Source: a virus (Duplodnaviria > Heunggongvirae > Uroviricota > Caudoviricetes). From it: a DNA stretch of 64,000 nucleotides. Where the stretch lies: the IMG/VR virus record IMGVR_UViG_3300010403_000023. One strand, written 5' to 3'. Both the position numbers and the translations under genes were made by a program. Position 1 is the stretch's first letter. Each line of letters starts with the position of its first letter. The notes under the pieces were generated by a model. That model made no database searches. It was not told the origin of the DNA and saw only the letters and a list, made by a program, of their open reading frames with translations. Below, piece after piece: positions 1 through 64,000 of the stretch.

Positions 1-340
1 CCACCCCCTCCCTTTCCCTTTCCCTCTCCGTATAAGTAGTACCTTATTGGTTAATATGCTTTTTGCTATGCGGCGTGTTTCGTTTGTCTCCTTTGCGATG
101 ATCATTAACTTAGCTGCAGCCTATCTATCACCGTCCGTTGTGTCACTCCCTTGTACGTTCTGTCCTTCTACGGGAACATGGTATGTATGCCCCTTTCCCC
201 GCTCCCCTGGGACCCGTTACCCTCCCTTCCCTTGCCTCTTGTCTACTTGTCTCTTGTCCTTGTGTTGGGGTTGTTGTCCAAGCAAGGGAAAGGTGAAGGG
301 CGGAAGGGGCGATAGCACCGTTTTGACAATATCAAGGTGA
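1..340. other. low-complexity polypyrimidine tract (CCCTYCC runs) ending in a purine-rich mirror (GGGAAAGGTGAAGGGCGGAAGGGG) plus a partial IGR-1 core; probably non-coding
   Basis: Direct reading of the sequence; the 97-aa ORF predicted here is low-complexity (P/S/C/L rich) and unlike the neighbouring genes. Confidence 0.4.
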
Positions 341-684
341 AGGGCTATTCTCCTGTTGATTAACATTGGTTTTTAGGTTTGTTTGGATCATTAACAAAAG
401 TATAACTAATAGGCTGTATTGTGCGACTGTATTGCGTTTCAGAGGTTTTATTTTATTCATGTTATGATTTATTTACGTTCAACATTTGGATTTAAACTTT
501 GTACGTCGTACATTTGTGTTGTTATCGTAGTAGATGCGTAACCAGTTATGAGAGTATATTATCTACCTGTTTAATAGGCCAGCTTTAAAATAGGCAAACA
601 GATACGGCGGGATTCCGGGCTTTTGCTCTCCTTTAAAAATTAGCGTATTAACCAATATTTTACTCACTCATTAAATTACATTTT

Positions 685-1098
685 ATGAATAAACTATTTA
701 TAAATTATGAACTTTCTTTAGCACTTAAAGAAATAGGTTATAATGAACAAGATATTGCATATTATCGCCTTTCATTTAAGGAAGAAAACGCGCCATTTAA
801 ACTAACTGAATTAGCTTATTTTAGAGAAAGATATGATAATCACAATTTCAGATTAGAAATACATAAATCAGCAGGCCATGAAGCAATATGTACAGCACCA
901 ACATATCAACAGGCTTTTAATTTCTTTATAGAAAAGAAGGTAATAATTTATCCTGAATATATTGATTGCAATTCTAAACCAATATACGTTATAAAGTGGC
1001 ATAATGGTATATGTCATAATGAATTCAGATCAGTTAATATTATTACATCTATTCAGAAATGCATATCCTTAGTAAAAGAAACGAATTCCCACCGCTGA
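685..1098 (+). CDS. hypothetical protein (137 aa)
   Basis: Clean ORF preceded by a TTTACTCACTCA box about 14 nt upstream; the stop TGA lies inside an IGR-1 copy. Confidence 0.55.
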   Translation: MNKLFINYELSLALKEIGYNEQDIAYYRLSFKEENAPFKLTELAYFRERYDNHNFRLEIHKSAGHEAICTAPTYQQAFNFFIEKKVIIYPEYIDCNSKPIYVIKWHNGICHNEFRSVNIITSIQKCISLVKETNSHR

Positions 1099-1165
1099 AC
1101 GGTGCTAACGCAAATCAAGCTGGAGTTATTAACTTCCGCTGGCTGCAAAAAGAATAACAATAAAA

Positions 1166-1234
1166 GGTTAACTGATGATGGCTTATTAATAGCCGAAACG
1201 CTACAACACTACAATGTGTAGCGTATTAACCAGG
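1166..1234 (+). repeat. hairpin repeat family H, copy 1 (GGTTAACTGA..GCGAAACGC-hairpin-GCGTATTAACCA)
   Basis: Near-identical to 1769-1826; contains the stem ACGCTACA/TGTAGCGT. Confidence 0.5.
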
Positions 1235-1271
1235 TAAATTATTATTCACTCACTCATAAAAACAAAATCAA

Positions 1272-1514
1272 ATGAAAAAGATCATGTTTATTGCCTATTT
1301 ATTATTGATCGCTGCATTATGCTTCGGTATCAGCGAAACACACGCCCAGGCTTGGACACCAAATAAAAAGTACATTAAAGCAAAGGATACCAGCAAGCCT
1401 GCAACTACAAGTAAATACCAGTGTTACGGCACTACTCAAAAAGGGGAACGCTGTAAAAGGCATGTACCGCAAGATCATGGCTTTTGCTATCAACATATTG
1501 AGCAGGCAAAATAA
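1272..1514 (+). CDS. small secreted protein with a C-terminal Cys/His cluster (80 aa)
   Basis: N-terminal signal-peptide-like MKKIMFIAYLLLIAALCFG..AQA; C-terminus has CYGTT..RCKRH..GFCYQH; ATTCACTCACTCA box upstream. Confidence 0.55.
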   Translation: MKKIMFIAYLLLIAALCFGISETHAQAWTPNKKYIKAKDTSKPATTSKYQCYGTTQKGERCKRHVPQDHGFCYQHIEQAK

Positions 1515-1549
1515 TTCATATTATTATCTCACATTTCAAACACAAAAAC

Positions 1550-1768
1550 ATGTCATTTAAGAAACAAATAATACTCATCATTATAATATCCTCCATTATA
1601 GGGTATTGGGGCGGCAATTACTACAAAGATCATTTTAGACCTGCTCCGCGTTCAGTCTACGTACAATTACAAACAGAAGAGCCATTACATAAGGGTGATA
1701 CCTTAATGGTCTATGAAGTAACAAAAGGCAAGCACTGTGATACTATTTGGATAGGATATTTAAACTGA
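1550..1768 (+). CDS. small membrane protein (72 aa, one TM)
   Basis: Hydrophobic N-terminus IILIIIISSIIGYWG; TTATCTCACATTTCA box upstream. Confidence 0.5.
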   Translation: MSFKKQIILIIIISSIIGYWGGNYYKDHFRPAPRSVYVQLQTEEPLHKGDTLMVYEVTKGKHCDTIWIGYLN

Positions 1769-1826
1769 GGTTAACTGACGAGCTTTTAATAAGCGAAACG
1801 CCATACAGTAATGGCGTATTAACCAC
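1769..1826 (+). repeat. hairpin repeat family H, copy 2
   Basis: GGTTAACTGACGAGCTTTTAATAAGCGAAACGCCATACAGTAATGGCGTATTAACCAC; stem ACGCCAT/ATGGCGT. Confidence 0.5.
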
Positions 1827-1839
1827 TAAAACAAACACT

Positions 1840-2088
1840 ATGGAAGAGGTAATAATGTTCCATTTAGACGGTGATAATGAGTGTTATTACTGCTTTGAAC
1901 AATACGAAATGCAATCATTTGCAGAGAATGAAGGTAAGGAAATTGAAAGCTGGGGGATAGCCGTAAATGGTATGCCAGATGGCACTTTACATATTAGTAG
2001 TCATCCGAGAATTTATATTAATTACACTTCGGATGATGAAAAGCATTTCGGAAAGAATAATAAATCTACTCCGGGCTTTGGAGATTAA
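1840..2088 (+). CDS. hypothetical protein (start adjusted to MEEVIMF.. after the hairpin repeat)
   Basis: The ORF track start at 1747 overlaps the previous gene and the repeat; the internal ATG at 1840 follows the hairpin. Confidence 0.45.
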   Translation: MEEVIMFHLDGDNECYYCFEQYEMQSFAENEGKEIESWGIAVNGMPDGTLHISSHPRIYINYTSDDEKHFGKNNKSTPGFGD

Positions 2089-2104
2089 GTATAAAGATCG
2101 TAGA

Positions 2105-2160
2105 AGTTCCGAACGATTAACGGAGCGTCGCAACCGCAACTAAATAGATATTCAGACTTT
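2105..2160 (+). repeat. IGR-1 copy (variant A core AACGGAGCGTCGCAA at 2119-2133)
   Basis: Core plus CCGCAACTAAATAGAT box; forms an inverted pair with the 2600-2676 copy around ORF 2189-2608. Confidence 0.7.
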
Positions 2161-2188
2161 GACTAACAAATATTTAAACAAATACAAC

Positions 2189-2608
2189 ATGAAAAACACT
2201 ACAAAAATACTCACTTTACTTTCTCTTACTGTAATAATAGGTCTCATGGTTGCAAATACCGCTTCAATTATTTCTCATGCTCTGCACCTTCAGAATTATT
2301 GGACTCCTGACTTTGAATACTATCCCATTTATTTAGCAATAGGACTAATTTGTGGGGGTGTTCCTGCGTTTGTTTTGTTTGCTGCTATACTGTTTCCTCT
2401 TCCGGTATTAAAGGCTGAAAATGAGAAGGGAGATATTAACCAGGCTATTAGCTGTGAGACTTACATATTTACTCCTGTTCCGGTTGTTTTAGTAGGACAA
2501 GAATTTGCAGGTATTGGATGCAGGTTAAGAGTAAAGCATGTTAAAGTAATAGACTGGGGTAATGCGGATCTATCAGGGTATGAATATGCTTATAACTTTT
2601 CTTTGTGA
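2189..2608 (+). CDS. membrane protein (2-3 TM helices)
   Basis: Hydrophobic segments ILTLLSLTVIIGLMV and PIYLAIGLICGGVPAFVLFAAILFPLPVL; the start is uncertain (2159 or 2189). Confidence 0.5.
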   Translation: MKNTTKILTLLSLTVIIGLMVANTASIISHALHLQNYWTPDFEYYPIYLAIGLICGGVPAFVLFAAILFPLPVLKAENEKGDINQAISCETYIFTPVPVVLVGQEFAGIGCRLRVKHVKVIDWGNADLSGYEYAYNFSL

Positions 2609-2676
2609 GCATAGGCTGGTAATGCTTTTAGGCGTCTGTTGCGACGCTCCGTGCAAGGTTCTGAATGCTATTTGAC
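2600..2676 (-). repeat. IGR-1 copy (variant A, reverse; core TTGCGACGCTCCGT at 2639-2652) with AATAGCATTC arm
   Basis: Reverse complement reads GTCAAATAGCATTCAGAACCTTGCACGGAGCGTCGCAA. Confidence 0.7.
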
Positions 2677-2711
2677 ATTTTATATATTTCTCACTTCTCA
2701 AAAAAAGTAAA

Positions 2712-3323
2712 ATGAAAACCAAACAATCAAACATTTTTACTCATCTTGGCTACACTGTAAAAAGACATGCGGCCAGCCACACGCAGCACTCCGCAGAAAT
2801 TACCGACAAAAACGGGGTTAACCTGTTTGGAGGTAATATAGATGCGGGTATTGATTCAATAACTCATTATAAGGTTAGGTATGGGATGGATGGCCGCGCA
2901 AATCCTTTTATGAGCACCGACAAGGAGTTAAAAGACTGTATAACAAAATATGATGCAGACCTGAAAGAATACGCGCCGGGACTGATCCGTAAATTGGCAG
3001 ATGCGAATGTAAAGGACCTTAGCAGTAATGAAGTAGCGCGGGCCTTTAAGCCGGTTGTAATGCCGCGCGTATGTATAACCAGGGCCACCGTATTAATAAG
3101 CTCCGGCCTTATCACAATGGATAAAATAAATGAGTTGATTTATTTAGATGCGTTGGATCATTGTATTACAGATGATAGCATTGTAAAAATAAATGGCTAT
3201 GAAATACGGTATAATCCAATGTTTGACCGGTTTATCACTTCTCATCCTGAAATAGGGGCCGGACTTGGTGAATGGGCAACAACACAAACACACGACATTA
3301 TAGATTATTGTTTAAAAGGATAA
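2712..3323 (+). CDS. hypothetical protein (203 aa)
   Basis: Clean ORF; TTCTCACTTCTCA box about 14 nt upstream. Confidence 0.55.
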   Translation: MKTKQSNIFTHLGYTVKRHAASHTQHSAEITDKNGVNLFGGNIDAGIDSITHYKVRYGMDGRANPFMSTDKELKDCITKYDADLKEYAPGLIRKLADANVKDLSSNEVARAFKPVVMPRVCITRATVLISSGLITMDKINELIYLDALDHCITDDSIVKINGYEIRYNPMFDRFITSHPEIGAGLGEWATTQTHDIIDYCLKG

Positions 3324-3355
3324 TTTTATTACTCACTCTCTCAAACTTCAACCAA

Positions 3356-3691
3356 ATGAAAAAAACATTTTTAACTGTAGAAATTTATCGTGCCTCATAT
3401 AATTGTGCAATCAATTATTACAACAAAGATAAAAGGGTTTTTTGTCCTGTAAATGGCGGATCAATAAAAGAGGACGAACTATTGAGTTATTCAGAAAATT
3501 GCAGCATTAACCCTCTTCCCGTGCGCATTGTAAAGCGCAATCTGCCAAGCGGCGAATATATACACGCAGAGCCTAACAAACCGGGAATGTGGGCCTTTGG
3601 CGGATCTTATTTAGGCTGCTCAGATAGCCGGATACATGAAATAAACAAATACCCTATTCCCTTACATGATCGGGATATGAATATGGAATAA
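3356..3691 (+). CDS. hypothetical protein (about 111 aa; start moved to MKKTFLTV)
   Basis: The track start at 3272 overlaps the upstream gene; the ATG at 3356 lies 14 nt after an ATTACTCACTCTCTCA box. Confidence 0.5.
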   Translation: MKKTFLTVEIYRASYNCAINYYNKDKRVFCPVNGGSIKEDELLSYSENCSINPLPVRIVKRNLPSGEYIHAEPNKPGMWAFGGSYLGCSDSRIHEINKYPIPLHDRDMNME

Positions 3692-3723
3692 CACATTTTT
3701 ACTCACTTCTCAAACCTCTAACA

Positions 3724-4677
3724 ATGGATTTATTTAACCAAATAGCCGAACTTACAAGGCCGGTAACAATGGAAGAAATACCTGCCTTGCCACTTCTTAA
3801 CCATCATTACGACCTTGCAGTAAGGGCGTACAATGGTACATCATTTGATCCGGAACTCAGGGCAAAAGGCAATATAAAAGAGTTTTCCGACATGCTGGCT
3901 GCTGATTTATTACAGGTGCCGGATAACTACAAAGCAAAATATCAACAAAAATTTGAGGGCTTTTATACCGGTTGGCTGCATTCAAAAACTCGTTGCATGT
4001 CGTCTATGATCACAGGCCCGGCAAATTTCCCGGCTGCAAGAATGCAGAAGTATAACCAATGGGAGCATAATAAAATAGAGGACTTTATGCACTGGCGCAA
4101 GCGCATACTTGCAGCATTGGCACGATCTGAACGCAAGCGCACACAAGGCAGCGAGTTAGAACAAGCAATAAATAACTTAACAGAGGCGCAAAGAATCCAT
4201 GCCGGCATAAAAGCAACCAGTATAATTTTGCGCAAAGTTAAAGGTAAGGAGGAAAGAATAACAGCATTAAAAGCCGCAAACCTTTGGGATGACAAAATAG
4301 TGCTTAATTCCCCAGATTATATAGAAAAATACGGTTTTCAGACATGGGGATTAACAAACGCCTTAGCTAAAGTAAAGCGTTTAGAAGACCGTGTAAAGCA
4401 ATTACAGGCAAAAGAAAAGGTAAAGGAAGCAATACAGGCCGGAGAGAAGGAAACGCCGGAAATAACCATTAACGGAGCTATTATCCGCCAAGACTTTACA
4501 GATGACCGTATAAAGATCATATTTGACGGTAAGCCTGCGCCTAATGTAATAACTGCTTTAAAAAGCTCAGGTTTCCGCTGGTCTCCCTTTCTTAAATGCT
4601 GGTGCAGGAAATTAACTAATAATGCTACCTATGTGGCAAAGCTAATATGTACGCAGGAATTAAAGCCCGTAGTGTAA
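3724..4677 (+). CDS. hypothetical protein (317 aa) with a conserved-looking C-terminal module (IKIIFDGKPAPNVITALKSSGFRWSP)
   Basis: TTTTACTCACTTCTCA box upstream; charged coiled-coil middle region. Confidence 0.6.
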   Translation: MDLFNQIAELTRPVTMEEIPALPLLNHHYDLAVRAYNGTSFDPELRAKGNIKEFSDMLAADLLQVPDNYKAKYQQKFEGFYTGWLHSKTRCMSSMITGPANFPAARMQKYNQWEHNKIEDFMHWRKRILAALARSERKRTQGSELEQAINNLTEAQRIHAGIKATSIILRKVKGKEERITALKAANLWDDKIVLNSPDYIEKYGFQTWGLTNALAKVKRLEDRVKQLQAKEKVKEAIQAGEKETPEITINGAIIRQDFTDDRIKIIFDGKPAPNVITALKSSGFRWSPFLKCWCRKLTNNATYVAKLICTQELKPVV

Positions 4678-4767
4678 AGACTGTTTGATATAGTGAGTAT
4701 AAACCATATCTTTTTTCTCTATTTGTTTATTTTTGTTATCAGATGCCGGAATGCTAATAGGCGCCAG

Positions 4768-4784
4768 TGGCGATGGCACCGGGA
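4768..4784 (-). repeat. IGR-1 copy (variant B, reverse; GGCGCCAGTGGCGATGGCACCGG)
   Basis: Same flank as the copy at 12140-12160 (CCGGCGCCAGTGGCGATGGCACCGGTC). Confidence 0.65.
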
Positions 4785-4835
4785 TAGTTCAGTAATTCTA
4801 TTTTACTTTTCTCATGTTTTAAAAACTCATTTTTT

Positions 4836-5114
4836 ATGGCAGCATTTTATAAAGACAAACCACTATATACAAAGGTTTGGAAAAGATTAAAAACCGGAAT
4901 AACCGGCACCGATTCAGTAAGGGCTTGCATTAATAACGGTAAAGAGAATTACTCTATTGATGTTTCATTTTACAAGCCAGGGGATCATTTAGCTGATGGG
5001 GCAGTAAAGCAAAAAGAAGCGGCACAAATTGAAATAGAACTACCAAAAGGCGGCATATGGACCGGCACAATAACCGAACTGCAATCTATTCTTTCACCTC
5101 ATTGTAAATATTGA
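4836..5114 (+). CDS. hypothetical protein (92 aa); paralogue of the 11708-11971 product
   Basis: Shared motif GG(I/KM)WTGTI(T/N)..(Q/A)..IL between the two products. Confidence 0.5.
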   Translation: MAAFYKDKPLYTKVWKRLKTGITGTDSVRACINNGKENYSIDVSFYKPGDHLADGAVKQKEAAQIEIELPKGGIWTGTITELQSILSPHCKY

Positions 5115-5120
5115 TATCCT

Positions 5121-5606
5121 ATGAGAAAGCCAATCATCATACAGCCGCACAATATGGAGTTAAAAAAATACTCCATAACCATAAGACCGATTAAAAAATT
5201 CAGTGATCCTAAAGAGGTGCAAATTGATTTGGATGCAGATTATTTGATCACAAAAAACCATCCTGATACATCAATACACAATGATAGGGTTATGCCAATG
5301 GTAGTATTTGGCGACTTCTGTAAGATACTGAAAGCGAAAACAAAATGTTTTAAAGCTATTGATGATAGCCATTTCTGGGTAAGTGGTTATTATGCTATTT
5401 ACTTTTACCTGAAAACAGAAAAAGACAGGCTGAAAATGAAACGCCTTGTAAAGGAGGCTGTTATTGAAAGTGGCGGATTTATGACATTTGAAGCATGGTA
5501 TGAGCACCACGGGAAAAAGACAACCAGGATATTGCAATTCAATGGCACTGGGAGCGGCATTAATATGACATACTCTAATTTACCGGAAAGTATAGCCTTT
5601 CTTTAA
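5121..5606 (+). CDS. hypothetical protein (161 aa)
   Basis: Clean ORF; its N-terminus MRKPII resembles that of the next ORF (MRKPIL). Confidence 0.55.
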   Translation: MRKPIIIQPHNMELKKYSITIRPIKKFSDPKEVQIDLDADYLITKNHPDTSIHNDRVMPMVVFGDFCKILKAKTKCFKAIDDSHFWVSGYYAIYFYLKTEKDRLKMKRLVKEAVIESGGFMTFEAWYEHHGKKTTRILQFNGTGSGINMTYSNLPESIAFL

Positions 5607-5617
5607 AATCACATTTT

Positions 5618-5971
5618 ATGCGTAAGCCTATATTGATGCAATTGCCGGTTAAAAGTGTTCGTAAAGTGTGGATTGGTAGTTATGGGGGACATTACGAATG
5701 CGTAGTTATATTTCATACAAAACCAACAAAAAAAAGGGAAGGATGGAATAGTGTAACAGGCCGCACGTATTCTATTGTTGATCTTTGGGATAACAAAACA
5801 AATATTGCAGGTTCAATGTGGAAATGTGATTTTGATTGGATTTACCCAACCGCAAAACTCCCAGATCCCAAAGAGATAGAAGTAACAACTTTATACGAAA
5901 GGGAGATAGAAGCATTTTGGGATGAGCGTAACCGGATGGTATTTGCAGAATTCACCGCCGATGGCTGGTAA
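5618..5971 (+). CDS. hypothetical protein (117 aa)
   Basis: Clean ORF; AAATCACATTTT sits directly upstream. Confidence 0.55.
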   Translation: MRKPILMQLPVKSVRKVWIGSYGGHYECVVIFHTKPTKKREGWNSVTGRTYSIVDLWDNKTNIAGSMWKCDFDWIYPTAKLPDPKEIEVTTLYEREIEAFWDERNRMVFAEFTADGW

Positions 5972-6107
5972 TAAAAAGAAACTGATTAGAATAAGATAGC
6001 TCAAACACGCACCTATCAAGCAATTCAGGCGGTTTGACTGTATTATACACAAAGTTAACTGTATTTAAAACCAATATTGCTATATTATAATCATAAAAGA
6101 TTGTATT

Positions 6108-6165
6108 TTTTTGTACAAACTTTCTTGCAAATTGCAACAATTATTGTACATTTACGTACAAAAAA
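6108..6165. promoter_or_regulatory. operator-like cluster of short palindromes (TTGTACAAA, TTGCAAATTGCAA, TGTACATTTACGTACA) upstream of the RepL-like gene
   Basis: Direct reading; TGTACA and TTGCAA are 6-bp palindromes repeated within 60 bp of a 140-bp AT-rich non-coding region. Confidence 0.4.
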
Positions 6166-6698
6166 ATATGATTATGGCACAAGCTATATACACTAAAGAA
6201 ACACAAGACATGCAAACGGGAGAAGTAGTTAAACGGGAGATATTCCGTAAACAGGTAGCCAATACTGAGCAATTCGTCCGGGCCTTTATAGAAGATATGG
6301 GGTTACTGGCAAAATGCTCCGGGGCTGAAAAGGGGGTGGTTCTATGCAGTTTACAGTATTTGGACTACAATACTAACGAATTCATATTAACGCCTGAAAG
6401 AAGGGCTGCGATATGCGATTGTGGGCAAATTAAACCGGATACTGTATCCTCTGCCATTTCCAGGCTGCTAAAAAAGAATATCATCATAAAAAAAAGCGGA
6501 TCAACCTACATTCTTAATCCTAAGATATTCTTTTACGGCAAGGAATTGGAACGGGCAAAAATTGTGGAAACTACAATGGTTTATGTAATTGGTGGTGGTA
6601 AAACTAAACCTAATCCATTATCAAAACGCAGGTCATTTAAAATGGAAATTGCCGGCAGCAGTGATATAGATGCACGGAGCGTCGCCACTGAAGCCTGA
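6111..6698 (+). CDS. RepL-like or winged-helix DNA-binding protein (the start may be at 6168 or 6174)
   Basis: Paralogous to the 61738-62187 product (shared pattern ..L..L.Y......I..T...R.A.......V..A...L.KK.II.K....Y.LNP..F..G...ER); the C-terminal tail SVATEA is encoded by an IGR-1 copy. Confidence 0.5.
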   Translation: MYKLSCKLQQLLYIYVQKNMIMAQAIYTKETQDMQTGEVVKREIFRKQVANTEQFVRAFIEDMGLLAKCSGAEKGVVLCSLQYLDYNTNEFILTPERRAAICDCGQIKPDTVSSAISRLLKKNIIIKKSGSTYILNPKIFFYGKELERAKIVETTMVYVIGGGKTKPNPLSKRRSFKMEIAGSSDIDARSVATEA

Positions 6699-6735
6699 GT
6701 TATCCCAGAACCTCGACCAACAAATAATTAAATAA
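6670..6735 (+). repeat. IGR-1 copy (variant A; core ACGGAGCGTCGCC at 6674-6686; tail ..CGACCAACAAATAAT)
   Basis: Nearly identical to the copy at 10585-10650 (GAACGGAGCGTCGCCACTGAAGCC..GACCAACAAAAAT). Confidence 0.75.
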
Positions 6736-6796
6736 GGATAAAAGGCGATGTAATACAATTCACTCAAATAATTTCTTCACGATCAAACCAAAAAAC

Positions 6797-7078
6797 ATGA
6801 AAAAGAAGCCAGTCGAAAACTACTATACTATTCGCCTTAACCCAAATACCACACAGGGCGGATTTTTCAGAATATACCAGGCAAGGAACGGGAGCATACA
6901 GCTATGTATGGGTAACGGACATATTACTCTTACAATGCAAAATATTTCCGATCTACACCTTGACAGCACACTTTATGAGCTGGAAGAATTTGATACTGTA
7001 GATTTCGATAAGTTTTACAATACGGAAAGGCACAATGAACCACAGTTGAACGGTGCCATCGCAAACCAGGCCCAATAG
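6797..7078 (+). CDS. hypothetical protein (93 aa)
   Basis: ATTCACTCAAATAATTTC box upstream; the C-terminus NGAIANQAQ and the stop are provided by an IGR-1 variant B copy. Confidence 0.5.
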   Translation: MKKKPVENYYTIRLNPNTTQGGFFRIYQARNGSIQLCMGNGHITLTMQNISDLHLDSTLYELEEFDTVDFDKFYNTERHNEPQLNGAIANQAQ

Positions 7079-7105
7079 ATAAACTGGTTCCTGCTGCAAA
7101 AACTT
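7045..7105 (+). repeat. IGR-1 copy (variant B; core AACGGTGCCATCGCAA at 7049-7064; CAATAGATAAA box; CTGCTGCAAAAA tail)
   Basis: Full-length modular element. Confidence 0.8.
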
Positions 7106-7143
7106 TTTTACTCACAATATTTTAAAAAAACACACACAAAAAC

Positions 7144-7674
7144 ATGAAAAAATCATTCACTTTAGACACCATTAATAATGGTTGTTATGGAAGAGAGAAA
7201 GCAGCTACATACTTCGCTAAGAAGAAAACGCTCACTATTACCCATATATTAAACCTGGATATTCCGCTAAAACACAAGTTCTGGTTTGTAAGAAACAACT
7301 GTGATTTAGACCTGAAGCAGAAGCAAATACTGGCTTTGAATTGCGCCCGCATAGTAATGCCCATCTACAATAAAAAGTACCCTAACGACACCAGAATTAC
7401 CGAATGCATAGATGCTACCGGTAAATTTCTGAATGGAGAAATAAGCAGAGATGAATTAATTACTAAAAGAAACGCCGCCGACGCCGCCGCCGCCGACGCC
7501 GCCGCCTACGTCGCCTACGCCGCCGCCTACGCCGCCTACGCCGCCGCCTACGCCGCCGCCTACGCCGCCTACGCCGCCGCCTACGACGCCGCCGACGCCT
7601 ACGCAAAAAGTACAGATGATTATTCCGGTCAACTATTAACGATGCTGAAAAAATATTGCAAGAGCATTAAATAG
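7144..7674 (+). CDS. hypothetical protein with an Ala/Tyr low-complexity repeat (AAYAAYAAAY..)
   Basis: TTTTTTACTCACAATATTTT box upstream; the repeat is encoded by a GCCGCCTAC tandem. Confidence 0.55.
   Translation: MKKSFTLDTINNGCYGREKAATYFAKKKTLTITHILNLDIPLKHKFWFVRNNCDLDLKQKQILALNCARIVMPIYNKKYPNDTRITECIDATGKFLNGEISRDELITKRNAADAAAADAAAYVAYAAAYAAYAAAYAAAYAAYAAAYDAADAYAKSTDDYSGQLLTMLKKYCKSIK
7471..7605 (+). repeat. imperfect tandem repeat of GCC GCC TAC / GCC GCC GAC units (about 135 bp)
   Basis: Direct reading of the sequence. Confidence 0.8.
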
Positions 7675-7704
7675 CATGATAACAGTCTAATAGCTGACTG
7701 ATTC

Positions 7705-7735
7705 CATCATGGAGCGTCGCAAATCAAGCTTAATC
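7705..7735 (+). repeat. IGR-1 copy (variant A with ATGG; core ATGGAGCGTCGCAAATCAAGCT)
   Basis: Core plus AATCAAGCT box. Confidence 0.65.
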
Positions 7736-7769
7736 CTTATTCTTTAGCTAAGTAACAAAATCTTAATGT

Positions 7770-7982
7770 ATGAAACAAATAAAAGCCAAATACCAACTAC
7801 GTTGTACTGAATCTAACCGTATAATAAAGAAAGGAGAAGAAATGATCTTTGATCCTGATACCGGTAAGTGTTATTCAATACTAAGTGATACTGCATGTTA
7901 TTTTATATACAAACAAGCAGGGTATGATTACTTACCACCAGGAGTATATGTAGATAACTATTGTTGGGAAAATAATATTTGA
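7770..7982 (+). CDS. hypothetical protein (70 aa)
   Basis: ORF flanked by an inverted IGR-1 pair. Confidence 0.5.
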   Translation: MKQIKAKYQLRCTESNRIIKKGEEMIFDPDTGKCYSILSDTACYFIYKQAGYDYLPPGVYVDNYCWENNI

Positions 7983-7987
7983 ATACT

Positions 7988-8040
7988 TTTTGCAGCCAGC
8001 GGGAGCCGATCTATCAGCCTGATTTGCGATGGCACCGGTC
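7988..8040 (-). repeat. IGR-1 copy (variant B, reverse, full length: TTTTGCAGCCAGCGGGAGCCGATCTATCAGCCTGATTTGCGATGGCACCGG)
   Basis: The reverse complement matches the forward full element. Confidence 0.8.
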
Positions 8041-8104
8041 CACTTCATCACTACTTTCAATTACATTTTAAAACAAAAAACTTTCACATACAAACACACC
8101 CAAA

Positions 8105-17089: not shown

Positions 17090-17428
17090 CTATTTAATTT
17101 CAGTGGCGACGCTCCGTTCGTCACCTTCACTACTGGCAGATTTTCTCGCCTCAATTAATTTTTGAAGACGGTTCACCTTTTCTTTTTCTTCTTTATTAAA
17201 TTTATCAAATTCGATCATCATTTTTTGCAACTGTCCATAAAAATTCGTTTTCCGGCTTCTGATAAGGATAGCATGTGCGGGATCAATTCCATTAGTTTCG
17301 CACCATTTTATAAATTCTTCTTGAATTTTTAATTGGGCATCCGTAGGCTTTTTGGGACGCAAATCAGGTTTGCTATTTGCGTCATCTAATGCTTTCTGAA
17401 TTGACATACCTATTAGTGCGCCTATCAT
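17090..17428 (-). CDS. hypothetical protein (112 aa); the C-terminal ..ERSVATEIK is encoded by IGR-1
   Basis: The ORF 3' end reads through a reverse IGR-1 core. Confidence 0.5.
   Translation of the reverse strand: MIGALIGMSIQKALDDANSKPDLRPKKPTDAQLKIQEEFIKWCETNGIDPAHAILIRSRKTNFYGQLQKMMIEFDKFNKEEKEKVNRLQKLIEARKSASSEGDERSVATEIK
17102..17135 (-). repeat. IGR-1 copy (variant A, reverse; GGCGACGCTCCGTTCGTCACCTTCACTACT)
   Basis: Flank shared with the 10935 copy. Confidence 0.7.
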
Positions 17429-17664
17429 TTTTTTGATTTTATTTTAGAAATAGACTTCTTATTTAACCCGTAATGATTTATAAGTATTCGTTCGATCATT
17501 GACGGAAAAGAACGCATTTCCTCTTTGGCGTCTGCCATTATTTTATCTACTAATTCCTTCGCATTAGGTCTGCTAAACCTCATACGGAAAGGCTCTGTGG
17601 GAGACTGCGAAAGTCTATAACTTACTTTTGTTTCTTTTATCGCCATTAACACAAATGTACACAA
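17425..17664 (-). CDS. hypothetical protein (79 aa)
   Basis: Overlapping start/stop with the downstream gene. Confidence 0.45.
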   Translation of the reverse strand: MCTFVLMAIKETKVSYRLSQSPTEPFRMRFSRPNAKELVDKIMADAKEEMRSFPSMIERILINHYGLNKKSISKIKSKK

Positions 17665-17704
17665 CTTTTCACAATTACCAACTTTTGTGGTAAATATTTT
17701 TGAA

Positions 17705-17760
17705 AGAAGTGATGGTGACGAATGGAGCGTCGCACCTGTGGCTCAATAGATAAGATTAGC
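17705..17760 (+). repeat. IGR-1 copy (variant A; GAAGTGATGGTGACGAATGGAGCGTCGCACCTGTGGCTCAATAGATAAGATTAGC)
   Basis: Shares the 5' flank GAAAGAAGTGATGGTG with the 12530 copy. Confidence 0.75.
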
Positions 17761-17775
17761 TAAGGGCAAATAATT

Positions 17776-20013
17776 TTACTGATACAGTACACCTACTGCT
17801 AATTGTCTTAATGCCATGTCTGGCTTTTGAGTTGCTTTGTCAAGGAATCTTTGACGCCAGCCTAAGTATGCATTAATTCCAAGTAGTCCAATGAGATAGC
17901 AAACTCCGCTATCGTATTCTCTGGTATTCTCTGGTTCAAAATTCATAAGGTCCACTATTACATCACGGCTGTACAGAAATTCTACATTATCCATGAAAGA
18001 GTAGTCATTTATGTGCATCATCCCTGCTGCGATATATTCCCCTATAGTATCAGGACCACCGTTGACTGAACGCTGGGAAGTGAACGGCTTTTGTTTAGCC
18101 CATTCATTGTATGGTTCCAGTATGCCTGTATCTTTATTAACCTGTATCAGGAAGTTGGCTAGCCCCCATTCCTTTAATCGTGTTGCTAATGCCGGTGCGT
18201 TACATTCTATCAGGACATAGCAGCCAAAATAAAGGATAGTCTGAACCACATGCATCAGTGTATCTTTTGGATTTTCTGTTCGGTAATGGTACTCTACTAT
18301 CATGCGTTTGTTCGTTACCTTCTTATTAAACATGGAGTTTAATTCTTGATTTGGCAGAATAAATACCTGCATGGAGTTCTTGCTGCCAACAGCTACGTCT
18401 TTTGCCGCGCTATACTGCGTAGGATCTATGGACATATAAAATGGACTGCCCGGATTAGGCATTAACCTTCCTTTCTTATCCGTGAGCATTTTATTTACGT
18501 GCTGATCCAGAAAACTTTTGGGCGTCCACTCAGGCATATACCATTTCCACAGACCATGCTCTTTTCCCGACATTTTTTCCGTATCGGTCACAGGACACAC
18601 CAATGAAACACCTGGGAATTTATATATATCTCGTATTTCGTCTATTTCTGGAGGAACAGACCACTTAAAATTAAAGTCCATGTATGAGAACGCACCTACA
18701 TTATCTTCTTCGGTAAGTTCGTTTAATTTTGTTGACAATCGTAAATTATCAAATATGGACGCCTCTCCAGCTCCTTCCAGCCAACAATCGGACTCGCTTT
18801 GAGGGTATTGGCGACGATATGATCGTAGTGCCGCAGGATCGTCTTTCTTGGCCTCCATTTGCGCATTCACCACCTTTAATATCTTAGATATAACTGGCTT
18901 ACCATAAATATCGCAGCCTCCAAATATACCATCATAAATAGTAAGCGCCATGCAGATTAATTCAGATTTTGTCGTGCCAGTCTCGGGGTTTATTGTTCGT
19001 AATTTACTTTCGTAATATATCTTTTTTGCAAGCCTAAAACTTTTATCATTAGTATCCGATACGTAGTGGGTGTATATAACATATCCAATGCGAAGTAAGC
19101 CCAGCATTACAGTAGCTATGACATTATTATGCAGAACGGTGAGATCATAACTTTTATCAAGTTTTATTTTACTTTGCTCATCAATATGCGCCACTCTTCT
19201 TTTAGTTCCATCAAATCCATTCCATACGGTAGCTACGGTTTGTATAATAGTTTCCAACGGTTCTGTATTTGATTTTCTCTGGCCTCCACTTTTGGCGCCT
19301 TTTCCGGTATCTTGAAAATATATTGCACTTAAATTATTCCGGTATTCCGGCTTTAAGATTTCCGGTAATCTACGCGCAGCATACAGCACATATCCCATAT
19401 TTGTCTTAGTAGCCTCATCTTCCTTGGTACTCATAATGCTATAATTAGCAGACCGATGAGTTATCGCATCAATCAGCATTAGCAATTCCTGAAACATGGT
19501 AATACCCGTCTTCTTGGGCTTCACTACGTCGCCTCCCTTGGCTACCGTAGTAGTTTTGCATATTTCTATGAAATACGCATAGGTTCGCTGAAATTGACAA
19601 TAGTATCCATACAGGCTTTCCGGTTCCACCTCATTGTAGCAATCGTACATTTGCGCCCACATAAGCACCCCGTAGTGGCCACCAGTTAAGTATGTAGGCT
19701 CCCCATCATTATAAAACCATACGCCATCAAGCATCCGATCAATTTCCCTGTCCCTTAATTCCTTTAATTTAATGGTGTCAACAACGCTTAATGATACTAA
19801 TTCCTTCCCCTCATACTTAGTCGCTTTTGCGTTATCCTCTACTCCTCTGTGCCAATCAAAAAAGAAAGAAGGTATATCTTTAATCATTTCTGCCCTTTTC
19901 CAGTATTGCTCTTTCTTGGGTAGATTATGAAAAAATATTTCTTTCTTTGTGGGCCTAGGTGGGAGTTTATAAACATGTTCCTCTCCAACCTTTATATATT
20001 CTTCGTTATCCAT
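17776..20013 (-). CDS. putative terminase large subunit (745 aa)
   Basis: Size, position next to a ParB-like gene, and a C-terminal region (CYVLIECNAPALATRL) reminiscent of the T4 gp17 nuclease segment ECPVYIELNSTG; no canonical Walker A was identified by eye, so the call is tentative. Confidence 0.4.
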   Translation of the reverse strand: MDNEEYIKVGEEHVYKLPPRPTKKEIFFHNLPKKEQYWKRAEMIKDIPSFFFDWHRGVEDNAKATKYEGKELVSLSVVDTIKLKELRDREIDRMLDGVWFYNDGEPTYLTGGHYGVLMWAQMYDCYNEVEPESLYGYYCQFQRTYAYFIEICKTTTVAKGGDVVKPKKTGITMFQELLMLIDAITHRSANYSIMSTKEDEATKTNMGYVLYAARRLPEILKPEYRNNLSAIYFQDTGKGAKSGGQRKSNTEPLETIIQTVATVWNGFDGTKRRVAHIDEQSKIKLDKSYDLTVLHNNVIATVMLGLLRIGYVIYTHYVSDTNDKSFRLAKKIYYESKLRTINPETGTTKSELICMALTIYDGIFGGCDIYGKPVISKILKVVNAQMEAKKDDPAALRSYRRQYPQSESDCWLEGAGEASIFDNLRLSTKLNELTEEDNVGAFSYMDFNFKWSVPPEIDEIRDIYKFPGVSLVCPVTDTEKMSGKEHGLWKWYMPEWTPKSFLDQHVNKMLTDKKGRLMPNPGSPFYMSIDPTQYSAAKDVAVGSKNSMQVFILPNQELNSMFNKKVTNKRMIVEYHYRTENPKDTLMHVVQTILYFGCYVLIECNAPALATRLKEWGLANFLIQVNKDTGILEPYNEWAKQKPFTSQRSVNGGPDTIGEYIAAGMMHINDYSFMDNVEFLYSRDVIVDLMNFEPENTREYDSGVCYLIGLLGINAYLGWRQRFLDKATQKPDMALRQLAVGVLYQ

Positions 20014-20689
20014 GCATACCTATTTTAATTCGTCTGGCGTTTTCCATGCACACACCGTCCTTGACTGCATTAATTTTTTTATCAATGAATTGGAACTTGA
20101 ATTCTTTCAGTTCATTTATAGCTTTATAAGTGCCTTGATTTCGTATTTCTTTTTCCAGTGCTGTCCTCTTTTTAGAGAGTAGTTCGTATTGGAAGACAGC
20201 CTTAGTGTGCTCCTTTGTATCATAAAAAAATATTATTTCATCAGGTTTTCCTTCTTTTTTGCTTTTATTCTCCTTAGTCATGTACTCCCGATTGGTAATT
20301 GCCAAATTCAGGTCTTCCAGTTGAATATCTATTAGTTTTAGCGCTTTGAATAGTTGGCCGGCGAACTGGATAAGGTATTGTGTTGTTGCTAATCGCACTT
20401 CACGGTCGGTAAGTTCCATTAGGTTCTTACGCATGAAGTCTGGTATCTGAAGGTATTCACATATCCCTTCTTTTTCTTCTTTGCTGTCTTGTCGTAGGAT
20501 TAATAGTGGAGAATCTTCACTGTATGCACATAGAAGGTAGAGTATCTTTTGCTTTGCTTCTTCGGTGGATTGAGAATTATGAAAGATAGGATCAAATATG
20601 GTTAGGTTTATACTATGGAGGTATCCCTGTAGTTTATCTGCAGGTTCGTTCTTTAATAGTAAGCAGTCGTTAAGTATTGATGTTATCAT
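20006..20689 (-). CDS. hypothetical protein (227 aa)
   Basis: ORF start overlaps the TerL-candidate stop. Confidence 0.55.
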   Translation of the reverse strand: MITSILNDCLLLKNEPADKLQGYLHSINLTIFDPIFHNSQSTEEAKQKILYLLCAYSEDSPLLILRQDSKEEKEGICEYLQIPDFMRKNLMELTDREVRLATTQYLIQFAGQLFKALKLIDIQLEDLNLAITNREYMTKENKSKKEGKPDEIIFFYDTKEHTKAVFQYELLSKKRTALEKEIRNQGTYKAINELKEFKFQFIDKKINAVKDGVCMENARRIKIGMHG

Positions 20690-20699
20690 GCGTTTTATT

Positions 20700-20765
20700 T
20701 TTGCAGCAGAGTTTTTGTTTTTCTATTCAGCTTGATTTGCGATGGCGCCGGTCGGCAACATCACA
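20700..20765 (-). repeat. IGR-1 copy (variant B-like, reverse; TTTTGCAGCAGAGTTTTTG..TTCAGCTTGATTTGCGATGGCGCCGG)
   Basis: Full element in reverse orientation. Confidence 0.8.
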
Positions 20766-20774
20766 TTGTGCCAT

Positions 20775-23700
20775 TTATTTATTTACATCGGGTAACCAGT
20801 CCCCTCCGGCACCTGCTCCAGTTGTGGATTGATGAGAGTTTTTGACGTTCAGTTGCTCCCGCAGGAATGGCACCCCACTTTTAATGTGCTCTCCTATTGT
20901 TTTAGGAGTAGCGCGTTTGTTTTCGGGCGCAATCATCTTTCTTATTGGATTTCCTTCATCTGCCGGGTCGGTAACTTTAGCCAGATACGTTATGAGCGCT
21001 GGATCTACTGTACTCTTGGCGAGCTCACCTAAATAGTAATCTCTTTCATGCTTTGAGCCAAATAATTTAGATACCCTTACCGGTTGGCTGGCTAATGGTA
21101 TATCATTCACCAGCCCGGATGCCCCAGCCCACAGCCCTTCACTTATTCCCTGCGGTTCTCCTTTCACAACTTTATCCTTTACCCTTCTTACGGTCGCGCC
21201 GATCTGCATAGCCTGGAATATAGGTGCCTCAATAAACCATGCGGGTATCTTCGCACCGAAAAGTTTCAATCCTAATGCTTCTGCATCATCCTCATCTCTT
21301 TTCTGCCCTGGCTGATAGAATCCTCCGAAATTTTGTGGATTGAAGTAACCTAAAGCCAGTGCAGCTATTCCTAAACTGCCTTTCTTTAAATTACGCAGAA
21401 TGATTTCTTTCTCGTCTGGGGGTAAGTTTTCTATTCCACCGGTAAAAGCCGCATGAATTAATTTAGCTGCCCCAACCGGTACACCATATACATGTGTACC
21501 TATTTCGGCTGCTATGTTTGTAGGCACCTTAACAAAGGGCACCAACCATTGAAGGCTACTGGATATGAGTTTGCTGGGCGCTTTGCCTGTTTTCGGGTCA
21601 ACTTGATCGAAATGATTAATGAGTTTACGCCAGCCTTCCGCTACTTTATTATCCTGCATAAATATAGCTCTATTGGCGTCCTTATAGGAATCCATTAATA
21701 TTGATGTCTGGACCATCGGATCTGTAACATCCACGCCGTTAGCTATGTTGCGCCGGAACCTCCTCTCAATAGAACGTTCAAATATAGTCCTCTTAATAGG
21801 CGCCTTTGCCGCACTGTGGAGTTGCCCAAAAAAATCTATTGCTTCAGGTGGTAATTCGCCGGCCTTACCGAAAAGGACATCTAATTGTGATTTGCCTTGG
21901 CTTTTTTTACTCATTATCTCACTTGCGTCTTTGAGCCCGAGCATTAGCCCATTTTTGTATGCTTTTGCGGTTTCATTGATATTCAGACCTCCACCTTCCC
22001 CTATGGCACCCTTAGCTAATTGAGGTAATATAGCAGAATAAGCGCCACCGACAATATCTTCAAGTGGAGTAGTGGTCAACCTGGTCATTCCAGCCATCAT
22101 CAACTTACCCATCGTAAGGGGATTGGACAGTTTAAAAGCACGTTGCCATTTAATAAACCAATTTTGGTACTTAGCTACTTTGGATAACTGCTTTTCCTGG
22201 TCCCTCTTTAGGTTTATGTCGTATTGCGCCTTAGCCCGGTCTGCGTCTACTTTTAATCTTACCGCTTCACGATCCAATCTACCATTACTAAATAGAGCCG
22301 AAGCATCCGTTGCCTTCTTTCTTTCCGGAGATATATCCAATATGCCGGAATCCATTACAGCCTTATTTATTTCTTTTTCAAGATCCTGCTCATCAATTCC
22401 GGGATTAGCGTTACTTGTTTGTGCAATTGCTTTTTTTATTAAATCTACCAATTGCTCTCCTTTTTCTACACCATATGCTATCACATCTATAGCGTCCGCA
22501 ACCATATGCGGAGTAATAGGAATGGGTGATGAATAGGCTTGATTTTTGCTGGCTTGCCTGATCCGTTCAGCCCATTCACGAAGTTTTGTTGATGCGGTTT
22601 TTTTGTTTTTTAATAGTCCTGTCATTGCCTTACGCTGCAGGTCTATTATTTTCGACTCTGATTCTTTGATATAATTATCAAAAGCCTCCTGTGTATCTTT
22701 TATGTTTTTATGTAACTTCTCAATATCTTCCTGCTGAGTGTCGCTGAGTGATTTACCTTCATTTGCCGTAGCCCTTTTTTCGGAAATCATATTCACAAGA
22801 GAATATTTCCGATCCACCATCATGCGCCGGGAAGCAAGCCCCCTGGCGTTTTCCGTACCTACGGCTTTGTTGATGTCGTAAATCTGCTGCAATTCATCGA
22901 GTACACGCGCTTTTGAAACTTTATTCTCTATGATAGCTCCCTGATTTCCTTCATCTGCGGCTTTGTTGATATTATCATTAAAATTTTGCAATTCTATCTC
23001 CTTGGTATTTTGGTGATGAAGGAGCACAGCATTTTCTACATCAGTTAGAGGACGTGCTTTTTGAGATAATTCCTCAATCAGGTTAAGTGCTGTCTGTGGA
23101 TTGTCTTCTATTTTTTTCTTCGCCTCGTCCCATGTTTCGCCAAATTCTTTGTGCGCTGCGGGAATCTCCTCGCCCAGACCAAATTGCTCCCTTCTCAGGC
23201 GCGTAGTAGCATTTTTTATGCTGGTAATATCCTGTTGAATATGCCAGTCCAGATAGTTAAGCACTTTAGCTTTTGCATTTTCGGACACAGTATCAGAAAC
23301 AGGATTTCCGTCTTTATTTTCAATAACTTCATCCATTATTTCTTTAACGGCATCTTCATGAGATATTTTGCCAGAAAAAATGTCTGCCAGGATGTCCTTT
23401 GCATATTCTTCATTGTCTATTGAGAGTGATGGTTCTGCTTTAAGCGTCTCCGCTTTGAACATTCCGGATTCTTTTAACTTCTCAATATCTTTATCAGAAA
23501 GTTCTTTAGCCTCTTCGCCATATTTTTCTTTTGTTTGACGCAGGCCACGGCGTATTGCTATTTCCAAATTACCTACACCGCGCAAGCCTTCAACTATCCT
23601 TGCAACAAGAAAATCAGATACATGATCCGCTATTTTTGGAGATATACCTAATATTGTAGCGTATGATGCACCTTCATGTTCTTTTTTGTTTTTCGCATAT

Positions 23701-26700
23701 TTTGTTTCTACCCAGTCAGCTGCTTTATGGAAGGCACTTTCATTTGTTTGATTATTAATGAGTTTGTCAATCTTAGCTTCCTTCGCCAGAACTTTGTCTT
23801 TAATATCATTGACTTTATCGGTAGCCTCCTGAATAGCTGCAGGGTCTTTAGATTTTAGCGCTTTCTGCCTTTTTGTTTCTGCAGCCTTCCCTTGATCTAT
23901 AAGTTTTTGATGGACCGTTCTTTCTGCTTGTATTCTTTCTTCGATGGAGAGCGGCTTTGGTTGCGTTTCATTCTTAACAGAGACAATCTCATTACCAAAA
24001 TGAGGTGTTTTGCCAGGGATAACTTCTACCGGATGCAATCCTACTTTTGGTTCGGTACTGTATTCTACTGCGGTTCTGCCTATGTATTTACCATGGCGTT
24101 CTTCGTTGTCGCTTGTTATACCGACGGCTATTTTACCATCACCTATATCTGCGATTACGCGGCTTTCTCCTTCAGGAAGACCGGATACGCCTACTTCACT
24201 TAATTTATCTGCATCTTCCTTGGTGACGTAGTAGGTTTTGTCGGAAGGTTGTTGTAGTCCTTCGGTTCCTTCATGGCCAGGTTCGTTATGGACTGATTTA
24301 TTACGGGTGGTACTACCGTCTTTGTTTACTTGATATTCAGATCCTTTAGAAGTAGTAAAAGTTGTTCCGGATTTTTCTTTGGTAGCAGGGGTTTGTTTAT
24401 CTGATTGGGCGCCTGTTGCGACGCTCCGTTCAACCTCCGGGGAAGGAATTAACTTTTCTTCGGTGGAGACTGGTTCATTATTTTCCCGCTGATCGCTGCC
24501 TGCAGGAGCGCTTTCGCTTGCTGATCCTTCGGGAGTTTCTGAATTGCTTCGGGTAGTTTTTTTGACTGCTGCTTCATCCTGTAATTTTTTAAAGTCTGCT
24601 TTTTGTTTTTCATTTAATTCAACAAATCCACCGCTTTCTTTTTCAGCTAAAAGCGAATCGAAAAGTTCTTTTCCGGCAGGAGATAGATTTTCATACATCT
24701 CTTTAAATTCCCCGGATGAAATATCTAGTGCGGTATGATGATCTACCTTTCCTTCATCATTAATATGACTGCTAAGGTAGGAAATTATATGATCACTGTC
24801 TTTATCGGTGAGCTCTGCGTCGCGGATTGCGTCTGTGGCTTTCTGGTGCGACTCAAAATCACCATGGTCCAGGAAGTTGTTTATTTCATCTTCTGTGGCG
24901 GTTGAAAGTTTCTCTCCCTCGGTATGGGCGCTATACTTTTCTTCTTCCCATTTTTGATGGCCTTTTCCCTGGATGCGTTCCAGTTCCTCCAGCGCTGCGT
25001 GATCATCGTGGCCGTATTGCTGCCAGACATCCATAAATTCCCGACGTGCCTCTTGGGTAGCGTCAGGATGTGAGTCTACAAATCCTATTTTATGTGGGTT
25101 TGTTTCGTCTTTAACGTATCGCTCTACGAAATTATCAACCGAGGTTCCTTTGGCTGATATGCGGCGAAGGTAGGGCTTCATATCATTGCCGGATATACCA
25201 AGGTCCTGCGTTAGGTCTTTTGGGTTTACTCTTTCTCCTCCGACAATTAAATGCAGGACAGCCTCACGGAAACTTGAAGGCTCACCGGATAATGCGGCTT
25301 TCTTTCTTGTTTGAAATTCAGTCGGCGGCTTTACTTTCTTTTTCTTTGGGCTTCGCTCAGCGCTATTGCTATTTTTTGTTTCGGTGGCCTGGGCTTCGCT
25401 CCCGGCTTGCTCAGTTCGTGCATGTTCTGGGACACTGCCTTGTTGAGCGCTTTCTTGCTGCTGTTTTTCGGTTTGTGGACTGGCATTTTGTTCTGGTTTT
25501 TGTTCAGATAAAATGGGTTCTTCTTCAATAATTAACTTTCTTCTTTTTCTATCAGAAACAGGTTTAGCAGGTGTTTCTACACCTGCTTCATTTTCTTTAC
25601 CGGATTGTTCGCTTAGTTGCCTACTCTGCCCGCTTTGTTCTTGCCCTTTACCGTCATCTTTCCCTTCACTGAGGGTGTTGACTTCTTGCCCGATGTTGGG
25701 AGTTTGCTGAAGGCTGGTTTGCTCGATGCCATTGCTTTTTTCATCTTGTTCTGTTTGGGTTTTTATTTCAGATTCTAAAGGTATAGAAGTATTTTCGGTA
25801 TTTACTAATTTTTCTTCATTTATTTTTGGAGTTTCACCTTCAGGAACTTTAGCAGCTTCCGTGGCGATGGCACCGGTCGGCTCCAGTTCTTCTGTGGACT
25901 TTTCCAGTTTTAGCGGTTCCTGGTGGAATAACTTGCTGGAAGTGCCGCCCGGTTCTGTTTTTGGTTGAAATGGTTTATTTATAGACTGAACCTCCCCTGC
26001 TTTGTTTAAAATATCAGTACGTGTTTTTTCTTCTGATTTTAATAAAGTATTTACTTGGTTCTCTTGTGCTTTATCGCTGGAGTTTTCTAATGTAGCCAGT
26101 CTCTTATTTAAATCTTCTGTCTTTAAAAGACTCCAGCTATAATCTTGTTTTTGCTGCATAGTAAGGTCTCTACCATCTATGGATTTTACATAAGGAAGTT
26201 GCACCTTAATTATTCTCGACAAACTATTTATTCCATCTAATGCAGTATGAAATTCATCTTGGGTAAGTTTTCCCTGTTTATATAAATCAGTCACCTCTGA
26301 TCTATATTGCTGCGAATTCAATCCTACATCAAATGCCATTTTTTTATTAATCTCACTTTGATTATTAACGGCATGTTTGGCGGCAAATAAAGAAGGAAGA
26401 AACATCCCTACCCCACCCCGCATGAACGCCTCTCCGGTATTATCCATTATGCCGTGTCTATGATCAGGATCATATAGCATGTCGGTAATATTTTCCGCTG
26501 CTTTAGTGGACGCCATAATGGTAGCTTGTTTTACTGTATGTTCTCCGGTCCCGATAGCACCTTGTATCACTTTTGCTATTTTTGACTGAAACTCCGGTTT
26601 TGTAAGGTTTTCAATCCCTTCTGTTTTTAAGGTTTTAATAAAATCTTTACCTGCTTTGCTCATACCAAGAGCATCTTTACCTAATGCAGTTGCGGGATCA

Positions 26701-29021
26701 ATGCTCATTATTGCGGTTCCCAGTATAGTATTTACGATTGCATAAGTTTGTCTATTAACTTCATCTTTTGGACTATCTCCAATTACCGTTTTTGAATTTT
26801 CATAGGCGCTATTATAATTATTTATAGCCAGAGGAAGAAGATTGGATGCGGTTTCATATCGCTTCCCTGCAGTCGCTACTTTACCTAAAACTTCTGCACC
26901 TTTCAGCGCTTCGCCCACTAGCCCACCTTGCGCCATAAAACTTGCTACAGTTCCTACGCCACCAGCCATCTCTCCTAAGAATCCCTTCCAGTTATCCATC
27001 TGATGTTGCTCTACTGGCATCTCTCCGGTAAATACCTTGCTAAAGCGACCTGTTGGACTAATGCCAGGCAAAGCATTTAATGCTGCTTGGGCTGCTTGAC
27101 CATATACGGAAGATGCCGTGGGCACGTATTCGGGTTTCACCATAGCTATTTGCTGTGGTGTTAATCCAGCTTTTTTACCATATTCTTTTATTTCATCTGG
27201 AGTTAATTCGGGTCTGGTAAATATGGTACCGTATAGGGGATTTTTTTCATTATTGAATGCGTAACTACCTATCTTATTTCCGTATAGTTTTCCGAAATAT
27301 TCAGGATTATCTTTTTCTAAAGTGCTATAAATATCGTCAGATTTCGGTGCTACTTCTTTAGCGATATCCTCTTGGCCGTTTTCCTTGGCAAGCTGAGCCG
27401 CATTTTGTCGCATCTTCAACCCTGCATATTGATAATCAACTCTTCTATTTTTATCAATAGCAATACCATTGATGTATTTATTCAAATCATCCTGCGCGAC
27501 TTTATCTCCAAGCATAGCTTGTTGCTGTAATCCCATCCTCACTGCATCGTATTGTTCTGATGGTTTTATTGCTCTTTTTAGGCCAGCATACTTTAATTTT
27601 ATTGCTGCTTTTTGCTGTGGTTCTGCTTTTGATAATTCATCTTCTTCTTGTTGATTAAGAGCGTTAACTCTTGCAGGGGAATCTTCTCCCTTATTTTTAT
27701 TTTGCGTAAATTCCTGGTAAGCTATTTGAGCGCCAGTAAGTGTTTCGCCTGCCTTATGTACCTGCGCGATTTGATTATCATACTTTTTATTGATTTCATT
27801 TTCGGCATTTTGATAACCTGGATCTAATGATGCATCAGAAGACGGTAAATCTGTTGGTCTGCTTGCAGCTAATTTATTAAGTTCAGTTTGACGTTGATGT
27901 TCTAATTGAGTAGTGGCGTATTGAGTATAATCTCCGGTTCTTTTAGGATCACCATGCGGATCTGTTGTATCATGAACCACACTTCCCTTCTCATTAAAAG
28001 GAGTTGTGCTTAAATTTTCCAAATAGGAAGGATGCGAATTGTCTATTATGTGCGACGCAAGAATATTTGCTGCGTCTTCAGGACGCTCTAATGCCGGTTT
28101 TTGACCAAGTAAGAGCGGTAAATTAGTGGTAGGATCTACTGGTGTAAGAGTATTTGCTATTTCTGGCGATAGCGATTCTGTATTGGAACCGCCAGTAGAT
28201 ATAGGAAAAGTATCTTTGGAAGATGAGGCTACCTGTGGGGCTTCGGCGGATTGAAGTTGACTATTGCCTATTACTGGTAATCCAGTAAGTGGATCTGTCG
28301 GTGTCAGAGTTGCTGCAACATCTGGTGGAAGAGGAGTATTATTATGCGGTGGATTTTGCCAGTCAGCAGCACTGTGTGGATTAAATCCACCTGCTACTGC
28401 TCCATTGGCTTGTGGAGGTTCGCTATTCTGCGAGACACCATTTTGACCAAGCTGCGAATTGTTTGCCACACCATCTGCGGATACGTCCGGGCTTTTTTTT
28501 TGAAGGTCAGTGTCAATTACAGGTAAATCGTCGTCACTCCAAGAAGATGAGTTAGATTGACTTGCATCTTTTGATGGTTTGCCAATATATTTATCAATAG
28601 AAACATTATTATCACTTGTATCGTCAATATGATTTTTCAGCCATTTCTTAGCACCTCCCTCTCCTTTAAAGTGAACGAGCATTTTTAATTGCTGTTCATC
28701 ATATCCATCTTTATTAAATCTTCTCAATTTTTCAATAGAAGGTTCTAAATTATTTCTGGAATGCCATTCAAAAAATTTCTCTTGCTTTTCTGGACTTTTC
28801 AAGAATTCATCTTCTGTTTTTACACCAGTAACTTTTTGAATGGCCTTCCAATGATAAGACGGAACAAATTGATATTTACCTAAAGCGCCTGTATTTGGGT
28901 TTACTACATTATAATCTCCGCCATTGCTTTCTACATCGGCTATTTTACCTGTAAGTTCATTATCAATTACTGGTAAATCATCATCACTCCAGGAGCTACT
29001 AATTTTATTTTTGTCAGGCAT
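20775..29021 (-). CDS. giant virion-associated protein (2748 aa) with an N-terminal lytic-transglycosylase-like motif; tape-measure or ejection-protein candidate
   Basis: N-terminus VESNGGDYNVVNPNTGALGKYQF resembles the SLT catalytic motif ES..N..A.S..GA.GLMQ; long K/E/Q-rich helical and low-complexity regions; the SSWSDDDLPVID motif is duplicated at aa 8-19 and about 157-168; two in-frame IGR-1 cores. Confidence 0.8.
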   Translation of the reverse strand: MPDKNKISSSWSDDDLPVIDNELTGKIADVESNGGDYNVVNPNTGALGKYQFVPSYHWKAIQKVTGVKTEDEFLKSPEKQEKFFEWHSRNNLEPSIEKLRRFNKDGYDEQQLKMLVHFKGEGGAKKWLKNHIDDTSDNNVSIDKYIGKPSKDASQSNSSSWSDDDLPVIDTDLQKKSPDVSADGVANNSQLGQNGVSQNSEPPQANGAVAGGFNPHSAADWQNPPHNNTPLPPDVAATLTPTDPLTGLPVIGNSQLQSAEAPQVASSSKDTFPISTGGSNTESLSPEIANTLTPVDPTTNLPLLLGQKPALERPEDAANILASHIIDNSHPSYLENLSTTPFNEKGSVVHDTTDPHGDPKRTGDYTQYATTQLEHQRQTELNKLAASRPTDLPSSDASLDPGYQNAENEINKKYDNQIAQVHKAGETLTGAQIAYQEFTQNKNKGEDSPARVNALNQQEEDELSKAEPQQKAAIKLKYAGLKRAIKPSEQYDAVRMGLQQQAMLGDKVAQDDLNKYINGIAIDKNRRVDYQYAGLKMRQNAAQLAKENGQEDIAKEVAPKSDDIYSTLEKDNPEYFGKLYGNKIGSYAFNNEKNPLYGTIFTRPELTPDEIKEYGKKAGLTPQQIAMVKPEYVPTASSVYGQAAQAALNALPGISPTGRFSKVFTGEMPVEQHQMDNWKGFLGEMAGGVGTVASFMAQGGLVGEALKGAEVLGKVATAGKRYETASNLLPLAINNYNSAYENSKTVIGDSPKDEVNRQTYAIVNTILGTAIMSIDPATALGKDALGMSKAGKDFIKTLKTEGIENLTKPEFQSKIAKVIQGAIGTGEHTVKQATIMASTKAAENITDMLYDPDHRHGIMDNTGEAFMRGGVGMFLPSLFAAKHAVNNQSEINKKMAFDVGLNSQQYRSEVTDLYKQGKLTQDEFHTALDGINSLSRIIKVQLPYVKSIDGRDLTMQQKQDYSWSLLKTEDLNKRLATLENSSDKAQENQVNTLLKSEEKTRTDILNKAGEVQSINKPFQPKTEPGGTSSKLFHQEPLKLEKSTEELEPTGAIATEAAKVPEGETPKINEEKLVNTENTSIPLESEIKTQTEQDEKSNGIEQTSLQQTPNIGQEVNTLSEGKDDGKGQEQSGQSRQLSEQSGKENEAGVETPAKPVSDRKRRKLIIEEEPILSEQKPEQNASPQTEKQQQESAQQGSVPEHARTEQAGSEAQATETKNSNSAERSPKKKKVKPPTEFQTRKKAALSGEPSSFREAVLHLIVGGERVNPKDLTQDLGISGNDMKPYLRRISAKGTSVDNFVERYVKDETNPHKIGFVDSHPDATQEARREFMDVWQQYGHDDHAALEELERIQGKGHQKWEEEKYSAHTEGEKLSTATEDEINNFLDHGDFESHQKATDAIRDAELTDKDSDHIISYLSSHINDEGKVDHHTALDISSGEFKEMYENLSPAGKELFDSLLAEKESGGFVELNEKQKADFKKLQDEAAVKKTTRSNSETPEGSASESAPAGSDQRENNEPVSTEEKLIPSPEVERSVATGAQSDKQTPATKEKSGTTFTTSKGSEYQVNKDGSTTRNKSVHNEPGHEGTEGLQQPSDKTYYVTKEDADKLSEVGVSGLPEGESRVIADIGDGKIAVGITSDNEERHGKYIGRTAVEYSTEPKVGLHPVEVIPGKTPHFGNEIVSVKNETQPKPLSIEERIQAERTVHQKLIDQGKAAETKRQKALKSKDPAAIQEATDKVNDIKDKVLAKEAKIDKLINNQTNESAFHKAADWVETKYAKNKKEHEGASYATILGISPKIADHVSDFLVARIVEGLRGVGNLEIAIRRGLRQTKEKYGEEAKELSDKDIEKLKESGMFKAETLKAEPSLSIDNEEYAKDILADIFSGKISHEDAVKEIMDEVIENKDGNPVSDTVSENAKAKVLNYLDWHIQQDITSIKNATTRLRREQFGLGEEIPAAHKEFGETWDEAKKKIEDNPQTALNLIEELSQKARPLTDVENAVLLHHQNTKEIELQNFNDNINKAADEGNQGAIIENKVSKARVLDELQQIYDINKAVGTENARGLASRRMMVDRKYSLVNMISEKRATANEGKSLSDTQQEDIEKLHKNIKDTQEAFDNYIKESESKIIDLQRKAMTGLLKNKKTASTKLREWAERIRQASKNQAYSSPIPITPHMVADAIDVIAYGVEKGEQLVDLIKKAIAQTSNANPGIDEQDLEKEINKAVMDSGILDISPERKKATDASALFSNGRLDREAVRLKVDADRAKAQYDINLKRDQEKQLSKVAKYQNWFIKWQRAFKLSNPLTMGKLMMAGMTRLTTTPLEDIVGGAYSAILPQLAKGAIGEGGGLNINETAKAYKNGLMLGLKDASEIMSKKSQGKSQLDVLFGKAGELPPEAIDFFGQLHSAAKAPIKRTIFERSIERRFRRNIANGVDVTDPMVQTSILMDSYKDANRAIFMQDNKVAEGWRKLINHFDQVDPKTGKAPSKLISSSLQWLVPFVKVPTNIAAEIGTHVYGVPVGAAKLIHAAFTGGIENLPPDEKEIILRNLKKGSLGIAALALGYFNPQNFGGFYQPGQKRDEDDAEALGLKLFGAKIPAWFIEAPIFQAMQIGATVRRVKDKVVKGEPQGISEGLWAGASGLVNDIPLASQPVRVSKLFGSKHERDYYLGELAKSTVDPALITYLAKVTDPADEGNPIRKMIAPENKRATPKTIGEHIKSGVPFLREQLNVKNSHQSTTGAGAGGDWLPDVNK
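24395..24440 (-). repeat. IGR-1 copy embedded in frame in the giant gene (TTTATCTGATTGGGCGCCTGTTGCGACGCTCCGTTCAACC; encodes ..PEVERSVATGAQSDKQ..)
   Basis: The reverse complement contains the core plus a CAATCAGATAAACAAACC box. Confidence 0.7.
25863..25880 (-). repeat. IGR-1 variant B core embedded in frame in the giant gene (GGCGATGGCACCGGTCGG; encodes ..PTGAIATEA..)
   Basis: Direct reading of the sequence. Confidence 0.55.
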
Positions 29022-29024
29022 ACA

Positions 29025-30833
29025 TTATTCAATTGGTATTCCTATTAAATTTCCCTTCTTATCTTTGCCTATTATTTCATGCTTTTTCCCATTAAAAACA
29101 GCTATTTTTTTTCCGTTTTCCACTATTCTATCTGTCGCGGCAATCGTATTAGGGATAGTTACCTGTACTGCCGGCTGCTTTACGTTAGTTTTTTCCTTTG
29201 AAGTTTCCGTTGCCTGCTTTTCATTAGCATGTACTTCATCTACCCATGCAGTTTTATTTTCGTACACTTTAGGGTCGTAATCAGCTTCATGTTTCAATCC
29301 GTTGATGATGGCCTGTTTTTCAGGTACGGTTGCTACTACTTGGTTATCCTTAAAATATACTAATTTCTTTTCGTGTGTCTTTATATTTTCTACTGGAACT
29401 ACCTTATCTGGAACTACCGACGCTATTGTAGATTTCTGCGTCACTGAATTTCCAGAGGCATCTTTCTGCGTGGTACTCACATCAGGATGAGGTAATCCGA
29501 TGAATTTATCCGCAGTTTTATCAGATATTGCAGGATAAATTTTATATTCCTCCGGATCAATCCCGCTACGCTTCCAAAAATCTGGATATTGTACACTTAT
29601 TGGTTTAGGCGCAGTTCCATTAGTAAAAACGTCTTTAACTTCTGTTGCGATAGATGCTACAGCCTTTTTATCTTGCTCCTGCTTTAATTCCTCTGTCGTA
29701 GGCTTGAGGGATTTACCAGTACGTAGTTCTGTTTCTTTCAGTGCCGCCTCTGCTTCTTCTTTCCGGGCCTTGGCTTTTTGTTCTGTTGTTTTTGCTACCT
29801 CCAGTTCGTCCGGCTTAGTAAGAGCGCCTGACTTTTGCAATTCCAATGCAGTTGCTACTACTCTGGGATCTTGATTAAGCACCACCTTACCATCTGGTGT
29901 TACGGTTCCCAGATTTAGCTTTGGAAAGCCCCTTTGATCAGTGAGGTTATTTACATTCTGTTGCCATGCCTGAAAAGCCTCAGGATTTGTCGCTTCCGGC
30001 AGTTGTGATTTTAAAAGTGCTTGCTGACGGATATACGCCTGGTTAAGCATATCCTTGTCGGTAGAATATAATATAGATTGAAATCTTCTGTTTGGCACAC
30101 CTTCTCCGTCATCAAAACTTTCAAATCCTTTTCCTTCTTTGTAGTCTTTTTCTACGTCAATAAATGGTTTTACTACCGGGCCAGGAAGGTGCGCATCAGG
30201 CATTTTCAAGGCGGATAAAGGAGTGTTTTTTATACCATCTATTACTTGCTGAATTCTTTGTTGTTCATTGGGGTCTGCTGTTTGAGATAACTCCTGCTGT
30301 AATTTAGCCGTTTGTATCTTACGCATAGAGGCTATCGTTTTTAATCTGTCCTGTTTATCCATATCAGATTGAAATTCAGGACTATTAAACGCTTGCGTTG
30401 GATTATTCATCCATTTTTTGCGAAAATCATTTACGGATTTATTTAAATAATCGTCATCTTGCTCCAACGGTGTCATGCTTACATCATTACCATTCTCATC
30501 TTTTTGGTTGAAGGCACTCATTTTGTTTTGATGCAATATTTTAAACAATTCGTTCCTGTCGTCTATCCTTTGCTTGTACTGCATTACTTTGTCTGCATGG
30601 TCGAAGTCCATGAGTTTAGACATAGTATCATGCTGGAACTGGGCCTGCTGGCGTTGTTTTGCTTGTATCGCTGCGTTGTTTTCCGTATCTAAACGGGTGA
30701 ATGTTTCCTGTAGAGGTTGAAAAGGGGCTTTGTTTGATGGATCGTAATTTATAGCACCTCCTCCTAATGCCGGGTCTCCAGGCATACCTATAAGTTGTTC
30801 AGGAGTAAGAAAGGGGGCTGCTATGTCTGCCAT
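29025..30833 (-). CDS. hypothetical virion protein (602 aa; Q-rich)
   Basis: Immediately downstream of the giant gene (4-nt spacing). Confidence 0.65.
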   Translation of the reverse strand: MADIAAPFLTPEQLIGMPGDPALGGGAINYDPSNKAPFQPLQETFTRLDTENNAAIQAKQRQQAQFQHDTMSKLMDFDHADKVMQYKQRIDDRNELFKILHQNKMSAFNQKDENGNDVSMTPLEQDDDYLNKSVNDFRKKWMNNPTQAFNSPEFQSDMDKQDRLKTIASMRKIQTAKLQQELSQTADPNEQQRIQQVIDGIKNTPLSALKMPDAHLPGPVVKPFIDVEKDYKEGKGFESFDDGEGVPNRRFQSILYSTDKDMLNQAYIRQQALLKSQLPEATNPEAFQAWQQNVNNLTDQRGFPKLNLGTVTPDGKVVLNQDPRVVATALELQKSGALTKPDELEVAKTTEQKAKARKEEAEAALKETELRTGKSLKPTTEELKQEQDKKAVASIATEVKDVFTNGTAPKPISVQYPDFWKRSGIDPEEYKIYPAISDKTADKFIGLPHPDVSTTQKDASGNSVTQKSTIASVVPDKVVPVENIKTHEKKLVYFKDNQVVATVPEKQAIINGLKHEADYDPKVYENKTAWVDEVHANEKQATETSKEKTNVKQPAVQVTIPNTIAATDRIVENGKKIAVFNGKKHEIIGKDKKGNLIGIPIE

Positions 30834-30859
30834 TTTTGTTGTTTAATTTTTGTTAGTAG

Positions 30860-30920
30860 GGGCTTGGAATGCTATGAAGGGTCCGTTGCGACGCTCCGTG
30901 CAGGGTTCGGGGAACTATTT
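30860..30920 (-). repeat. IGR-1 copy (variant A, reverse; core TTGCGACGCTCCGT at 30886-30899; GCAGGGTTCGGGGAACTATTTGGC arm)
   Basis: About 75 bp near-identical to the 52385-52460 copy; left boundary of mini-cassette A. Confidence 0.85.
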
Positions 30921-31042
30921 GGCGGTAAGAGGTTTTTTATTGACGACATATCTTCCTTACCGAAGGAATATATTCCTGTTGATGTTCCATGCAACCTCTT
31001 TAGTTCCATTCTTAGCTTTCTTATAAAAAATTTATTTTCCAT
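30872..31042 (-). CDS. cassette A small ORF (56 aa; MENKFFIRKLRMELKRLHG..NSSPNPARSVATDPS)
   Basis: Short ORF between inverted IGR-1 copies; shares a 5' leader and start module (GGATTAAACTTTGTATATTTTATGG) with cassettes B and C and a repeat-encoded C-terminus; speculative. Confidence 0.25.
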   Translation of the reverse strand: MENKFFIRKLRMELKRLHGTSTGIYSFGKEDMSSIKNLLPPNSSPNPARSVATDPS

Positions 31043-31074
31043 AAAATATACAAAGTTTAATCCTTGACTGAAAG

Positions 31075-31135
31075 ATCAACGGAGCGTCGCAAATCAGGCT
31101 GATAGCTATTCTCCGCTGGTAACAAAAATATTTTT
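31075..31135 (+). repeat. IGR-1 copy (variant A; core at 31078-31092; AATCAGGCTGATAGCTATTCTCCGCTGGTAACAAAAATA)
   Basis: Right boundary of cassette A; near-identical to the 36236-36295 copy. Confidence 0.85.
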
Positions 31136-31969
31136 CTACTGCCAGTACATATTCGAAAACGGATTTGTTTGCGTATTTGCTGGTAAGTTTACTGGTTGAT
31201 TTCCTGATGCGTATTGTGGTGTTTCCCCTCCCATTGCTCCAGTCATAAAAGGAGATGAGTAACCACCCATACCTAAATTGCTTCCGCCATAATCCTGTCC
31301 ACTGTTTCCATTTCCTTGCCCATTCCCGCCTCCCGAAGGCATCTGTGACTCTCCTGCACCTCCAGCGCCCTGATCGCCTCCTCCTTGCCCTCCGCTGGAG
31401 TTGCTACTGAACAATTTACTACCCAGTGACATTAACCCGCTTCCTGCCATGTTCAAACCGGAGTTGAACATATTATTTGCTCCTTGAAGTTGCCCGTATA
31501 TGGAAGTCATTTTATCTTTCCACGGCTGCTCTTCATTGATAGTCCACTGCTTATCCTTATTGGCGCTCATTCTGGCCCATACGTTCTGCAGGTTAGACAG
31601 GTGTTGTAGCCGTGCCTGATCTTCGTAGATGGCATTCTGATTGAGTGAATTTTGAGTATTACCAGCAATGGAAGATATAGTATTAGGATCGGCGCCACCT
31701 TTTAACGCTGCATTGTAGGCCGCTGCGGAATTACTTTCCGTTTGGTTTTGAAGCTGAGTACGGGCCGCATCGCTCATACCTTGCCCTGCCTGACTTTCTG
31801 CAAGGTTCTGGATGTTGTATTCCTCTGGATTTATACCGTACTTAGGACGGTTTGCGCTTTCGGCATCATACTGCTGCTGGTATTTTTTTTTATTAATACC
31901 TCCCCAGATGGCTTCGCCTGCGCCAAGTAATAATCCTAACCCACTGCTTGCTATCCCACCGGCCGGCAT
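31136..31969 (-). CDS. Gly/Gln/Asn-rich low-complexity virion protein (277 aa)
   Basis: GGQGGGDQGAGGAGESQMPSGGGNGQGNGNSG tract. Confidence 0.55.
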   Translation of the reverse strand: MPAGGIASSGLGLLLGAGEAIWGGINKKKYQQQYDAESANRPKYGINPEEYNIQNLAESQAGQGMSDAARTQLQNQTESNSAAAYNAALKGGADPNTISSIAGNTQNSLNQNAIYEDQARLQHLSNLQNVWARMSANKDKQWTINEEQPWKDKMTSIYGQLQGANNMFNSGLNMAGSGLMSLGSKLFSSNSSGGQGGGDQGAGGAGESQMPSGGGNGQGNGNSGQDYGGSNLGMGGYSSPFMTGAMGGETPQYASGNQPVNLPANTQTNPFSNMYWQ

Positions 31970-32493
31970 ATAATCAAAGTTTTAGTTTCGTCTGTTAATA
32001 ATTTATTCGTCCTATCCACTACAAAGCCATTTCGTTCAAAAAAGTTTATCGCCCTTGAATTTTTACTCCAAAGTACGATATAATAAGGAGTTTTAAAAAT
32101 ATCTGTCAACTTTTTTAACCATTCAGTCTTCACCTCTTCACTTCTGTATTTTTTATTGATACCAAAGGAATATAACTCATTCGGTAAGTTTTCATTTTCA
32201 ATGATGATTGTATAGCCAACCTCCGCTTCTCCTACTATTACAGCAAAGAACTTAATATCCTCCTTGTAGTGATTGACGTTTTCTTCTATAAATCCCATTG
32301 TATGCTGTACACAGTGTTCCAGCGTACCGGGAGATACATGGTATTGCTCCAGAAGTTTATCGTCTCCTTCAAAGGCCAGTGAAACAAAATGTTCCATGTC
32401 GGCCTTATCAATAGGAACGAGAGAGACTTGGATTTTGTTGTTCATATCCTTCGTGTTCGCAGCAAAATACCATTGTCCACACGAAACTCCCAT
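31951..32493 (-). CDS. possible GNAT-family acetyltransferase (180 aa; start uncertain)
   Basis: C-terminal pattern ..YYIVLWSKNSRAINFFERNGFVVD resembles the GNAT motif A/B region; weak. Confidence 0.4.
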   Translation of the reverse strand: MGVSCGQWYFAANTKDMNNKIQVSLVPIDKADMEHFVSLAFEGDDKLLEQYHVSPGTLEHCVQHTMGFIEENVNHYKEDIKFFAVIVGEAEVGYTIIIENENLPNELYSFGINKKYRSEEVKTEWLKKLTDIFKTPYYIVLWSKNSRAINFFERNGFVVDRTNKLLTDETKTLIICRPVG

Positions 32494-32659
32494 TGGACCA
32501 CACCATAGAAAAATTACGGTGTAGCACCTCGTGCGTTTGTTCGTATGCGTTTATCTTGGCATTAAATTCATCCCGGCCTTTCTCGTAACTGGGGAACTTA
32601 ACGTCAATTATCTCGTAGTATTTTTGCTTCGGACTTTCGTTTTTTTCGTTTTCTGCCAT
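32408..32659 (-). CDS. hypothetical small protein (83 aa); overlaps the upstream track start of the GNAT-like ORF
   Basis: Charged N-terminus MAENEKNESPKQKYYEI; the overlap probably means the neighbour's true start is internal. Confidence 0.3.
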   Translation of the reverse strand: MAENEKNESPKQKYYEIIDVKFPSYEKGRDEFNAKINAYEQTHEVLHRNFSMVWSNGSFVWTMVFCCEHEGYEQQNPSLSRSY

Positions 32660-32669
32660 ATATTTTGGT

Positions 32670-33761
32670 TTACCACGGTCTTGGGGCGGTTTGCATCTTT
32701 GTGATATCCTCCATTCTAACCGGATTTAAGAATTTGAATACTTCCTGTTTTGCTGCACGGAATGCGTACTTGGCATTTAATTTATCTCCCTCACCAATCC
32801 TGGGATTGAGATACTTCTGCCGGTACACCATTCCTATCTGTACGGCCTCTACTGCATATTCCGGTACCAATATCTCACACTCCGGCACTTCACCGTTGGT
32901 TTGATAGCTGAGGATGATTTGGCGGATAGACAAGCGCCACTCATGCTCCTCTTCCACGGTATGTCCGAAGTGAGTGCGTTCGTGTCCACCGAAAATATGG
33001 ATGATCTGGCGATCCGCTGCATTGTAGTTCCATTCTCCCCAGTAATTATATGCGGATGGAATGAGCTCCCGGTAAACATTCCTGTTTTCCCAGAAGAATC
33101 CCTGGTTCTGCCATTCGCTAAAGAAATTACCGCAGCCACAACGTGTTCTGAGCAGGTCCATATTTGGCCGTGTAGCCTTTATACAACCTTTGTCGGTAGT
33201 TTCTACGTTGCAGATGGTTTCGGTCGTGGTATTGTAAATTACTGTCCCTGTACTGGTATCCCAGGAAGGTGTAGTTGTTTGTGTCTGGACTATTCCGTCG
33301 CCGGCATACTTGGTATAGATAGTTTGCGTATAGTCGGTACCTTGTATGTTCACAGTTACAGTCGTAGCGGAGATACTATCAATAGCACCACAAAGGGTAT
33401 CTTTTCCTCCGCATATATCGCAGGTGCATTTTGATTTCAGGCAACGTATCTCTGCGGTGTTCAGGGCGGTATTAAATCCTAATGGATGGAGTATGCCACG
33501 GCAGTCTATAACTGATAGATTGATCACACGTTCGCAGTCGTTTGGCAGTGTGATGGTGTCGTTATGGCAGTCTATTGGAAGTACAGTTTTTTTGATGTCG
33601 TATATGGTGCCACGATAAACGTCTTTCCAGCTCCATTTCGCATGACGTAACTGCTGCATGTACAACGCCTCACGCATATTTCCTTGCGCAAGACAGAAGT
33701 CATCTACCATGTCTGATAGAGGCATTACTGTGTATCCATATTGACGAAATGTTTGTGACAC
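32670..33761 (-). CDS. hypothetical Cys-rich structural protein (363 aa)
   Basis: Clean ORF. Confidence 0.6.
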   Translation of the reverse strand: MSQTFRQYGYTVMPLSDMVDDFCLAQGNMREALYMQQLRHAKWSWKDVYRGTIYDIKKTVLPIDCHNDTITLPNDCERVINLSVIDCRGILHPLGFNTALNTAEIRCLKSKCTCDICGGKDTLCGAIDSISATTVTVNIQGTDYTQTIYTKYAGDGIVQTQTTTPSWDTSTGTVIYNTTTETICNVETTDKGCIKATRPNMDLLRTRCGCGNFFSEWQNQGFFWENRNVYRELIPSAYNYWGEWNYNAADRQIIHIFGGHERTHFGHTVEEEHEWRLSIRQIILSYQTNGEVPECEILVPEYAVEAVQIGMVYRQKYLNPRIGEGDKLNAKYAFRAAKQEVFKFLNPVRMEDITKMQTAPRPW

Positions 33762-33899
33762 TGGTTCTTTTTGTTTTTACTTTTTTTACTTGGGCCCATT
33801 ACTTTTATTGTCTTAGGAGATATCTGTCCGTTTTGGGAGATATTTATCTCTTTAAGTAAGCGTAGCCAAGTTGCATATATATCTATAACCGCCATTGTT

Positions 33900-33985
33900 T
33901 TTTTTGTTAGCCATCATTCTTATCGCTTGGCATCGCCTGTTGCGACGCTCCGTGCGGGGTTCGGGGAACTATTTAACTTTTCTCC
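33900..33985 (-). repeat. IGR-1 copy (variant A, reverse; core at 33940-33953; TTGTTAGCCATCATTCTTATCGCTTGGCATCG arm and GCGGGGTTCGGGGAACTATTTAAC arm)
   Basis: The 5' arm is near-identical to 35975-36010; left boundary of cassette B. Confidence 0.85.
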
Positions 33986-34114
33986 TGTTAAAAACATGTG
34001 ATTCATTTCGGTTGCGGCCTCCTCAAATTTTACGATCATTTCTACCGGTATAAAAAGCACACTATTCTCTTCACATTTATCTTGCTGGTTCATAATTTTA
34101 TATTTTATACTCAA
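33920..34114 (-). CDS. cassette B small ORF (64 aa; ..GEKLNSSPNPARSVATGDAKR)
   Basis: From the ORF track; flanked by inverted IGR-1 copies; the C-terminal third is repeat-encoded. Confidence 0.3.
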   Translation of the reverse strand: MSIKYKIMNQQDKCEENSVLFIPVEMIVKFEEAATEMNHMFLTGEKLNSSPNPARSVATGDAKR

Positions 34115-34134
34115 AGTTTAATCCTTAAATGCAG

Positions 34135-34195
34135 TTGAACGGTGCCATCGCAAATCAAGCAAAATAGCATCCCGAACCTCTGCTATCAAAGTTTC
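34135..34195 (+). repeat. IGR-1 copy (variant B; core AACGGTGCCATCGCAA at 34138-34153; ATCAAGCAAAATAGCATCCCGAACC)
   Basis: Right boundary of cassette B. Confidence 0.8.
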
Positions 34196-34213
34196 CCACA
34201 AATACCCACTTCT

Positions 34214-34477
34214 CTACACTACTTCCCAGTTTGTTGCTTCTTTATCTTTTTTCGAAGGTACATATACTGCTACTTTACAATCACATATCCTTTCTTTACA
34301 GTCTTCAACCAGTAAATTTTCTGCAGCATAGTTTGTTTGTTCAAAATCTTCGTCTCTGAACAATCTTACTATCCTACATCCATCCCAGTCTGCACAACGT
34401 ACCGCATTACCATCTAAGGCTGCTTTCTTAGCCAGCGTATAGGTCATATTTTTTGTTGGCGTGTATGTAAGTACCAT
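34214..34477 (-). CDS. hypothetical protein (87 aa)
   Basis: Clean ORF. Confidence 0.5.
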   Translation of the reverse strand: MVLTYTPTKNMTYTLAKKAALDGNAVRCADWDGCRIVRLFRDEDFEQTNYAAENLLVEDCKERICDCKVAVYVPSKKDKEATNWEVV

Positions 34478-34483
34478 GGTCTC

Positions 34484-35179
34484 TTATTTTCCTAAATTTG
34501 GATTTACCTGCTGCTCCATTACAGCATTTGGGTTTTGATCATCTACTTTCTGCACTACTGTACCTTGTCTTGCTTTTGCAAAGATAGTCCAAACTGCTTC
34601 AACTATTTCCGGTACTATATTATCTGACATCAGGCAGTCATTATCCATCTGTGCTATTTCCGGTATATACTGATAGGTAATTTCATAATTTTCCTTTGCT
34701 CCCCAGAATACCACCTCGCTTCCCGGTTCTTTCTGACCGTTAAGATAAAAAAGAATTTTTGAAATAGAGGGCATTACCTGGCGAAATCTACGCTCGTTGA
34801 GTGATATTTTACGAAAAGTACAGCAAGATTGCCCTTGCTTGCCTGAACTATGTATTCCCTGTAACGCTGTGGCCGCACCATCAAAATCGAATGAATATAC
34901 CGGATGCTTGGTAATGATGTAGTGCTTATGCGTGGTTCCATCATACTGTATTTCTTGCGTTTCTTCCAGCAGCCATGTCCCAGGTATCTCAATGTTAGGA
35001 AAGCCGTCCATTTGCTTGTTAAGGCGACGTTCCTGCTGATAAAAAGTATTGAGCATAGAACTGTAGGTAGTGGCCACATGGAATTTGAAGTCGTCAATAT
35101 CCAGGAACCTGTCCCCGGGCGTATAGTTTTGCTCGTACAGATCCTGAACTCTTTGTGCTACTTCAATTAGTTTTGCCAT
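34484..35179 (-). CDS. hypothetical structural protein (231 aa)
   Basis: Tight spacing within the structural operon. Confidence 0.6.
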   Translation of the reverse strand: MAKLIEVAQRVQDLYEQNYTPGDRFLDIDDFKFHVATTYSSMLNTFYQQERRLNKQMDGFPNIEIPGTWLLEETQEIQYDGTTHKHYIITKHPVYSFDFDGAATALQGIHSSGKQGQSCCTFRKISLNERRFRQVMPSISKILFYLNGQKEPGSEVVFWGAKENYEITYQYIPEIAQMDNDCLMSDNIVPEIVEAVWTIFAKARQGTVVQKVDDQNPNAVMEQQVNPNLGK

Positions 35180-35964
35180 TACTTGTTTGCTAAAATTTCT
35201 TTTTTATCATTATCGCCCATCTGGTACATCTTGTCGTCACCTATATATGCTGCATATTTCTTTTGTAGTTCAGCCAGGAAGATAGGCGTTACCTGCTCGC
35301 TCCACTCTAGCTGCGTACTGCCTGTTGCGTCATAAATAGCAATATCATTTACTATCGTGTATGAAAATACGGATTTTACCGGAGTTTTGAGATAATATAA
35401 CAGGATGGAGTTCACTCCTTTTGGCGCTACCTTGAAACCACCTTGAAATTGAGTCATCTTCGGTTTCTTGATGGTCGCACCTTTTGTCTTGTGCTCCAGA
35501 CAGGATGGCCAGCGCTGCAGGTCAATCAGTACGAGTTGTCTTTCCTCTATGTTGGCGCCGGCGAAGTTTATTGCCAGTTGCGCCATATCCGGGTCATTCC
35601 ACCTTTTACTATTTCCTTTTGCGTCAATGATCGGGTAGGCTTGGTTGCAGAAACAGGTATCTTCTTCTGCCTGGACCAATATTGATCCGTTGAGAAAGAA
35701 TTCATAATTTGCCGGATATACGGCTATACCGAAATTCCCTCCTGGTTGAGGTGTTACTATAATATTAGCGTACAGGGTGAAGGGGCTGAGAAAATCACTT
35801 AGGATTTGGTTTATTGCATACTCTTCTGCTAATTTTTTGAAGTACCAGTCTGATACTTCATTATACCAATTATTAAAGACAGTAGGAGGTATCTGTCCGT
35901 TTTGAGAGACATTTACTAAAGTCATTAATCTTTGCCAGGTAGTGAAGTTATTTATTACTGTCAT
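35179..35964 (-). CDS. hypothetical structural protein (261 aa)
   Basis: Start/stop overlap (ATGA-type) with the downstream gene. Confidence 0.6.
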   Translation of the reverse strand: MTVINNFTTWQRLMTLVNVSQNGQIPPTVFNNWYNEVSDWYFKKLAEEYAINQILSDFLSPFTLYANIIVTPQPGGNFGIAVYPANYEFFLNGSILVQAEEDTCFCNQAYPIIDAKGNSKRWNDPDMAQLAINFAGANIEERQLVLIDLQRWPSCLEHKTKGATIKKPKMTQFQGGFKVAPKGVNSILLYYLKTPVKSVFSYTIVNDIAIYDATGSTQLEWSEQVTPIFLAELQKKYAAYIGDDKMYQMGDNDKKEILANK

Positions 35965-35974
35965 TTTTTACTTT

Positions 35975-36050
35975 TTGTTAGCCATCATTCTTATCGCTTG
36001 GCATCGTCCCTTGCGACGCCCCGTTTTAAGGTTCCGAACTACTATCATCT
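35975..36050 (-). repeat. IGR-1 copy (degenerate variant A, reverse; core TTGCGACGCCCCGT at 36011-36024)
   Basis: Left boundary of cassette C; arm shared with the 33900 copy. Confidence 0.8.
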
Positions 36051-36205
36051 TCTCTTTTTTTATTTATCCTCCATATAAATCCAGCAGGAACATCAAACTC
36101 AAATCGTTGTACTAAAATAGGCGTATAATTACCAAATGGATTATAGTCCGGTGGATGGTAAACAACTTTTCTTAATGGTCGCAGTGATTGATCTTCTCTT
36201 TCCAT
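36026..36205 (-). CDS. cassette C small ORF (59 aa; MEREDQSLRPLRKVVYHPPDYNPFG..)
   Basis: Short ORF between inverted IGR-1 copies; same leader and start module as cassettes A and B; speculative. Confidence 0.25.
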   Translation of the reverse strand: MEREDQSLRPLRKVVYHPPDYNPFGNYTPILVQRFEFDVPAGFIWRINKKREDDSSSEP

Positions 36206-36235
36206 AAAATATACAAAGTTTAATCCTTAAATGCA

Positions 36236-36295
36236 GATCAACGGAGCGTCGCAAATCAAGCTGATAGCTATTCTCCGCTGGTAACAAAAATATTT
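36236..36295 (+). repeat. IGR-1 copy (variant A; core at 36239-36253; AATCAAGCTGATAGCTATTCTCCGCTGGTAACAAAAATATTT)
   Basis: Right boundary of cassette C. Confidence 0.85.
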
Positions 36296-39200
36296 AAATC
36301 AATGACGTCGGACTATACACTCCAACCCCACTTATCGGCACCACATTATAAATATCCAGAGTAGGCATATCTATTAACCCTAAGAACTGTCCATTAATTT
36401 TATACAGCAATATTGAACTACCCGGAGCTCCATATCCAAAGTTATCAATAGTAAGAACACCCAGACAGTTACCGAGTGGTTTAAAGTTATATCCTCCTGT
36501 AATTGTTCCACTTACTATGGACTGCATATCCGCAATTACCGGTGTTCCTCCCAGTGTTGGTGTACTGAGCATGATCGCACAATACCTGCCTGTAATAGCC
36601 TGCGTCACCCAGTAAAGCACTGTTGCAAAGTAAACAGTATTCAATCTGTACTGGAATGCCGCACTACCTCCAAGGAGTAATGAGTATGGCACCTTAACCC
36701 CCGTAGATACCGTATATTTAACGACGGTAGCAAACTGACCGCTAAAGTATATGGTATCTACTCCGTCAAATGACGCAGCCCATACATCTTCTGTACCATT
36801 AGCTATTATTGTAGTAGTGCTGATATTATGGGATACCATATCAAATATCGGTATCAGCCCTATCCCTACTGTGCTGGGCCTTCCTCCTATCTGCGTTTCC
36901 ATATCGCCTTCCTGCGTGAAATAGAGCGATCCATTTATCAGGCACCGTGGGCATTTACCTATCAGTTGATCAAACTGGTTGGAATACGTAATCCCGGTAC
37001 CTGAGCCGTACATATCCAGTATCCATAGGCATCCTGTCGTACTTTCTACTACAACTATAGCATTCAGACTCATGCTGGCATAAGTATCAGTAGGGAAGTA
37101 GAGTGAGTAGAGCGATGGAATTAATGTAGGGCTGCTTTCCAATGTTTTAGTATAAGGAATACCGGTAAAACAGTCTGCCACTACCGCATTCAATGATATG
37201 GTCCTGATAACAGTTGGAAATAACGGAGTGGATACATCATAAAATGTAATCAACCCGGTATCTGTTTCTGTATCTGCCATTACGCTACCCTGCTTAATTG
37301 TATGCCACTTCCTTTTATTGGCCGTGGCACCCGGAATTTTACCTATTTCAGCCATGGTATGAAGCCCTATTCCGTACTGACCGTTTGCGGTAGACGGGGG
37401 GCTGGTCATGTTCGCATGATTAGCCCCGTAGAGCAGGTAATTAGCACTTCCTTTATCCAAGATAACCACCGGAGGACCAGTATAGATGGCGCAGTTGGTA
37501 TTTGTAACCACAATATTGTTTATAGTATATCCAGCGCTGAAAGTAATGACTGCTGGTTTTGTGGGAGTCGCATTAAGTGCAGCTATCAGTGCTGTAATAT
37601 CTGCTACTATTCCCAAAGCTACATTACCCCCTCCTATGCCAAAATTCACAACGGCATTTAGCGGAAAATCGGCTGCTGTAACTACAGTAACCACAGGCAG
37701 GCAGTAATCGCTTAGATTCAGTACGTAAAATTGCTTGCCGTTCACGCATACATCTGAGGTGGATAATGTGTCTACAGGAATAGTTCCCGGGATTGAGGCA
37801 GGATTGATAAGATTGCACTGAACCGTACAGTTATCCTGGACAGACCATGTGCCAAATACGTTCCAGCTTGAGTCACCGTTAAGAATGCTCACCACATCAT
37901 TAATCGTATATGCTATACCTATCACGTTCACTCCGGCTGCATCATATATGCGCAACGATGGATTAAATGGAGTAGTGGCGGGACATCCGGTAGGCGGGGT
38001 AGAGCCTCCGACAATCACCATAGTATCTGTTACGATAACAGGCGGTACGACCGGAGTGCTGGATGGGATAATTTTAACAACAGGAATAGTCGTACCCGCA
38101 TTTGCCGGATAAAATCCTACAACGCAATTACCTTCATTAAATGCTGTACCATATACCATCCATGCGGCATTGGAGTTAATGATACTTACCATGTCGTCCG
38201 CTGAAGTTGCTGTACCGATAACAGTCACTCCAGTCGGATCATACACATCGGCTGGGAAGTAACTTAATGGACAGATGGCAGGTGGCAATGACGTATTTTT
38301 ATTCAGGACAACAACCTGAACAGGACAACAACCTGAAATTCCGGATGAAGAGCTTCCGCCATTGGTAAAACTTACCCCTGTGTTTTCATCGCAGCCACAA
38401 TCGCAATTTTCATCCAGATTGGCTAATTTCTGTATTTCAAGTATTAGTTTCGTAACATCAATTCCACAAAGTGGCTGTAAAATACCGGTAATAATTTCGC
38501 TGAAAAGCAGATTTACACGGGTTATTTTATTCATCAGCGAAGCGTCCTCTAATGTACCACATGTTTTTTTAGAGAGTTCATAAAACTTGTGTATCTGGCA
38601 ATTTAGTTTGCATAGATTTATATTGCACAGCACCGAAAAAATAATTCCTATCTGCCCATTTTTATCATATGCTTTATACTGAACCTTTACGCTCACATTA
38701 TCGCCTAACACATAGGTACAATAATCATACAGGAATAACGTAAAACCATTAGCACTATAAGACGAAAAGAAGGTAATATACGGGAATAATCCAGTGCCGC
38801 TATCCCCGTTAGTTGGCTGATTGCCATTTATATCTGGTGGATACTCCAACACCCATCTATTTGTAATAACTGAAGGGATGATTACATTGTTATAAGTAAA
38901 ATTGGTAGTATCAGAACATATTATTTTTGCTGGATTAGTAGTGCAGTCTATTTTTACGGAGGCATTGGCCTTTCCAAAATTTCCGCACGTATTACTATCA
39001 TTCCCATTTGGCCGCGTAAGTAATACTGATTTTGATAAAGCGTAGTATGGGTTAGGATTAAGTGTAGGATCATCAGCAACATATACCGTTACTACATAAG
39101 GGCTATTGGTAGAAAACTCTACCTGGCCACATGGAGGTGTACCGAATGGAGTTGGTATTTGCTCGGGCACCACAATAGTTGACCAAACTACACCATTAAC

Positions 39201-39431
39201 ATCCGGAGGTAATGGCAGCGCAGGTGAAAATGGATTAGGTACAATGGTTAATATCCCGCGATGAACTGCTATTCCGCTTGGCGTAACTATAGAATACCAC
39301 CATTTCAGGTTTGCGGGTATAAGGACGGTACTTAAATTAGTTATAGTAATCGTCGGTGTGGCGCCTGAAATATCAAACAATACCCCGAAATCAAGGTTTG
39401 TTATGGCAGAACTATTTATAGGAAGACCCAT
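36294..39431 (-). CDS. large tail-fibre or receptor-binding-like protein (1045 aa; Thr/Gly/Val/Asn-rich with Cys clusters)
   Basis: Composition typical of beta-rich fibre proteins; CDCGCDENTG cluster. Confidence 0.7.
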   Translation of the reverse strand: MGLPINSSAITNLDFGVLFDISGATPTITITNLSTVLIPANLKWWYSIVTPSGIAVHRGILTIVPNPFSPALPLPPDVNGVVWSTIVVPEQIPTPFGTPPCGQVEFSTNSPYVVTVYVADDPTLNPNPYYALSKSVLLTRPNGNDSNTCGNFGKANASVKIDCTTNPAKIICSDTTNFTYNNVIIPSVITNRWVLEYPPDINGNQPTNGDSGTGLFPYITFFSSYSANGFTLFLYDYCTYVLGDNVSVKVQYKAYDKNGQIGIIFSVLCNINLCKLNCQIHKFYELSKKTCGTLEDASLMNKITRVNLLFSEIITGILQPLCGIDVTKLILEIQKLANLDENCDCGCDENTGVSFTNGGSSSSGISGCCPVQVVVLNKNTSLPPAICPLSYFPADVYDPTGVTVIGTATSADDMVSIINSNAAWMVYGTAFNEGNCVVGFYPANAGTTIPVVKIIPSSTPVVPPVIVTDTMVIVGGSTPPTGCPATTPFNPSLRIYDAAGVNVIGIAYTINDVVSILNGDSSWNVFGTWSVQDNCTVQCNLINPASIPGTIPVDTLSTSDVCVNGKQFYVLNLSDYCLPVVTVVTAADFPLNAVVNFGIGGGNVALGIVADITALIAALNATPTKPAVITFSAGYTINNIVVTNTNCAIYTGPPVVILDKGSANYLLYGANHANMTSPPSTANGQYGIGLHTMAEIGKIPGATANKRKWHTIKQGSVMADTETDTGLITFYDVSTPLFPTVIRTISLNAVVADCFTGIPYTKTLESSPTLIPSLYSLYFPTDTYASMSLNAIVVVESTTGCLWILDMYGSGTGITYSNQFDQLIGKCPRCLINGSLYFTQEGDMETQIGGRPSTVGIGLIPIFDMVSHNISTTTIIANGTEDVWAASFDGVDTIYFSGQFATVVKYTVSTGVKVPYSLLLGGSAAFQYRLNTVYFATVLYWVTQAITGRYCAIMLSTPTLGGTPVIADMQSIVSGTITGGYNFKPLGNCLGVLTIDNFGYGAPGSSILLYKINGQFLGLIDMPTLDIYNVVPISGVGVYSPTSLI

Positions 39432-39470
39432 CGTATATATGTTTTACATTTTATTTAAAGAGGAAGGGCA

Positions 39471-39494
39471 AGAGCATTTGCCCCTGCCCTTCCT
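39471..39494 (-). terminator. strong GC-rich hairpin (AGGAAGGGCA..TGCCCTTCCT with inner GGGCAA/TTGCCC) downstream of the 329-aa gene
   Basis: 10-bp perfect inverted repeat read directly from the sequence; a T-rich tract on the - strand. Confidence 0.5.
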
Positions 39495-39518
39495 GGGTAT
39501 TATTGAATAATACATCAC

Positions 39519-40508
39519 CTAACAAGCTCCGGCCGTCGCTGTTGCTATAAGGGTTGTATCATTGTATATTTTCAGGACTGCACTTACCGTTACAATATTT
39601 ATCTTATGAGAACCGGATATCGTAAGAACTGCTCCTGATTCAAAATGCGGTTTCACTGCATTTATCAGCGTTTGCATATTCAAATCTGTCAGCATAAATG
39701 CTCCGAAAGAAATGGTGCTTGCAGTTCCTAACTTCATACCATTCACCGCAGCCGGGGTAGAGAATGAAGTTAAATCCAGGCACCATGAGGTTGGTGTAAG
39801 TTGAGGTTCTACACCTGCATGGTCTACAAATATCACATCTGTATCAGCGCTGCTCAGTGTAACGATATCGCCAGTATGCGACCATGTTCCGTAATTACTC
39901 CAGTTTGTATTTGCCCATGATACGAATAGGGCTGGGGTATTTACAGTGGATGGCGGGCTTTCTGTTTCAGGACTGTAGGCCGGCACCGCAGCAATACCAT
40001 TGAACCAGGGCCAAGGGATACTATATCCAAGACCAAGTGGATTATTAGGAAAAGAGAATATAAATGTACGCTGCGTAACTCCACTCACTATTGCCGTACT
40101 TACCGGGGCATTCTGAATAATCGGGAATGGTATAGTTACGGTTGGCATTACCGCAAGTGCTCCGCCGAGGCCGTCAGCCAAGGTTCCGAATTCATTGGTA
40201 GTGCCTACATAGTCAGAATCTACTATTGCCAGTTCCCATGTTTCACGATCCCATTTTACGCGAAGCACCTTCAGGGAATCAGGTGTTGGTTTGGTTGCAT
40301 CAAATGCCTGCTGGTACTGATACTTTATGAGAATACCATCGAGTGTGATAGGTATTCTCCAGAAGGCATCAATTATAAATGCACCTATCTGCGCGGTAGG
40401 TATATTTACGGTCGTGCCGGTTACAACGCCGGTCTGAAAATTCAGGGTGGTTAAATCTACCCCATTATGGGTGACAACCTGGTTACTTTGAACGTAATTT
40501 ACCGCCAT
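39519..40508 (-). CDS. abundant virion protein candidate (329 aa; major tail or capsid-associated)
   Basis: Followed by a strong hairpin terminator; Thr/Val/Gly-rich beta-type composition. Confidence 0.65.
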   Translation of the reverse strand: MAVNYVQSNQVVTHNGVDLTTLNFQTGVVTGTTVNIPTAQIGAFIIDAFWRIPITLDGILIKYQYQQAFDATKPTPDSLKVLRVKWDRETWELAIVDSDYVGTTNEFGTLADGLGGALAVMPTVTIPFPIIQNAPVSTAIVSGVTQRTFIFSFPNNPLGLGYSIPWPWFNGIAAVPAYSPETESPPSTVNTPALFVSWANTNWSNYGTWSHTGDIVTLSSADTDVIFVDHAGVEPQLTPTSWCLDLTSFSTPAAVNGMKLGTASTISFGAFMLTDLNMQTLINAVKPHFESGAVLTISGSHKINIVTVSAVLKIYNDTTLIATATAGAC

Positions 40509-40540
40509 TGCTGTTCTTTTTTATTATTTTTAAAATAAAG

Positions 40541-41578
40541 TTAGTTTTTTCTTGTTGCCATCCCAGTGAGCATAAGCATTTCTTTATATGCTACAATCCC
40601 CGAATCGTTGACAAAATGAATGCTCAGTTCTTCAGTTTGATCTTCGCTGTTTTTGGAAATAAACGTCATGATCACTTTTCTATCAATCTTCTTATCTTTA
40701 TTCTCAGAAAGTAAACTCACATTATTTACTTTCTGGTCGAATTCCAACACTTTACAGGCTACAGCCTTGGCAATTTCCAGGTGATATTGATTAAGCGTTT
40801 CGGTGATCACTTCCATGAACTGTACGGGTGAAGAATCGGAGTATTGCTTGATCAGCAAATGTTTCCGGCTGTATTCTTCCGGCTGACATCCAGGAGTTAT
40901 ATCCAGTATGCGCAATGTAGCGTCAATCTTGGCTTTATCTCCGGCAGTATATATAAATCCTTTACCGTCTTTTGATCGCAGGGAATTAACATAGTCTATG
41001 GCTGATAATTCAGAATCCATGGTTTCCAGTGCGAATTCTGCTTTTTTATCCATTTGAACGCAACGGAATTTAAAAAGGCCCGTGTGCTGCTTGGTATCAT
41101 GCTCTGCGTTTGGCCGGCTAATATTACAGTGGTGATTATTGATGTACGTGAGAAGCGTGGGATCGTCACCATATTTATCAAGAGACAAAAGACCGAATTC
41201 AAAACCTATTTTTAAATCCTTCGCTTTTTTCAATTCTTCCACAATATCATACCCTAATGATTTAAGCCCCTTTTGTTCTTCCCAGCCTGATTGTTTCTTT
41301 TCCGCCTTAGAGTGAAGCATACCGTTGCTATCTACCCACATATCTTCAATATGGATAACAGGGGCATTTGGAATATATTGAATTTTTGCGTACCCCTTCC
41401 CTTTACCAAGACACAACTCAGATGTCATGGTAATTAGGTTCAACTTCGACGAACGCAGGCAAATAGGATTTGGAGTACCTATTGTGTCTTTCAATTGAAA
41501 ACCAGAATTCCTTTGATCAATAAACTCAAAGGTTTTCGATTTCTTTTCTTCCAATGCTCGCTCTAAGGTCATGCTCAT
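40541..41578 (-). CDS. hypothetical structural protein (345 aa)
   Basis: Lies between the capsid candidate and the 329-aa gene. Confidence 0.6.
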   Translation of the reverse strand: MSMTLERALEEKKSKTFEFIDQRNSGFQLKDTIGTPNPICLRSSKLNLITMTSELCLGKGKGYAKIQYIPNAPVIHIEDMWVDSNGMLHSKAEKKQSGWEEQKGLKSLGYDIVEELKKAKDLKIGFEFGLLSLDKYGDDPTLLTYINNHHCNISRPNAEHDTKQHTGLFKFRCVQMDKKAEFALETMDSELSAIDYVNSLRSKDGKGFIYTAGDKAKIDATLRILDITPGCQPEEYSRKHLLIKQYSDSSPVQFMEVITETLNQYHLEIAKAVACKVLEFDQKVNNVSLLSENKDKKIDRKVIMTFISKNSEDQTEELSIHFVNDSGIVAYKEMLMLTGMATRKN

Positions 41579-41621
41579 AATAAAAATATTTTCTGTTTGT
41601 TTTAAATAACGAGGAGGCTGG

Positions 41622-43205
41622 TTAGAATGAAGGCATAATACCGAACACGTTTTCTATACCATTCACTGACATCATCAGCGTATTTGTTACTGAACCGGAA
41701 TATTCATCAGCATTCTTCAGTTTGAATTCATCGCGGATCACTTCATCCCATCCGTGCTGTAACCCCTGCTGTGACATCGGCCTCCAGAATTCTACCGGGG
41801 GCGTAGCCATACCATTGCTGTCTACTTGGCCATAGCCGGGCATTGCAATGCCCATGTTTGTAAAATATTTATTACCGATCCAGCGGGAATCGCTCCATGC
41901 GCCAACTTCTTTTATGAATAGGCTATCTCCACCCCATGCATAATTGTTGATACCTAAGCGTTTAAGTCCGGTGGAATCAAGGGCGCCCAGTACGCCGCGC
42001 TGGAATGTTTCAAAAGAATAGGCCCCACTGTTGTTTTTGAACATATCCTGCGCACGGCTTTCCATGCTCCGCTTGAATTTCTTAGAGCACATGAGCAGGT
42101 ATTCGCGGGATAGTTTTTGCGCGTCATTCTGCAGGGTGATAATGTTATAATCCACGTCCAGGTCAAAACCATAAGAGGGATCGAAGTTGTATATCTGGCC
42201 ACCACCAAAGAAAAGTTCGTTCATGTAACCATCAAACCCTCCGTACTGGCCAGTAACGAAATCTGCGGTAGTTACTGCGGTATTTGTCATTGGCTCCCCT
42301 GTAAAGAATTGCAGGTTAGCGGCCATGACCATATCGTTACGGGCATCCTGTGAACCTTTCAAGTCCCAGCTATCCAGTGTTTGGCCGGTAATAGTATCAA
42401 ATATCAGCGGGAAGGTTACTTTCTCAGGATATGCGCGTATAGTGTTTTTAGCCACTATATAGTCTCGCTTGATCATGAGTGGCTGAATACGCTTTACGTA
42501 GCCAGGTGTTTCCCATTCGCTATGCGGTACCGACGTATCATTATTGAAATAACCGGTAGTAATCTGTACATGCATAGGAAGCATTGGTTGCTGGGCCGGT
42601 ATATTGATAGTATAGCCCGCGTCGTTCGGAACTACATACACCAGATGCGCATATGGTGTGCTGATGTCTTTTTTGATAACACGGCACCATTTGTTGTCTT
42701 CGTAGATGAAAAGGCCGTCCCCGATATTGATGTTGGAATTTGCGCCATTATTGATATATTGGCTGGTAGCTATCTGGAAAACCGCATAGGCACCGGTATA
42801 GTTACCATTCACCACATCACCATAATAACAACCACCAGTAATTGTGCCGGAAGTGCCGGTTGCTGCACTCTGCGCATATATGTTGTTGTTTATGGCAGAG
42901 TTATACGAGATGTACATATTCGTAGCATCAATTTCTTTTGGAGTGCCCATTCCCCACAGGTCTTCAAAGAAATTTATCTCAGAAGGCTGGCCACCGATCC
43001 ATATTACACCTGGCCGGAATTCCGAATTCCAACGCGCAATATCATTTGAATCCCACGGAAGGGCGAATGTGGATAAACCTCCATTATCAATAAAGTTGCG
43101 CAGGCCACGATATACATTGGCGAACGCAGGTAACTGGTCCAGACTATTGGTAACCTGTCCTATAATCCTTTGAGGATAAAGTGGAGTGCGACGGTAGTTT
43201 ATCAT
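41622..43205 (-). CDS. major capsid protein candidate (527 aa)
   Basis: Position immediately after the scaffold-like gene in a portal-scaffold-capsid order; size and composition. Confidence 0.5.
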   Translation of the reverse strand: MINYRRTPLYPQRIIGQVTNSLDQLPAFANVYRGLRNFIDNGGLSTFALPWDSNDIARWNSEFRPGVIWIGGQPSEINFFEDLWGMGTPKEIDATNMYISYNSAINNNIYAQSAATGTSGTITGGCYYGDVVNGNYTGAYAVFQIATSQYINNGANSNINIGDGLFIYEDNKWCRVIKKDISTPYAHLVYVVPNDAGYTINIPAQQPMLPMHVQITTGYFNNDTSVPHSEWETPGYVKRIQPLMIKRDYIVAKNTIRAYPEKVTFPLIFDTITGQTLDSWDLKGSQDARNDMVMAANLQFFTGEPMTNTAVTTADFVTGQYGGFDGYMNELFFGGGQIYNFDPSYGFDLDVDYNIITLQNDAQKLSREYLLMCSKKFKRSMESRAQDMFKNNSGAYSFETFQRGVLGALDSTGLKRLGINNYAWGGDSLFIKEVGAWSDSRWIGNKYFTNMGIAMPGYGQVDSNGMATPPVEFWRPMSQQGLQHGWDEVIRDEFKLKNADEYSGSVTNTLMMSVNGIENVFGIMPSF

Positions 43206-43240
43206 TTTTTATGGTTTTATTTAAAATAAAGTTGTAATTT

Positions 43241-44371
43241 TTAATTATGACGACCGTGCATGGCCGCTTTCTCTTCCGGCGTGAACACTCTCGTTTTAGT
43301 GGTTTGCGTAGTTTGTGCAGTAGTAAAATTTGGTTGACGAATCGGAATAGCCTTTGCCTCAGCCAGCGTATCCATTTTACCTTTTTCTGCTGCTTGGCTT
43401 ATCAATAACGGAACCACCTTATCCCATAACCTGGACTTTAATTGAAGGTTGATCTGATTTTGAATATCTGCGTCCTTTATATCCTTCGGATCGGCATTTA
43501 TTTCATTGAGATAGTTCATCATGTGACTACGAACCTCTTTTTTGATCGCCTTAAAATCAGCGTCTTCAATAGTGTACGGTATTTCTATCTCCGCATCTTC
43601 ACCTTCCGGCTTGGCAGACAGATGTTTTTTGTACGTGCCTTTGGATGTCAATTCCGCAGGCAGTGCGTCAAAAACAGTGTCTATCTGTTTTCCAATCGCC
43701 TTGATATTTTGTTGTTTTGTGTTGAATGCCCTGTATTCCGGGTCAATAGTATCAATGAAACCAGCCTTTTCTTTTTTGAAACCATCAGCTTTGCTGTTCA
43801 TTTCTTTCAGCAGGATTGTACGTTTTGGATCAGTATCATCCAATTCTTCCCGGTAATAATCCCTGAAATACTCCTCCACCTCGTCCGCAGTGATTTTCGG
43901 GTCAATTTCTTTCATTTCATCCGAAAAGAGAGAGAGTGCTATTTCCCGGTTGGTTTTAGACCGGATTCCCAGCGCTGTTTCGTAATCCTCTCTTTTTATA
44001 TTCCCGGTAGAAAGTTTCCACGCCAGGGCATCGGCTTTTTCTTTTTCTTCCTGTGCGGCAAGTTCTTCTTTTGTTTTTGTAGGTGGGGGCACCTGAAGGT
44101 CCGAAATGGATTTTACTGCACCTTTTGTTCTTTTTGCCAGAATTTTATCAAATTCTTCATCTGGCATTTCATCGTAATTTATCAGAGCAGGTGTTATAGC
44201 AGCGGGTGCTGGTTCAGGAGGTTGCTGATCAGATGGGATAACAGCAGCGGGTGCTGGTTCAGCCATAGTATTCTTTATGGCGGGTTGCCTTTCACCTGGT
44301 TTTAGGAAGGCTTCGTTGGTCGCTCTTTTTACATCTTCAATTGTATGGGTATCAACAACACTTCCTTCCAT
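43241..44371 (-). CDS. scaffolding protein candidate (376 aa; acidic and Lys-rich, helical)
   Basis: Charged coiled-coil composition (EELAAQEEKEKADALAWK) between the portal and capsid candidates. Confidence 0.5.
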   Translation of the reverse strand: MEGSVVDTHTIEDVKRATNEAFLKPGERQPAIKNTMAEPAPAAVIPSDQQPPEPAPAAITPALINYDEMPDEEFDKILAKRTKGAVKSISDLQVPPPTKTKEELAAQEEKEKADALAWKLSTGNIKREDYETALGIRSKTNREIALSLFSDEMKEIDPKITADEVEEYFRDYYREELDDTDPKRTILLKEMNSKADGFKKEKAGFIDTIDPEYRAFNTKQQNIKAIGKQIDTVFDALPAELTSKGTYKKHLSAKPEGEDAEIEIPYTIEDADFKAIKKEVRSHMMNYLNEINADPKDIKDADIQNQINLQLKSRLWDKVVPLLISQAAEKGKMDTLAEAKAIPIRQPNFTTAQTTQTTKTRVFTPEEKAAMHGRHN

Positions 44372-44465
44372 GAGATCGAAAAATATTATTTCTTATCAAA
44401 AGTAGATTGCCTATTGCATTTTAAGAATAGTCTGCTTACATTTGTAATGTATATTTACATTTAGA

Positions 44466-44792
44466 ATGATATATTATAACTTAAACTCTACAGAGCAGGA
44501 ATGGGCGCATCTGAAAGAAAAAATGGAGAAATTATATCCGGGAAGAAGTATGACATTTGCTATTTCGGCGGAACTACGTAAACACATAAAAGACAAGGGA
44601 GGGTATGAGAAAATTTGCGCTCCCTGCGGTGACATTGAAGTGCGCAAAATAAACAAAACGAAAAAGATAAGAAAAAGTTATCGCGTTCCCTCTACTTTAA
44701 TCCAACCGCTGACATGCTTATGCTCAACTAAAGAGATATGCATTCCTGAATACATTACTCGTTTTATTCTTCACCCGCATCTGGATAAATGA
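44466..44792 (+). CDS. hypothetical protein (108 aa) on the opposite strand, between the scaffold and portal genes
   Basis: Fills a 400-bp gap; contains CAPCG..C..C Cys residues. Confidence 0.35.
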   Translation: MIYYNLNSTEQEWAHLKEKMEKLYPGRSMTFAISAELRKHIKDKGGYEKICAPCGDIEVRKINKTKKIRKSYRVPSTLIQPLTCLCSTKEICIPEYITRFILHPHLDK

Positions 44793-44796
44793 CTCT

Positions 44797-47448
44797 TTAC
44801 GCGGGTGGTTGTTGCTGTTGCTGATTAAACTGATTGGGCGCTATTTCATTTGATGGTATGGGCGCAGGTCCTTGAGGCACCTGCGGTAATGGTGGTTGCG
44901 GAATATTTGGAGTAGGTTGTTTTGTTGCGAGATTATTTTCATGTTGCATTTCAATCAGATTTCCCATAGTTTGCGCCACCAGGTTATCACTGTCTGCTTT
45001 TGTTTTCATTGCAGTCTTAGCTATACCTCCTATTTGGTTTGTAACATGGTTCTGCTGTGCTGATTCTGCATCAATTTTCTTACCGGCAATCATGTAATCC
45101 CCTTTGATCATTTCCATCTTCTGACGCATAGCCTCTAACTGTTGCTGTTGCTTGCCTTGCGCTTGCTGCAATTCCATTGCCTGCTTCTGCTTTATCTTAT
45201 CATTTCTTTGTTCAAAATAAGCAAGTGTCCTATATGCCAGATTAGGGCTCTTTATGTCCTCTATAAGGAGCGCCTGGGCGTTTGTCAGCTTACCATTCTG
45301 AATAGCAAAATCTATACGTTGCGAAAGTTTTGCAAGACGAGGTGCCTGGTTGAGGCTTTCTACATTAATACCATACCTGTGCAATGCAGTCTTCCCCATG
45401 CCTTCTATTTTTTCCAACGCCTCGTCGCCAACCAAGTCTTCCAGAAATTTATAGGCCAAGGTATCGTAGTCTTTGAACTGTATAATATCCTGAACTATCA
45501 TACCACTACGTACAGCACTTTGCGTACAGAGGAACGTAATCATATCTGGCAGGTATGATGTACTCATTTGAGAATACTCCAACGACTTAAATTCATTGTT
45601 CATACTGGCCTTAGAAGAAGCACTTTCGCCCTGTCGCAGATCGGAATTTCCAATCAGCATATCAATCAGTTTGTCCCATGTAACCGTCATGGTTTCCCAA
45701 TACTTCATGAAGCCTTCCTTGAGTCCATTTTCTTTTTCGATATTAAGCTGGCTGATGGTATAATTAAGGGGTCTTCCATCATCGTCCTTCGGGAATGCCC
45801 ACAAGCTATTTGAGGACGAATCCAGCCACTGCATTGTCTTTTGTATCCTATTCTCCCGCCCATCGGTATCGCAAAAAACAGAGTCGGCAATAGCCATCAA
45901 ACTATTTACATTATAATCGGTACCTGGCGCTTTAGACCGGCGTAGTATCCACCGCCATTTCCAGAATGCTTCATTTATTATATCTATCATGGGTATCGCC
46001 ATGATAGCGATAGGATCACCAATTTCTTTGTAGGTAATAATAGAGAAATTGGTGTTAAAATCATTGTATCCTTTAATATCCTGGTATGTGACTTTGCCGA
46101 ACTTAAATTTTATATGCTGCAGGGAAGTTAAGGCAAGATAGTAGGATTTATATGTGGGGCACTCGTACCGCGCTTTGGTAGGATACTTCTTATCATCCGC
46201 AGGTTGATTATTTGGAGTTGAAAAACCATCTCTTGTGTCTGATTTTTCTTTTCGTTTATCTCCATCAAACTTCTTTCCTTTTCCTTTTAATGACTCTCTG
46301 TACTCAGTATAGTTTTGACTAGTCCATTCCATGTAACCAAGACACACTTTGAAGTTCATAAACTCACTGTGTGGATAGGTAGTGCCGCTTCTTGTTTTAC
46401 AGTACCAGTCATCCCCGGTACCTATCCCCTTAAAATCAGGATTTATACCGGTGATATCAATAGAACCACTTGATGCGTAAAATACAGCCAATGTTAGCGA
46501 GTCTAAATTTTCTTCATAATCATAGGCGGCGCCTACCCGGTCCAGGAATTGCTTGACCGTAACGTTCTGTTCGTAGGATTTGGCCATCGCATCATTAAAA
46601 TCTTTACGCCGGCTGCTGCCATAAATATAAACCGTTTCTGGCGTTAAGTAATCAATCACTATTGCACCATTCTCATCACTCACATATATTTGACCTGCCC
46701 CTGCATTTTTGCAAAGAATATCAACTACCCATCGTTCAATATTATTCTGATCCACTTCATTGAAAGATAATATAGCGTTAATGACCTTTTCCATTTCTAT
46801 CTCCCAGTCCAGTTTGTAAAACCTGGACATGAATACAGAAACATCGTCTTTATCTTCCGCATCAAAACCCATTGCATCAAAATCCTTAGTGTTTCCATTA
46901 TCATGCTTTTCTCCAAACCTGTCTTTATATTCAGACATTTGGACAGGTTCTTTATGGCCTATAGATTGATACAGGTACGTAAAAAGGCTTTCAAATTTCT
47001 TCCTGTTTTTAATAAGTATTTCATCGGATCTTCTTTTCTCATTACTGGTAGGATCGTTAGCCCGGACGGTGGTGGATGTGCCCATTTTTTTTACTTCTCC
47101 GGTAATAATCCTGAAAACCTTCATTAAAACAGGTAGCGATTTAAATTGAATGCCTGTCATTTCCCTGAAAGGGGTATTTCTGTGGGAGTTGATTGGCCTG
47201 TTCTGCGCGTCTACTAACGGTACCGGGGCCGAAGGAATATTACTTAGATTTATTGCACTCGTATTTTGAAATAAATCCTCTGTGGTGGACATATTTTGTT
47301 GCGCCAAAAGATAATCTAATCCGGTCTTTGCGTGATCTACGCTAACTAAAGGTTGCTGATTCTGCCTGATAAACTTAATCATTCGATCAGCATATAGGCT
47401 ATCCTTGTCATCTTCGTTTATGGAATAAAACTCTTTTAATGGGAGCAT
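44797..47448 (-). CDS. portal protein candidate (883 aa) with a Q-rich C-terminal tail
   Basis: Large protein immediately upstream of the scaffold and capsid candidates; C-terminus QQAQGKQQQQLEAMRQ..NQFNQQQQQPPA. Confidence 0.5.
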   Translation of the reverse strand: MLPLKEFYSINEDDKDSLYADRMIKFIRQNQQPLVSVDHAKTGLDYLLAQQNMSTTEDLFQNTSAINLSNIPSAPVPLVDAQNRPINSHRNTPFREMTGIQFKSLPVLMKVFRIITGEVKKMGTSTTVRANDPTSNEKRRSDEILIKNRKKFESLFTYLYQSIGHKEPVQMSEYKDRFGEKHDNGNTKDFDAMGFDAEDKDDVSVFMSRFYKLDWEIEMEKVINAILSFNEVDQNNIERWVVDILCKNAGAGQIYVSDENGAIVIDYLTPETVYIYGSSRRKDFNDAMAKSYEQNVTVKQFLDRVGAAYDYEENLDSLTLAVFYASSGSIDITGINPDFKGIGTGDDWYCKTRSGTTYPHSEFMNFKVCLGYMEWTSQNYTEYRESLKGKGKKFDGDKRKEKSDTRDGFSTPNNQPADDKKYPTKARYECPTYKSYYLALTSLQHIKFKFGKVTYQDIKGYNDFNTNFSIITYKEIGDPIAIMAIPMIDIINEAFWKWRWILRRSKAPGTDYNVNSLMAIADSVFCDTDGRENRIQKTMQWLDSSSNSLWAFPKDDDGRPLNYTISQLNIEKENGLKEGFMKYWETMTVTWDKLIDMLIGNSDLRQGESASSKASMNNEFKSLEYSQMSTSYLPDMITFLCTQSAVRSGMIVQDIIQFKDYDTLAYKFLEDLVGDEALEKIEGMGKTALHRYGINVESLNQAPRLAKLSQRIDFAIQNGKLTNAQALLIEDIKSPNLAYRTLAYFEQRNDKIKQKQAMELQQAQGKQQQQLEAMRQKMEMIKGDYMIAGKKIDAESAQQNHVTNQIGGIAKTAMKTKADSDNLVAQTMGNLIEMQHENNLATKQPTPNIPQPPLPQVPQGPAPIPSNEIAPNQFNQQQQQPPA

Positions 47449-47462
47449 CTGTTATTTATTAA

Positions 47463-47494
47463 AAAATGGCGGCGATACGCTCACCGCCATTTTG
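47463..47494. terminator. bidirectional-looking hairpin AAAATGGCGG-cgatacgctca-CCGCCATTTT with T-runs on both sides
   Basis: 10-bp perfect inverted repeat between the 213-aa and portal genes. Confidence 0.55.
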
Positions 47495-47515
47495 TTTTAT
47501 ACACTTAAATTCACT

Positions 47516-48157
47516 CTATGAAGTTACGTAAGTTTTAAACGTCCACGCACTGAGCGTTCCGCCTGGACATAGCGTTCTTATCCAGAAGTGATATGTAGTT
47601 CCGGTACTCAGTCCGGTTATTACCTGGCTGTTCGTACCGGAAGGTATGAATGTACCATTTATTACCGGCGTGGTGCCTGACGTATTATTTATGTATTCCA
47701 CACCATCGGAACCGGGCACTGCGGTCCAACTAAGTGTAGCACCGCTTGATGTAATGCTTCCTGCGGTAATTCCTGTAACCAGCGGACAGAAGTTCGTTAC
47801 AGGCACCAGGTTGCACTTGCCGATATTGTTTGCATAATCAGTAGCATCAATAAAGGAAACTATACCGGTATCCATATCTTTTACTTTCACACATACTTTA
47901 AAGTTAGAGTCTCCAAAGTAAGTAGAATCTACATACACATTACCTATAGGTATGATCGCCTGAGCGCTCTGGTTAGATTCTCCGGTACCTATTTCAGGGG
48001 GTATAGTAGTGGATGGTATCGGTACTTCTTCAGCCTGCATGTTTATTCCCCAGATACCTAAGTACATGTGGTTACAGCTTATGTTCCTAGTCTCACCAGT
48101 AGGATACCATATTGTGAAGTTCTCCTTATATACCTTTACTAATATTCTTAGCTGCAT
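47516..48157 (-). CDS. fibronectin type III-like domain protein (213 aa)
   Basis: C-terminal ATLSWTAVPGSDGVEYIN..GLSTGTTYHFWIRTL matches the Fn3 L.W...G...Y.....T.Y.F.V pattern. Confidence 0.55.
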   Translation of the reverse strand: MQLRILVKVYKENFTIWYPTGETRNISCNHMYLGIWGINMQAEEVPIPSTTIPPEIGTGESNQSAQAIIPIGNVYVDSTYFGDSNFKVCVKVKDMDTGIVSFIDATDYANNIGKCNLVPVTNFCPLVTGITAGSITSSGATLSWTAVPGSDGVEYINNTSGTTPVINGTFIPSGTNSQVITGLSTGTTYHFWIRTLCPGGTLSAWTFKTYVTS

Positions 48158-48221
48158 GGTAGGTTGATTTTAATGCTTTTAAAATGTTTTTGTTTCCATC
48201 TTTTTATCGCTTATCATCTTG

Positions 48222-48240
48222 ATTTGCGACGCTCCGTTCT
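48222..48240 (-). repeat. IGR-1 copy (variant A, reverse; CTTGATTTGCGACGCTCCGTTCTGC)
   Basis: Flank TCCGTTCTGC..CATTTCT.CTACAAT is shared with the copy at 56300. Confidence 0.7.
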
Positions 48241-48265
48241 GCTACATTTCTACTATCGCCTTTTC

Positions 48266-48571
48266 TCATACTTTAGTCGTCTGCCCTTCAATGTCTTTTG
48301 AAGGCACCCATCCAAATTGCTGTGAAATTTGATAGATAGCGGTATTCAATGCTATTAATAACTGGTCAATGTGATGCGCTATTGATAACGGTATATCTGT
48401 GAATATCGGCTCTATTACTATTGCCCATATCGTACTTGCTACCATTAACGTCCGGTAAAATATTTTTATTCCTTTTGGTATAGGTCCCTTTGCGGCCTCT
48501 TTAGTCCCAAATGATATAGTAGCTTTAACTTCCGGGCTTTTTACTTCAGTATCCATTTTACTTATTTTCAA
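48266..48571 (-). CDS. small membrane protein (101 aa), holin-like
   Basis: One or two hydrophobic helices (LMVASTIWAIVIEPIF). Confidence 0.45.
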   Translation of the reverse strand: MKISKMDTEVKSPEVKATISFGTKEAAKGPIPKGIKIFYRTLMVASTIWAIVIEPIFTDIPLSIAHHIDQLLIALNTAIYQISQQFGWVPSKDIEGQTTKV

Positions 48572-49052
48572 TTTTATCCAATCTCACCTTCAGTTGATCA
48601 TACTTATTTTCCAGCGCATGATATTCCTCATTACTTTTTATTTCTTTAATAATAGAAACTGCAGGTAAGAAGTTTATTGCGACGAGCCCGCTAAATATTG
48701 CGCATATTATTTTTACAGCGCCATCTAGCCAATAGAACGTTACATACAGATTCAATACTCCTATGAAATGCGTAAGTCCACAAAACATAATGAAAACACC
48801 AAACATCCAGATAAAGCCTTTTAGTGGTATTTTCCTTTCTTTTATAATTCTATAAACAATAAATAAACAGATGGATAAAGAAACGTAGGAGGCAAATATT
48901 ACACTGTCAGCAATTCCATGCATGATAATAAGCCTTGACTCGTGATACATGCAGGTTGATCGTGGCATAAAAGTCTGAAAAAGACTTCCTGCCGGTATAA
49001 ACCAGAATAAAAGGGCTAATGATATAGAAAATACGGTGAGAATATTTTTCAA
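48558..49052 (-). CDS. polytopic membrane protein (164 aa, 4-5 TM) with a C-terminal coiled coil
   Basis: Multiple hydrophobic segments; C-terminus ENKYDQLKVRLDKIENK. Confidence 0.55.
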   Translation of the reverse strand: MKNILTVFSISLALLFWFIPAGSLFQTFMPRSTCMYHESRLIIMHGIADSVIFASYVSLSICLFIVYRIIKERKIPLKGFIWMFGVFIMFCGLTHFIGVLNLYVTFYWLDGAVKIICAIFSGLVAINFLPAVSIIKEIKSNEEYHALENKYDQLKVRLDKIENK

Positions 49053-49054
49053 TT

Positions 49055-49387
49055 TTAATTTATTTTTTTGGTGTTTTTCCCTGTTAAAAGTTTCAGTACT
49101 CCTTGCCAGTCTATCATTTTAAAAAACAGAATCATATCTTTAGCAACTAATGTGGCTACCGGCGTTAGGTAAGGTGTTAGGTTAGGGTGATGATTCATTA
49201 ACCATTCTCCCGCTACAAATCCCGCAAATAAAGCGCAACACCCAGTACCGAAAATATACCACCTCGTTATTTTCTTTTTTGTTAGAATATCAAAACCTAA
49301 CGTACCGATAAATCCGATCAATATATAAAGAAGCAGTGATCCGTATTTTATTCCAATATCTACCGCATCCTGATTTTTAAGGGTCAT
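49055..49387 (-). CDS. membrane protein (110 aa, 2-3 TM), holin-like
   Basis: Hydrophobic helices LLLYILIGFIGTLGF and IFGTGCCALFAGFVAGEWL. Confidence 0.5.
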   Translation of the reverse strand: MTLKNQDAVDIGIKYGSLLLYILIGFIGTLGFDILTKKKITRWYIFGTGCCALFAGFVAGEWLMNHHPNLTPYLTPVATLVAKDMILFFKMIDWQGVLKLLTGKNTKKIN

Positions 49388-49421
49388 TATCTATAGGTTG
49401 TAACATATTATATTTAATAAG

Positions 49422-49979
49422 TCATTTCAAAAATGCCGTAAAGTGCAAGTTTCCAATTCCCGCTGCCGAGAAAGAAACATATACCGTAAGTACGGTACCG
49501 GATATACTGCTCCCGGTAACAACCGAGGTAGATACATCATTAGATTGCACGATACTAAGTGTTTTACCGCTTGGTATCGAAAATGTATAAAATGTCCCAC
49601 CCAGCACTCCGCTGGCCGTAAGCGATGTCATATATGGCAGTTCATCTGTGCCGGCAAAGGTAAAATCCCTGTTAGGGACTGTTATCTCTATATCATGCGT
49701 TAACGATTGCAGGAAGACAAAAGAAAATCCACTACTGGTCCTTATTTCTGCACAATTACAATCCGTATTGGCACGAAAAAAGTTATTATTTGGCTGATCA
49801 CCAAAAATAAACCCGTAATCGGACGACAATTGAATTGCGTTACCGACAACGCTGGAATGTACGCTCCATGTATTAACATCGGTACCTCCAAGACCCGTAC
49901 CGCTGGACCATGAAGTTTGAGCATTTGCGCCCAAAGACGCGGAAATAATAAGAAGTAAACTAAGCAGTTGTTTTTTCAT
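49422..49979 (-). CDS. secreted protein (185 aa) with a Bacteroidetes-type signal peptide
   Basis: MKKQLLSLLLIISASLGANAQ signal peptide. Confidence 0.6.
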   Translation of the reverse strand: MKKQLLSLLLIISASLGANAQTSWSSGTGLGGTDVNTWSVHSSVVGNAIQLSSDYGFIFGDQPNNNFFRANTDCNCAEIRTSSGFSFVFLQSLTHDIEITVPNRDFTFAGTDELPYMTSLTASGVLGGTFYTFSIPSGKTLSIVQSNDVSTSVVTGSSISGTVLTVYVSFSAAGIGNLHFTAFLK

Positions 49980-49998
49980 TATATTTGTTTTTATGGTT

Positions 49999-51783
49999 TT
50001 ATCTGTATTCCCAAATGATAATTATTCCGTTAGCGCCGTGACCCCCATTACTATTAGTCGCGGTAAGCACCATACCTCCGGCGCCTCCGGCACCATATCC
50101 AATACCGTTCCCTCCTACGCTTGAGCCTTCTGCGCCCAGTCCACCTCCAATACCACCTCCAATACCTGCTATGCCATTTAATGCACCCACACAAATACCA
50201 GGGGAACCGGGAGAACCACCAAAATTTACATCTCCGTTAGTAGCTATTGCGCCGCCCAATCCACCAGAAGAGGTGCTAACGCCAGCTAAGGCTATTTTCT
50301 TTTCGCCGCCAGATCCACCAGGGGCAGCATATACTGTTGCAGATACAGTAAATGTAGTGGCTGTTCCAGCACTTCCATCCGTGGGTGTCACCCCTATACC
50401 TCCAGCCCCTCCGGTTCCACAGATATATTGATAACTAGTAAAAGAAGATACCGTTACTGATTTTTCAAAATAAGATCCGCCTCCGCCTCCGCCTCCGGCG
50501 CCACACTGTGTCAGGGAACCTTTCGCTCCGCCTCCGCCTCCGCCTGAACCCCACGCCCTCATAATTATCTTAGTACATCCTGAAGAAGGAGTATATGTAG
50601 CTGTTGTAGTGCTTGTTAGTACTACTTCCCGTATGAAAGTTCCTGCATTAGATAGTGTTAATGATTTAGCTATACTGTCTGCTTTGTAATTGGTGCACAG
50701 TGTACCACTTCGAACTGTATCTTCAAACCCTACTGCATGAATAGTTTTATCTGGGGTATAAAATATAAAGTTACCTGATACCGCCAGCGATGTAAAATTT
50801 GTTTGACTTCCCGGAGCACCACTAACTGTAAAACCACCAGCTACTATTGAGGTGGTTGAAAATCCATCTGTTACATTCAATCCGGTATAGTCTACTTGAG
50901 TTACATTTCCGCCCCCATCCAGAAATCTTCCTTTATACGGATCAATCAATACGGTATCGTTTAAATCTACCCATAATGTAGGATCATCGTCAATTACATT
51001 GCCAGCCTGGTTTACCTGTTCCATGTTAGGTACCGGAACAGTAGGAGTAAGTTGGCTTTGCGCTATTTTCTTAAACACACCGGCCACTTCGGTAATTACA
51101 CTGTCTGTACCGCTGCCATTAGCTAAAGTGGTTACTTTTATACCGTTTACTATGATATTGTGATTGGTAGTGGCACCTACATCTGTAATTGCTTGAAAAT
51201 TTTGCGCTACGCCAGTTGTTAATATCCAACTGCTTCTTGCGCTACTCGGAAGGGAAGCGAGTACATATAAAGCATTCGAACTGTCAATTCTCACTGAAAA
51301 ATTACCCACATTAGCATTTGTATGAGACAACATTTGAGCCATACTGTTATCAATATAAACAGTATCTCCGGTTACATCTATAACTGGTATCTGACTTGAT
51401 GGCACCTTACCATTATTATCCAATGTAGCTACGCCGTTTGCTACGCCTTCGGAGGTGAATGCTATATAACCACCAGTGCTATTACTATCTACCCACGTCA
51501 TTACTCTTCCGGAGACACCATTTTTCATGTACATCATGCGCCTTGTAATGGAGTCTATATAGAGCATAGCGATTGTATCTTTGCCCCATTTATTTTTCCA
51601 TCGTTGACTCATGTTGACAACCGGTAATTTCAGCAGGCTATCTATTCTTAATCCACCTTTTACCTCTACTGTTGTATTTGAAGTTCCTATGGATGTTTGC
51701 CCAATAGATACAGTATTAGCACATAATGCTATTAATAGCAGGGTAAATATGAATAAAATCGTTTTTCTTAGCATTTTGCTCAT
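49999..51783 (-). CDS. secreted Gly-rich fibre-like protein (594 aa)
   Basis: Signal peptide MSKMLRKTILFIFTLLLIALCANTVSIGQ; C-terminal poly-Gly tracts (SGGGGGGAKG, GAGGGGGGGSYF, GGIGGGLGAEG). Confidence 0.65.
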   Translation of the reverse strand: MSKMLRKTILFIFTLLLIALCANTVSIGQTSIGTSNTTVEVKGGLRIDSLLKLPVVNMSQRWKNKWGKDTIAMLYIDSITRRMMYMKNGVSGRVMTWVDSNSTGGYIAFTSEGVANGVATLDNNGKVPSSQIPVIDVTGDTVYIDNSMAQMLSHTNANVGNFSVRIDSSNALYVLASLPSSARSSWILTTGVAQNFQAITDVGATTNHNIIVNGIKVTTLANGSGTDSVITEVAGVFKKIAQSQLTPTVPVPNMEQVNQAGNVIDDDPTLWVDLNDTVLIDPYKGRFLDGGGNVTQVDYTGLNVTDGFSTTSIVAGGFTVSGAPGSQTNFTSLAVSGNFIFYTPDKTIHAVGFEDTVRSGTLCTNYKADSIAKSLTLSNAGTFIREVVLTSTTTATYTPSSGCTKIIMRAWGSGGGGGGAKGSLTQCGAGGGGGGGSYFEKSVTVSSFTSYQYICGTGGAGGIGVTPTDGSAGTATTFTVSATVYAAPGGSGGEKKIALAGVSTSSGGLGGAIATNGDVNFGGSPGSPGICVGALNGIAGIGGGIGGGLGAEGSSVGGNGIGYGAGGAGGMVLTATNSNGGHGANGIIIIWEYR

Positions 51784-51786
51784 TTA

Positions 51787-52299
51787 TTATATATAATATC
51801 CTGTTATTTCTACTGTTGAAGGGTCTGATAATCCTGCTATTGCTGTAAAATCAAGTGTTCCTGTAAGTGCTGTACTGTCTTGTGTAAATGGTATGATCGT
51901 AATGCTTACTGGACTCATGCCTGTATCTGATCCTACGGCTATGCTGTTTACATGGAAACCATATAGGGCGGTATCTGTAAGGGTATCGCCTGCTGGTTTG
52001 TCTGCTGAAATATCGTAAGTGAGTGTTACTTCTGCGTTAGGACTAAGTGATGCTGCTCTTATGAGCGCGTTGTACTCATCCAATGTCATATTCAGGCACA
52101 GTTCTCCTTGCTCTATTGTTTTTACACATAAGAGGGGGTAGAGGTTTACGTTATCTGTGGTACCGGGAATATGGACTGCTATAGGAAGATTCTTGGATGG
52201 CATTATTAAACTGTCAGAAGCTATGGCGAATATTTTTCCACCGGGAAAAAAGTTCATGTTATCGTCATATAATGCTGTAACTGTTATAATTGAGGCCAT
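51787..52299 (-). CDS. hypothetical protein (170 aa)
   Basis: Clean ORF. Confidence 0.55.
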   Translation of the reverse strand: MASIITVTALYDDNMNFFPGGKIFAIASDSLIMPSKNLPIAVHIPGTTDNVNLYPLLCVKTIEQGELCLNMTLDEYNALIRAASLSPNAEVTLTYDISADKPAGDTLTDTALYGFHVNSIAVGSDTGMSPVSITIIPFTQDSTALTGTLDFTAIAGLSDPSTVEITGYYI

Positions 52300-52384
52300 A
52301 AGAAAACAAAAATAGTTTTGTTACTTGCTTTATTTGAGAAAAAGTATTTATTTTGTGTGTAGATTTACATTTACTATTTTTGTT

Positions 52385-52460
52385 GGTAGGGGTAAGTAAT
52401 TCTATTTCCCGTCCGTTGCGACGCTCCGTGCAAGGTTCGGGTTTCAATTTAACTTTTTAT
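52385..52460 (-). repeat. IGR-1 copy (variant A, reverse; core at 52425-52438; GCAAGGTTCGGGTTTCAATTTAAC arm)
   Basis: Near-duplicate of the 30860-30920 copy. Confidence 0.85.
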
Positions 52461-52465
52461 ATTTT

Positions 52466-52909
52466 ATGATAGTATGGTTAGGCATTCCTGATAAAAAAGA
52501 AATTTACGATGCTATCCGTGAATTTGAATATTTCGATTCATCATTAAATAAAATAAAAGAATTCAATTTTGCCGGGATGGGGTTATTTCGGATGATGATG
52601 GGCGAAGAACATAAAAAGTATGATTTGGAGCATAGCATTGTTCGGCAACTTAAAGAAGTTGAAGACATTCTTCAATCCTATAATTCAGAACAAGATGCGG
52701 AAAATAATTACGGGAATGACCAAAATAAAAGATGGGAAGATTTATGCGATGATCCCTCAAAAATATTTACAACAGACCTTTTAAAAATACCTTTACTAAG
52801 TGAAGAGCAGTTTAAATTTTGGTTGGAAATATATCAAACTATTAAAGAATATGCAATGTTAAATAGTTCCCCGAACCCCGCACGGAGCGTCGCAACAGGC
52901 GCTGAATAG
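52466..52909 (+). CDS. hypothetical protein (147 aa), first gene of the chaperonin operon; C-terminal NSSPNPARSVATGAE from IGR-1
   Basis: The C-terminal peptide is shared with the cassette A and B ORFs. Confidence 0.5.
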   Translation: MIVWLGIPDKKEIYDAIREFEYFDSSLNKIKEFNFAGMGLFRMMMGEEHKKYDLEHSIVRQLKEVEDILQSYNSEQDAENNYGNDQNKRWEDLCDDPSKIFTTDLLKIPLLSEEQFKFWLEIYQTIKEYAMLNSSPNPARSVATGAE

Positions 52910-52935
52910 CCGCAACCAACCCTGCTGCAAAAAGA
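52861..52935 (+). repeat. IGR-1 copy, most complete forward instance (AAATAGTTCCCCGAACCCCGC-ACGGAGCGTCGCAA-CAGGCGCTGAATAGCCGCAACCAACCCTGCTGCAAAAAGAAA)
   Basis: Contains both arms, the core and the tail. Confidence 0.9.
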
Positions 52936-52944
52936 AACACAAAC

Positions 52945-54663
52945 ATGATCACTCTCCCATACATAGACCACAAAGAGAACAGGAACATAAACCTTCTTAT
53001 AGTAGAACCCTACCCCAAAGAAGCCACAGTAACAGCCGGTGACATATTTATACCTGCTAATATCGGAGATGAATGTGAAGAAGGTAAAGTAATATCTGTC
53101 TGTCCCAGTTCTGAATTTTCTCCCGGTGACCGTGTGGTGTACAAAAAGATGGACCGTGACAAAAAAGAAAACTACGAGACGGTAGAAATGGACGGTAAAA
53201 CCTACGACATCATAGGTGAAAAAGAAGTGTGGGAAGTAAACGGCAAGCCATACAATCGGATATTCGTAGAACCTCTCTCTGTGATAGAAATGGCAGAAGA
53301 CGGCATTGTGCTTCCACAGTCTGCCCAAGGGATTACCCAGAAAGGCATAGTTTATAAAGCACCAGATAATTTCTTTGTAAAAAAGGGAGATACCGTGGAG
53401 TACCGTAAAAACTCCATGCGGATATACTACACTGCGAACGAAAATGGTGTTGATTATGATATTCTATACGAACCGGACATCTTCCTGGTAAACGATAAAG
53501 TATCTCCCCACAAGATCATTGTAAAGATTGACCTTGCAGCCCAGCAGATAAAGCGCCAGACGAATGAGATGGGCATATCACTCTCTCCATTGTTTCAGCG
53601 AATGACCAGGATGCTACAGTACGGCGAAGTCACGGAAATTGGCGAAGAGGCACAAAAGATATACCCGAAGTTGGTTGAAGGCGATACGGCCATCCTGCAT
53701 CACAGCATAGAATACGACGACTACCGGGTATTAAAAATGGATAAAGGAAAGCATGGCACCTTCATTTATGAATATCGTGTTATTAACTGCTTCGACGTTA
53801 CCCACCGGGAGATATTTGGCCGTATATCCAACAAAAAGTTATACGGAAAAATACCTAACTTCAAGATCATTCCCTTCCATAAAAACATCTTCCTAAAATG
53901 GGATTTCGAACTACTTGAAAAAGAGAATTTAGAATCCCAGTTCATTGATATTAATTTCAGCCTGGATGATTGTAAAAACAAAGAAGACCTTGAAAGTACC
54001 GTTACCGCAAAGCGAGAAGCATCCGTAAGAATGTATAAAAGCAAGTGGCAAGGATATCAGGCTGACCTTGCACTTTACAATCCGATGATAAAGCAGGATA
54101 ATGACAAGATGCGGGAAATTGGCGCTAAGATAGATGCACTGAAAAGGGAGGCTGAATCGAATGCAAGATACGTGCAGCAGGATCATTTACTCCGGTGCAA
54201 AATAGCATTTCCGCTTACTATCAACAATGAGGTAATCACCACGTACAAACATCTGTATCCGATCAACATTTTAGGTAAAAAATATCTTATTGCTCACAAA
54301 GACCTTTTAATAGCAAACCGCATGGAAAATACAACGACAGGGTGGCTACCAATAGCCGATCAAGTGCTGGTACAGCCAGTGGAAGAAAAATCAGATACTC
54401 GTATTTTTATTCCTGACAGCGCCAGGGAGAAGCCGCAACAGGCACTCGTAATCGCCGTAGGCAAGGATGTTGACCCTAACGAAATACAGGAAGGAGATAC
54501 CATTTTTCACCGCAAAATATCCGGCGTAGAAATGAACCTGGATGGCACCAATTACCTGATGCTGAGAAGAAATGATATTTTCGCTTCTAACCGTAACATA
54601 AGAAAGATGGAAGAAGAACAAATGTTGAATGGTGCCATCGCCACAGACGGCGATAAACAATAA
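52945..54663 (+). CDS. multi-domain co-chaperonin: about five tandem GroES/Cpn10-like domains in one 572-aa polypeptide
   Basis: Domain 5 (aa 466-547) WLPIADQVLVQPVEEKSDTRIFIPDSAREKPQQALVIAVGKDVDPNEIQEGDTIFHRKISGVEMNLDGTNYLMLRRNDIFA aligns along its length with E. coli GroES; domains 1 (aa 14-100), 2 (104-183), 3 (188-285) and 4 (about 305-457, with an insertion) repeat the same pattern (G.V..VG, GD.V.Y.K, DG..Y.I....DI). Confidence 0.8.
   Translation: MITLPYIDHKENRNINLLIVEPYPKEATVTAGDIFIPANIGDECEEGKVISVCPSSEFSPGDRVVYKKMDRDKKENYETVEMDGKTYDIIGEKEVWEVNGKPYNRIFVEPLSVIEMAEDGIVLPQSAQGITQKGIVYKAPDNFFVKKGDTVEYRKNSMRIYYTANENGVDYDILYEPDIFLVNDKVSPHKIIVKIDLAAQQIKRQTNEMGISLSPLFQRMTRMLQYGEVTEIGEEAQKIYPKLVEGDTAILHHSIEYDDYRVLKMDKGKHGTFIYEYRVINCFDVTHREIFGRISNKKLYGKIPNFKIIPFHKNIFLKWDFELLEKENLESQFIDINFSLDDCKNKEDLESTVTAKREASVRMYKSKWQGYQADLALYNPMIKQDNDKMREIGAKIDALKREAESNARYVQQDHLLRCKIAFPLTINNEVITTYKHLYPINILGKKYLIAHKDLLIANRMENTTTGWLPIADQVLVQPVEEKSDTRIFIPDSAREKPQQALVIAVGKDVDPNEIQEGDTIFHRKISGVEMNLDGTNYLMLRRNDIFASNRNIRKMEEEQMLNGAIATDGDKQ
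54628..54642 (+). repeat. degenerate IGR-1 variant B core (AATGGTGCCATCGCC) encoding the C-terminal NGAIATDGDKQ of the multi-GroES protein
   Basis: Direct reading of the sequence. Confidence 0.45.
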
Positions 54664-54708
54664 AAAGTTCGGACAACAATTTTTAAAAAATAAATTCACA
54701 AATAACTT

Positions 54709-56259
54709 ATGAGCAGTACATTACATTACGGTAAAGAAGGAAGAAAGAAAATACAAGACGGAGTAAATGCAGTAGCCAACGCAGTAAAGGTAACTCTTGG
54801 TGCTAAAGGAAGAAACGTAGCTATCGGTAAAGGCTTCGGACATCTTCCTGAGATCACCAAAGACGGAGTGACCGTAGCTAACTTTGTAACTCAGCTTGCA
54901 GACCCTGTAGAAGATATGGGAGCAATGATGGTAAAGGATGCAGCCAGACAAACTTATCTTCTCGTAGGCGACGGCACCACCACATCCACTATACTTGCAC
55001 AAGCAATATTTAATGAAGGAATAGCAGCTATTGATGCCGGATCGAATCCTATGGACCTGAAAAAAGGCATAGACAAAGCAGTAACCGAAGTAGTGAAGCA
55101 CATAAAAGAAATGTCAATACCCATTTCGGATGATTCGCAATTACTAAGCATAGCCACTATTGCTGCAAATAACGATGTAGAAACCGGAAAAATAGTAGTG
55201 GAAGCAATTCATGCAGCGGGACCAGATGGCCAGGTGTTGATCGGAATTTCTAAGACGTCTAAGACGTCCATAGAAAAAGTAGAAGGTATGACACTGGAAC
55301 GCGGTTACCTGGATGAAAATTTCTGTAACAACAAGGAAAAAATGATGGTGGAACTGGAAAATCCATACATTCTGATATACGACAAGAAAATAACCCGGTT
55401 GAATGATTTTCGCAACATACTGGAAATAAGCAGCAAACAAGGAAAGCCGCTTTTGATAATCGCTGAAGATATTGAAGGAGAGGCGCTATTTACCATGACG
55501 GCAAACGCAGTGAAGGGCTTTAAGTGGGCCGCTATACGCTCCCCATTTGGAGGTACGGAAGAACTGGAAGACATCGCAGCCTTCACCGGTGCCACCGTAG
55601 TAAGTGAATCTAAAGGTCACGTACTGAAAGATATTACCGAAAAATGCTTCGGTACCTGCAATTCTATCACCATAAATAAATTTTCTACAGTCATAGAAGG
55701 TGGTAAAGGTAAAAAACATGATATTACGCAAAGAACTACTCAAATAAGACAGCAATTGGAGGGCTGTACCGATGACTACCAAAAACCTTCGCTGGTCAAG
55801 AGGCTGGCTAAAATTAGCAATGGTGTAGTGGTTATTTACGTAGGTGGTCAGACGGAAGTAGAGATGCTAGAAAAGAAGGCCCGTATTGATGACGCGAAGA
55901 AGGCTACGCTGGCTTCTATTGAAGAAGGTATCGTACCGGGCGGAGGAATGGCGTATCTCAATATATCCGGGCGTATCTCAATATTGGGAAATAAAGATGA
56001 ACTGGTTGGGCAGGATATTATCAAGCGGGCTATTCAGGAACCTTTTAAACAGATAATGAATAACTCTGGTTTAAATCCTGATGAGATTGCTAAGGGTTTA
56101 TCCGATAGCAATACCTGCGGATATAATGTAAAGTCGGAAAAATATGAAGACTTTATCCAAACAGGTATTATTGATCCAGCTAAAGTTTCCAGGGTGGCAC
56201 TTGAAAATGCTGCAAGTGTAGCAGGGATGCTACTTACTACAGAATGTGTAATAGTTTAA
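54709..56259 (+). CDS. groL: chaperonin GroEL/Cpn60 homologue (516 aa)
   Basis: Diagnostic motifs [44 protein letters not shown] and [23 protein letters not shown]; lacks the C-terminal GGM tail. Confidence 0.92.
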
Positions 56260-56273
56260 AATTCTTTTGCTGC

Positions 56274-56309
56274 CGGCGTCGCAAATCTATTGAGCTTGAT
56301 TTGCGACGC
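56274..56309 (+). terminator. 12-bp perfect hairpin GCGTCGCAAATC-tattgagctt-GATTTGCGACGC built from two inverted IGR-1 half cores, 15 nt after the groEL stop
   Basis: Direct reading of the sequence; not followed by a clean T-run. Confidence 0.45.
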
Positions 56310-56354
56310 TCCGTTCTGCGGCATTTCTTCTACAATATTTTCTCATACTAAGAG

Positions 56355-56430
56355 ATAGCATTCCGAAGTTGACCGGTGCCAACGCCACTGAAATTCAATA
56401 GCTGCAACCAACTCTGCTGCAAAAAATTAA
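56355..56430 (+). repeat. IGR-1 copy (variant B; AGATAGCATTCCGAAGTTGACCGGTGCCAACGCCACTGAAATTCAATAGCTGCAACCAACTCTGCTGCAAAAAATT)
   Basis: Full modular element; its tail abuts the stop of the 1655-aa gene. Confidence 0.85.
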
Positions 56431-59400
56431 TCAGCACTTTTTTCTATAAAATTGGAGTAAACAACAATTTCCGAAATCTCGAAATATCCGCCTGCATATA
56501 GAGGATTGGTGGTATAGCTTATCTCTATCCATCTTCCCTGCAATGGATCTCCGTCAAGTATTTTATGAGCGCCAGTTTGCAATGGCAAATTTGGATCTGG
56601 AGGAGTTGATAGGTCGCACAAGAACTCTGCAGCACTATAGCCATCTTTCAGTGTCCAACGCCCTACTACCAACCGTGAATTTTGTTTCTTTTCTGTGATA
56701 ATACTATCAGCATAAAAAAGAGTCTCAGGAAGTGCTCCCGCGCCGTTCTGTATATTTTCCCTACAATAAATTTCATTATACAGGAAGCGTTTCACTTTAT
56801 CCGGTAACATCTTCCCGTCTACTCCGTTACATACTATAGTTACCCTGCATGGACATTGCACTCCATAGAAATTAGCATACAGCGGAAATCCTGTAGTAAG
56901 GCTATTATCGTGATGCAAATATGGTTTACCTCCTTTAAAAGAGATGAATTGGCTTTGTTTAAAATACCCAGGCATAAGACCATAATACTCCGGTGTGAAG
57001 CTGGCAAATCCTTTCAGCTTTCCACTCTTTATATCAATGACCATCGTTTCATTGACGGTAGGTACTGGTGCTATCTGTGTATTTATATAAGAAGGGCTGC
57101 CGGTAGCAGGAATATTGAATGAAGTGAGATATAACTCCCATGTGCGCGGATCTATTTTTGATACAAAGTAAGTGAGTCCGTTTGTAGGCTGGTCCAGGTT
57201 ACGTATAGCTACGATAGAAATTTTATTGTTGTAGTAGCCATCATATCCGTTATCTTGAACTTCTTTTGCTACGGAGAAGTCATGGAAGATAAGATAACCT
57301 GAACTATCCATCCATGCTACTGTACCTGCGTAACGAACTATGGTATTTATATCAAACAGTGCACATCCGTAGTTGGTACCTGCTTTACGTTGTGGCGCCG
57401 TGAAGAAGCCGTAATTATTGGCAGTCTTTAAGTTACCCAGTGCATCAACTGAAACCTGGGAACCGTCATAATGAATGATAAAATGGTCACGATCGCATAT
57501 TACTAGGCAGGTGCTCGTCTCAACCAGCACTGCGGTTATGTTTCCCCAGGTATTGCGGTCAAAACTTACTTTATTAGCGTCTGTGAAGTAACTCAGGCCA
57601 TTTAAACTGTTTGGACGGTCACCAAGTGCTGCGGATAATGCTATTTCTGTGCCGAGTCGTACCTGTGCTTCGTAGGGATTGACCACATTTATACGCCCGC
57701 GATCCGCAAGATGGCTCCCCCAAAGATCAGATGGCGATGGGCCTTCAAACAGGAACGGAAAACTTTGTGAGATATCATTCGTATCGAAAATGATTACCCC
57801 GTTTGAGTTATTCAAGTTGTTCTGCGCATAACCTGCAGCCTGTAATCCGGCATCTATGTTTGTGCTGGTGTACTGCAGGGCCGGACTAGGTATTGCGCCA
57901 GGCGGCAATAGAGTCGCCTGCCCTTTCATTACCGGTATAGGTATGCTCCGGGAAATAAGATAGCTGTCTACGTATGGAATAGTAAGTAGTGTATTCAGGT
58001 ATTGGCTTGGAGGAACACCATTTACCAGTGGTATTGTGAAGCACTGTTCGTACATCGGTACATTCTCTCCGCTGGTATCTTGTGAGGGCCGGATGATGCG
58101 GAACAGGCATCCATTGATCAGGTTGGCTAACTCCTGTGTAAATTCCAGCACAAAGAAAGAACCGCTTTGATCATAAGTAATCTGCGCTGTGCTTCCAGGC
58201 GGCATCCATGAGCCATCTCCGTTCTTTATGAATTGAACAATATCAGCATTTACCGGCGAGTTATTGGGATTGGAAACTATCGGTTGCCAGTTATTATTTG
58301 TCTGGAAGTTGTACAATTTTTTATACTCATTGAGCGACTGCCAGTAAATTCTTATGCTGGTTGGATTGGTATTGTTCGTATTGCCGGTATTATCTATAAA
58401 CTGCACTGCATCTGCCGGCCATGACATGTAATCTGTGAACTGCAGGTTAGAACTCACATAGAACGTCATTTTTGTAAAATACGATGGCACCGAAAATGAT
58501 GGATCTATCGTAACTCCAAGTTGGCACAGCGCCATTACCGGATATGGAGAAGGAGCGGTATCGTTTAGATTAGGGAAATATACAAATTTTGCTTCTCCTT
58601 GTCCAGTTTGCACATAAGTGTGACGTCCAATAATATCATGATAAACGGTGCCTACCTGCAATTTGCTTCCGCTTTGTATTCCTTCTACATTTACGCCAAT
58701 AACATTTATAGCGCCTACATCCCCAAGGTCAACATCTCTACATCCGGGAGTTGAAAAGCAATCACAGCAAGCGATGTACGTTACAGTTGAAGTAAAGACA
58801 CCAGGTATGCATCCTTCCGGGAATCCGCAATCTGTTCCGGCGCAAAAAGTCCAGGAGCATCCTCCCTTTTGTGTTACCAGGATTATATCAGCAAATATTC
58901 CCGCACCAAATCCGGGCACAAGACTTCCCAGGTAGGGCAGCGATGCACCTCCAAAGGCAGTCGGATAATCATACCTGTTATGTGCCACAATGGAAAACGT
59001 TCCGCTGGAATCAGTCAGTGTGCTTGCTCCGTTGCTGAGTATGATCGGCAATCCCGGTACGCCAATGTTATTATCTGAACACAATACTATACGGCCACTT
59101 ATACGGCGTCTTGCGCATTGATAAAAACTATATGGAGGTGTTGATATGTAGAATGTATTCCTCCAGTATCCCTGCACACCAAAACATGCGCCGGGAAGTG
59201 TTCCGGTATTGCTTACGTGAGTTATACCACCTATATCTCCTGTACTACCTCCTCTTGTAAGTGTTCCATGTTTTGTAGTCCCTACATTATCACACAGGTC
59301 AGACCATATCTCCAGCGATGTTTTTACGCCGCCAGATGTCGCGAAGAAAAATCCATTATGATCAGTATAAAAGCTACCGAATGCGTCATGTGTTGAACCT

Positions 59401-61394
59401 ATGCTATCTCCATAAAACCGGATGGGATTGAGTTCTATGGGAGCGCCGCCTGGTTGTTCGTATAAATAGCCGTCCACCGCAAAGCTATTCACTCCATCAC
59501 CAAGGTCCATTATCAGAAATATAGCATCTCCTGAATTATCGTAAATGACATTATCGCACCTGGCATCGAAGGATATTTCTTTAATTGGTGTGGTAGGATA
59601 TGCCAGTTCGCGGAAAGCGCCGCCAAGCGCCACATCTCCCATCCTAACCTGGCCGGCAACATAGGTGCTGGTCTGCTGGAAATCAGGATCGGTAATTTTT
59701 GATTTATGAGACGCTATGCGAACTACTCCCTTCATGGCGGGAATATTAAATTCAAAGCGTATCATAGGATTTGCTATCCTGGCTGCATCATCACCATATC
59801 CTACGGGCGTAAATATCTTGGTGGCGGGGTCAAAATTTCCCTGCACACCTATTGCTGCATACTGGGCGCCGGTCATACCTGCGATATACGCTATGAATCC
59901 CGGGTGCTCCTGATCTGCAAATACCTGGTCGAGCTTAAAAGAAGAAACATAGCGCGAACGACTACTTCCCGGTACGGCGCCGGTTGCACAGTCTCCCGAG
60001 TCTGAATTACCAAACACTACCATATCATAACTGGTACGCATGATAGATGTATATCTTCCAAAAGGATTATACAGGTTTGCGTACATTACCACTCTGCGTA
60101 ACGGTGGTGGCTCACATGGCAATGCTGTAGGGTCCGGCAGGATAGCGCTGAATGCTACTTTTTCTATTGTTGATGGCGGTAACGGCTCAAATCCATATAC
60201 GTCATTTGCAGTAAATATTCTTTTGTTTATGGAACCTATAGAACCGGAAGTAAGGGCTAATCCCGGTTCGGTCCTGTTGGTTTCCTCTACTGGTATTGGA
60301 ATGCTGCCTTTATCGGCGCAAAAAGTATAGGCTATAAGGTTGGTAGAGAGGTCTATTGTTACGCCACTTCCTGATGTGGTGAATAACGGATTGTAGCCTC
60401 TTGTGTACCATGCGCCACTGCTATTGTCGCGCTTGTTGAATGTTTCGTATTCTTTCCAGTCTGTAGCCAGTGCTCCTCCGCGATCATTTCCTTTCCATTG
60501 ACGGTATTCTACGGTGATTTGGTTTACTAGGGGATTACCTGCATCAAAGTTCAGCATAAGGCATCTTGGGAGTCCGTTTGTGGATTGTACGCAGCCTCCT
60601 CCTGCCAGGGATATGTAGTTTGAACTGATTATGCCATGCTCACTTTCTCTGCCAAAGAAGTCTACCATCTTGACACGAAACTGCCATCCTTGACGTACAA
60701 GCAGGTTTTGCTTCATATCGTCATCTGTGGCTGGTACGTATGCGGTAGGAGTGTTTAATCCTATACATTTTAGGGGTGTTGGCACTCCAAGGTGGATAAG
60801 TTCAAGGGGATTATAAAATGCAGCAGGTGTGATGAAAAAGGCTGTAGTGTATGAGGTTGTAGCTATACTATCTTCAACTGAAATTAAAAATTGATTTCCG
60901 TTACCGGTAGTGAAGATCAGGAATTTAAAGTTTGTTTCCTGGGTAGTTACTTTATCTATGAAGGACCGGAGTTCAAGTGTGCAGCGGCCTTCGGATATCC
61001 AGTATTGAGGGTTTAAGGTGAAGGGAAGGAGGAATCTTGAATGAAGGCCGTCTTCGTAAACTAATCGTGCCGTGCCGTCATCTCCGGATATTACCCATAT
61101 AGTATGGTTTCCGTGTTCATTATATATGAAAAAATATCCTTCATTTGATTGTTCGCTGCTGTAAAAGCCTATGCAATAACTGGTTCCAGAAGGTAATGTG
61201 GTATTAAGTAGCCTGTTTCCTTCAAGAGGTGTAGTAGTGTATTGGGTGCTTCCGGCTCCTGAAGTGCTTCCGGCATTCTGGTTTACGTTCTGGGTCATAT
61301 TTTTTAAGAACATGACAGCATTAGGGGGTATTCTCAACTGGTTAAAGTCAAGATTTATTCCTTCATTTAAATTGTTCTTAAACTGGTAGGCCAT
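56427..61394 (-). CDS. giant structural protein (1655 aa; Asn/Gly/Thr/Ser-rich, beta-type), probably a tail or host-recognition component
   Basis: Composition; no recognisable enzymatic motifs by eye. Confidence 0.8.
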   Translation of the reverse strand: MAYQFKNNLNEGINLDFNQLRIPPNAVMFLKNMTQNVNQNAGSTSGAGSTQYTTTPLEGNRLLNTTLPSGTSYCIGFYSSEQSNEGYFFIYNEHGNHTIWVISGDDGTARLVYEDGLHSRFLLPFTLNPQYWISEGRCTLELRSFIDKVTTQETNFKFLIFTTGNGNQFLISVEDSIATTSYTTAFFITPAAFYNPLELIHLGVPTPLKCIGLNTPTAYVPATDDDMKQNLLVRQGWQFRVKMVDFFGRESEHGIISSNYISLAGGGCVQSTNGLPRCLMLNFDAGNPLVNQITVEYRQWKGNDRGGALATDWKEYETFNKRDNSSGAWYTRGYNPLFTTSGSGVTIDLSTNLIAYTFCADKGSIPIPVEETNRTEPGLALTSGSIGSINKRIFTANDVYGFEPLPPSTIEKVAFSAILPDPTALPCEPPPLRRVVMYANLYNPFGRYTSIMRTSYDMVVFGNSDSGDCATGAVPGSSRSRYVSSFKLDQVFADQEHPGFIAYIAGMTGAQYAAIGVQGNFDPATKIFTPVGYGDDAARIANPMIRFEFNIPAMKGVVRIASHKSKITDPDFQQTSTYVAGQVRMGDVALGGAFRELAYPTTPIKEISFDARCDNVIYDNSGDAIFLIMDLGDGVNSFAVDGYLYEQPGGAPIELNPIRFYGDSIGSTHDAFGSFYTDHNGFFFATSGGVKTSLEIWSDLCDNVGTTKHGTLTRGGSTGDIGGITHVSNTGTLPGACFGVQGYWRNTFYISTPPYSFYQCARRRISGRIVLCSDNNIGVPGLPIILSNGASTLTDSSGTFSIVAHNRYDYPTAFGGASLPYLGSLVPGFGAGIFADIILVTQKGGCSWTFCAGTDCGFPEGCIPGVFTSTVTYIACCDCFSTPGCRDVDLGDVGAINVIGVNVEGIQSGSKLQVGTVYHDIIGRHTYVQTGQGEAKFVYFPNLNDTAPSPYPVMALCQLGVTIDPSFSVPSYFTKMTFYVSSNLQFTDYMSWPADAVQFIDNTGNTNNTNPTSIRIYWQSLNEYKKLYNFQTNNNWQPIVSNPNNSPVNADIVQFIKNGDGSWMPPGSTAQITYDQSGSFFVLEFTQELANLINGCLFRIIRPSQDTSGENVPMYEQCFTIPLVNGVPPSQYLNTLLTIPYVDSYLISRSIPIPVMKGQATLLPPGAIPSPALQYTSTNIDAGLQAAGYAQNNLNNSNGVIIFDTNDISQSFPFLFEGPSPSDLWGSHLADRGRINVVNPYEAQVRLGTEIALSAALGDRPNSLNGLSYFTDANKVSFDRNTWGNITAVLVETSTCLVICDRDHFIIHYDGSQVSVDALGNLKTANNYGFFTAPQRKAGTNYGCALFDINTIVRYAGTVAWMDSSGYLIFHDFSVAKEVQDNGYDGYYNNKISIVAIRNLDQPTNGLTYFVSKIDPRTWELYLTSFNIPATGSPSYINTQIAPVPTVNETMVIDIKSGKLKGFASFTPEYYGLMPGYFKQSQFISFKGGKPYLHHDNSLTTGFPLYANFYGVQCPCRVTIVCNGVDGKMLPDKVKRFLYNEIYCRENIQNGAGALPETLFYADSIITEKKQNSRLVVGRWTLKDGYSAAEFLCDLSTPPDPNLPLQTGAHKILDGDPLQGRWIEISYTTNPLYAGGYFEISEIVVYSNFIEKSAD

Positions 61395-61454
61395 GTAGCA
61401 GTAAGGCTATATGGGGGTTAAAGTTAGATAATTTTAATTGATAAGGGAAAATTC

Positions 61455-61530
61455 TTTTGCAGCAGAGTTGGTTGCGGATATTTAGCGGATTTGCGATAGC
61501 ACCGTTCAGCGGTGGGATTGCTATGCACTT
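61455..61530 (-). repeat. IGR-1 copy (variant C, reverse; TTTTGCAGCAGAGTTGGTTGCGGATATTTAGCGGATTTGCGATAGCACCGTTCAGCGGTGGGATTGCTATG)
   Basis: Near-duplicate of the 8560-8640 copy; full element. Confidence 0.85.
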
Positions 61531-61621
61531 ATAATTATAATGATAGATAGAGAGGTTTTAAAAGTAAGTAATTGACTGTCAAAAAACTACATTCAAAATC
61601 GTTCACCAACCTTGCGCTTAG

Positions 61622-61643
61622 TTGTTCATTATACAATGAACAA
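61622..61643. promoter_or_regulatory. operator-like palindrome TTGTTCATT-ATAC-AATGAACAA with an extra half-site TTGTTCATTA at 61705-61714, upstream of the second RepL-like gene
   Basis: 9-bp perfect inverted repeat read directly from the sequence. Confidence 0.5.
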
Positions 61644-61737
61644 CTCACCAGCAGTCTAATGAATTCATGGGAATAATGAAAGAAAGTCTTGTTTAATTAA
61701 ATATTGTTCATTAATTTCGTGAAGTAAAGCAAAAATA

Positions 61738-62187
61738 ATGAGCGTAGCATATTTAAAGACAGGACTTACGGACAGACTGCATATCGTGGATGGTGGCACC
61801 GGAGAGGTGCTTCACGAATCGGTTAAAAAGTATAAATATCTTGCCAAAAGTAAGGAAGAATTCTACATCATTTACACCTCTCTTATTGGCGTATTTAAAC
61901 AACTCAGTAACCCAGAAGTGCGCGTGTATTGCTATCTTCTGGAAAACTACCAGGTAGGAACAAACATAGCCATCACCAACAAGCTACGGGCACTTATTGG
62001 TGTTGACTTGAAACTCAATCCCGGCACCGTGGCAAATGCGCTGGGATTTCTTACAAAAAAGAAGTTGATATACAGCAAAGAGCGTGGCCTGTATAAACTC
62101 AATCCAAGATATGCTTTTCAAGGATCAACCGCAGAGCGTAATAAAATGCTGAAAATGATCTTGGAGGTAGAGTGCCCGGATTGTTAA
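61738..62187 (+). CDS. RepL-like or winged-helix DNA-binding protein (149 aa); paralogue of the 6111-6698 product
   Basis: Shared pattern with the 6111 product (YCYLLENY.., KLRALIGV.., VANALGFLTKKKLIY.., LNPRYAFQG..ER). Confidence 0.55.
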   Translation: MSVAYLKTGLTDRLHIVDGGTGEVLHESVKKYKYLAKSKEEFYIIYTSLIGVFKQLSNPEVRVYCYLLENYQVGTNIAITNKLRALIGVDLKLNPGTVANALGFLTKKKLIYSKERGLYKLNPRYAFQGSTAERNKMLKMILEVECPDC

Positions 62188-62197
62188 AATATTTTTT

Positions 62198-62398
62198 ATG
62201 AAGATAAAAATTGAATTAGAACTGGAAGATGCAATGGAACTGGTTACGCTTCATGTAGCAGCCATGCAGAATATCACTCAAAACATAGGAGATAACCCAT
62301 TGCTTTACTCCAAACTGGCCAGGGTTACAAATACATTTCTAAATGAGGTAGTTGATAAAACGCCGGACGAAATGAAGATTAAAATACTTACACGATGA
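62198..62398 (+). CDS. hypothetical protein (66 aa)
   Basis: Stop overlaps the next start (ATGA). Confidence 0.4.
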   Translation: MKIKIELELEDAMELVTLHVAAMQNITQNIGDNPLLYSKLARVTNTFLNEVVDKTPDEMKIKILTR

Positions 62399-62970
62399 AC
62401 TATCAATATTACTTTCCGGAAGATGGGGAATGTAGTTTGAATAATCCGATTGTATGGAAACGCTTATGCGTATATATTCGGAGAACTATCCGCTTCACAA
62501 AATGGATAAAAAACAAACATTTTATTGAAGCAAACGAAGTGCTGATAAGCATTGCAGAGCAGTTGAAGGGAATTGATCCGGCAACTTATGGAAGCAAGGA
62601 GATGGAGGACGCTATTACTTTCTTGATTAAGAAAATAAACAAGCAAATAGGCCGTGAATGGTGGAAATATTTAAAGGTAGAATTGCCTGAATTTTTTGAT
62701 GAAATGCGAATGACACAAAAGATTATCATTAAACAAAACAGGGAAATCGGGAAATATAAATATCCAAAAACGGTCAAAAAAAATCAACAACAATACCGGG
62801 ATGATGTAAGTGATGGTTATATCCTGGGATGCGTGTATAATAATTTAAAAAACACTTCTGGAATCAGGTATTCATTTGATGAGATACGCCAACAATTTCC
62901 TCATTTAATTGAACAGAAAAAAGAAACCATTTTAAAGAAAAGAGCAAAAAAGAAATCCGATGTGCTATGA
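62395..62970 (+). CDS. hypothetical protein (191 aa)
   Basis: Clean ORF. Confidence 0.55.
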   Translation: MNYQYYFPEDGECSLNNPIVWKRLCVYIRRTIRFTKWIKNKHFIEANEVLISIAEQLKGIDPATYGSKEMEDAITFLIKKINKQIGREWWKYLKVELPEFFDEMRMTQKIIIKQNREIGKYKYPKTVKKNQQQYRDDVSDGYILGCVYNNLKNTSGIRYSFDEIRQQFPHLIEQKKETILKKRAKKKSDVL

Positions 62971-63256
62971 AAAATTTCTTGATCAACTCTACGAAGATCG
63001 CATGGAGCAAAAAAGAAAGTTAGAGGCATCCAGAATGAAGCATAGGCAAAGTATATTGGATAGGCAGAACTCAAAACATGCTCCAGCAGCAGAAGTAATT
63101 AATTCAATGCCAGATACACTCCCGATGGACTTAGTAAAATTGAAGGAACTCGTTTCTTACAACTTGAAAATAGGTCAGTATTTTCCTGAAAGAATGAAGG
63201 ATGTAAGGATTAATTTAAAGGCAATCAAGAAATTTATTGAAGATAATAAATTATAA
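62960..63256 (+). CDS. hypothetical protein (98 aa)
   Basis: Overlapping start with the previous gene. Confidence 0.5.
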   Translation: MCYEKFLDQLYEDRMEQKRKLEASRMKHRQSILDRQNSKHAPAAEVINSMPDTLPMDLVKLKELVSYNLKIGQYFPERMKDVRINLKAIKKFIEDNKL

Positions 63257-63464
63257 AACGTATGGACGTTAAAAAACCCATCAATCTTTCATACATTGTC
63301 TGATTGTTGGTACATTTTAACAAAAAAGCCGAGTAGCATCTTACTCTATAATGTTCCACGATTTTTTATGTTAATATAGACTTTTCTCCGTTGGAAAGAC
63401 AAAGATAAATATTGTTTCAGTAAAACCAAATTTATTTACAAAATATTTTTCATCAGGGCAAGAA

Positions 63465-63530
63465 CGCTGACCGGTGCTATCGCAACGAAGTTCCATAGCC
63501 GCAACCAACCCTGCTGCAAAAAGAACTTAA
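63465..63530 (+). repeat. IGR-1 copy (variant C; core ACCGGTGCTATCGCAA at 63469-63484; CCATAGCCGCAACCAACCCTGCTGCAAAAAGAAC)
   Basis: Full modular element. Confidence 0.85.
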
Positions 63531-63889
63531 TTCCTCCCTTTAAAATATCTCCTCCCAGCATATAACAGTACTGCTATATCCCATATTACTTCTGCTATGT
63601 GATATTTATTAGGTTCTGGAAAGAATTCATCTATTACTTTCCCAAATGCCAGTAATGCTAATGTTTTCCAGATCAGCACATCAGTACTGAAGTATATTAC
63701 CATAGAAAGAAGAAGTATTACCAGGTCATGAGAAAAGAGAAACCATACAAAATCATTGACCGTAGCCTGCTCTCCGTGCTTTATTATGGTCTTATCTCCA
63801 TTTGGCATACCTATTACTCCTATTAATGTAAGGAGAGGAGCAATCCACCAAGAATTGTCTATGATCCACTGTTTTTTCTTTTCGGCCAT
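63527..63889 (-). CDS. membrane protein (120 aa, 3 TM)
   Basis: Hydrophobic helices WWIAPLLTLIGVIGM, FLFSHDLVILLLSMVIYF and IWDIAVLLYAG. Confidence 0.55.
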   Translation of the reverse strand: MAEKKKQWIIDNSWWIAPLLTLIGVIGMPNGDKTIIKHGEQATVNDFVWFLFSHDLVILLLSMVIYFSTDVLIWKTLALLAFGKVIDEFFPEPNKYHIAEVIWDIAVLLYAGRRYFKGRN

Positions 63890-63890
63890 T

Positions 63891-64000
63891 TAATGTGGCT
63901 TATGAGTTGGGTGTGGTCCAAAGAATTCAAGTGGCTGTACAGGTGAGGCTACTACTGTGTAATCTCCGTCGTTGGTGTTGTTGAATGTTATTTTTAGAGG
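63891..64000 (-). CDS. partial CDS (C-terminal end only); continues beyond the window
   Basis: On the - strand the stop TAA is directly followed by the ATG of the next gene. Confidence 0.35.

Follow-up and report, generated by a model that had tools for sequence, protein, structure and literature searches.

REP/BIME repeats of proteobacteria have the form of imperfect palindromes headed by GT(A/G)G and are accompanied by a RAYT gene that has a REP on each side (PMC2817692). The phage early stem-loops (PeSLs) of T4-like phages are defined by a strong sigma-70-like early promoter together with a stem-loop terminator (PMC2839356); they are co-directional with the genes, and mini-circles are excised by recombination of direct copies (PMC2839356, PMC4122927). 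The pdif (XerC/D) sites of Acinetobacter plasmids are 28 bp long, with a 6-bp spacer between two 11-bp arms that make up a partial palindrome; the sites are bound by known recombinases and follow one another in the orientation pattern XerC/D then XerD/C (PMC6449649). The repeat analysed here, an element of about 76 nt in 64,000 nt of phage DNA (hereafter the window, meaning the whole stretch analysed), resembles each of these in part. Like REP/BIME units (PMC2817692), it is extragenic, high in copy number and found in either orientation, forms doublets or clusters with alternating units, and has a consensus conserved across related hosts; in some host loci it forms part of mosaics that also contain other short motifs, for example CCCGATAGCTATCGGG hairpins. 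However, it is not palindromic, gives no fold signal and was seen with no RAYT-like gene. REPs are also largely species-specific, whereas the core found here does not vary throughout an entire family, and phages carry the element at a far higher density than the host does. Like PeSLs (PMC2839356, PMC4122927), it is a short conserved intergenic repeat among small accessory genes and marks exchange points between otherwise unrelated sequences, but it lacks the promoter and stem-loop, its neighbours alternate and it is also a host chromosomal repeat. With pdif sites (PMC6449649) it shares modules bounded by inversely oriented copies, the recurrence of the same module or site in different contexts, and a relationship to a chromosomal host site. 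In contrast to pdif, it is ~76 bp long with an asymmetric bipartite core, no recombinase was identified for it, and its chromosomal copies number in the hundreds as against a single main dif site.

Rickettsia palindromic elements, Correia elements and MITEs are likewise short dispersed repeats that lie at gene ends, occasionally in frame within ORFs (Rickettsia RPEs insert in frame into genes), and donate C-terminal residues and stop codons. Unlike the present element, for which none of these features was found, they carry target-site duplications and either terminal inverted repeats or a palindromic structure. Mycobacteriophage stoperators and start-associated sequences are asymmetric short repeats, 20–35 per genome at gene junctions; they are 13–17 bp long, oriented with transcription, and act as phage-specific repressor or translation signals, whereas the present element is five times longer, orientation-independent and common to the host chromosome.

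Iterating nhmmer to convergence over the 64-kb window recovered 38 copies between positions 1075 and 63522, 19 on each strand, in agreement with the original prediction of about 40 copies and with their positions. Exact core matches were found for ACGGWGCNNTCGCAA (n = 6) and ACGGWGCNTCGCAA (n = 12) against 0.00 expected from 100 dinucleotide shuffles, confirming the enrichment that had been claimed, and the proposed modular layout of arm, core variants, downstream box and tail was also correct. The invariant bipartite core (TGAACG, 2–4 nt, GC(G/CA/TA)TCGCAA) is flanked by AATAG-type boxes ~21 nt to each side and followed by a tail of the form GCTGG...CAAAA. Relative to the core variants GGAGC-G (21 copies) and GGTGC[CT]A (17 copies), the AATAG-type head box lies ~20 nt 5′, the second box, AATAG(ATAAA), lies ~10 nt 3′, and the tail is CTGCTGCAAAA or ACAAAA. 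Two core types, A and B, are separated by a 1-nt indel. The core is neither a palindrome nor a dif-like site, and thus suggests no known recombinase class. Among the pairs originally named as having near-identical flanks, only the copies at 31054 and 36217 are near-identical (94%), the others being 63–74% identical. The idea of recent copy and paste conflicts with the conservation seen at orthologous sites in hosts and with the mean all-pair identity of only 50%, which also leads us to reject a recent burst. The 38 copies are as follows (E, nhmmer E-value).

1075..1151 (+), core ACGGTGCTAACGCAA, a type B variant; overlaps the 3′ end of ORF 685..1098; E=1.6e-11
2095..2171 (+), core ACGGAGCGTCGCAA, type A; ATG 17 nt past tail; E=7.9e-13
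2601..2676 (-), type A, antisense to local genes; E=4.7e-13
4731..4806 (-), core CCGGTGCCATCGCCA, type B, antisense; E=9.8e-11
6650..6725 (+), type A (TCGCCA); C-terminus ...ARSVATEA* of RepL-like ORF 6111..6698; E=3.2e-11
7026..7102 (+), type B; C-terminus ...NGAIANQAQ* of ORF 6797..7078; E=4.6e-13
7684..7760 (+), core ATGGAGCGTCGCAA; profile match limited to the 5′ two-thirds; E=1.3e-05
7987..8062 (-), type B, antisense; E=2.1e-13
8565..8640 (-), type B (GCTATCGC), antisense; E=2.9e-12
9655..9728 (+), core ACGGAGCGTCGCAC, the weakest copy; E=7e-04
10030..10106 (-), type B, antisense; E=7e-13
10566..10640 (+), type A (TCGCCA); E=1.1e-13
10898..10973 (-), type A (TCGCAC), antisense; E=3e-12
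11622..11698 (+), type B (CCAACGC); ATG 9 nt past tail; E=2.9e-09
12107..12183 (-), type B, antisense; E=1.2e-08
12527..12601 (+), type B; ATG 8 nt past tail; E=3.9e-14
12957..13033 (+), type B, last in the + block, then a terminator-like hairpin; E=1.4e-15
14167..14242 (-), type B, sense; ATG of ParB-like gene 8 nt past tail; E=1.2e-15
16168..16240 (+), type A, antisense; opposite orientation at the matching junction of related phage L187; E=9.3e-11
17066..17141 (-), type A, sense; ...ERSVATEIK* of ORF 17090..17428; site occupied in L187; E=5.1e-13
17698..17773 (+), type A, antisense, directly after TerL; L187 matches in site and orientation; E=3e-09
20698..20775 (-), type B (GGCGCC), sense; ATG 8 nt past tail; type A at the L187 site; E=4.7e-12
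24377..24454 (-), type A, in frame within the 2748-aa ORF (...EVERSVATGAQSDKQ...); E=1e-13
25824..25900 (-), type B, in frame within the 2748-aa ORF (...EPTGAIATEAAK...); E=4.1e-09
30848..30924 (-), type A, sense; terminates a 56-aa ORF, with ATG 30833 following; heads-inward with 31054; E=1.7e-11
31054..31127 (+), type A, antisense; the near-identical partner of 36217; E=3.2e-11
33902..33978 (-), type A, sense; heads-inward with 34115, small ORF between; E=6.6e-11
34115..34191 (+), type B, antisense; E=7.4e-15
35973..36050 (-), core ACGGGGCGTCGCAA, sense; paired with 36217, 59-aa ORF between; E=1.6e-08
36217..36289 (+), type A, antisense; E=3.6e-12
48186..48261 (-), type A, sense; E=2.1e-09
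52378..52454 (-), type A; heads-inward pair I3 with 52857 around ORF 52466..52909; tail shares bases with the -7 box of a Bacteroidota-type promoter; E=2.3e-12
52857..52933 (+), type A; encodes ...NSSPNPARSVATGAE*; GroES-fusion ATG 11 nt past tail; E=1.3e-12
54605..54681 (+), type B; GroES-fusion C-terminus ...NGAIATDGDKQ*, GroEL next; E=5.7e-08
56264..56338 (-), type A; head-to-head with 56350 across an 11-nt gap, convergent genes; E=7.1e-14
56350..56425 (+), type B (CCAACGCC), second arm of this doublet; E=6e-12
61454..61529 (-), type B, sense, upstream of a 1655-aa ORF; E=2.1e-12
63447..63522 (+), type B; forms inverted pair I1 with 61454 (86 nt, 73% complementary); E=1.5e-09

Window-wide, 28 of 38 intergenic gaps of at least 40 nt hold copies, which cover 39% of the intergenic bases. 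The claim that almost every junction of the early block (0.7–13 kb) carries one was overstated, the count being 15 of 24 junctions, or 14 of the 17 gaps of at least 40 nt; a further 21 copies lie outside this block among structural genes, and the element is not early-gene-specific. Twenty of the 38 tails lie within ~80 nt upstream of an ORF-opening ATG. Most copies stop at least two incoming reading frames and about half stop all three (21 of 38 read forward, vs 37% of shuffles). Orientation alternates in 26 of the window's 35 intergenic neighbour pairs (p = 0.003), a feature absent from the original prediction; its argument that the copies cannot all be unidirectional promoters holds. Alternation was seen in 8/8 pairs in L187 and 15/16 in L189, in 58 of 75 pairs pooled over five related phages (p = 1.1e-6), and in 11 of 13 host pairs.

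Relatives carry 9 (L187), 7 (L188), 20 (L189) and 11 (L190) copies within 9–22 kb. Between the window and L187, whose TerL proteins are 77% identical, elements occupy the same junctions and the intervening genes are unrelated. The element subtypes at shared junctions differ, which could reflect insertion turnover rather than recombination. In phages L046, L024, L058 and L065, the sole common sequences are element blocks of 110–124 nt with 89–95% nucleotide identity, and otherwise unrelated proteins of these phages have only their last 33–36 residues in common. Between phages, then, elements persist and the genes between them are replaced. Gene content thus changes at the repeats in related phages, as had been proposed, so that the functional analogy to cassette-shuffling junctions stands, although breakpoints at copies are partly trivial because copies occupy most junctions. 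The sole insertion sequence found in a relative (L190, IS1595 family) has ends unrelated to the element.

An exact 17-mer scan over 185,579 species genomes returned at least 120 matches and, among those listed, the 17-mer is found almost entirely in Chitinophagaceae, where the matched loci present the full ~76-nt architecture. Host copies adjoin housekeeping genes in either orientation and are intergenic in 119 of 127 cases, the flanking genes being arranged (same,same) in 28, (opposite,opposite) in 40, convergent in 13 and divergent in 8. Comparison of spacers from five Segetibacter relatives (purH 88–100% identical) revealed the element at the same spacer and orientation: between ComEC and purH in 5/5, upstream of a LUD gene in three, and in the CA-ComEC spacer of all four relatives having that junction. 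Invariant columns of the Segetibacter alignment cluster in the core, AATAG box and tail (overall column identity 63–67%), and at orthologous host spacers the core is invariant and the flanks drift. This retention points to selection or continual homogenisation, not decay. Copy density is one per 1.7 kb in the window, and in host loci about one additional copy every 56 kb, a ~30-fold difference with the host figure estimated from ascertained 8-kb loci rather than whole genomes. The element is best read, if tentatively, as a member of a family of non-palindromic intergenic DNA repeats that is dispersed over, and native to, the chromosomes of Chitinophagaceae, an origin not visible from the window alone, on which the original prediction was based.

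The sequence already contradicts the reading of each copy as a PeSL-type cassette, with an early promoter and stem-loop driving or insulating the adjacent small gene, and we regard it as very improbable. Copies do lie between genes, abound in the accessory early region and coincide with gene-content breakpoints, but 44 sigma-70-like sites were counted vs 43.4 expected and 13 terminator-like sites vs 10.1 expected, none of the only five Bacteroidota-type promoters (TTTG-N17-23-TAnnTTTG) in the window falls within the conserved part of the element, and the element contains no promoter of either type and no stem-loop or hairpin. Approximately 40% of the copies are antisense to local genes, and the same element occurs in host 3′ UTR-like and convergent spacers. 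Identity with PeSLs is therefore rejected, since promoter and stem-loop are both absent and copies alternate instead of being co-directional; what survives of that proposal is the analogy of junction and cassette exchange. An RNA-level intercistronic signal in polycistronic transcripts, either a processing or stability site or a translation leader, is also improbable, if less so; inverted neighbours might, for example, pair into RNase III substrates bracketing each cistron. The 12-kb early block has a single Bacteroidota-type promoter upstream (485-516) and one terminator-like hairpin downstream, so all 17 early copies would be co-transcribed; alternating orientation would permit neighbours to pair, A-rich tails lie 6–40 nt before many start codons, and window copies fold slightly better than shuffles (mean z = -1.2). 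Host copies show no such advantage, however (mean z ~-0.3), and the covariance analysis proposed originally found no covarying base pairs among the aligned copies and no consensus RNA structure on either strand. A search of Rfam gave no match, and orientation is unrelated to transcription direction in host and phage alike. Adjacent inverted copies share core type in 14 cases and differ in 12 (manual tally from the alignment), no excess of sharing over chance, and adjacent copies have a mean identity of 0.51 vs 0.50 overall.

Several unrelated proteins share an element-encoded tail, which would suit a coding module that places a conserved C-terminal peptide tag (...NS.QNPERSVAT... or ...NGAIAT...) on many phage proteins. 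This reading is scarcely credible and already contradicted: only 6 of ~19 upstream ORFs read through the core (manual count), matching the one-in-three chance that follows from the single frame left open by the head-box TAG and core-adjacent TGA, none of the frames stays open consistently across 126 host copies, the 1-nt indel separates the core types, and one in-ORF copy of L189 is read in another frame. We consider it unlikely, though far from negligible, that the repeat is a selfish non-autonomous mobile element (MITE-like or Rickettsia RPE-like), mobilised in trans by an enzyme of host or phage and tolerated at junctions, with cassette boundaries and alternation as side effects. Such an element would be consistent with the in-frame copies in the giant virion gene, which lie within disordered linkers, are read in two frames and have no counterpart at the same position in homologues; with the extra copy between two L187 genes where the window has none, the opposite-orientation copy at another shared junction and the differing subtypes; with between-phage copies of up to 80–95% nucleotide identity as against shared genes that are 65–72% identical or unrelated; and with head-to-head and tail-to-tail doublets that recall REPINs and BIMEs. 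Against it stand the lack of terminal inverted repeats, target-site duplication or hairpin, the low identity of copies within one genome, the retention of host copies with an invariant core at orthologous spacers, the absence of a transposase between paired copies in host loci, and the unrelated ends of the IS1595-family element.

We tentatively favour, while giving it somewhat less than even odds, a protein-recognised DNA element of host-family origin that serves both as the standard junction between genes and as a point of recombination. It would function at the level of double-stranded DNA rather than through promoter, terminator or RNA-structure activity, and its core, boxes and tail resemble the binding footprint of a conserved protein with sequence specificity, presumably the host's or one common to host and phage. 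Pfam scans of ~45 window proteins identified no binding protein, recombinase or transposase for it, the only DNA binders being two RepL-like wHTH proteins and one ParB-like protein. This ~90-kb phage lineage, along with a small number of phages that are unrelated but have the same hosts, carries the host repeat at the higher density given above. There it serves, as its placement shows, as a standardised junction that closes incoming frames and provides an A-rich leader shortly before the next ATG and, as the pattern among related phages shows, as a conserved sequence at which neighbouring genes swap between genomes, through exchange that may be homologous or site-specific. With adjacent copies in alternating orientation, exchange between them would invert the intervening cassette rather than delete it.

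A relaxed regular expression run over the window returned 19 copies of the repeat, and an nhmmer profile iterated until convergence found 38 copies of approximately 76 nt between 1075 and 63522, 19 on each strand. The predicted enrichment over shuffled sequence was confirmed by pattern search, the two core patterns having 6 and 12 exact matches in the window and none in 100 dinucleotide shuffles. The profile copies also bore out the anatomy proposed in the original prediction, namely a head box, core variants, a downstream box and a tail.

Parts of the element as found in the window
Head box: AATAG..., about 20 nt 5′ of the core
Core (20 bp): GATGAACGGAGCGTCGCAAC, with the variant GGTGCCATCGC
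Core form 1 (type A): ACGGAGC-GTCGCAA, 21 copies
Core form 2 (type B): ACGG/CCGG-TGC[CT]ATCGC[AC]A, 17 copies
Second box: AATAG(ATAAA), about 10 nt 3′ of the core, followed by the tail CTGCTGCAAAA or ACAAAA

In the phage the element is plainly the standard junction between cistrons. Copies occupy 28 of the 38 gaps of at least 40 nt across the window and cover 39% of its intergenic bases. The repeat had been described as sitting at almost every junction of the early block (0.7–13 kb), an overstatement given that copies are at 15 of 24 junctions there, or at 14 of 17 gaps when only those of at least 40 nt are counted; nor is it confined to that block, the majority of copies being found elsewhere. 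Flanks said to be near-identical proved so for a single named pair (31054/36217, 94%), the other pairs being 63–74% identical and the mean pairwise identity 50%. One copy (56264–56338) has its own perfect 12-bp inverted repeat, GCGTCGCAAATC ... GATTTGCGACGC, which is not general to the element, and carries a reversed core half in place of the second box. Two copies lie in frame within an ORF of 2748 aa (20775–29021); in an alignment of giant-protein homologues the edges of such in-ORF insertions were not definable because the linkers do not align. Neither this ORF nor another of 1655 aa (56427–61394) has a Pfam match, and homologues of the former in related phages match His_Phos_1 and ddrB-ParB.

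The window belongs to a tailed phage and encodes a large terminase (17776..20013), tail-fibre-like, ParB-like and SPFH proteins, and a GroES fusion plus GroEL; the fusion protein has 572 aa and ends in a Cpn10 (GroES) domain (52945–54663), and a full GroEL homologue (54709–56259) follows it. A-rich leaders, with no Shine-Dalgarno sequences, precede the start codons, as expected for Bacteroidota. We also noted an Imm5-like immunity protein (7144–7674), the C-terminal third of which is an AAY/AAAY repeat encoded by a 9–12-nt GC-rich tandem repeat (7467–7619). Directly after copy 12957–13033, between the convergent + and − gene blocks, a GC-rich hairpin followed by a T run (AAAACCGCCTTCACTGTTACATGAAGGCGGTTTCTGTTT, 13034–13075) probably terminates the early unit.

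Neither megablast nor tblastn matched the window to any of 50,697 deposited phage records, and the protein encoded at 29025..30833 found none when used as a query against viral contigs. Relatives found through the terminase sit on contigs of 85–95 kb, the closest in the collections having 77% terminase identity. Four of these phages, with terminases 67–77% identical, carry 9 (L187), 7 (L188), 20 (L189) and 11 (L190) copies in 9–22 kb, and elements in different relatives reach 80–91% identity, compared with 65–72% nucleotide identity for the shared genes. A search of IMG/VR with the 15-mer core gave 66 loci, 16 of them with the extended element and mostly in phages without protein similarity to the window; the type B core gave 43 matches, with the element in only three. 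Element-bounded cassette arrays of the relatives contain anti-defence-like genes (L189 19568–19867, L190 22051–22238 and the P0005 contig), among them those for Acb2/Tad1 hairpin and AcrVA2-like proteins, Dam, Sequestin and PAPS reductase.

Neighbouring copies tend to alternate in orientation: the window has opposite-orientation neighbours in 26 of 35 cases, L187 in 8 of 8 and L189 in 15 of 16, and over all phages 58 of 75 pairs alternate (one-sided binomial p = 1.1e-6). Chromosomal loci of the host family that hold two copies behave similarly (11 of 13 alternate). Single genes are enclosed by heads-inward and tails-inward pairs of copies. Close doublets occur both head-to-head (56264/56350 in the window, 11 nt apart) and tail-to-tail (18192/18271 in L189), and can fold into long imperfect hairpins; hairpins were seen in doublets or individual copies only and are not general to the unit.

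Comparison of related phages revealed gene-content breakpoints at the repeats, as had been predicted, both between the window and L187 and within an unrelated group of four phages (L046, L024, L058 and L065), in genomes where most junctions are occupied anyway. The window and L187 have copies at the same junctions before the gene at 20006..20689, after the terminase and at 17066, and the genes between the second and third of these shared-junction copies are unrelated. At one junction L187 has a copy, the window has none and the adjacent gene differs too; at another the copy is in the opposite orientation, and copies at the same site can differ in core type. In the four other phages, shared DNA is limited to two element blocks of 110–124 nt with 89–95% identity, and the genes between and around these blocks are unrelated. 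Three of their genes (L046 1627–2259, L024 2227–2700 and L058 806–1159) encode unrelated proteins with a common end of approximately 35 residues (33–36), ...KLNSEQNPERSVAT...ADKQIKQNPFGG, because each gene continues into the element block that these phages have in common. Retention of the element where genes have been replaced makes it the likely crossover point for cassette exchange, the mechanism of which is inferred.

The element is also a Chitinophagaceae-wide chromosomal repeat with a core under purifying selection. Scanning one genome per species with the 17-mer TGMACGGAGCGTCGCAA gave at least 120 matches; among the matches listed nearly all were Chitinophagaceae, often on several contigs per MAG, and the genera included Chitinophaga, Segetibacter, Flavihumibacter, Terrimonas, Niabella, Flavisolibacter, Puia and Ilyomonas. 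Beyond the 17-mer, the phage-derived profile matched the whole architecture in the host loci. Host copies adjoin chromosomal genes such as those for carbonic anhydrase, ComEC, purH, TerC, ABC transporters and Fe-S assembly, and these housekeeping neighbours rule out a location in prophages only. They are intergenic in 119 of 127 cases and oriented independently of the flanking genes (28 co-directional, 40 antisense, 13 convergent and 8 divergent). Across the ascertained host loci there is roughly one additional copy per 56 kb, against one per 1.7 kb in the phage, an approximately 30-fold difference. At five host loci (L102, L145, L174, L148 and L140) the element is part of mosaics that also contain REP-like hairpins (CCCGATAGCTATCGGG, CCCCGACAAACATCGGGG) and, bearing the inverted core half-site, a GGGTAAACTGCGACGC module; the CCCGATAGCTATCGGG hairpins and the GGGTAAACTGCGACGC module are absent from the phage.

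Constraint was assessed at the purH locus of Segetibacter aerophilus and four relatives, in which purH is 88–96% identical. All Segetibacter loci that share a junction keep the element in the same spacer and orientation.

Orthologous Segetibacter spacers with the element
ComEC-purH: 5 of 5
Carbonic anhydrase (CA)-ComEC: 4
Upstream of the LUD gene: 3

Invariant alignment columns are concentrated in GATGAACG..GCGTCGC.A, the AATAG box and the tail, with an overall column identity of 63–67%. A third core form at Segetibacter sites, GAACG-NNN-TGCGTCGCAA, reduces the constant parts to two half-sites, TGAACG and GC(G/YA)TCGCAA, with 2–4 nt between them. These host copies are old, vertically inherited and constrained, and not decaying insertions.

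No support was found for a structured RNA, ribozyme or tRNA-like element. Rfam gave no match over the 64 kb at the gathering score, and a permissive scan of 30700–36400 gave chance-level matches only (E up to 5); ARAGORN detected no tRNA or tmRNA in the window. Neither the 38 phage copies nor 126 host copies gave a consensus structure in RNAalifold, whichever strand was folded; no column pair had a convincing excess of complementarity, and mean MFE z-scores against shuffles were −1.2 and −0.9 for the two strands in the window and −0.4 and −0.2 for the host copies. An RNA duplex between inverted neighbours was likewise rejected, as neighbours' core types and flanks do not covary. Any role at the level of RNA is quite unlikely, since adjacent inverted copies share their core type at chance (14 same, 12 different) and are no more alike than random pairs.

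Promoters (sigma-70, Bacteroidota or ECF) and intrinsic terminators were dismissed on the grounds of no enrichment, wrong spacing and orientation independent of genes. There were 44 sigma-70-like sites in 400–13200 compared with 43.4 in shuffles, and 13 terminator-like sites in the early block compared with 10.1 expected. The Bacteroidota promoter TTTG-N17-23-TAnnTTTG occurs five times in the window and never in the conserved part of the element. Promoters of this type lie ahead of the two + strand blocks (485–516, before the early block, and 52352–52382), the −7 box of the latter overlapping the tail of copy 52378–52454. RNA-guided transcription by dCas12f/sigma-E targets specific loci (PMC13472631), in contrast to a dispersed repeat, and was ruled out as the identity of the element. 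A small-peptide gene or C-terminal tag is also excluded: phage ORFs crossing the core always read ...RSVAT... or ...GAIAT..., a single frame that results from the head-box TAG and a core-adjacent TGA closing the other two; 6 of approximately 19 upstream ORFs read through the core, which is the one-third expected by chance; one in-ORF copy of L189 is read in a different frame; and no frame is consistently open in the host copies.

The analogy originally drawn with PeSLs, the promoter and stem-loop cassettes of T4-like phages, survives as the functional idea of junctions for cassette exchange, in that the element marks gene-content breakpoints between related phages. The two defining PeSL components, a promoter and a stem-loop (PMC2839356), are both missing, as sigma-70-like sites are at shuffle level, the Bacteroidota motif falls outside the conserved part, and neither a consensus fold nor a clear excess of terminator-like sites accompanies the element. 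Like BIMEs (PMC2817692), the element is extragenic and abundant with alternating neighbours, but REP/BIME units are imperfectly palindromic and can fold into hairpins, whereas our element has no excess folding or covarying pairs. In the host loci examined, no RAYT (Y1 transposase) gene lies between paired copies. Modules bounded by inversely oriented sites recall dif modules bounded by pdif sites (PMC6449649). A Xer/dif site, however, has 28 bp with two inverted 11-bp arms and a 6-bp spacer, an architecture that the element lacks; in GTTGAACGGAGCGTCGCAAC, self-complementarity is confined to the outer 4 nt. In contrast to MITEs, which have terminal inverted repeats and a target-site duplication, the element is asymmetric from head to tail. 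By inspection, each copy of a pair has an A run after its tail, which makes the flanks complementary and not duplicated. As for filled and empty sites, every orthologous Segetibacter spacer is filled and the phage relatives compared are just 65–72% identical at the nucleotide level. Derivation as a MITE from the IS1595 element of L190 was rejected because the ends are unrelated; the IS1595-family transposase gene itself (L190 17250–18188) has flanks unrelated to the repeat.

No description of the element was found in Rfam, the literature searched or deposited phage records, and core strings gave chance matches only in the literature. Dispersed intergenic repeats and cassette-boundary repeats are known kinds, of which the element is a variant, unusual in being non-palindromic, in having a core invariant across a bacterial family, in its roughly 30-fold greater density in phages and in its alternating neighbours. 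Orientation independence and the lack of structure indicate that the element acts as duplex DNA, and the invariant, asymmetric bipartite core found family-wide and the conservation of orthologous spacers point to recognition by a conserved protein. We favour, tentatively and with somewhat less than even confidence, a protein-recognised junction and recombination element of the host family that is served by a putative trans-acting factor. No recombinase or transposase was present among approximately 45 window proteins scanned. Besides the ParB-like protein (13106..14215), the only obvious sequence-specific DNA binders in the window are two paralogous RepL-like winged-helix proteins (6111–6698 and 61738–62187), which are thus candidates for binding the repeat.

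The main rival, a selfish non-autonomous mobile element, would fit the in-ORF copies, the turnover of subtypes at the same sites and the extra copy in L187, but is somewhat unlikely, as inverted ends and target duplications are lacking, copies have diverged by 50% and host sites are conserved. A more ambitious proposal, which we consider unlikely, is that the repeat is the recognition site of a conserved but undescribed Chitinophagaceae DNA transaction system and that phage accessory genomes are built of single-gene cassettes between alternating copies. The factor would then be either a ParB/Noc-like protein that binds the site or a site-specific recombinase or transposase. If true, integron-like or dif-module-like exchange would be operating in phage genomes, and such a system could capture host genes because the host chromosome has hundreds of compatible sites.

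The existence of a family-wide repeat with a constrained core implies a putative conserved sequence-specific factor, and the 17-mer offers a strong marker for predicting the hosts of uncultured Chitinophagaceae phages. Under our preferred reading of a junction and recombination element, with small genes each bracketed by a junction common to phages and host, nearly any gene could be swapped leaving its neighbours intact. If right, this would show how a lineage of large Bacteroidota phages keeps its accessory genome exchangeable, including the anti-defence-like genes found in the relatives.

Follow-up and report, generated by a model that had tools for sequence, protein, structure and literature searches.

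The 64,000-nt stretch of Caudoviricetes DNA analysed here (IMG/VR record IMGVR_UViG_3300010403_000023; hereafter the window) carries one short repeat, IGR-1, at gene boundaries, at the ends of ORFs and in frame inside a gene for a protein of 2748 aa. What is this element, and why is it found within coding sequence?

Anatomy and placement of the element

IGR-1 is an interspersed boundary element of about 85 bp that is conserved as a linear sequence, not as a hairpin. An nhmmer profile built from the copies (E < 0.01) recovers 38 of them in the window, on both strands, 22 with an A core (CGGAGCGTCGC) and 16 with a B core (CGGTGCYATCGC; CGGTGC[CT]ATCGC), the two cores differing in length by one base. 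The parts follow one another as box1 (AATAG), (c)TGAA with the core, box3 (AATAG) and CTGCTGCAAAA; the near-invariant core spans 11-18 nt, and the spacing from the core to the TAG of box3 varies by 1 nt among copies. The window is 91% coding, yet only 929 of 3232 element bases (29%) are coding, and the element makes up about 40% of the non-coding DNA. About half of the phage gene boundaries hold a copy, in either orientation, and 0-25 nt separate its A-rich end (..CTGCTGCAAAA) from a start or stop codon.

The forward strand keeps stops in different frames (TAG of box1, TGA before the core, TAG of box3), so that an ORF entering a forward copy ends within about 20 codons and acquires a family-typical tail. 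Indeed, the first-pass annotation held that the repeat supplies stop codons and shared C-terminal peptides to many ORFs, and 26 of the 69 genes of the window have their stop within the element envelope. The TGA of cTGAacgg ends ORF 685-1098, in a degenerate B-core copy (CGGTGCTAACGC) at 1076-1159 (+; nhmmer E = 1.1e-11), and ORF 10130-10588, in the A-core copy at 10565-10648 (+). The TAG of box3 ends 6797-7078 (tail ...LNGAIANQAQ; B core, 7035-7109, +), the small ORF 30872-31042 (-) (tail NSSPNPARSVATDPS; A core, 30841-30919, -) and 52466-52909 (tail NSSPNPARSVATGAE; A core, 52850-52938, +). The last two share a tail of the form ...NSSPNPARSVAT(D/G).. with a third, small ORF, 33920-34093 (-), which ends in NSSPNPARSVATGDAKR (A core, 33897-33983, -). 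Further tails are ...DARSVATEA of the RepL-like gene 6168-6698, which overlaps the A-core copy at 6644-6733 (+) by 55 nt, ...GDERSVATEIK of 17090-17428 (-) (A core, 17059-17144, -) and ...MLNGAIATDGDKQ of the GroES-fusion gene 52945-54663 (B core, 54602-54687, +). The reverse strand of the B-core copy at 8558-8640 (-), which lies in reverse orientation, encodes ...AAEATGAI of 8105-8596, with the TAG in GCGATAGCA as stop. All the tails quoted by the annotation are present in ORFs of the window, including NGAIATDGDKQ of 52945-54663; it spoke of at least nine but named only eight.

Other copies hold a stop or directly follow one. Stops lie within an A-core copy at 2598-2684 (-; profile match), which is reverse to its flanking genes (stop of 2189-2608), and within B-core copies at 10031-10105 (-; stop of 9775-10053), 11615-11705 (+; variant CCAACGC; stop of 10980-11636) and 14160-14248 (-; stop of 14234-16144). 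A-core copies at 16164-16248 (+), 17693-17774 (+), 31048-31134 (+) and 56256-56343 (-) directly follow the stops of 16243-16755 (-), the terminase gene, 31136-31969 (-) and the GroEL gene, respectively, and a B-core variant at 56354-56432 (+), directly after the stop of 56427-61394 (-), stands back to back with the GroEL copy at a distance of 10 nt. A B-core copy at 20694-20777 (-) separates the stop of the giant gene from gene 20006-20689.

On the side of gene starts, 25 of 69 lie at most 45 nt after a copy. The A-core copies at 2096-2179 (+; profile match) and 48180-48264 (-) lie 10 nt upstream of gene 2189-2608 and 23 nt upstream of gene 47516-48157 (-), the copy at 52850-52938 lies 7 nt upstream of the GroES-fusion gene, and that at 14160-14248 lies 2 nt upstream of the ParB-HTH start (14158). 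The remaining profile matches have A cores at 7679-7766 (+; TGGAGCGTCGC), 9673-9736 (+; weak 5' part, E = 3.1e-5), 10890-10979 (-) and 52373-52461 (-), and B cores at 4724-4814 (-), 7979-8068 (-), 12100-12184 (-), 12524-12608 (+), 61448-61537 (-) and 63440-63528 (+). [quoted passage not shown] The B-core copy at 12954-13036 (+), for example, forms a closely alike inverted pair with 14160-14248 around the ParB-HTH gene.

Such placement might suggest a structured non-coding RNA or a transcription terminator between genes. Local hairpins involve the core in some copies, such as a perfect one of 11 bp at 56256-56343 (GCGTCGCAAAT[12]ATTTGCGACGC) and one of 8 bp at 12100-12184 (CCGGTGCC[9]GGCGCCGG), and by reading, the TGCTAT of the B core is often opposite an ATAGCA at box1. 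However, the pairing partner of the core is upstream in some copies and downstream in others, RNAalifold, applied to 30, 36 and 129 copies, detected covarying structure on neither strand, and there was no Rfam match even at E <= 5. Canonical hairpin+T terminators stand beside several copies, not within them, and neither intrinsic terminators nor sigma-70-type promoters are enriched at copies. We therefore regard an RNA or terminator role as very improbable.

The element in bacterial chromosomes and related phages

The 18-mer core TGAACGGAGCGTCGCAAC occurs at more than 120 loci, and all matches listed are in genomes of Chitinophagaceae or related Bacteroidota. Among these listed matches, the bacterial copies share the architecture of box1, core, box3 and A-run and sit between unrelated housekeeping genes. 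The element is thus evidently a repeat of the host family, not an invention of the phage, whose hosts are likely Chitinophagaceae, as judged from the location of the 18-mer and not from an isolate. Per gene, the element is about tenfold denser in the phage than in the host.

Copies with the full architecture are also found in about 15 unrelated IMG/VR contigs. On 26.8 kb of a related contig, L025, 10 copies were counted, some of them at junctions that hold one in the window too: next to the giant gene stop it carries an A-core copy where the window has a B core. In another relative, L026, the copy after the terminase gene keeps its position and orientation. Copies persist at orthologous junctions although the proteins on either side share no more than 40-74% identity, and A and B cores replace one another there. 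Neither core occurs in L001-L003, three phages related through nothing but the giant protein's C-terminal module; the element is therefore dispensable for this phage type.

These observations bear on the possibility that the core and the AATAG boxes are a cis-regulatory site bound by a conserved Chitinophagaceae protein, for which a global regulator, a nucleoid or topoisomerase protein, or an RNA-binding factor would be candidates. Many copies would then control or insulate phage transcription units, the 8-kb giant gene would need a site too, and recombination at copies would be incidental, arising from shared homology. Conservation is indeed block-wise, with a near-invariant core in the more than 120 bacterial copies across genera, and copies at orthologous junctions share position and orientation, the remainder of the element being as diverged as between any two copies. 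A tenfold density is expected of a signal at most transcription units, and a purely regulatory role would equally account for where the copies lie and how they are conserved, mosaics then arising as a side effect of the homology between copies. Moreover, there is a precedent in the CtrA sites, host regulator sites that are enriched in intergenic regions of Alphaproteobacteria phages (PMC9437464). However, both orientations are about equally frequent relative to the adjacent gene (13 forward and 12 reverse copies before gene starts), promoters and terminators show no enrichment, as noted above, and by reading the sequence we saw no convincing Bacteroidota -33/-7 boxes inside the element. That A and B cores, one base apart in length, interchange at the same junction is also awkward for a single DNA-binding site, and no factor that binds it was found. 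We consider such a regulatory site less likely than not.

Translated copies in the giant gene

The modular giant gene (20775-29021, -; 2748 aa) has homologues with His_Phos_1, ParB_N and ddrB-ParB domains and hosts two translated copies. Two nearly complete elements had been described in frame here; both are real at the nucleotide level, but only the first is complete. The A-core copy at 24371-24459 (-; aa ~1520-1550) matches model positions 6-92, the full length, at E = 1.5e-11 when the model is built without in-gene copies, and still at E = 8.7e-10 with a model from bacterial copies only. It extends over about 32 codons (EEKLIPSPEVERSVATGAQSDKQTPATKEK), not the 12 that had been assigned to it, and its stops are removed by the changes of AATAG to AATTCC in box1 and to AATCAG in box3. 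The B-core copy at 25851-25904 (-; ..EELEPTGAIATEAAK.., aa ~1040-1056), which immediately follows the conserved N-terminal module, is partial: it matches positions 7-60, the 5' two-thirds, at E = 8.5e-7 (model without in-gene copies). Both lie in segments rich in Glu, Lys, Pro, Ser and Thr between alignable modules. In stop-free versions generally, AATAG becomes AATCAG (Asn-Gln) and cTGA becomes TCG, and they are read as hydrophilic joints of about 30 residues between the modules of giant polyvalent-type proteins.

The annotation had asked whether orthologues carry these segments as conserved sequence unrelated to the intergenic copies. The answer is split: homologues have these segments at corresponding junctions, but the segments are themselves the repeat, conserved as DNA. 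Where the window protein has TGAIATEAAK, homologue P0001 has KRSVATAAEP and P0002 has NGAIATEPQ, and P0004 has EEKLNQAPTDERSVATKAQ, matching window site A. At this site L025 retains only a decayed remnant, which indicates that in-gene copies are not strictly required. Altogether, among 87 homologues of the giant protein, 63 translated copies, in two reading frames, lie in the proteins of more than 1000 aa, the window protein included. In 89 giant homologues, RSVAT occurs 25 times against 0.1 expected, GAIA[TPN] 16 times against 1.1, and TERRN, from the alternative frame of the core, 9 times against 0.

Does the peptide, then, matter? ERSVAT/GAIAT might be the functional unit, as a protease site, targeting signal or linker, with the intergenic copies as relics, and the motif does recur at several C-termini and, in dozens of giant proteins, where modules end. 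However, the same nucleotides are read in the second frame (TERRN) in 9 proteins, and at L025 site 2 the core is likewise read in another frame; the B core gives another peptide. The RSV codons are the rare CGG AGC GTC at 3 of 3 sites, with a probability of 0.003-0.008 per site from each gene's own codon usage, and the core nucleotides are identical even where the surrounding linkers of homologues are no longer alignable. Because of the two reading frames and the invariant rare codons, what is conserved in the gene is DNA, not peptide. Half of the copies, moreover, are on the non-coding strand or contain stops, and the bacterial ones are intergenic. The peptide reading is thus largely refuted, and we give it hardly any weight.

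The annotation itself held that the repeat has invaded coding sequence and is tolerated as peptide. On this view a selfish, miniature mobile element, MITE- or RPE-like, would multiply in the phage genome, with insertions in intergenic DNA, at gene 3' ends and twice in the giant gene. The many copies, their two orientations and intergenic bias, and the presence or absence of repeat-flanked cassettes between relatives are consistent with this. The copy at 24371-24459 resembles the genome's own intergenic subfamily (D6 80%, I7 72%), and stop-free in-frame copies are known for Rickettsia palindromic elements (RPEs), treated as CGTC-type repeats with intragenic units noted (PMC3733652). However, recent transposition would give near-identical copies, whereas those of this genome show only 60-80% similarity to one another and are conserved solely in blocks. 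The unit has no terminal inverted repeats, we saw no target-site duplications, and no transposase, integrase or RAYT was found in the window or recurrently beside bacterial copies. In-gene copies are confined to this giant-protein family, where many diverged homologues have them at matching junctions, and intergenic positions are conserved between orthologous junctions. The annotation is thus partly right: ORFs do run into the repeat and end at its stops, and two stop-free copies are translated within the gene. The repeat is not phage-specific, however, and a mobile element seems unlikely to us.

Proposed recombination at the element

Homology breaks in the giant protein coincide with both in-gene sites. 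Across the 63 junctions, 46 pairs share both flanks, 221 the upstream flank only and 112 the downstream flank only, and a single downstream module is linked via the element to upstream modules of 11 clusters, through A as well as B cores. In-gene copies mark junctions reshuffled among more than 40 giant proteins, a pattern that points to fusion and recombination at a boundary element and away from a single insertion event.

Similar mosaics are seen between genes. The similarities of left and right halves of copies are poorly correlated (0.13): 18 copy pairs are strongly left-similar and 19 strongly right-similar, both being true of only 1, and 9 of these pairs differ in core type. The left half of the B-core copy at 34113-34194 (+) is identical to those of the A-core copies at 31048 and 36212. 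Otherwise syntenic junctions may have or lack a repeat-ORF-repeat cassette. One R-ORF-F cassette has 30841-30919 as right and 31048-31134 as left arm; another, the 329-nt R-ORF59-F cassette, has A-core copies at 35967-36050 (-; CGGGGCGTCGC) as right and 36212-36297 (+) as left arm, and the corresponding junction in L025 and L026 lacks it. Both the 36k and the 34k cassette are mosaic, with breaks at the cores. The left and right halves of copies have evidently been re-assorted around the near-invariant core, recombination being read here from mosaic patterns only.

The copies in the giant gene stand at joints of module shuffling. We propose that IGR-1 is a boundary element of host type, similar to REP/BIME, and serves as a joint for recombination, a reading to which we assign an even chance; no enzyme or protein that recognises the core turned up in its support. 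The element would serve as a patch of shared homology or recognition where genes fuse, insert or swap, and inside the giant gene protein modules would be fused, inserted and exchanged at it. Peptide tails and linkers would be by-products, presumably tolerated because they are short, hydrophilic and placed at termini or between domains. Persistence at orthologous junctions points either to selection on the consensus blocks by a core-binding host or phage factor or to continuous gene conversion among copies.

Comparison with known systems

In integrons, too, unrelated ORFs (the gene cassettes) are exchanged around short sites, attC, at gene boundaries. However, attC sites are imperfect palindromes conserved in structure, share one orientation and lie beside an integrase, and IGR-1 has none of these features. 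The giant gene and its homologues resemble the polyvalent proteins that Iyer et al. 2017 reportedly described in phages and conjugative elements, being chains of varied modules of 1.9-3.6 kaa in differing order. To our knowledge, no conserved DNA element has been described at polyvalent module joints, and our literature search found no paper with the core sequence or with the idea of such an element there.

Like IGR-1, RPEs, which Ogata et al. 2000 are said to have presented as in-frame 'selfish DNA in protein-coding genes', are interspersed repeats that also occur in frame and stop-free in protein genes as an extra hydrophilic segment. In contrast, RPEs are palindromic and scattered over many unrelated genes, whereas the translated copies of IGR-1 are confined to one modular giant phage protein family, at module junctions, and recur in homologues. 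The PeSLs of T4-type phages, reportedly termed 'mobile regulatory cassettes' by Arbiol et al. 2010, resemble IGR-1, as do boundary or linker sequences in lambdoid phages: a repeated intergenic motif flanks small non-homologous ORFs and is proposed to supply the homology through which modules shuffle, and relatives differ in the cassettes that they have. PeSLs, however, are phage-specific direct repeats with an early promoter and a stem-loop, whereas IGR-1 forms mostly inverted pairs, has no recognised promoter or terminator and occurs also in host chromosomes and inside coding sequence.

Finally, the REP/BIME and REPIN-RAYT systems of Proteobacteria are likewise high-copy extragenic repeats between housekeeping genes; they, too, occur in both orientations with mostly inverted neighbours, have occasional intragenic units and persist for long in a bacterial lineage. 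IGR-1 differs from them in its length (about 85 nt against 20-40 nt), in having no conserved palindrome and no RAYT or transposase beside its copies, in its conservation across genera instead of within species, and in being common to phages, at about tenfold higher density.

Anatomy and placement of the element

The window holds 38 copies of the repeat IGR-1; the same number results from exact and one-mismatch searches, from repeat finding and from a profile search. Each copy spans ~85 nt and is laid out as (GAGAAAAGTT)AAATAGcaTTCC..., (c)TGAA, a core, AAnnnnnGCnnAATAGATaa... and CC(t)CTGCTGCAAAA, with one AATAG box on either side of the core (box1 and box3) and an A-rich end. The core exists in two types, the A core (CGGAGCGTCGC, 22 copies) and the B core (CGGTGC[CT]ATCGC, 16 copies), the latter being one base longer. 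Coding sequence accounts for 929 of the 3232 element bases as against 91% of the whole window, and the element therefore makes up ~40% of all non-coding DNA. Half of the copies point the opposite way. The forward strand of the element stops all reading frames; 26 of the 69 genes have their stop codon within a copy, and 25 genes in the window start at most 45 nt after one (gene calls being simple longest-ORF calls). The C-terminal tails quoted in the first-pass annotation as repeat-encoded are all present in ORFs of the window, and the stop codons that it named occur as described. An isolated B core (CGGTGCTATCGC) at 309-320 (minus), with an upstream AATAGC box and no recognisable 3' half, scores under the profile threshold; it is probably what remains of a copy that has decayed, within ORF 47-340 or at its end.

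Structure and signals within the element

RNAalifold, applied to both strands of 30 and 36 phage copies and of 129 bacterial copies, returned no covarying or consensus pairs, and Rfam gave 0 matches at the gathering threshold and at E <= 5 only 2 weak, unrelated ones. Many single copies hold a hairpin that uses the core (maximum 11 perfect bp, at 56256-56343), and box1 and the B core are apparently complementary (ATAGCA/TGCTAT). Despite these features the structured-RNA reading was dropped, because the pairing partner of the core has no constant position and lies upstream in some copies, downstream in others. Hairpin+T terminators are no commoner in the element than in shuffled sequence, and ordinary ones adjoin several copies, for example at 13037-13070. 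That IGR-1 acts as a structured RNA or as a terminator is thus largely excluded and, in our view, very improbable.

The hairpin at ~13037-13070 is perfect (AAACCGCCTTCA[ctgttaca]TGAAGGCGGTTT), lies between convergent plus- and minus-strand gene blocks directly 3' of an element copy, and looks like an ordinary bidirectional terminator; it also gave a weak ctRNA-like Rfam match (E = 0.75). In the contigs L044, L089 and L011/L019/L023/L024, too, the A-rich end of copies is followed by hairpins of this kind.

Sigma-70-type promoter sites in the element were not above shuffled sequence, Bacteroidota-type promoters being outside the coverage of the tool. Reading for the Bacteroidota -33 TTTG and -7 TAnnTTTG boxes gave one near-match in the three small-ORF cassettes only and none in the element.

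The phage and its presumed host

The window belongs to a novel tailed phage of ~40% G+C. A megablast of 24 kb against 50,697 deposited phages (INPHARED) found no nucleotide match and no close phage, a tRNA scan of the window returned nothing, and no integrase was seen among the window ORFs scanned. The phage encodes a large terminase (17776-20013, minus), a tail-fibre protein, a GroES-fusion protein with GroEL, a RepL-like protein and a ParB-HTH protein. Its terminase is 22-29% identical to those of Flavobacterium and Cellulophaga phages, a distant kinship that places it among viruses of Bacteroidota.

Several of these genes deserve mention in their own right. A phage-encoded chaperonin pair lies at 52945-56259, made up of a 572-aa protein that is GroES-like over its final ~80 residues and, after it, a full GroEL; the N-terminal extension of the co-chaperonin is unusual. 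Plasmid-style functions are represented by the RepL-like replication protein (6168-6698) and the ParB-HTH protein (13106-14158, minus). Of all inverted pairs of element copies, the most similar one (12954-13036 and 14160-14248) encloses the ParB-HTH gene; a ParB/parS reading of this arrangement was given up in view of the abundance of the element in host chromosomes. A 9/12-nt periodic array (ACGCCGCCG...) at 7463-7623, within an ORF with a match to Pfam Imm5 (7144-7674), encodes a Thr/Pro-rich repeat near the C-terminus. In the related contig L025, the region downstream of the giant gene (20349-24944) encodes a Fic protein, a transposase of the IS1595 family and an N6/N4 methyltransferase accompanied by a restriction enzyme of MvaI/BcnI type.

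With a 16-mer taken from the core, 21 viral contigs were recovered, ~15 of which show the whole architecture; one of them, L012, carries both A and B cores. Searched against one genome per bacterial species, the 18-mer TGAACGGAGCGTCGCAAC gave at least 120 loci, with ~17 expected by chance. All matches listed lie in Chitinophagaceae/Chitinophagales (among them Chitinophaga, Segetibacter, Flavihumibacter, Terrimonas, Niabella, Puia, Flavisolibacter and Cnuella) or in Bacteroidota MAGs without finer classification, and they include megabase contigs and one complete chromosome. The layout recurs in the bacterial copies (aattGCTnAATAG..GATGAA-core-AAC..GCTcAAT..GCtGGt..CAAAAAA), where conservation extends from about -30 to +58, and 110 of 120 cores among the matches listed are intergenic. 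Their flanking genes are mutually unrelated (largest cluster, 3 of 208) and include those for inorganic pyrophosphatase, transaldolase, IspD, thiolase and carbamoyl-phosphate synthase; genes bracketed by pairs of copies are housekeeping genes. Since intergenic copies of one layout lie between unrelated genes in Chitinophagaceae, IGR-1 is a repeat of the presumed host family, that is, a boundary element of host type. That the phage itself infects Chitinophagaceae is presumed from where the 18-mer occurs. Element density is ~1 copy per 1.7 kb in the phage and ~1 further copy per 22 kb in bacteria, the latter in 8-kb samples picked for holding a copy. In the bacterial DNA sampled, the B core is rare and occurs once in 928 kb.

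Copies next to each other are preferentially inverted, which holds for 26 of 35 neighbour pairs of the window and for 32 of 42 bacterial ones (combined p ~1e-5). In bacteria, adjacent copies resemble each other more when inverted (mean score 24.1) than when direct (13.8), and more than random pairs do (14.6). The excess of inverted neighbours fits either the deletion of direct pairs over time or a function exerted in pairs. The conserved blocks, for their part, may be kept by a binding factor or by gene conversion among copies. The main rival to the explanation favoured below is that IGR-1 is foremost a binding site for a conserved host factor, recombination at it being incidental; the two do not exclude each other, and we regard a predominantly binding function as possible, if tentative.

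Translated copies in the giant gene and its homologues

Copies inside a gene are found in the window in the giant gene only (20775-29021, minus), whose 2748-aa product has no Pfam match. With a model built without the in-gene copies, 24371-24459 (site A) matched the element over its full length (E = 1.5e-11) and 25851-25904 matched its 5' two-thirds (E = 8.5e-7); site A was also recovered with a model made from bacterial copies alone (E = 8.7e-10). At site A the stops were lost by small changes, CAATAGAT to CAATCAGAT in box3 and AAATAGTTCC to TTAATTCC in box1. The peptides predicted from the in-gene copies are EVERSVATGAQSDK and EPTGAIATEAAK.

Homologues of the giant protein measure 1.9-3.6 kaa, some have His_Phos_1, ParB_N or ddrB-ParB domains, and the order of their modules is variable. 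The window's ..EPTGAIATEAAK.. corresponds to ..APTDKRSVATAAEP.. in homologue P0001, ..NGAIATEPQ.. in P0002 and ..DEGSVAPAAT.. in P0004, and site A (EEKLIPSPEVERSVATGAQSDKQTPATK) matches EEKLNQAPTDERSVATKAQPEPETPSQK, elsewhere in P0004. Among 89 related proteins from two homology searches, RSVAT was observed 25 times (0.1 expected from shuffling), TERRN 9 times (0 expected) and GAIA[TPN] 16 times (1.1 expected), with up to three such motifs per protein. Two contexts are stereotyped, EK.NQAPxDE-RSVAT-DAKPE..ATKE and EK.NQGTEPS-TERRN-EVPSE..ATKEK, and both correspond to a read-through of the canonical intergenic sequence after opening of the stops (AATAG to AATCAG, read as Asn-Gln, and CTGAACGG to TCGACGG).

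One could suppose that such motifs are conserved as functional peptides. The element is present with identical core nucleotides in the DNA of three of these genes, and a second in-gene copy in L025 is read in another frame (ACG GAG CGT CGC AAC, giving TERRN, then CAAACCCCTGCTAAAAAAGAAAAA). Moreover, Arg-Ser-Val is written CGG AGC GTC at all three RSVAT sites for which there is DNA, a choice with a probability of 0.003-0.008 per gene from the gene's own codon usage. Identical core DNA, a second frame and invariant, unlikely codons indicate that conservation resides in the nucleic acid and that the peptide follows; a functional peptide is thus largely excluded, with a very slim chance of being the explanation. 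A conserved reading frame was likewise rejected, because the spacing from the core to the TAG of box3 varies by 1 nt, the B core is 1 nt longer than the A core and translation of the core uses two frames. The tails and linkers would then be tolerated by-products. In-gene copies can also decay, as L025 keeps only a remnant at site A.

The phages L001-L003 contain neither core type in 22 kb of each and match only the C-terminal module of the giant protein, which offers no comparison for the in-gene sites. In these phages the C-terminal ~800 residues form a separate gene of 948-1257 aa, and together with their lack of a core this indicates that the giant gene was fused in the window lineage and that the repeat is not universal in this type of phage. 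A second stereotyped linker, NAS(T/P)QSEEQQQE..QGSEPEHARTEQAGSE..NSNS.ERS, is encoded at 25350-25493 (minus; aa ~1177-1225) and occurs in 17 of the 89 homologues. This linker (..EHARTEQAGSE..) was considered as a repeated DNA element and set aside; it is single-copy DNA in the window and so not an intergenic repeat here.

Junctions, cassettes and exchange at the core

Both in-gene sites coincide with breaks in homology, the alignments of P0002, P0003 and P0004 ending at residues 1081-1178 of the giant protein and that of P0005 beginning at residue 1533. Among 63 translated-copy junctions, 46 pairs share both flanks, 221 the upstream flank only and 112 the downstream flank only. One conserved C-terminal module (..LKKQRASQKLE..) is joined via the element to 11 different upstream modules, through 10 A cores and 8 B cores. 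The stop-free element is thus a joint between modules of giant phage proteins.

Re-assortment around the core is also seen between genes. For intergenic copies of the window, left-half and right-half similarity are hardly correlated (r = 0.13); 18 pairs have very similar left halves and 19 very similar right halves, only one pair has both, and nine of these pairs are of differing core type. Three cassettes, each a reverse copy, a small ORF and a forward copy, lie at 30841-31134, 33897-34194 and 35967-36297 and contain unrelated ORFs of 56-59 aa, for which the relatives hold no homologues. The latter two agree in one arm over its inner half and in the other over its outer half, and have ~95 nt of the 5' end of the downstream gene in common; they are otherwise different throughout, the switches lying at cores. 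The whole cassette at 35967-36297 (repeat, 59-aa ORF, repeat; 329 nt) is absent from the related contigs L025 and L026, where the same two genes are separated by a 3-nt gap. Halves of the element are therefore re-assorted around the core, and the element is gained or lost together with small ORFs.

The short ORF 33725-33895 (minus) partly duplicates gene 35179-35964 (minus) at its 5' end and was copied along with the right half of the adjacent element. The sequence AAGGATTAAACTTTGTATATTTTATG is conserved directly before the three unrelated 56-59-aa ORFs (31045-31075, 34095-34125 and 36207-36237, minus); it resembles a Bacteroidota -7 box (TAnnTTTG with one more base) a few bases before the start and may therefore mark leaderless, moron-like units.

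Between relatives, position and orientation of the element are kept after the terminase, after the giant gene and for the pair between the 277-aa and 602-aa genes. The flanking proteins at these junctions are 40-74% identical, and the copies there are as different as any two, with the core flipping between A and B. This recurrence bears on the view of the first-pass annotation, according to which the repeat had invaded coding sequence. A recently active, selfish MITE- or RPE-like element would account for the in-frame copies and the cassettes. It does not fit recurrence at the same junctions or conservation restricted to blocks, and the copies are 60-80% identical to one another rather than near-identical as recent transposition would give. 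Alignment of copies showed no terminal inverted repeats inside the unit, the flanks being A-rich, no target-site duplication was seen at the copies, and neither the 208 ORFs flanking bacterial copies nor the bracketed segments (an 8-kb sample per genome) held a transposase or RAYT. We therefore consider a selfish element unlikely.

The explanation that we favour, and to which we give an even chance, is that IGR-1 is a host-type boundary element whose core serves as a joint for the exchange of genes and modules. The core would be a patch of homology or recognition where genes and protein modules fuse and exchange; we infer recombination from the patterns described here. A bolder form, which we consider doubtful and rather a speculation, makes the element the cis-site of a dedicated recombination system common to Chitinophagaceae and their phages. 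A putative sequence-specific recombinase or nuclease would act on the 11-18-nt core, cutting and rejoining at gene boundaries, and A and B would be two compatible dialects of it. As the stop-free site is translatable, protein modules within giant polyvalent genes would be shuffled by that machinery too; if true, this would be the bacterial-viral counterpart of exon shuffling, at a joint that is defined.

Significance and comparison with known systems

If the favoured explanation holds, IGR-1 represents an undescribed family of repeats, 85 nt long, conserved in sequence instead of hairpin structure, and shared by the phages and the whole of a bacterial family. We found no literature on the core sequence, nor on a repeat of this kind in polyvalent proteins, in Chitinophagaceae or in the phages of that family, which is not proof of novelty. 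The element might then provide a sequence-based handle for assigning hosts to uncultured Chitinophagaceae phages, and a concrete answer to how giant polyvalent phage proteins gain and swap modules. Given that the joints also mark ordinary gene boundaries, mosaicism at the level of genes and of domains would use the same joint. It would also show cleanly how selection at the DNA level, or gene conversion, can impose a recurrent peptide, which matters for annotation because neither the C-terminal tails in common nor the 'conserved linker motifs' are protein features in this case.

The distribution of the element (extragenic, high copy, both orientations, neighbours preferentially inverted) recalls REP/BIME sequences, whose units each form a stem-loop from a 20-40-nt imperfect palindrome that is absent here. 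In REPIN-RAYT systems the repeats lie on both sides of a gene for their cognate RAYT, a Y1 transposase, and none recurs among the 208 flanking ORFs of the 8-kb samples. MITEs have internal terminal inverted repeats and target-site duplications, unlike our element. Integron attC sites are imperfect palindromes (R''/L''-L'/R' boxes) of uniform orientation with an adjacent integrase, and the element differs in all three respects. Polyvalent proteins are very large phage proteins in which diverse enzymatic or conflict domains follow one another in variable order. The product of the giant gene may be one of them: its homologues show His_Phos_1, ParB_N and ddrB-ParB domains and a variable module order, and the window protein itself matches no Pfam family. 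The PeSL cassettes of T4-type phages resemble IGR-1 in that a repeated motif lies on either side of small, unrelated ORFs that one relative has and another lacks; PeSLs, however, combine a promoter with a stem-loop terminator and are direct repeats, whereas our element is mostly inverted, has no recognised promoter or terminator and is common to the host. Rickettsia RPEs occur, like IGR-1, as stop-free in-frame copies within protein genes, but they are palindromic and scattered over unrelated genes, whereas the translated copies of the non-palindromic element are confined to the module joints of one protein family.

Follow-up and report, generated by a model that had tools for sequence, protein, structure and literature searches.

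Morons, known from the HK97 and lambdoid literature, are extra genes that lie between genes adjacent in related phages, and by definition they bring a promoter and a terminator of their own. The MPMEs of mycobacteriophages are ultra-small mobile elements of ~440 bp, which are copies of a single element and have their ORF in common. In T4-like phages the 'mobile regulatory cassettes' called PeSLs combine a sigma-70 early promoter with a terminator stem-loop (Arbiol et al. 2010, PMC2839356; Comeau et al. 2014, PMC4122927). PeSLs are in direct orientation, occupy hyperplastic regions and can excise as mini-circles. Host-specific MITEs in viral genomes are called vMITEs (Nadal-Molero et al. 2024, PMC11602168). 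REP, REPIN and BIME elements complete the list of comparable systems (Bertels & Rainey 2011, PMC3116915; Di Nocera et al. 2013, PMC3733652).

The window considered here is the whole 64,000-nt stretch of phage DNA that was analysed. Three junctions between virion genes in it each hold an insert of ~300 bp, and this observation is confirmed as real (Table 1). Two inverted, outward-facing copies of a repeat of ~85-100 nt, IGR-1, enclose a minus-strand ORF in each insert, and the small ORFs run in the direction of the virion operon. The core-to-core spacers of cassettes 1, 2 and 3 are 181, 187 and 218 nt, and the junctions are 302, 318 (plus 134) and 329 nt long. The original prediction of three tiny minus-strand ORFs with unrelated bodies, each bracketed by inverted IGR-1 copies, was borne out; the three payloads have no similarity to one another. 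It also treated the repeat as a boundary peculiar to the cassettes, but IGR-1 is a family of about 40 copies in the window. An arm reads, in order, inner ATAG box, core, second AATAG(ATAAAC) box and outer end CTGCTGCAAAAA. The core is an invariant 13-18 nt, (T)GAACGGAGCGTCGCAA(C), or the variant CGGTGCCATCGCAA. As a 15-mer with at most 2 mismatches it occurs 20 times against 0.04 expected. The 37 intergenic copies alternate, with a change of orientation at 27 of 36 steps (p = 0.002).

Like morons, the cassettes place an extra small gene between genes that are neighbours in relatives, and the GC of their interiors is lower (34-35.5% vs 41.6% for the block). Unlike morons they have no promoter or terminator that we could find, and they are framed by a genome-wide repeat that donates start and tail. 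The likeness to MPMEs is that of a very small insert, bounded by inverted repeats, with a small ORF and variable presence among relatives. However, every payload here differs and the arms belong to a large dispersed family.

We argue that small-gene cassettes at these junctions are made by recombination or gene conversion between dispersed IGR-1 arms. This is a tentative reading, with a probability of roughly 0.45. The arms contribute directly to the genes around them. The upstream arm supplies the leader, to which it adds the ATG-GAA start in cassettes 1 and 3. In cassettes 1 and 2 the payload takes its final codons and stop from the downstream arm. The downstream arm then supplies an A-rich leader for the next structural gene. 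A leader and start common to all three cassettes had been taken for a module of the cassette, but arm alignments place it in the inner end of the antisense arm. Cassettes 1 and 3 have the string GGATTAAACTTTGTATATTTTATGG without a mismatch, while cassette 2 shares GGATTAAACTTTG and then diverges. In cassette 1 this inner end gives the leader TTAAACTTTGTATATTTT and the start ATGGAAA, and the antisense arm of cassette 2 has the same inner end, AAGGATTAAACTTTG. The peptide end ascribed to two of the ORFs is there, since o1 and o2 both finish in NSSPNPARSVAT, but this tail is arm sequence, the inner half of the sense arm (arm alignments). The last 17 codons of o1 (NSSPNPARSVATDPS and stop) are arm-encoded. 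Beyond them the outer end of the sense arm, CTACTAACAAAAA, continues up to the start codon (ATG) of the 602-aa gene. Elsewhere in the window, a full-size unit built in the same way holds a 147-aa ORFan (52466-52909) that begins after TTTAACTTTTTATATTTT and ends NSSPNPARSVATGAE and stop; it too finishes in NSSPNPARSVAT, and a homologue search found none for it.

Table 1. Coordinates of the three cassettes, their arms and ORFs, and a larger unit of the same build.
Feature	Coordinates	Strand	Detail
Cassette 1 insert	30834..31135	-	from 277-aa gene stop (31136) to 602-aa gene ATG (30833)
Cassette 1 antisense (upstream) arm	31036..31133	+	core 31080-31092
o1, 56 aa	30872..31042	-	unique part ~37 codons
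Cassette 1 sense (downstream) arm	30840..30925	-	core 30886-30898
Cassette 2 insert	33896..34213	-	after stop of 87-aa (Tad2-like) gene at 34214
Cassette 2 antisense arm	34100..34195	+	variant core CGGTGCCATCGCAA at 34140-34153
o2, 57 aa from ATG, 64 from TTG	33920..34093	-	ends NSSPNPARSVATGDAKR and stop
Cassette 2 sense arm	33901..33990	-	core 33940-33952; chimeric, joined at core
Relic 5' end of 261-like gene (MAVIDIYATWLRLL...)	33762..33895	-	upstream of true 363-aa gene start
Cassette 3 insert	35965..36293	-	from 1045-aa gene stop (36294) to 261-aa gene ATG (35964)
Cassette 3 antisense arm	36199..36295	+	core 36242-36254
Cassette 3 sense arm	35972..36050	-	core 36011-36023 = CGGGGCGTCGCAA, one mismatch
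o3, 59 aa	36026..36205	-	stops just ahead of core
Full-size unit of cassette build	52364..52947	+	antisense arm core 52416-52428, sense arm core 52883-52895

In ~16 relatives the genes at the cassette junctions lie close together (-1 to 39 nt apart) or have no more than one arm between them. The junction of cassette 1 measures 3-32 nt in L003-L006, and in L008 and L203 it holds just one sense arm. That of cassette 2 measures 0-39 nt in L003-L006 and has one sense arm in L008, L009 and L011. That of cassette 3 is -1 to 20 nt in six relatives and carries one antisense arm in L198. The single-armed cassette junctions of L008 are 62-105 nt long. The gene tables of five further relatives have no cassette-sized gap except one of 195 nt. 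These comparisons support the view that the cassettes are extra DNA at junctions otherwise tight or single-armed in relatives. The closest relative in the databases has 71% protein identity, so there is no before-and-after pair with exact breakpoints. In L199, a distant relative (53% identical), the same gene block contains four cassettes with the architecture of those in the window, with ORFs of 54, 79, 51 and 109 aa between the arms. Two of them sit at the junctions of cassettes 3 (the 54-aa ORF) and 1 (a different ORF from o1). The flanking genes are orthologous to those of the window (33-64% identity), and none of the L199 payloads matches the window. Three of its ORFs end ...ERSVATEA(K/Q) and stop, and two of its antisense arms end TTAAACTTT(G/T)-ATT-ATG. 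The cassettes of the window and of L199 belong to two non-sister lineages, and they could equally reflect a functional requirement at these junctions.

All the cassettes of the window and L199 (7 of 7) have an ORF on the gene strand that takes up 70-87% of the spacer (Fisher p 3e-9). On this basis the payloads are probably real orphan genes, and we infer that they are expressed. Taken singly, o1 fills 80% of its spacer (shuffle p 0.015), o2 75% (p 0.017) and o3 81% (p 0.004). The codon score of o2 (0.44) is gene-like and is reached by none of the wrong-frame windows, that of o3 (0.16) is gene-like and is reached by ~0.5% of them, and that of o1 (0.04) is ambiguous. Protein searches found no homologue for any payload of the window or L199, so the same payload is not seen in two contexts. 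Only o2 itself was matched among 1.84 billion representative proteins, and only o3 itself in an index of 5.8 billion proteins.

One can imagine that these are non-coding doublets, REPIN- or BIME-like pairs of repeats around a junk or relic spacer, with accidental ORFs. The missing homologues and the score of o1 would fit this, as would a start codon and tail encoded by the arms. Residues 10-39 of o3 also resemble residues 431-460 of the window's 1655-aa protein (47% identity, pairwise E 9e-7; tblastx E 1e-4), so that the interior of o3 resembles a piece of the 1655-aa gene, and host genomes too have (-,+) pairs 188-333 nt apart. Accidental ORFs would not be expected to fill the spacer on the operon strand in seven cassettes of seven, however, nor to give the codon scores of o2 and o3. 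Larger units of the same build are filled by ORFs of 109-210 aa, one of them methyltransferase-like. IGR-1 does resemble REP, REPIN and BIME elements in being high-copy and extragenic, in both orientations, with frequent inverted neighbours and occasional in-frame genic copies, and CGTC-type REPs are also without a known transposase. But REPs are palindromic hairpins of 20-40 nt, and IGR-1 is ~85 nt, non-palindromic and folds like background. Unlike REPs it showed no RAYT association. We consider accidental ORFs very improbable.

Within genomes the IGR-1 arms are mosaic and homogenised. The similarities of the 5' and 3' halves are nearly uncorrelated among 703 copy pairs (r = 0.16), and the arms of L199 and L008 have lineage-specific 3' modules. 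The sense arm of cassette 2 has a 5' (inner) half 84% identical to the 52883 copy and a 3' (outer) half 90% identical to the 36011 copy of cassette 3. Such mosaicism and homogenisation favour arm recombination as the route by which small genes are put in or exchanged. Between cassettes 1 and 3 the antisense arms are 95% identical across 98 nt while the payloads are unrelated, which speaks for recombination among arms. The boundaries at the repeat cores are not always as clean as was supposed, as cassette 2 has taken along 134 nt of a 261-like gene. The segment 33814-33953 is 79% identical to 35883-36024, and the 363-aa homologue of relatives starts where the window has GTG at 33761. This relic fragment came in together with the sense arm of cassette 2. 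A unit with inverted arms cannot enter a single-arm junction by a double crossover; homology in the flanking genes or some other mechanism is needed.

Transposition would make the arms the terminal inverted repeats of a MITE- or MIC-like element, whose core is recognised by a transposase that acts in trans and comes from the host or from the phage genome outside the window. Whole arm-payload-arm units, or arms alone, would then move into intergenic DNA of host and phage. The arms do face outward with similar termini (TTTTTGTTA...TAACAAAAA), the variable linker of the 2748-aa ORF tolerates in-frame copies, and viral genomes with host-shared MITEs are documented (PMC11602168). One arm pair even occurs in unrelated contexts. 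The IMG/VR contigs L035 and L057 have only two arms in common (110 nt at 94.5% and 124 nt at 88.7%). Between these arms lies a 157-aa Cys-rich ORF in the one contig and, in the other, a DPPY methyltransferase-like ORF of 210 aa; each of the two ORFs continues into the sense arm as ...LNSEQNPERSVAT.... However, the three cassettes show no target-site duplication, all interiors differ and no whole element is present twice. There is no transposase, recombinase or endonuclease domain in the ~80 window proteins scanned (the three longest ORFs individually), and no such domain is enriched beside the 137 host copies. Most copies are solitary arms, and in cassette 2 the neighbour-gene fragment lies outside the arm. 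The suggestion that the cassettes are MITE-like is not supported, and we regard transposition as unlikely. IGR-1 also differs from vMITEs, although it too is a short intergenic repeat common to a bacterial lineage and its phages, spread within the phage and host-inferring. Single arms are not TIR-bounded and doublets carry different coding payloads. Phage-host identity is limited to the core +/- 10 nt, far under the vMITE cut-off of 95% over full length, and the repeat density is ~0.66 per kb against a reported vMITE mean of 0.18 per kb (PMC11602168).

The identical 13-15-nt core in inverted orientation around ~200 bp in cassettes 1 and 3 might also suggest a switch, in which a site-specific invertase flips the segment, as happens with the invertible promoters of Bacteroides or the G/C segments of phages. 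It does not make sense for cassette 2 to have cores of different types (A and B), or cassette 3 a mismatch, if this were so. The window proteins scanned have no recombinase domain, ~40 cores facing both ways would lead to a scrambled genome, and the orientation agrees in both independent assemblies. A switch is scarcely credible.

The 18-mer core is found at >120 loci in Chitinophagaceae chromosomes; the 80 record titles listed are all (80/80) Chitinophagaceae, Chitinophagales or another Bacteroidota. The chromosomal copies have the box layout of the phage copies. They are dispersed, 94% intergenic and in both orientations, as transposition would also have it, and adjoin 204 different housekeeping Pfam families. 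The core is present in other phage contigs as well as in these chromosomes, so IGR-1 is a dispersed repeat of the host family, and Chitinophagaceae is the probable host family. This sharing with host chromosomes and unrelated phage contigs was missed in the original prediction.

The repeat could instead be punctuation for expression, a standard intergenic signal of the phage and host group, with the cassettes as ordinary small genes that are flanked by the element on both sides, as many other genes of the phage are. It might bind a protein, or the pairing of antisense and sense arms around a gene might create an element for RNA processing or stability. The arms would then have no special mobility role, and this is compatible with arm recombination. 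Arms directly precede ordinary genes in either orientation (2712, 4836, 8105, 8666, 10130, 10980, 12189, the 636-aa gene and others). Single arms at the junctions of cassettes 1 and 2 in L008, L203 and L011 keep the core while their flanks have diverged. In alignments the sense arm has stops in all three frames and then an A-rich leader. The cores of paired arms can make a duplex of 14-17 bp, and a long-range stem is predicted for cassette 1 RNA (z = -4.7). But cassettes 2 and 3 fold like shuffles (z -0.5 and -1.5), folding is weak overall (mean z -0.5 for host copies, -1.0 for window copies) and no consensus RNA structure was found over 43 copies. Cassette 2 joins an A-type with a B-type core. 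Host copies show no preference for one orientation, or for convergent, divergent or tandem contexts, which argues against a promoter or terminator role. Sigma-70-type promoters, terminators and TAnnTTTG are not enriched, and a loose Bacteroidota-type -7-like TAAACTTTG is the only candidate expression signal seen; the suggestion that the cassettes bring expression signals of their own is not supported. Most relatives have the same junctions without any element. We think punctuation alone is a possible but rather unlikely account.

Arm recombination resembles what has been proposed for PeSLs. In both systems a short conserved intergenic repeat frames small ORFan genes, related phages differ by repeat-bounded indels or replacements, and modular shuffling by repeat recombination is proposed. 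The cassettes differ in that neither the PeSL promoter nor its stem-loop was found, the arms are inverted, they lie inside a virion-gene operon and the repeat is common to the host chromosome. In our scenario the conserved core and boxes would act as portable stretches of homology at many junctions between genes, where recombination and gene conversion among the arms would insert, replace and reshuffle short genes. The arms shared by L035 and L057, the alternating orientation of the window copies and the copies in host chromosomes also count in its favour. A partner arm could lie in the same genome or in that of a co-infecting phage, possibly also in the host chromosome, and the inverted orientation of the arms would protect the insert against deletion through direct-repeat recombination. 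The first interpretation is thus partly supported. Its idea that small genes are seeded into a conserved structural operon fits the presence and absence in relatives, the recurrence in L199, the non-random ORFs and the mosaic arms. The three inserts indicate a repeat-driven route by which small genes may be seeded into an otherwise conserved operon.

Three cassettes interrupt the virion operon as the original prediction described them. In each, a core on the minus strand faces a core on the plus strand, and a small minus-strand ORF (o1, o2 and o3, in cassette order) lies between the two repeat copies, which we call arms. The best-supported reading of these loci is that they are repeat-framed small-gene cassettes resembling morons. 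The arms are inverted with their outer ends directed away from the payload, so it is the upstream, antisense arm whose inner end forms the predicted common leader and start module. The string GGATTAAACTTTGTATATTTTATGG of this module is found unchanged in cassettes 1 and 3 and in part in cassette 2. The terminal peptide NSSPNPARSVAT is indeed common to o1 and o2, and in-frame translation of the downstream (sense) arm's inner half yields it. The payload bodies show no relation among the three cassettes, also as predicted. The 147-aa gene at 52466-52909 has the cassette build and the same tail as o1 and o2.

Coordinates of the cassettes, the repeat modules and other features
Feature	Position	Strand	Details
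Cassette 1	30834-31135	-	cores 30886 (-) and 31080 (+), spacer 181 nt; o1, 56 codons
Cassette 2	33896-34213	-	cores 33940 (-) and 34140 (+), spacer 187 nt; o2, 57 codons (64 from TTG)
Cassette 3	35965-36293	-	cores 36011 (-) and 36242 (+), spacer 218 nt; o3, 59 codons
Repeat module, ATAG box	about 20 nt 5' of core
Repeat module, core			CGGAGCGTCGCAA, or variant one base longer, CGGTGC(C/T)ATCGCAA
Repeat module, AATAG(ATAAAC) box	about 10 nt 3' of core
Repeat module, outer end			CTGCTGCAAAAA; usually leads into the next gene's start codon
Arm pairs of the small-gene region	(10068-,10590+), (10936-,11647+), (12145-,12552+)		antisense and sense arm
Arm-framed unit, contig L035	2209-2803
Arm-framed unit, contig L057	1523-2277
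RepL-like protein	6168-6698	+
636-aa SPFH/Band-7 protein	14234-16144	-
Large terminase	17776-20013
572-aa protein	52945-54663	+	GroES at C-terminus; ends in arm-encoded ...LNGAIATDGDKQ*

The repeat is a modular element of about 85-100 nt, as an alignment of about 40 copies shows. Since the copies were collected by way of the core, its conservation is in part ascertainment. The core 15-mer occurs 20 times in the window with up to 2 mismatches, against 0.04 expected. Nearly all window copies are intergenic, they lie on both strands, and neighbouring copies alternate in orientation (27 of 36 switches, p = 0.002). In the small-gene region (10016-12617) single genes for 152-, 218- and 113-aa proteins follow one another, each with an antisense and a sense arm around it, so the cassette build occurs beyond the virion block. 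There are also copies inside a gene. The 2748-aa ORF (20775-29021) holds two in frame, at 24416-24428 and 25862-25875 (-), in low-complexity variable linkers that read ...EVERSVATGAQSDKQ... and ...EPTGAIATEAAK..., which recalls the Rickettsia palindromic elements inside genes. The relatives L008 and L009 have one in-frame copy at the orthologous place in their counterparts, and the giant ORFs of L198 and L199 hold the core-like GGGAGCGTCGCAA.

One can imagine that the arms are expression punctuation common to the small genes and many others. Either orientation may directly precede an ordinary gene. The payload ATG is preceded, at 3-16 nt, by a sequence (TAAACTTTG) that comes near the Bacteroidota -7 box. 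Sigma-70-type promoters and intrinsic terminators are at or below shuffle expectation in the block, and none was found at the arms. The Bacteroidota motif TAnnTTTG has 68 matches where 62 are expected, with a few well-placed sites (44397-, 44437+, 17652-, 52307-). Some antisense arms start TATTTTTG, but there is no general rule as to TAnnTTTG, and the repeat as a Bacteroidota-type promoter was rejected for want of a consistent pattern across copies. The core as an ECF-type (GAAC-N16-CGTC) or sigma-54 site fails on spacing or order across copies. The arms may still act as punctuation, and this is compatible with the cassette reading. Distant from any repeat copy, two exact, divergent -7 boxes lie at 44390-44450. 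The minus-strand box, TACTTTTG, is 26 nt upstream of a 376-aa gene; the plus-strand box, TACATTTG, is 22 nt upstream of a 108-aa gene. These are likely genuine host-type promoters.

Structured RNA was also considered. RNAalifold finds no pairs on 43 phage or 129 host copies, eight host loci have no Rfam match at E up to 5, and mean folding z is -0.5 for host copies and -1.0 for window copies, against -0.16 for random windows. Some single copies show hairpins on inspection, which do not hold for the copies in general, and a long-range stem around the ORF is convincing in cassette 1 only. Between the convergent GroEL and 1655-aa genes (56249-56439) two arms are just 73 nt apart (56301-, 56374+), and in the arm at 56301- the core is duplicated as a perfect palindrome of 12 bp (GCGTCGCAAATC...GATTTGCGACGC). 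This pair may be a bidirectional end-of-transcript structure. Several ORFs end in the frame '...ERSVAT' or 'NGAIAT', where the ATAG box supplies an in-frame stop. The stop codons of most upstream genes come ahead of the core, however, and of 13 host ORFs only 2 pass through it, so we reject a conserved C-terminal peptide and read the peptide as a by-product of the arm.

It is worth considering whether the loci are non-coding repeat doublets. No homologue was found for o3 in an index of 5.8 billion proteins, for o2 among 1.84 billion representatives in an exhaustive phmmer search, for the 147-aa protein, or for the ORFs of the cassette-bearing relative L199. The 147-aa protein has no Pfam match, and profile search, which had been suggested as a check of the payload peptides, returned no Pfam match for o2 or o3. 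An operon-strand ORF fills 70-87% of the spacer in all seven cassettes of the window and L199; such coverage is rare in shuffles of each (p 0.0005-0.035), with a combined p of 3e-9. With the long genes as its training set, a codon-usage score gives 0.28 +/- 0.13 for real genes and -0.40 +/- 0.26 for the wrong frame. By this score o2 (0.44) and o3 (0.16) are within the real-gene range and far above the wrong-frame range, and o1 (0.04) is ambiguous. Residues 10-39 of o3 resemble residues 431-460 of the window's 1655-aa protein (47%, E 9e-7), so at least one payload may stem from a gene fragment. We argue that non-coding doublets are unlikely. The payloads are probably genuine orphan genes that evolve fast; the case is weakest for o1.

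The check proposed with the original prediction was whether related genomes have or lack the cassettes with clean boundaries at the repeat cores. Homologues of the 261-aa protein that adjoins cassette 3 number about 50, at 35-71% identity. No relatives above 71% protein identity were found, and scans of IMG/VR proteins and with a two-core pattern gave no match. We compared the junctions in the DNA or gene tables of about 17 related contigs. In about 16 of these the junctions are tight or have at most a lone arm. The boundary of cassette 2 is imprecise. The three junctions measure -1 to 39 nt in L003-L006 versus 302-452 nt in the window, and the 20-kb block of these relatives has no repeat copy at all. 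Lone sense arms occupy the sites of cassette 2 and/or cassette 1 in L008, L009, L011 and L203, and in L198 the cassette 3 site has a lone antisense arm. Gene tables of three more contigs show no cassette-sized gaps apart from one of 195 nt. L199 (Ga0316224_1000335), whose flanking genes are orthologous to the window's at 33-64% identity, has four arm-ORF-arm units of identical architecture (ORFs of 54, 79, 51 and 109 aa). The first and last of these occupy the junctions of cassettes 3 and 1. Three of its payload ORFs terminate ...ERSVATEA(K/Q)*, two of its antisense arms terminate TTAAACTTT(G/T)ATT-ATG, and one payload starts MENIEYP (compare MENKFF in the window). The L199 payloads do not resemble any window sequence.

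The arms themselves have mosaic similarities. Cassettes 1 and 3 have unrelated payloads, yet their antisense arms agree at 95% over 98 nt, ATGGAAA included. The sense arm of cassette 2 is chimeric, with an inner half like the copy at 52883 (84%) and an outer half like cassette 3 (90%). Beyond that outer half, the likeness to cassette 3 continues for 134 nt, into what is left of the 5' end of a 261-like gene (33762-33895). This relic now precedes the true start of the 363-aa gene, so boundaries are not always at the repeat. Over all 703 copy pairs, similarity of the 5' half and of the 3' half is almost uncorrelated (r = 0.16), and core type A or B assorts independently too. The outer module is homogenised within L199 and within L008, with a version particular to each. 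Under the cassette reading, recombination or gene conversion between arms would gain, replace and reshuffle cassettes at particular junctions of the virion operon. The relic appears as a 56-aa ORF at 33725-33895 (-) (MAVIDIYATWLRLLKEINISQNGQISP...), a diverged copy of the 261-aa N-terminus fused ahead of the 363-aa gene. The two overlap in different frames across an A-rich run (AGTAAAAAAAGTAAAAAC), the end of the relic ORF with the GTG start of the 363-aa gene (33761). The A-rich run resembles a slippery site, which makes a frameshift fusion of the relic ORF and the 363-aa product possible.

The window comes from a metagenomic contig of 83.9 kb (ENA ERZ27256657 k141_815351), and a 2-kb Logan contig is identical to it over 33948-36001 and ends at repeat cores. 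It looks like a novel tailed phage. None of 50,697 GenBank phage records matches it at the nucleotide level, and its terminase has just a distant relationship (about 22-29%) to those of Flavobacterium and Cellulophaga podophages. The window has no tRNAs and no Rfam families at gathering thresholds. The GroEL gene is directly downstream of the 572-aa GroES-fusion gene (together 52945-56259), and there is a tail-fibre-like protein besides the 2748-aa ORF. A scan of window proteins gave a Sigma70_r4 match, whose carrier is not among ten early-region proteins scanned; our guess is the small terminase. The 87-aa gene adjoining cassette 2 (34214-34477, -) has a sub-threshold likeness to Tad2 (Thoeris anti-defence 2, PF11195; E 1.3e-4, 22.9 bits vs a cut-off of 25), also flagged for the homologous genes of L004, L005, L008 and another relative. 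It is possibly an anti-defence gene within the virion block. The ORF at 7144-7674 (+) is an Imm5-like immunity-protein gene (Pfam Imm5, E 9e-11) with a GC-rich tandem array of 9-15-nt units (CGCCGCCGCCTA/GA...) at 7467-7619.

The repeat is found beyond this clade. An IMG/VR scan with the 15-mer core gave mostly chance singletons, with true copies in L028, L035, L036 and L057. L035 and L057 are otherwise without detectable likeness and have two arms in common (110 nt at 94.5% and 124 nt at 88.7%); small GC-rich hairpins just outside the arms are common to both as well. The pair of arms in one contig encloses a Cys-rich ORF of 157 aa, that of the other contig a DPPY methyltransferase-like ORF of 210 aa, and both ORFs extend into the sense arm as ...LNSEQNPERSVAT....

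We searched 185,579 species genomes with the 18-mer TGAACGGAGCGTCGCAAC and found at least 120 loci, where chance would give about 17 spread over all phyla. Among the matches listed, 80 of 80 record titles are Chitinophagaceae, Chitinophagales or another Bacteroidota (Chitinophaga, Segetibacter, Flavihumibacter, Terrimonas, Niabella, Puia, Flavisolibacter, Cnuella and others). The matches fall on many contigs per genome. Host copies are 94% intergenic and have both orientations and tandem, convergent and divergent contexts in equal frequency. They have the box layout of the phage copies, their neighbours belong to 204 different ordinary gene families, and 16 of 24 adjacent pairs are inverted. 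This layout and distribution make the repeat a dispersed element of the host family. Phage-host identity is confined to the core +/- 10 nt, and density is about 0.66 per kb in the phage versus <0.16 per kb in host loci that were themselves picked for carrying a copy. With the shared repeat as the basis, the Chitinophagaceae are the probable hosts. An arm pair (-,+) on a host chromosome (L091 7019-7994) surrounds an ordinary transaldolase/F6P-aldolase-like gene, so inverted pairs round single genes exist in bacteria too. In another host locus (L114) a (-,+) pair 209 nt apart encloses short ORFs only.

The cassettes were predicted to be moron-like or MITE-like. There is a likeness to morons: each is an extra gene between genes adjacent in relatives, with deviating base composition (interiors 34-35.5% GC vs 41.6% for 29025-39431). 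Morons also have their own promoter and terminator, of which the block shows no excess, only the -7-like box. The MITE likeness lies in the terminal inverted repeats. Cassettes 1 and 3 have an identical 13-15-nt core and similar termini, but cassette 2 pairs different core types. No direct repeat stands beside the outer ends of cassettes 1-3, and there are no whole-element copies with a non-coding interior; the interiors hold ORFs and are unrelated to all fetched sequence. MITE sharing between hosts and viruses has recently been described (PMC11602168), and the cassettes overlap with it. A transposase acting in trans may recognise the core. No transposase, integrase, invertase or homing endonuclease was found in the window proteins scanned, and among 137 proteins neighbouring host copies there is neither enrichment of transposases nor a cognate transposase or parent element.

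PeSL-mediated shuffling is known in T4-like phages (PMC2839356, PMC4122927), and the reshuffling of cassettes proposed here would work like it. Both have a repeat that bounds ORFan indels or replacements between related phages, imprecisely at cassette 2. However, the arms lack the PeSL composite of sigma-70 early promoter and terminator stem-loop, and they are inverted in 7 of 7 cassettes, unlike the direct orientation that leads to deletion or mini-circles. Like REP/REPIN sequences, the repeat is a high-copy extragenic chromosomal element often in inverted pairs (at least 120 loci, 94% intergenic), but it has no consensus structure in place of their 20-40-nt imperfect palindrome with a stable hairpin. 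RAYT is not among the top families of the 137 neighbours. The cassettes therefore belong to none of these families: promoter, stem-loop and direct orientation fail for PeSL, target duplications and identical whole copies are lacking for MITEs, and the defining hairpins are lacking for REPs. Invertible switches would have inverted crossover sites, as the arms are inverted, but those sites are identical and cassette 2 pairs an A-type with a B-type core. The window also has no recombinase domain, and we consider switches unlikely. Integrons have attC in one orientation where the arms alternate, and the window has no integrase domain that could be IntI.

It is a long shot that the core, (T)GAACGGAGCGTCGCAA(C), is the site of a putative host or phage recombination enzyme that captures and inserts genes framed by inverted arms. 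If this were true there would be a gene-cassette system unlike integrons and known transposons, active in Chitinophagaceae chromosomes and their phages, whose arms also supply start context, C-terminal tail and stop codon to the captured ORF.

The core string retrieves unrelated primers only in the searchable literature, and a dispersed repeat with an 18-nt core kept across many genera has been undescribed so far. It also gives a host prediction, the Chitinophagaceae, for an uncultured phage group. It has long been asked how phages come by the many small orphan genes found between the genes of otherwise conserved operons, and this clade is a concrete, testable case. Depending on lineage, the virion-gene junctions are empty, hold a single arm, or hold a complete arm-gene-arm cassette. 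The gene at these junctions differs between cassette-bearing lineages, and the framing sequence is a repeat family also dispersed in the chromosomes of the probable host family. This ties moron-like gene gain to a repeat shared with the host.
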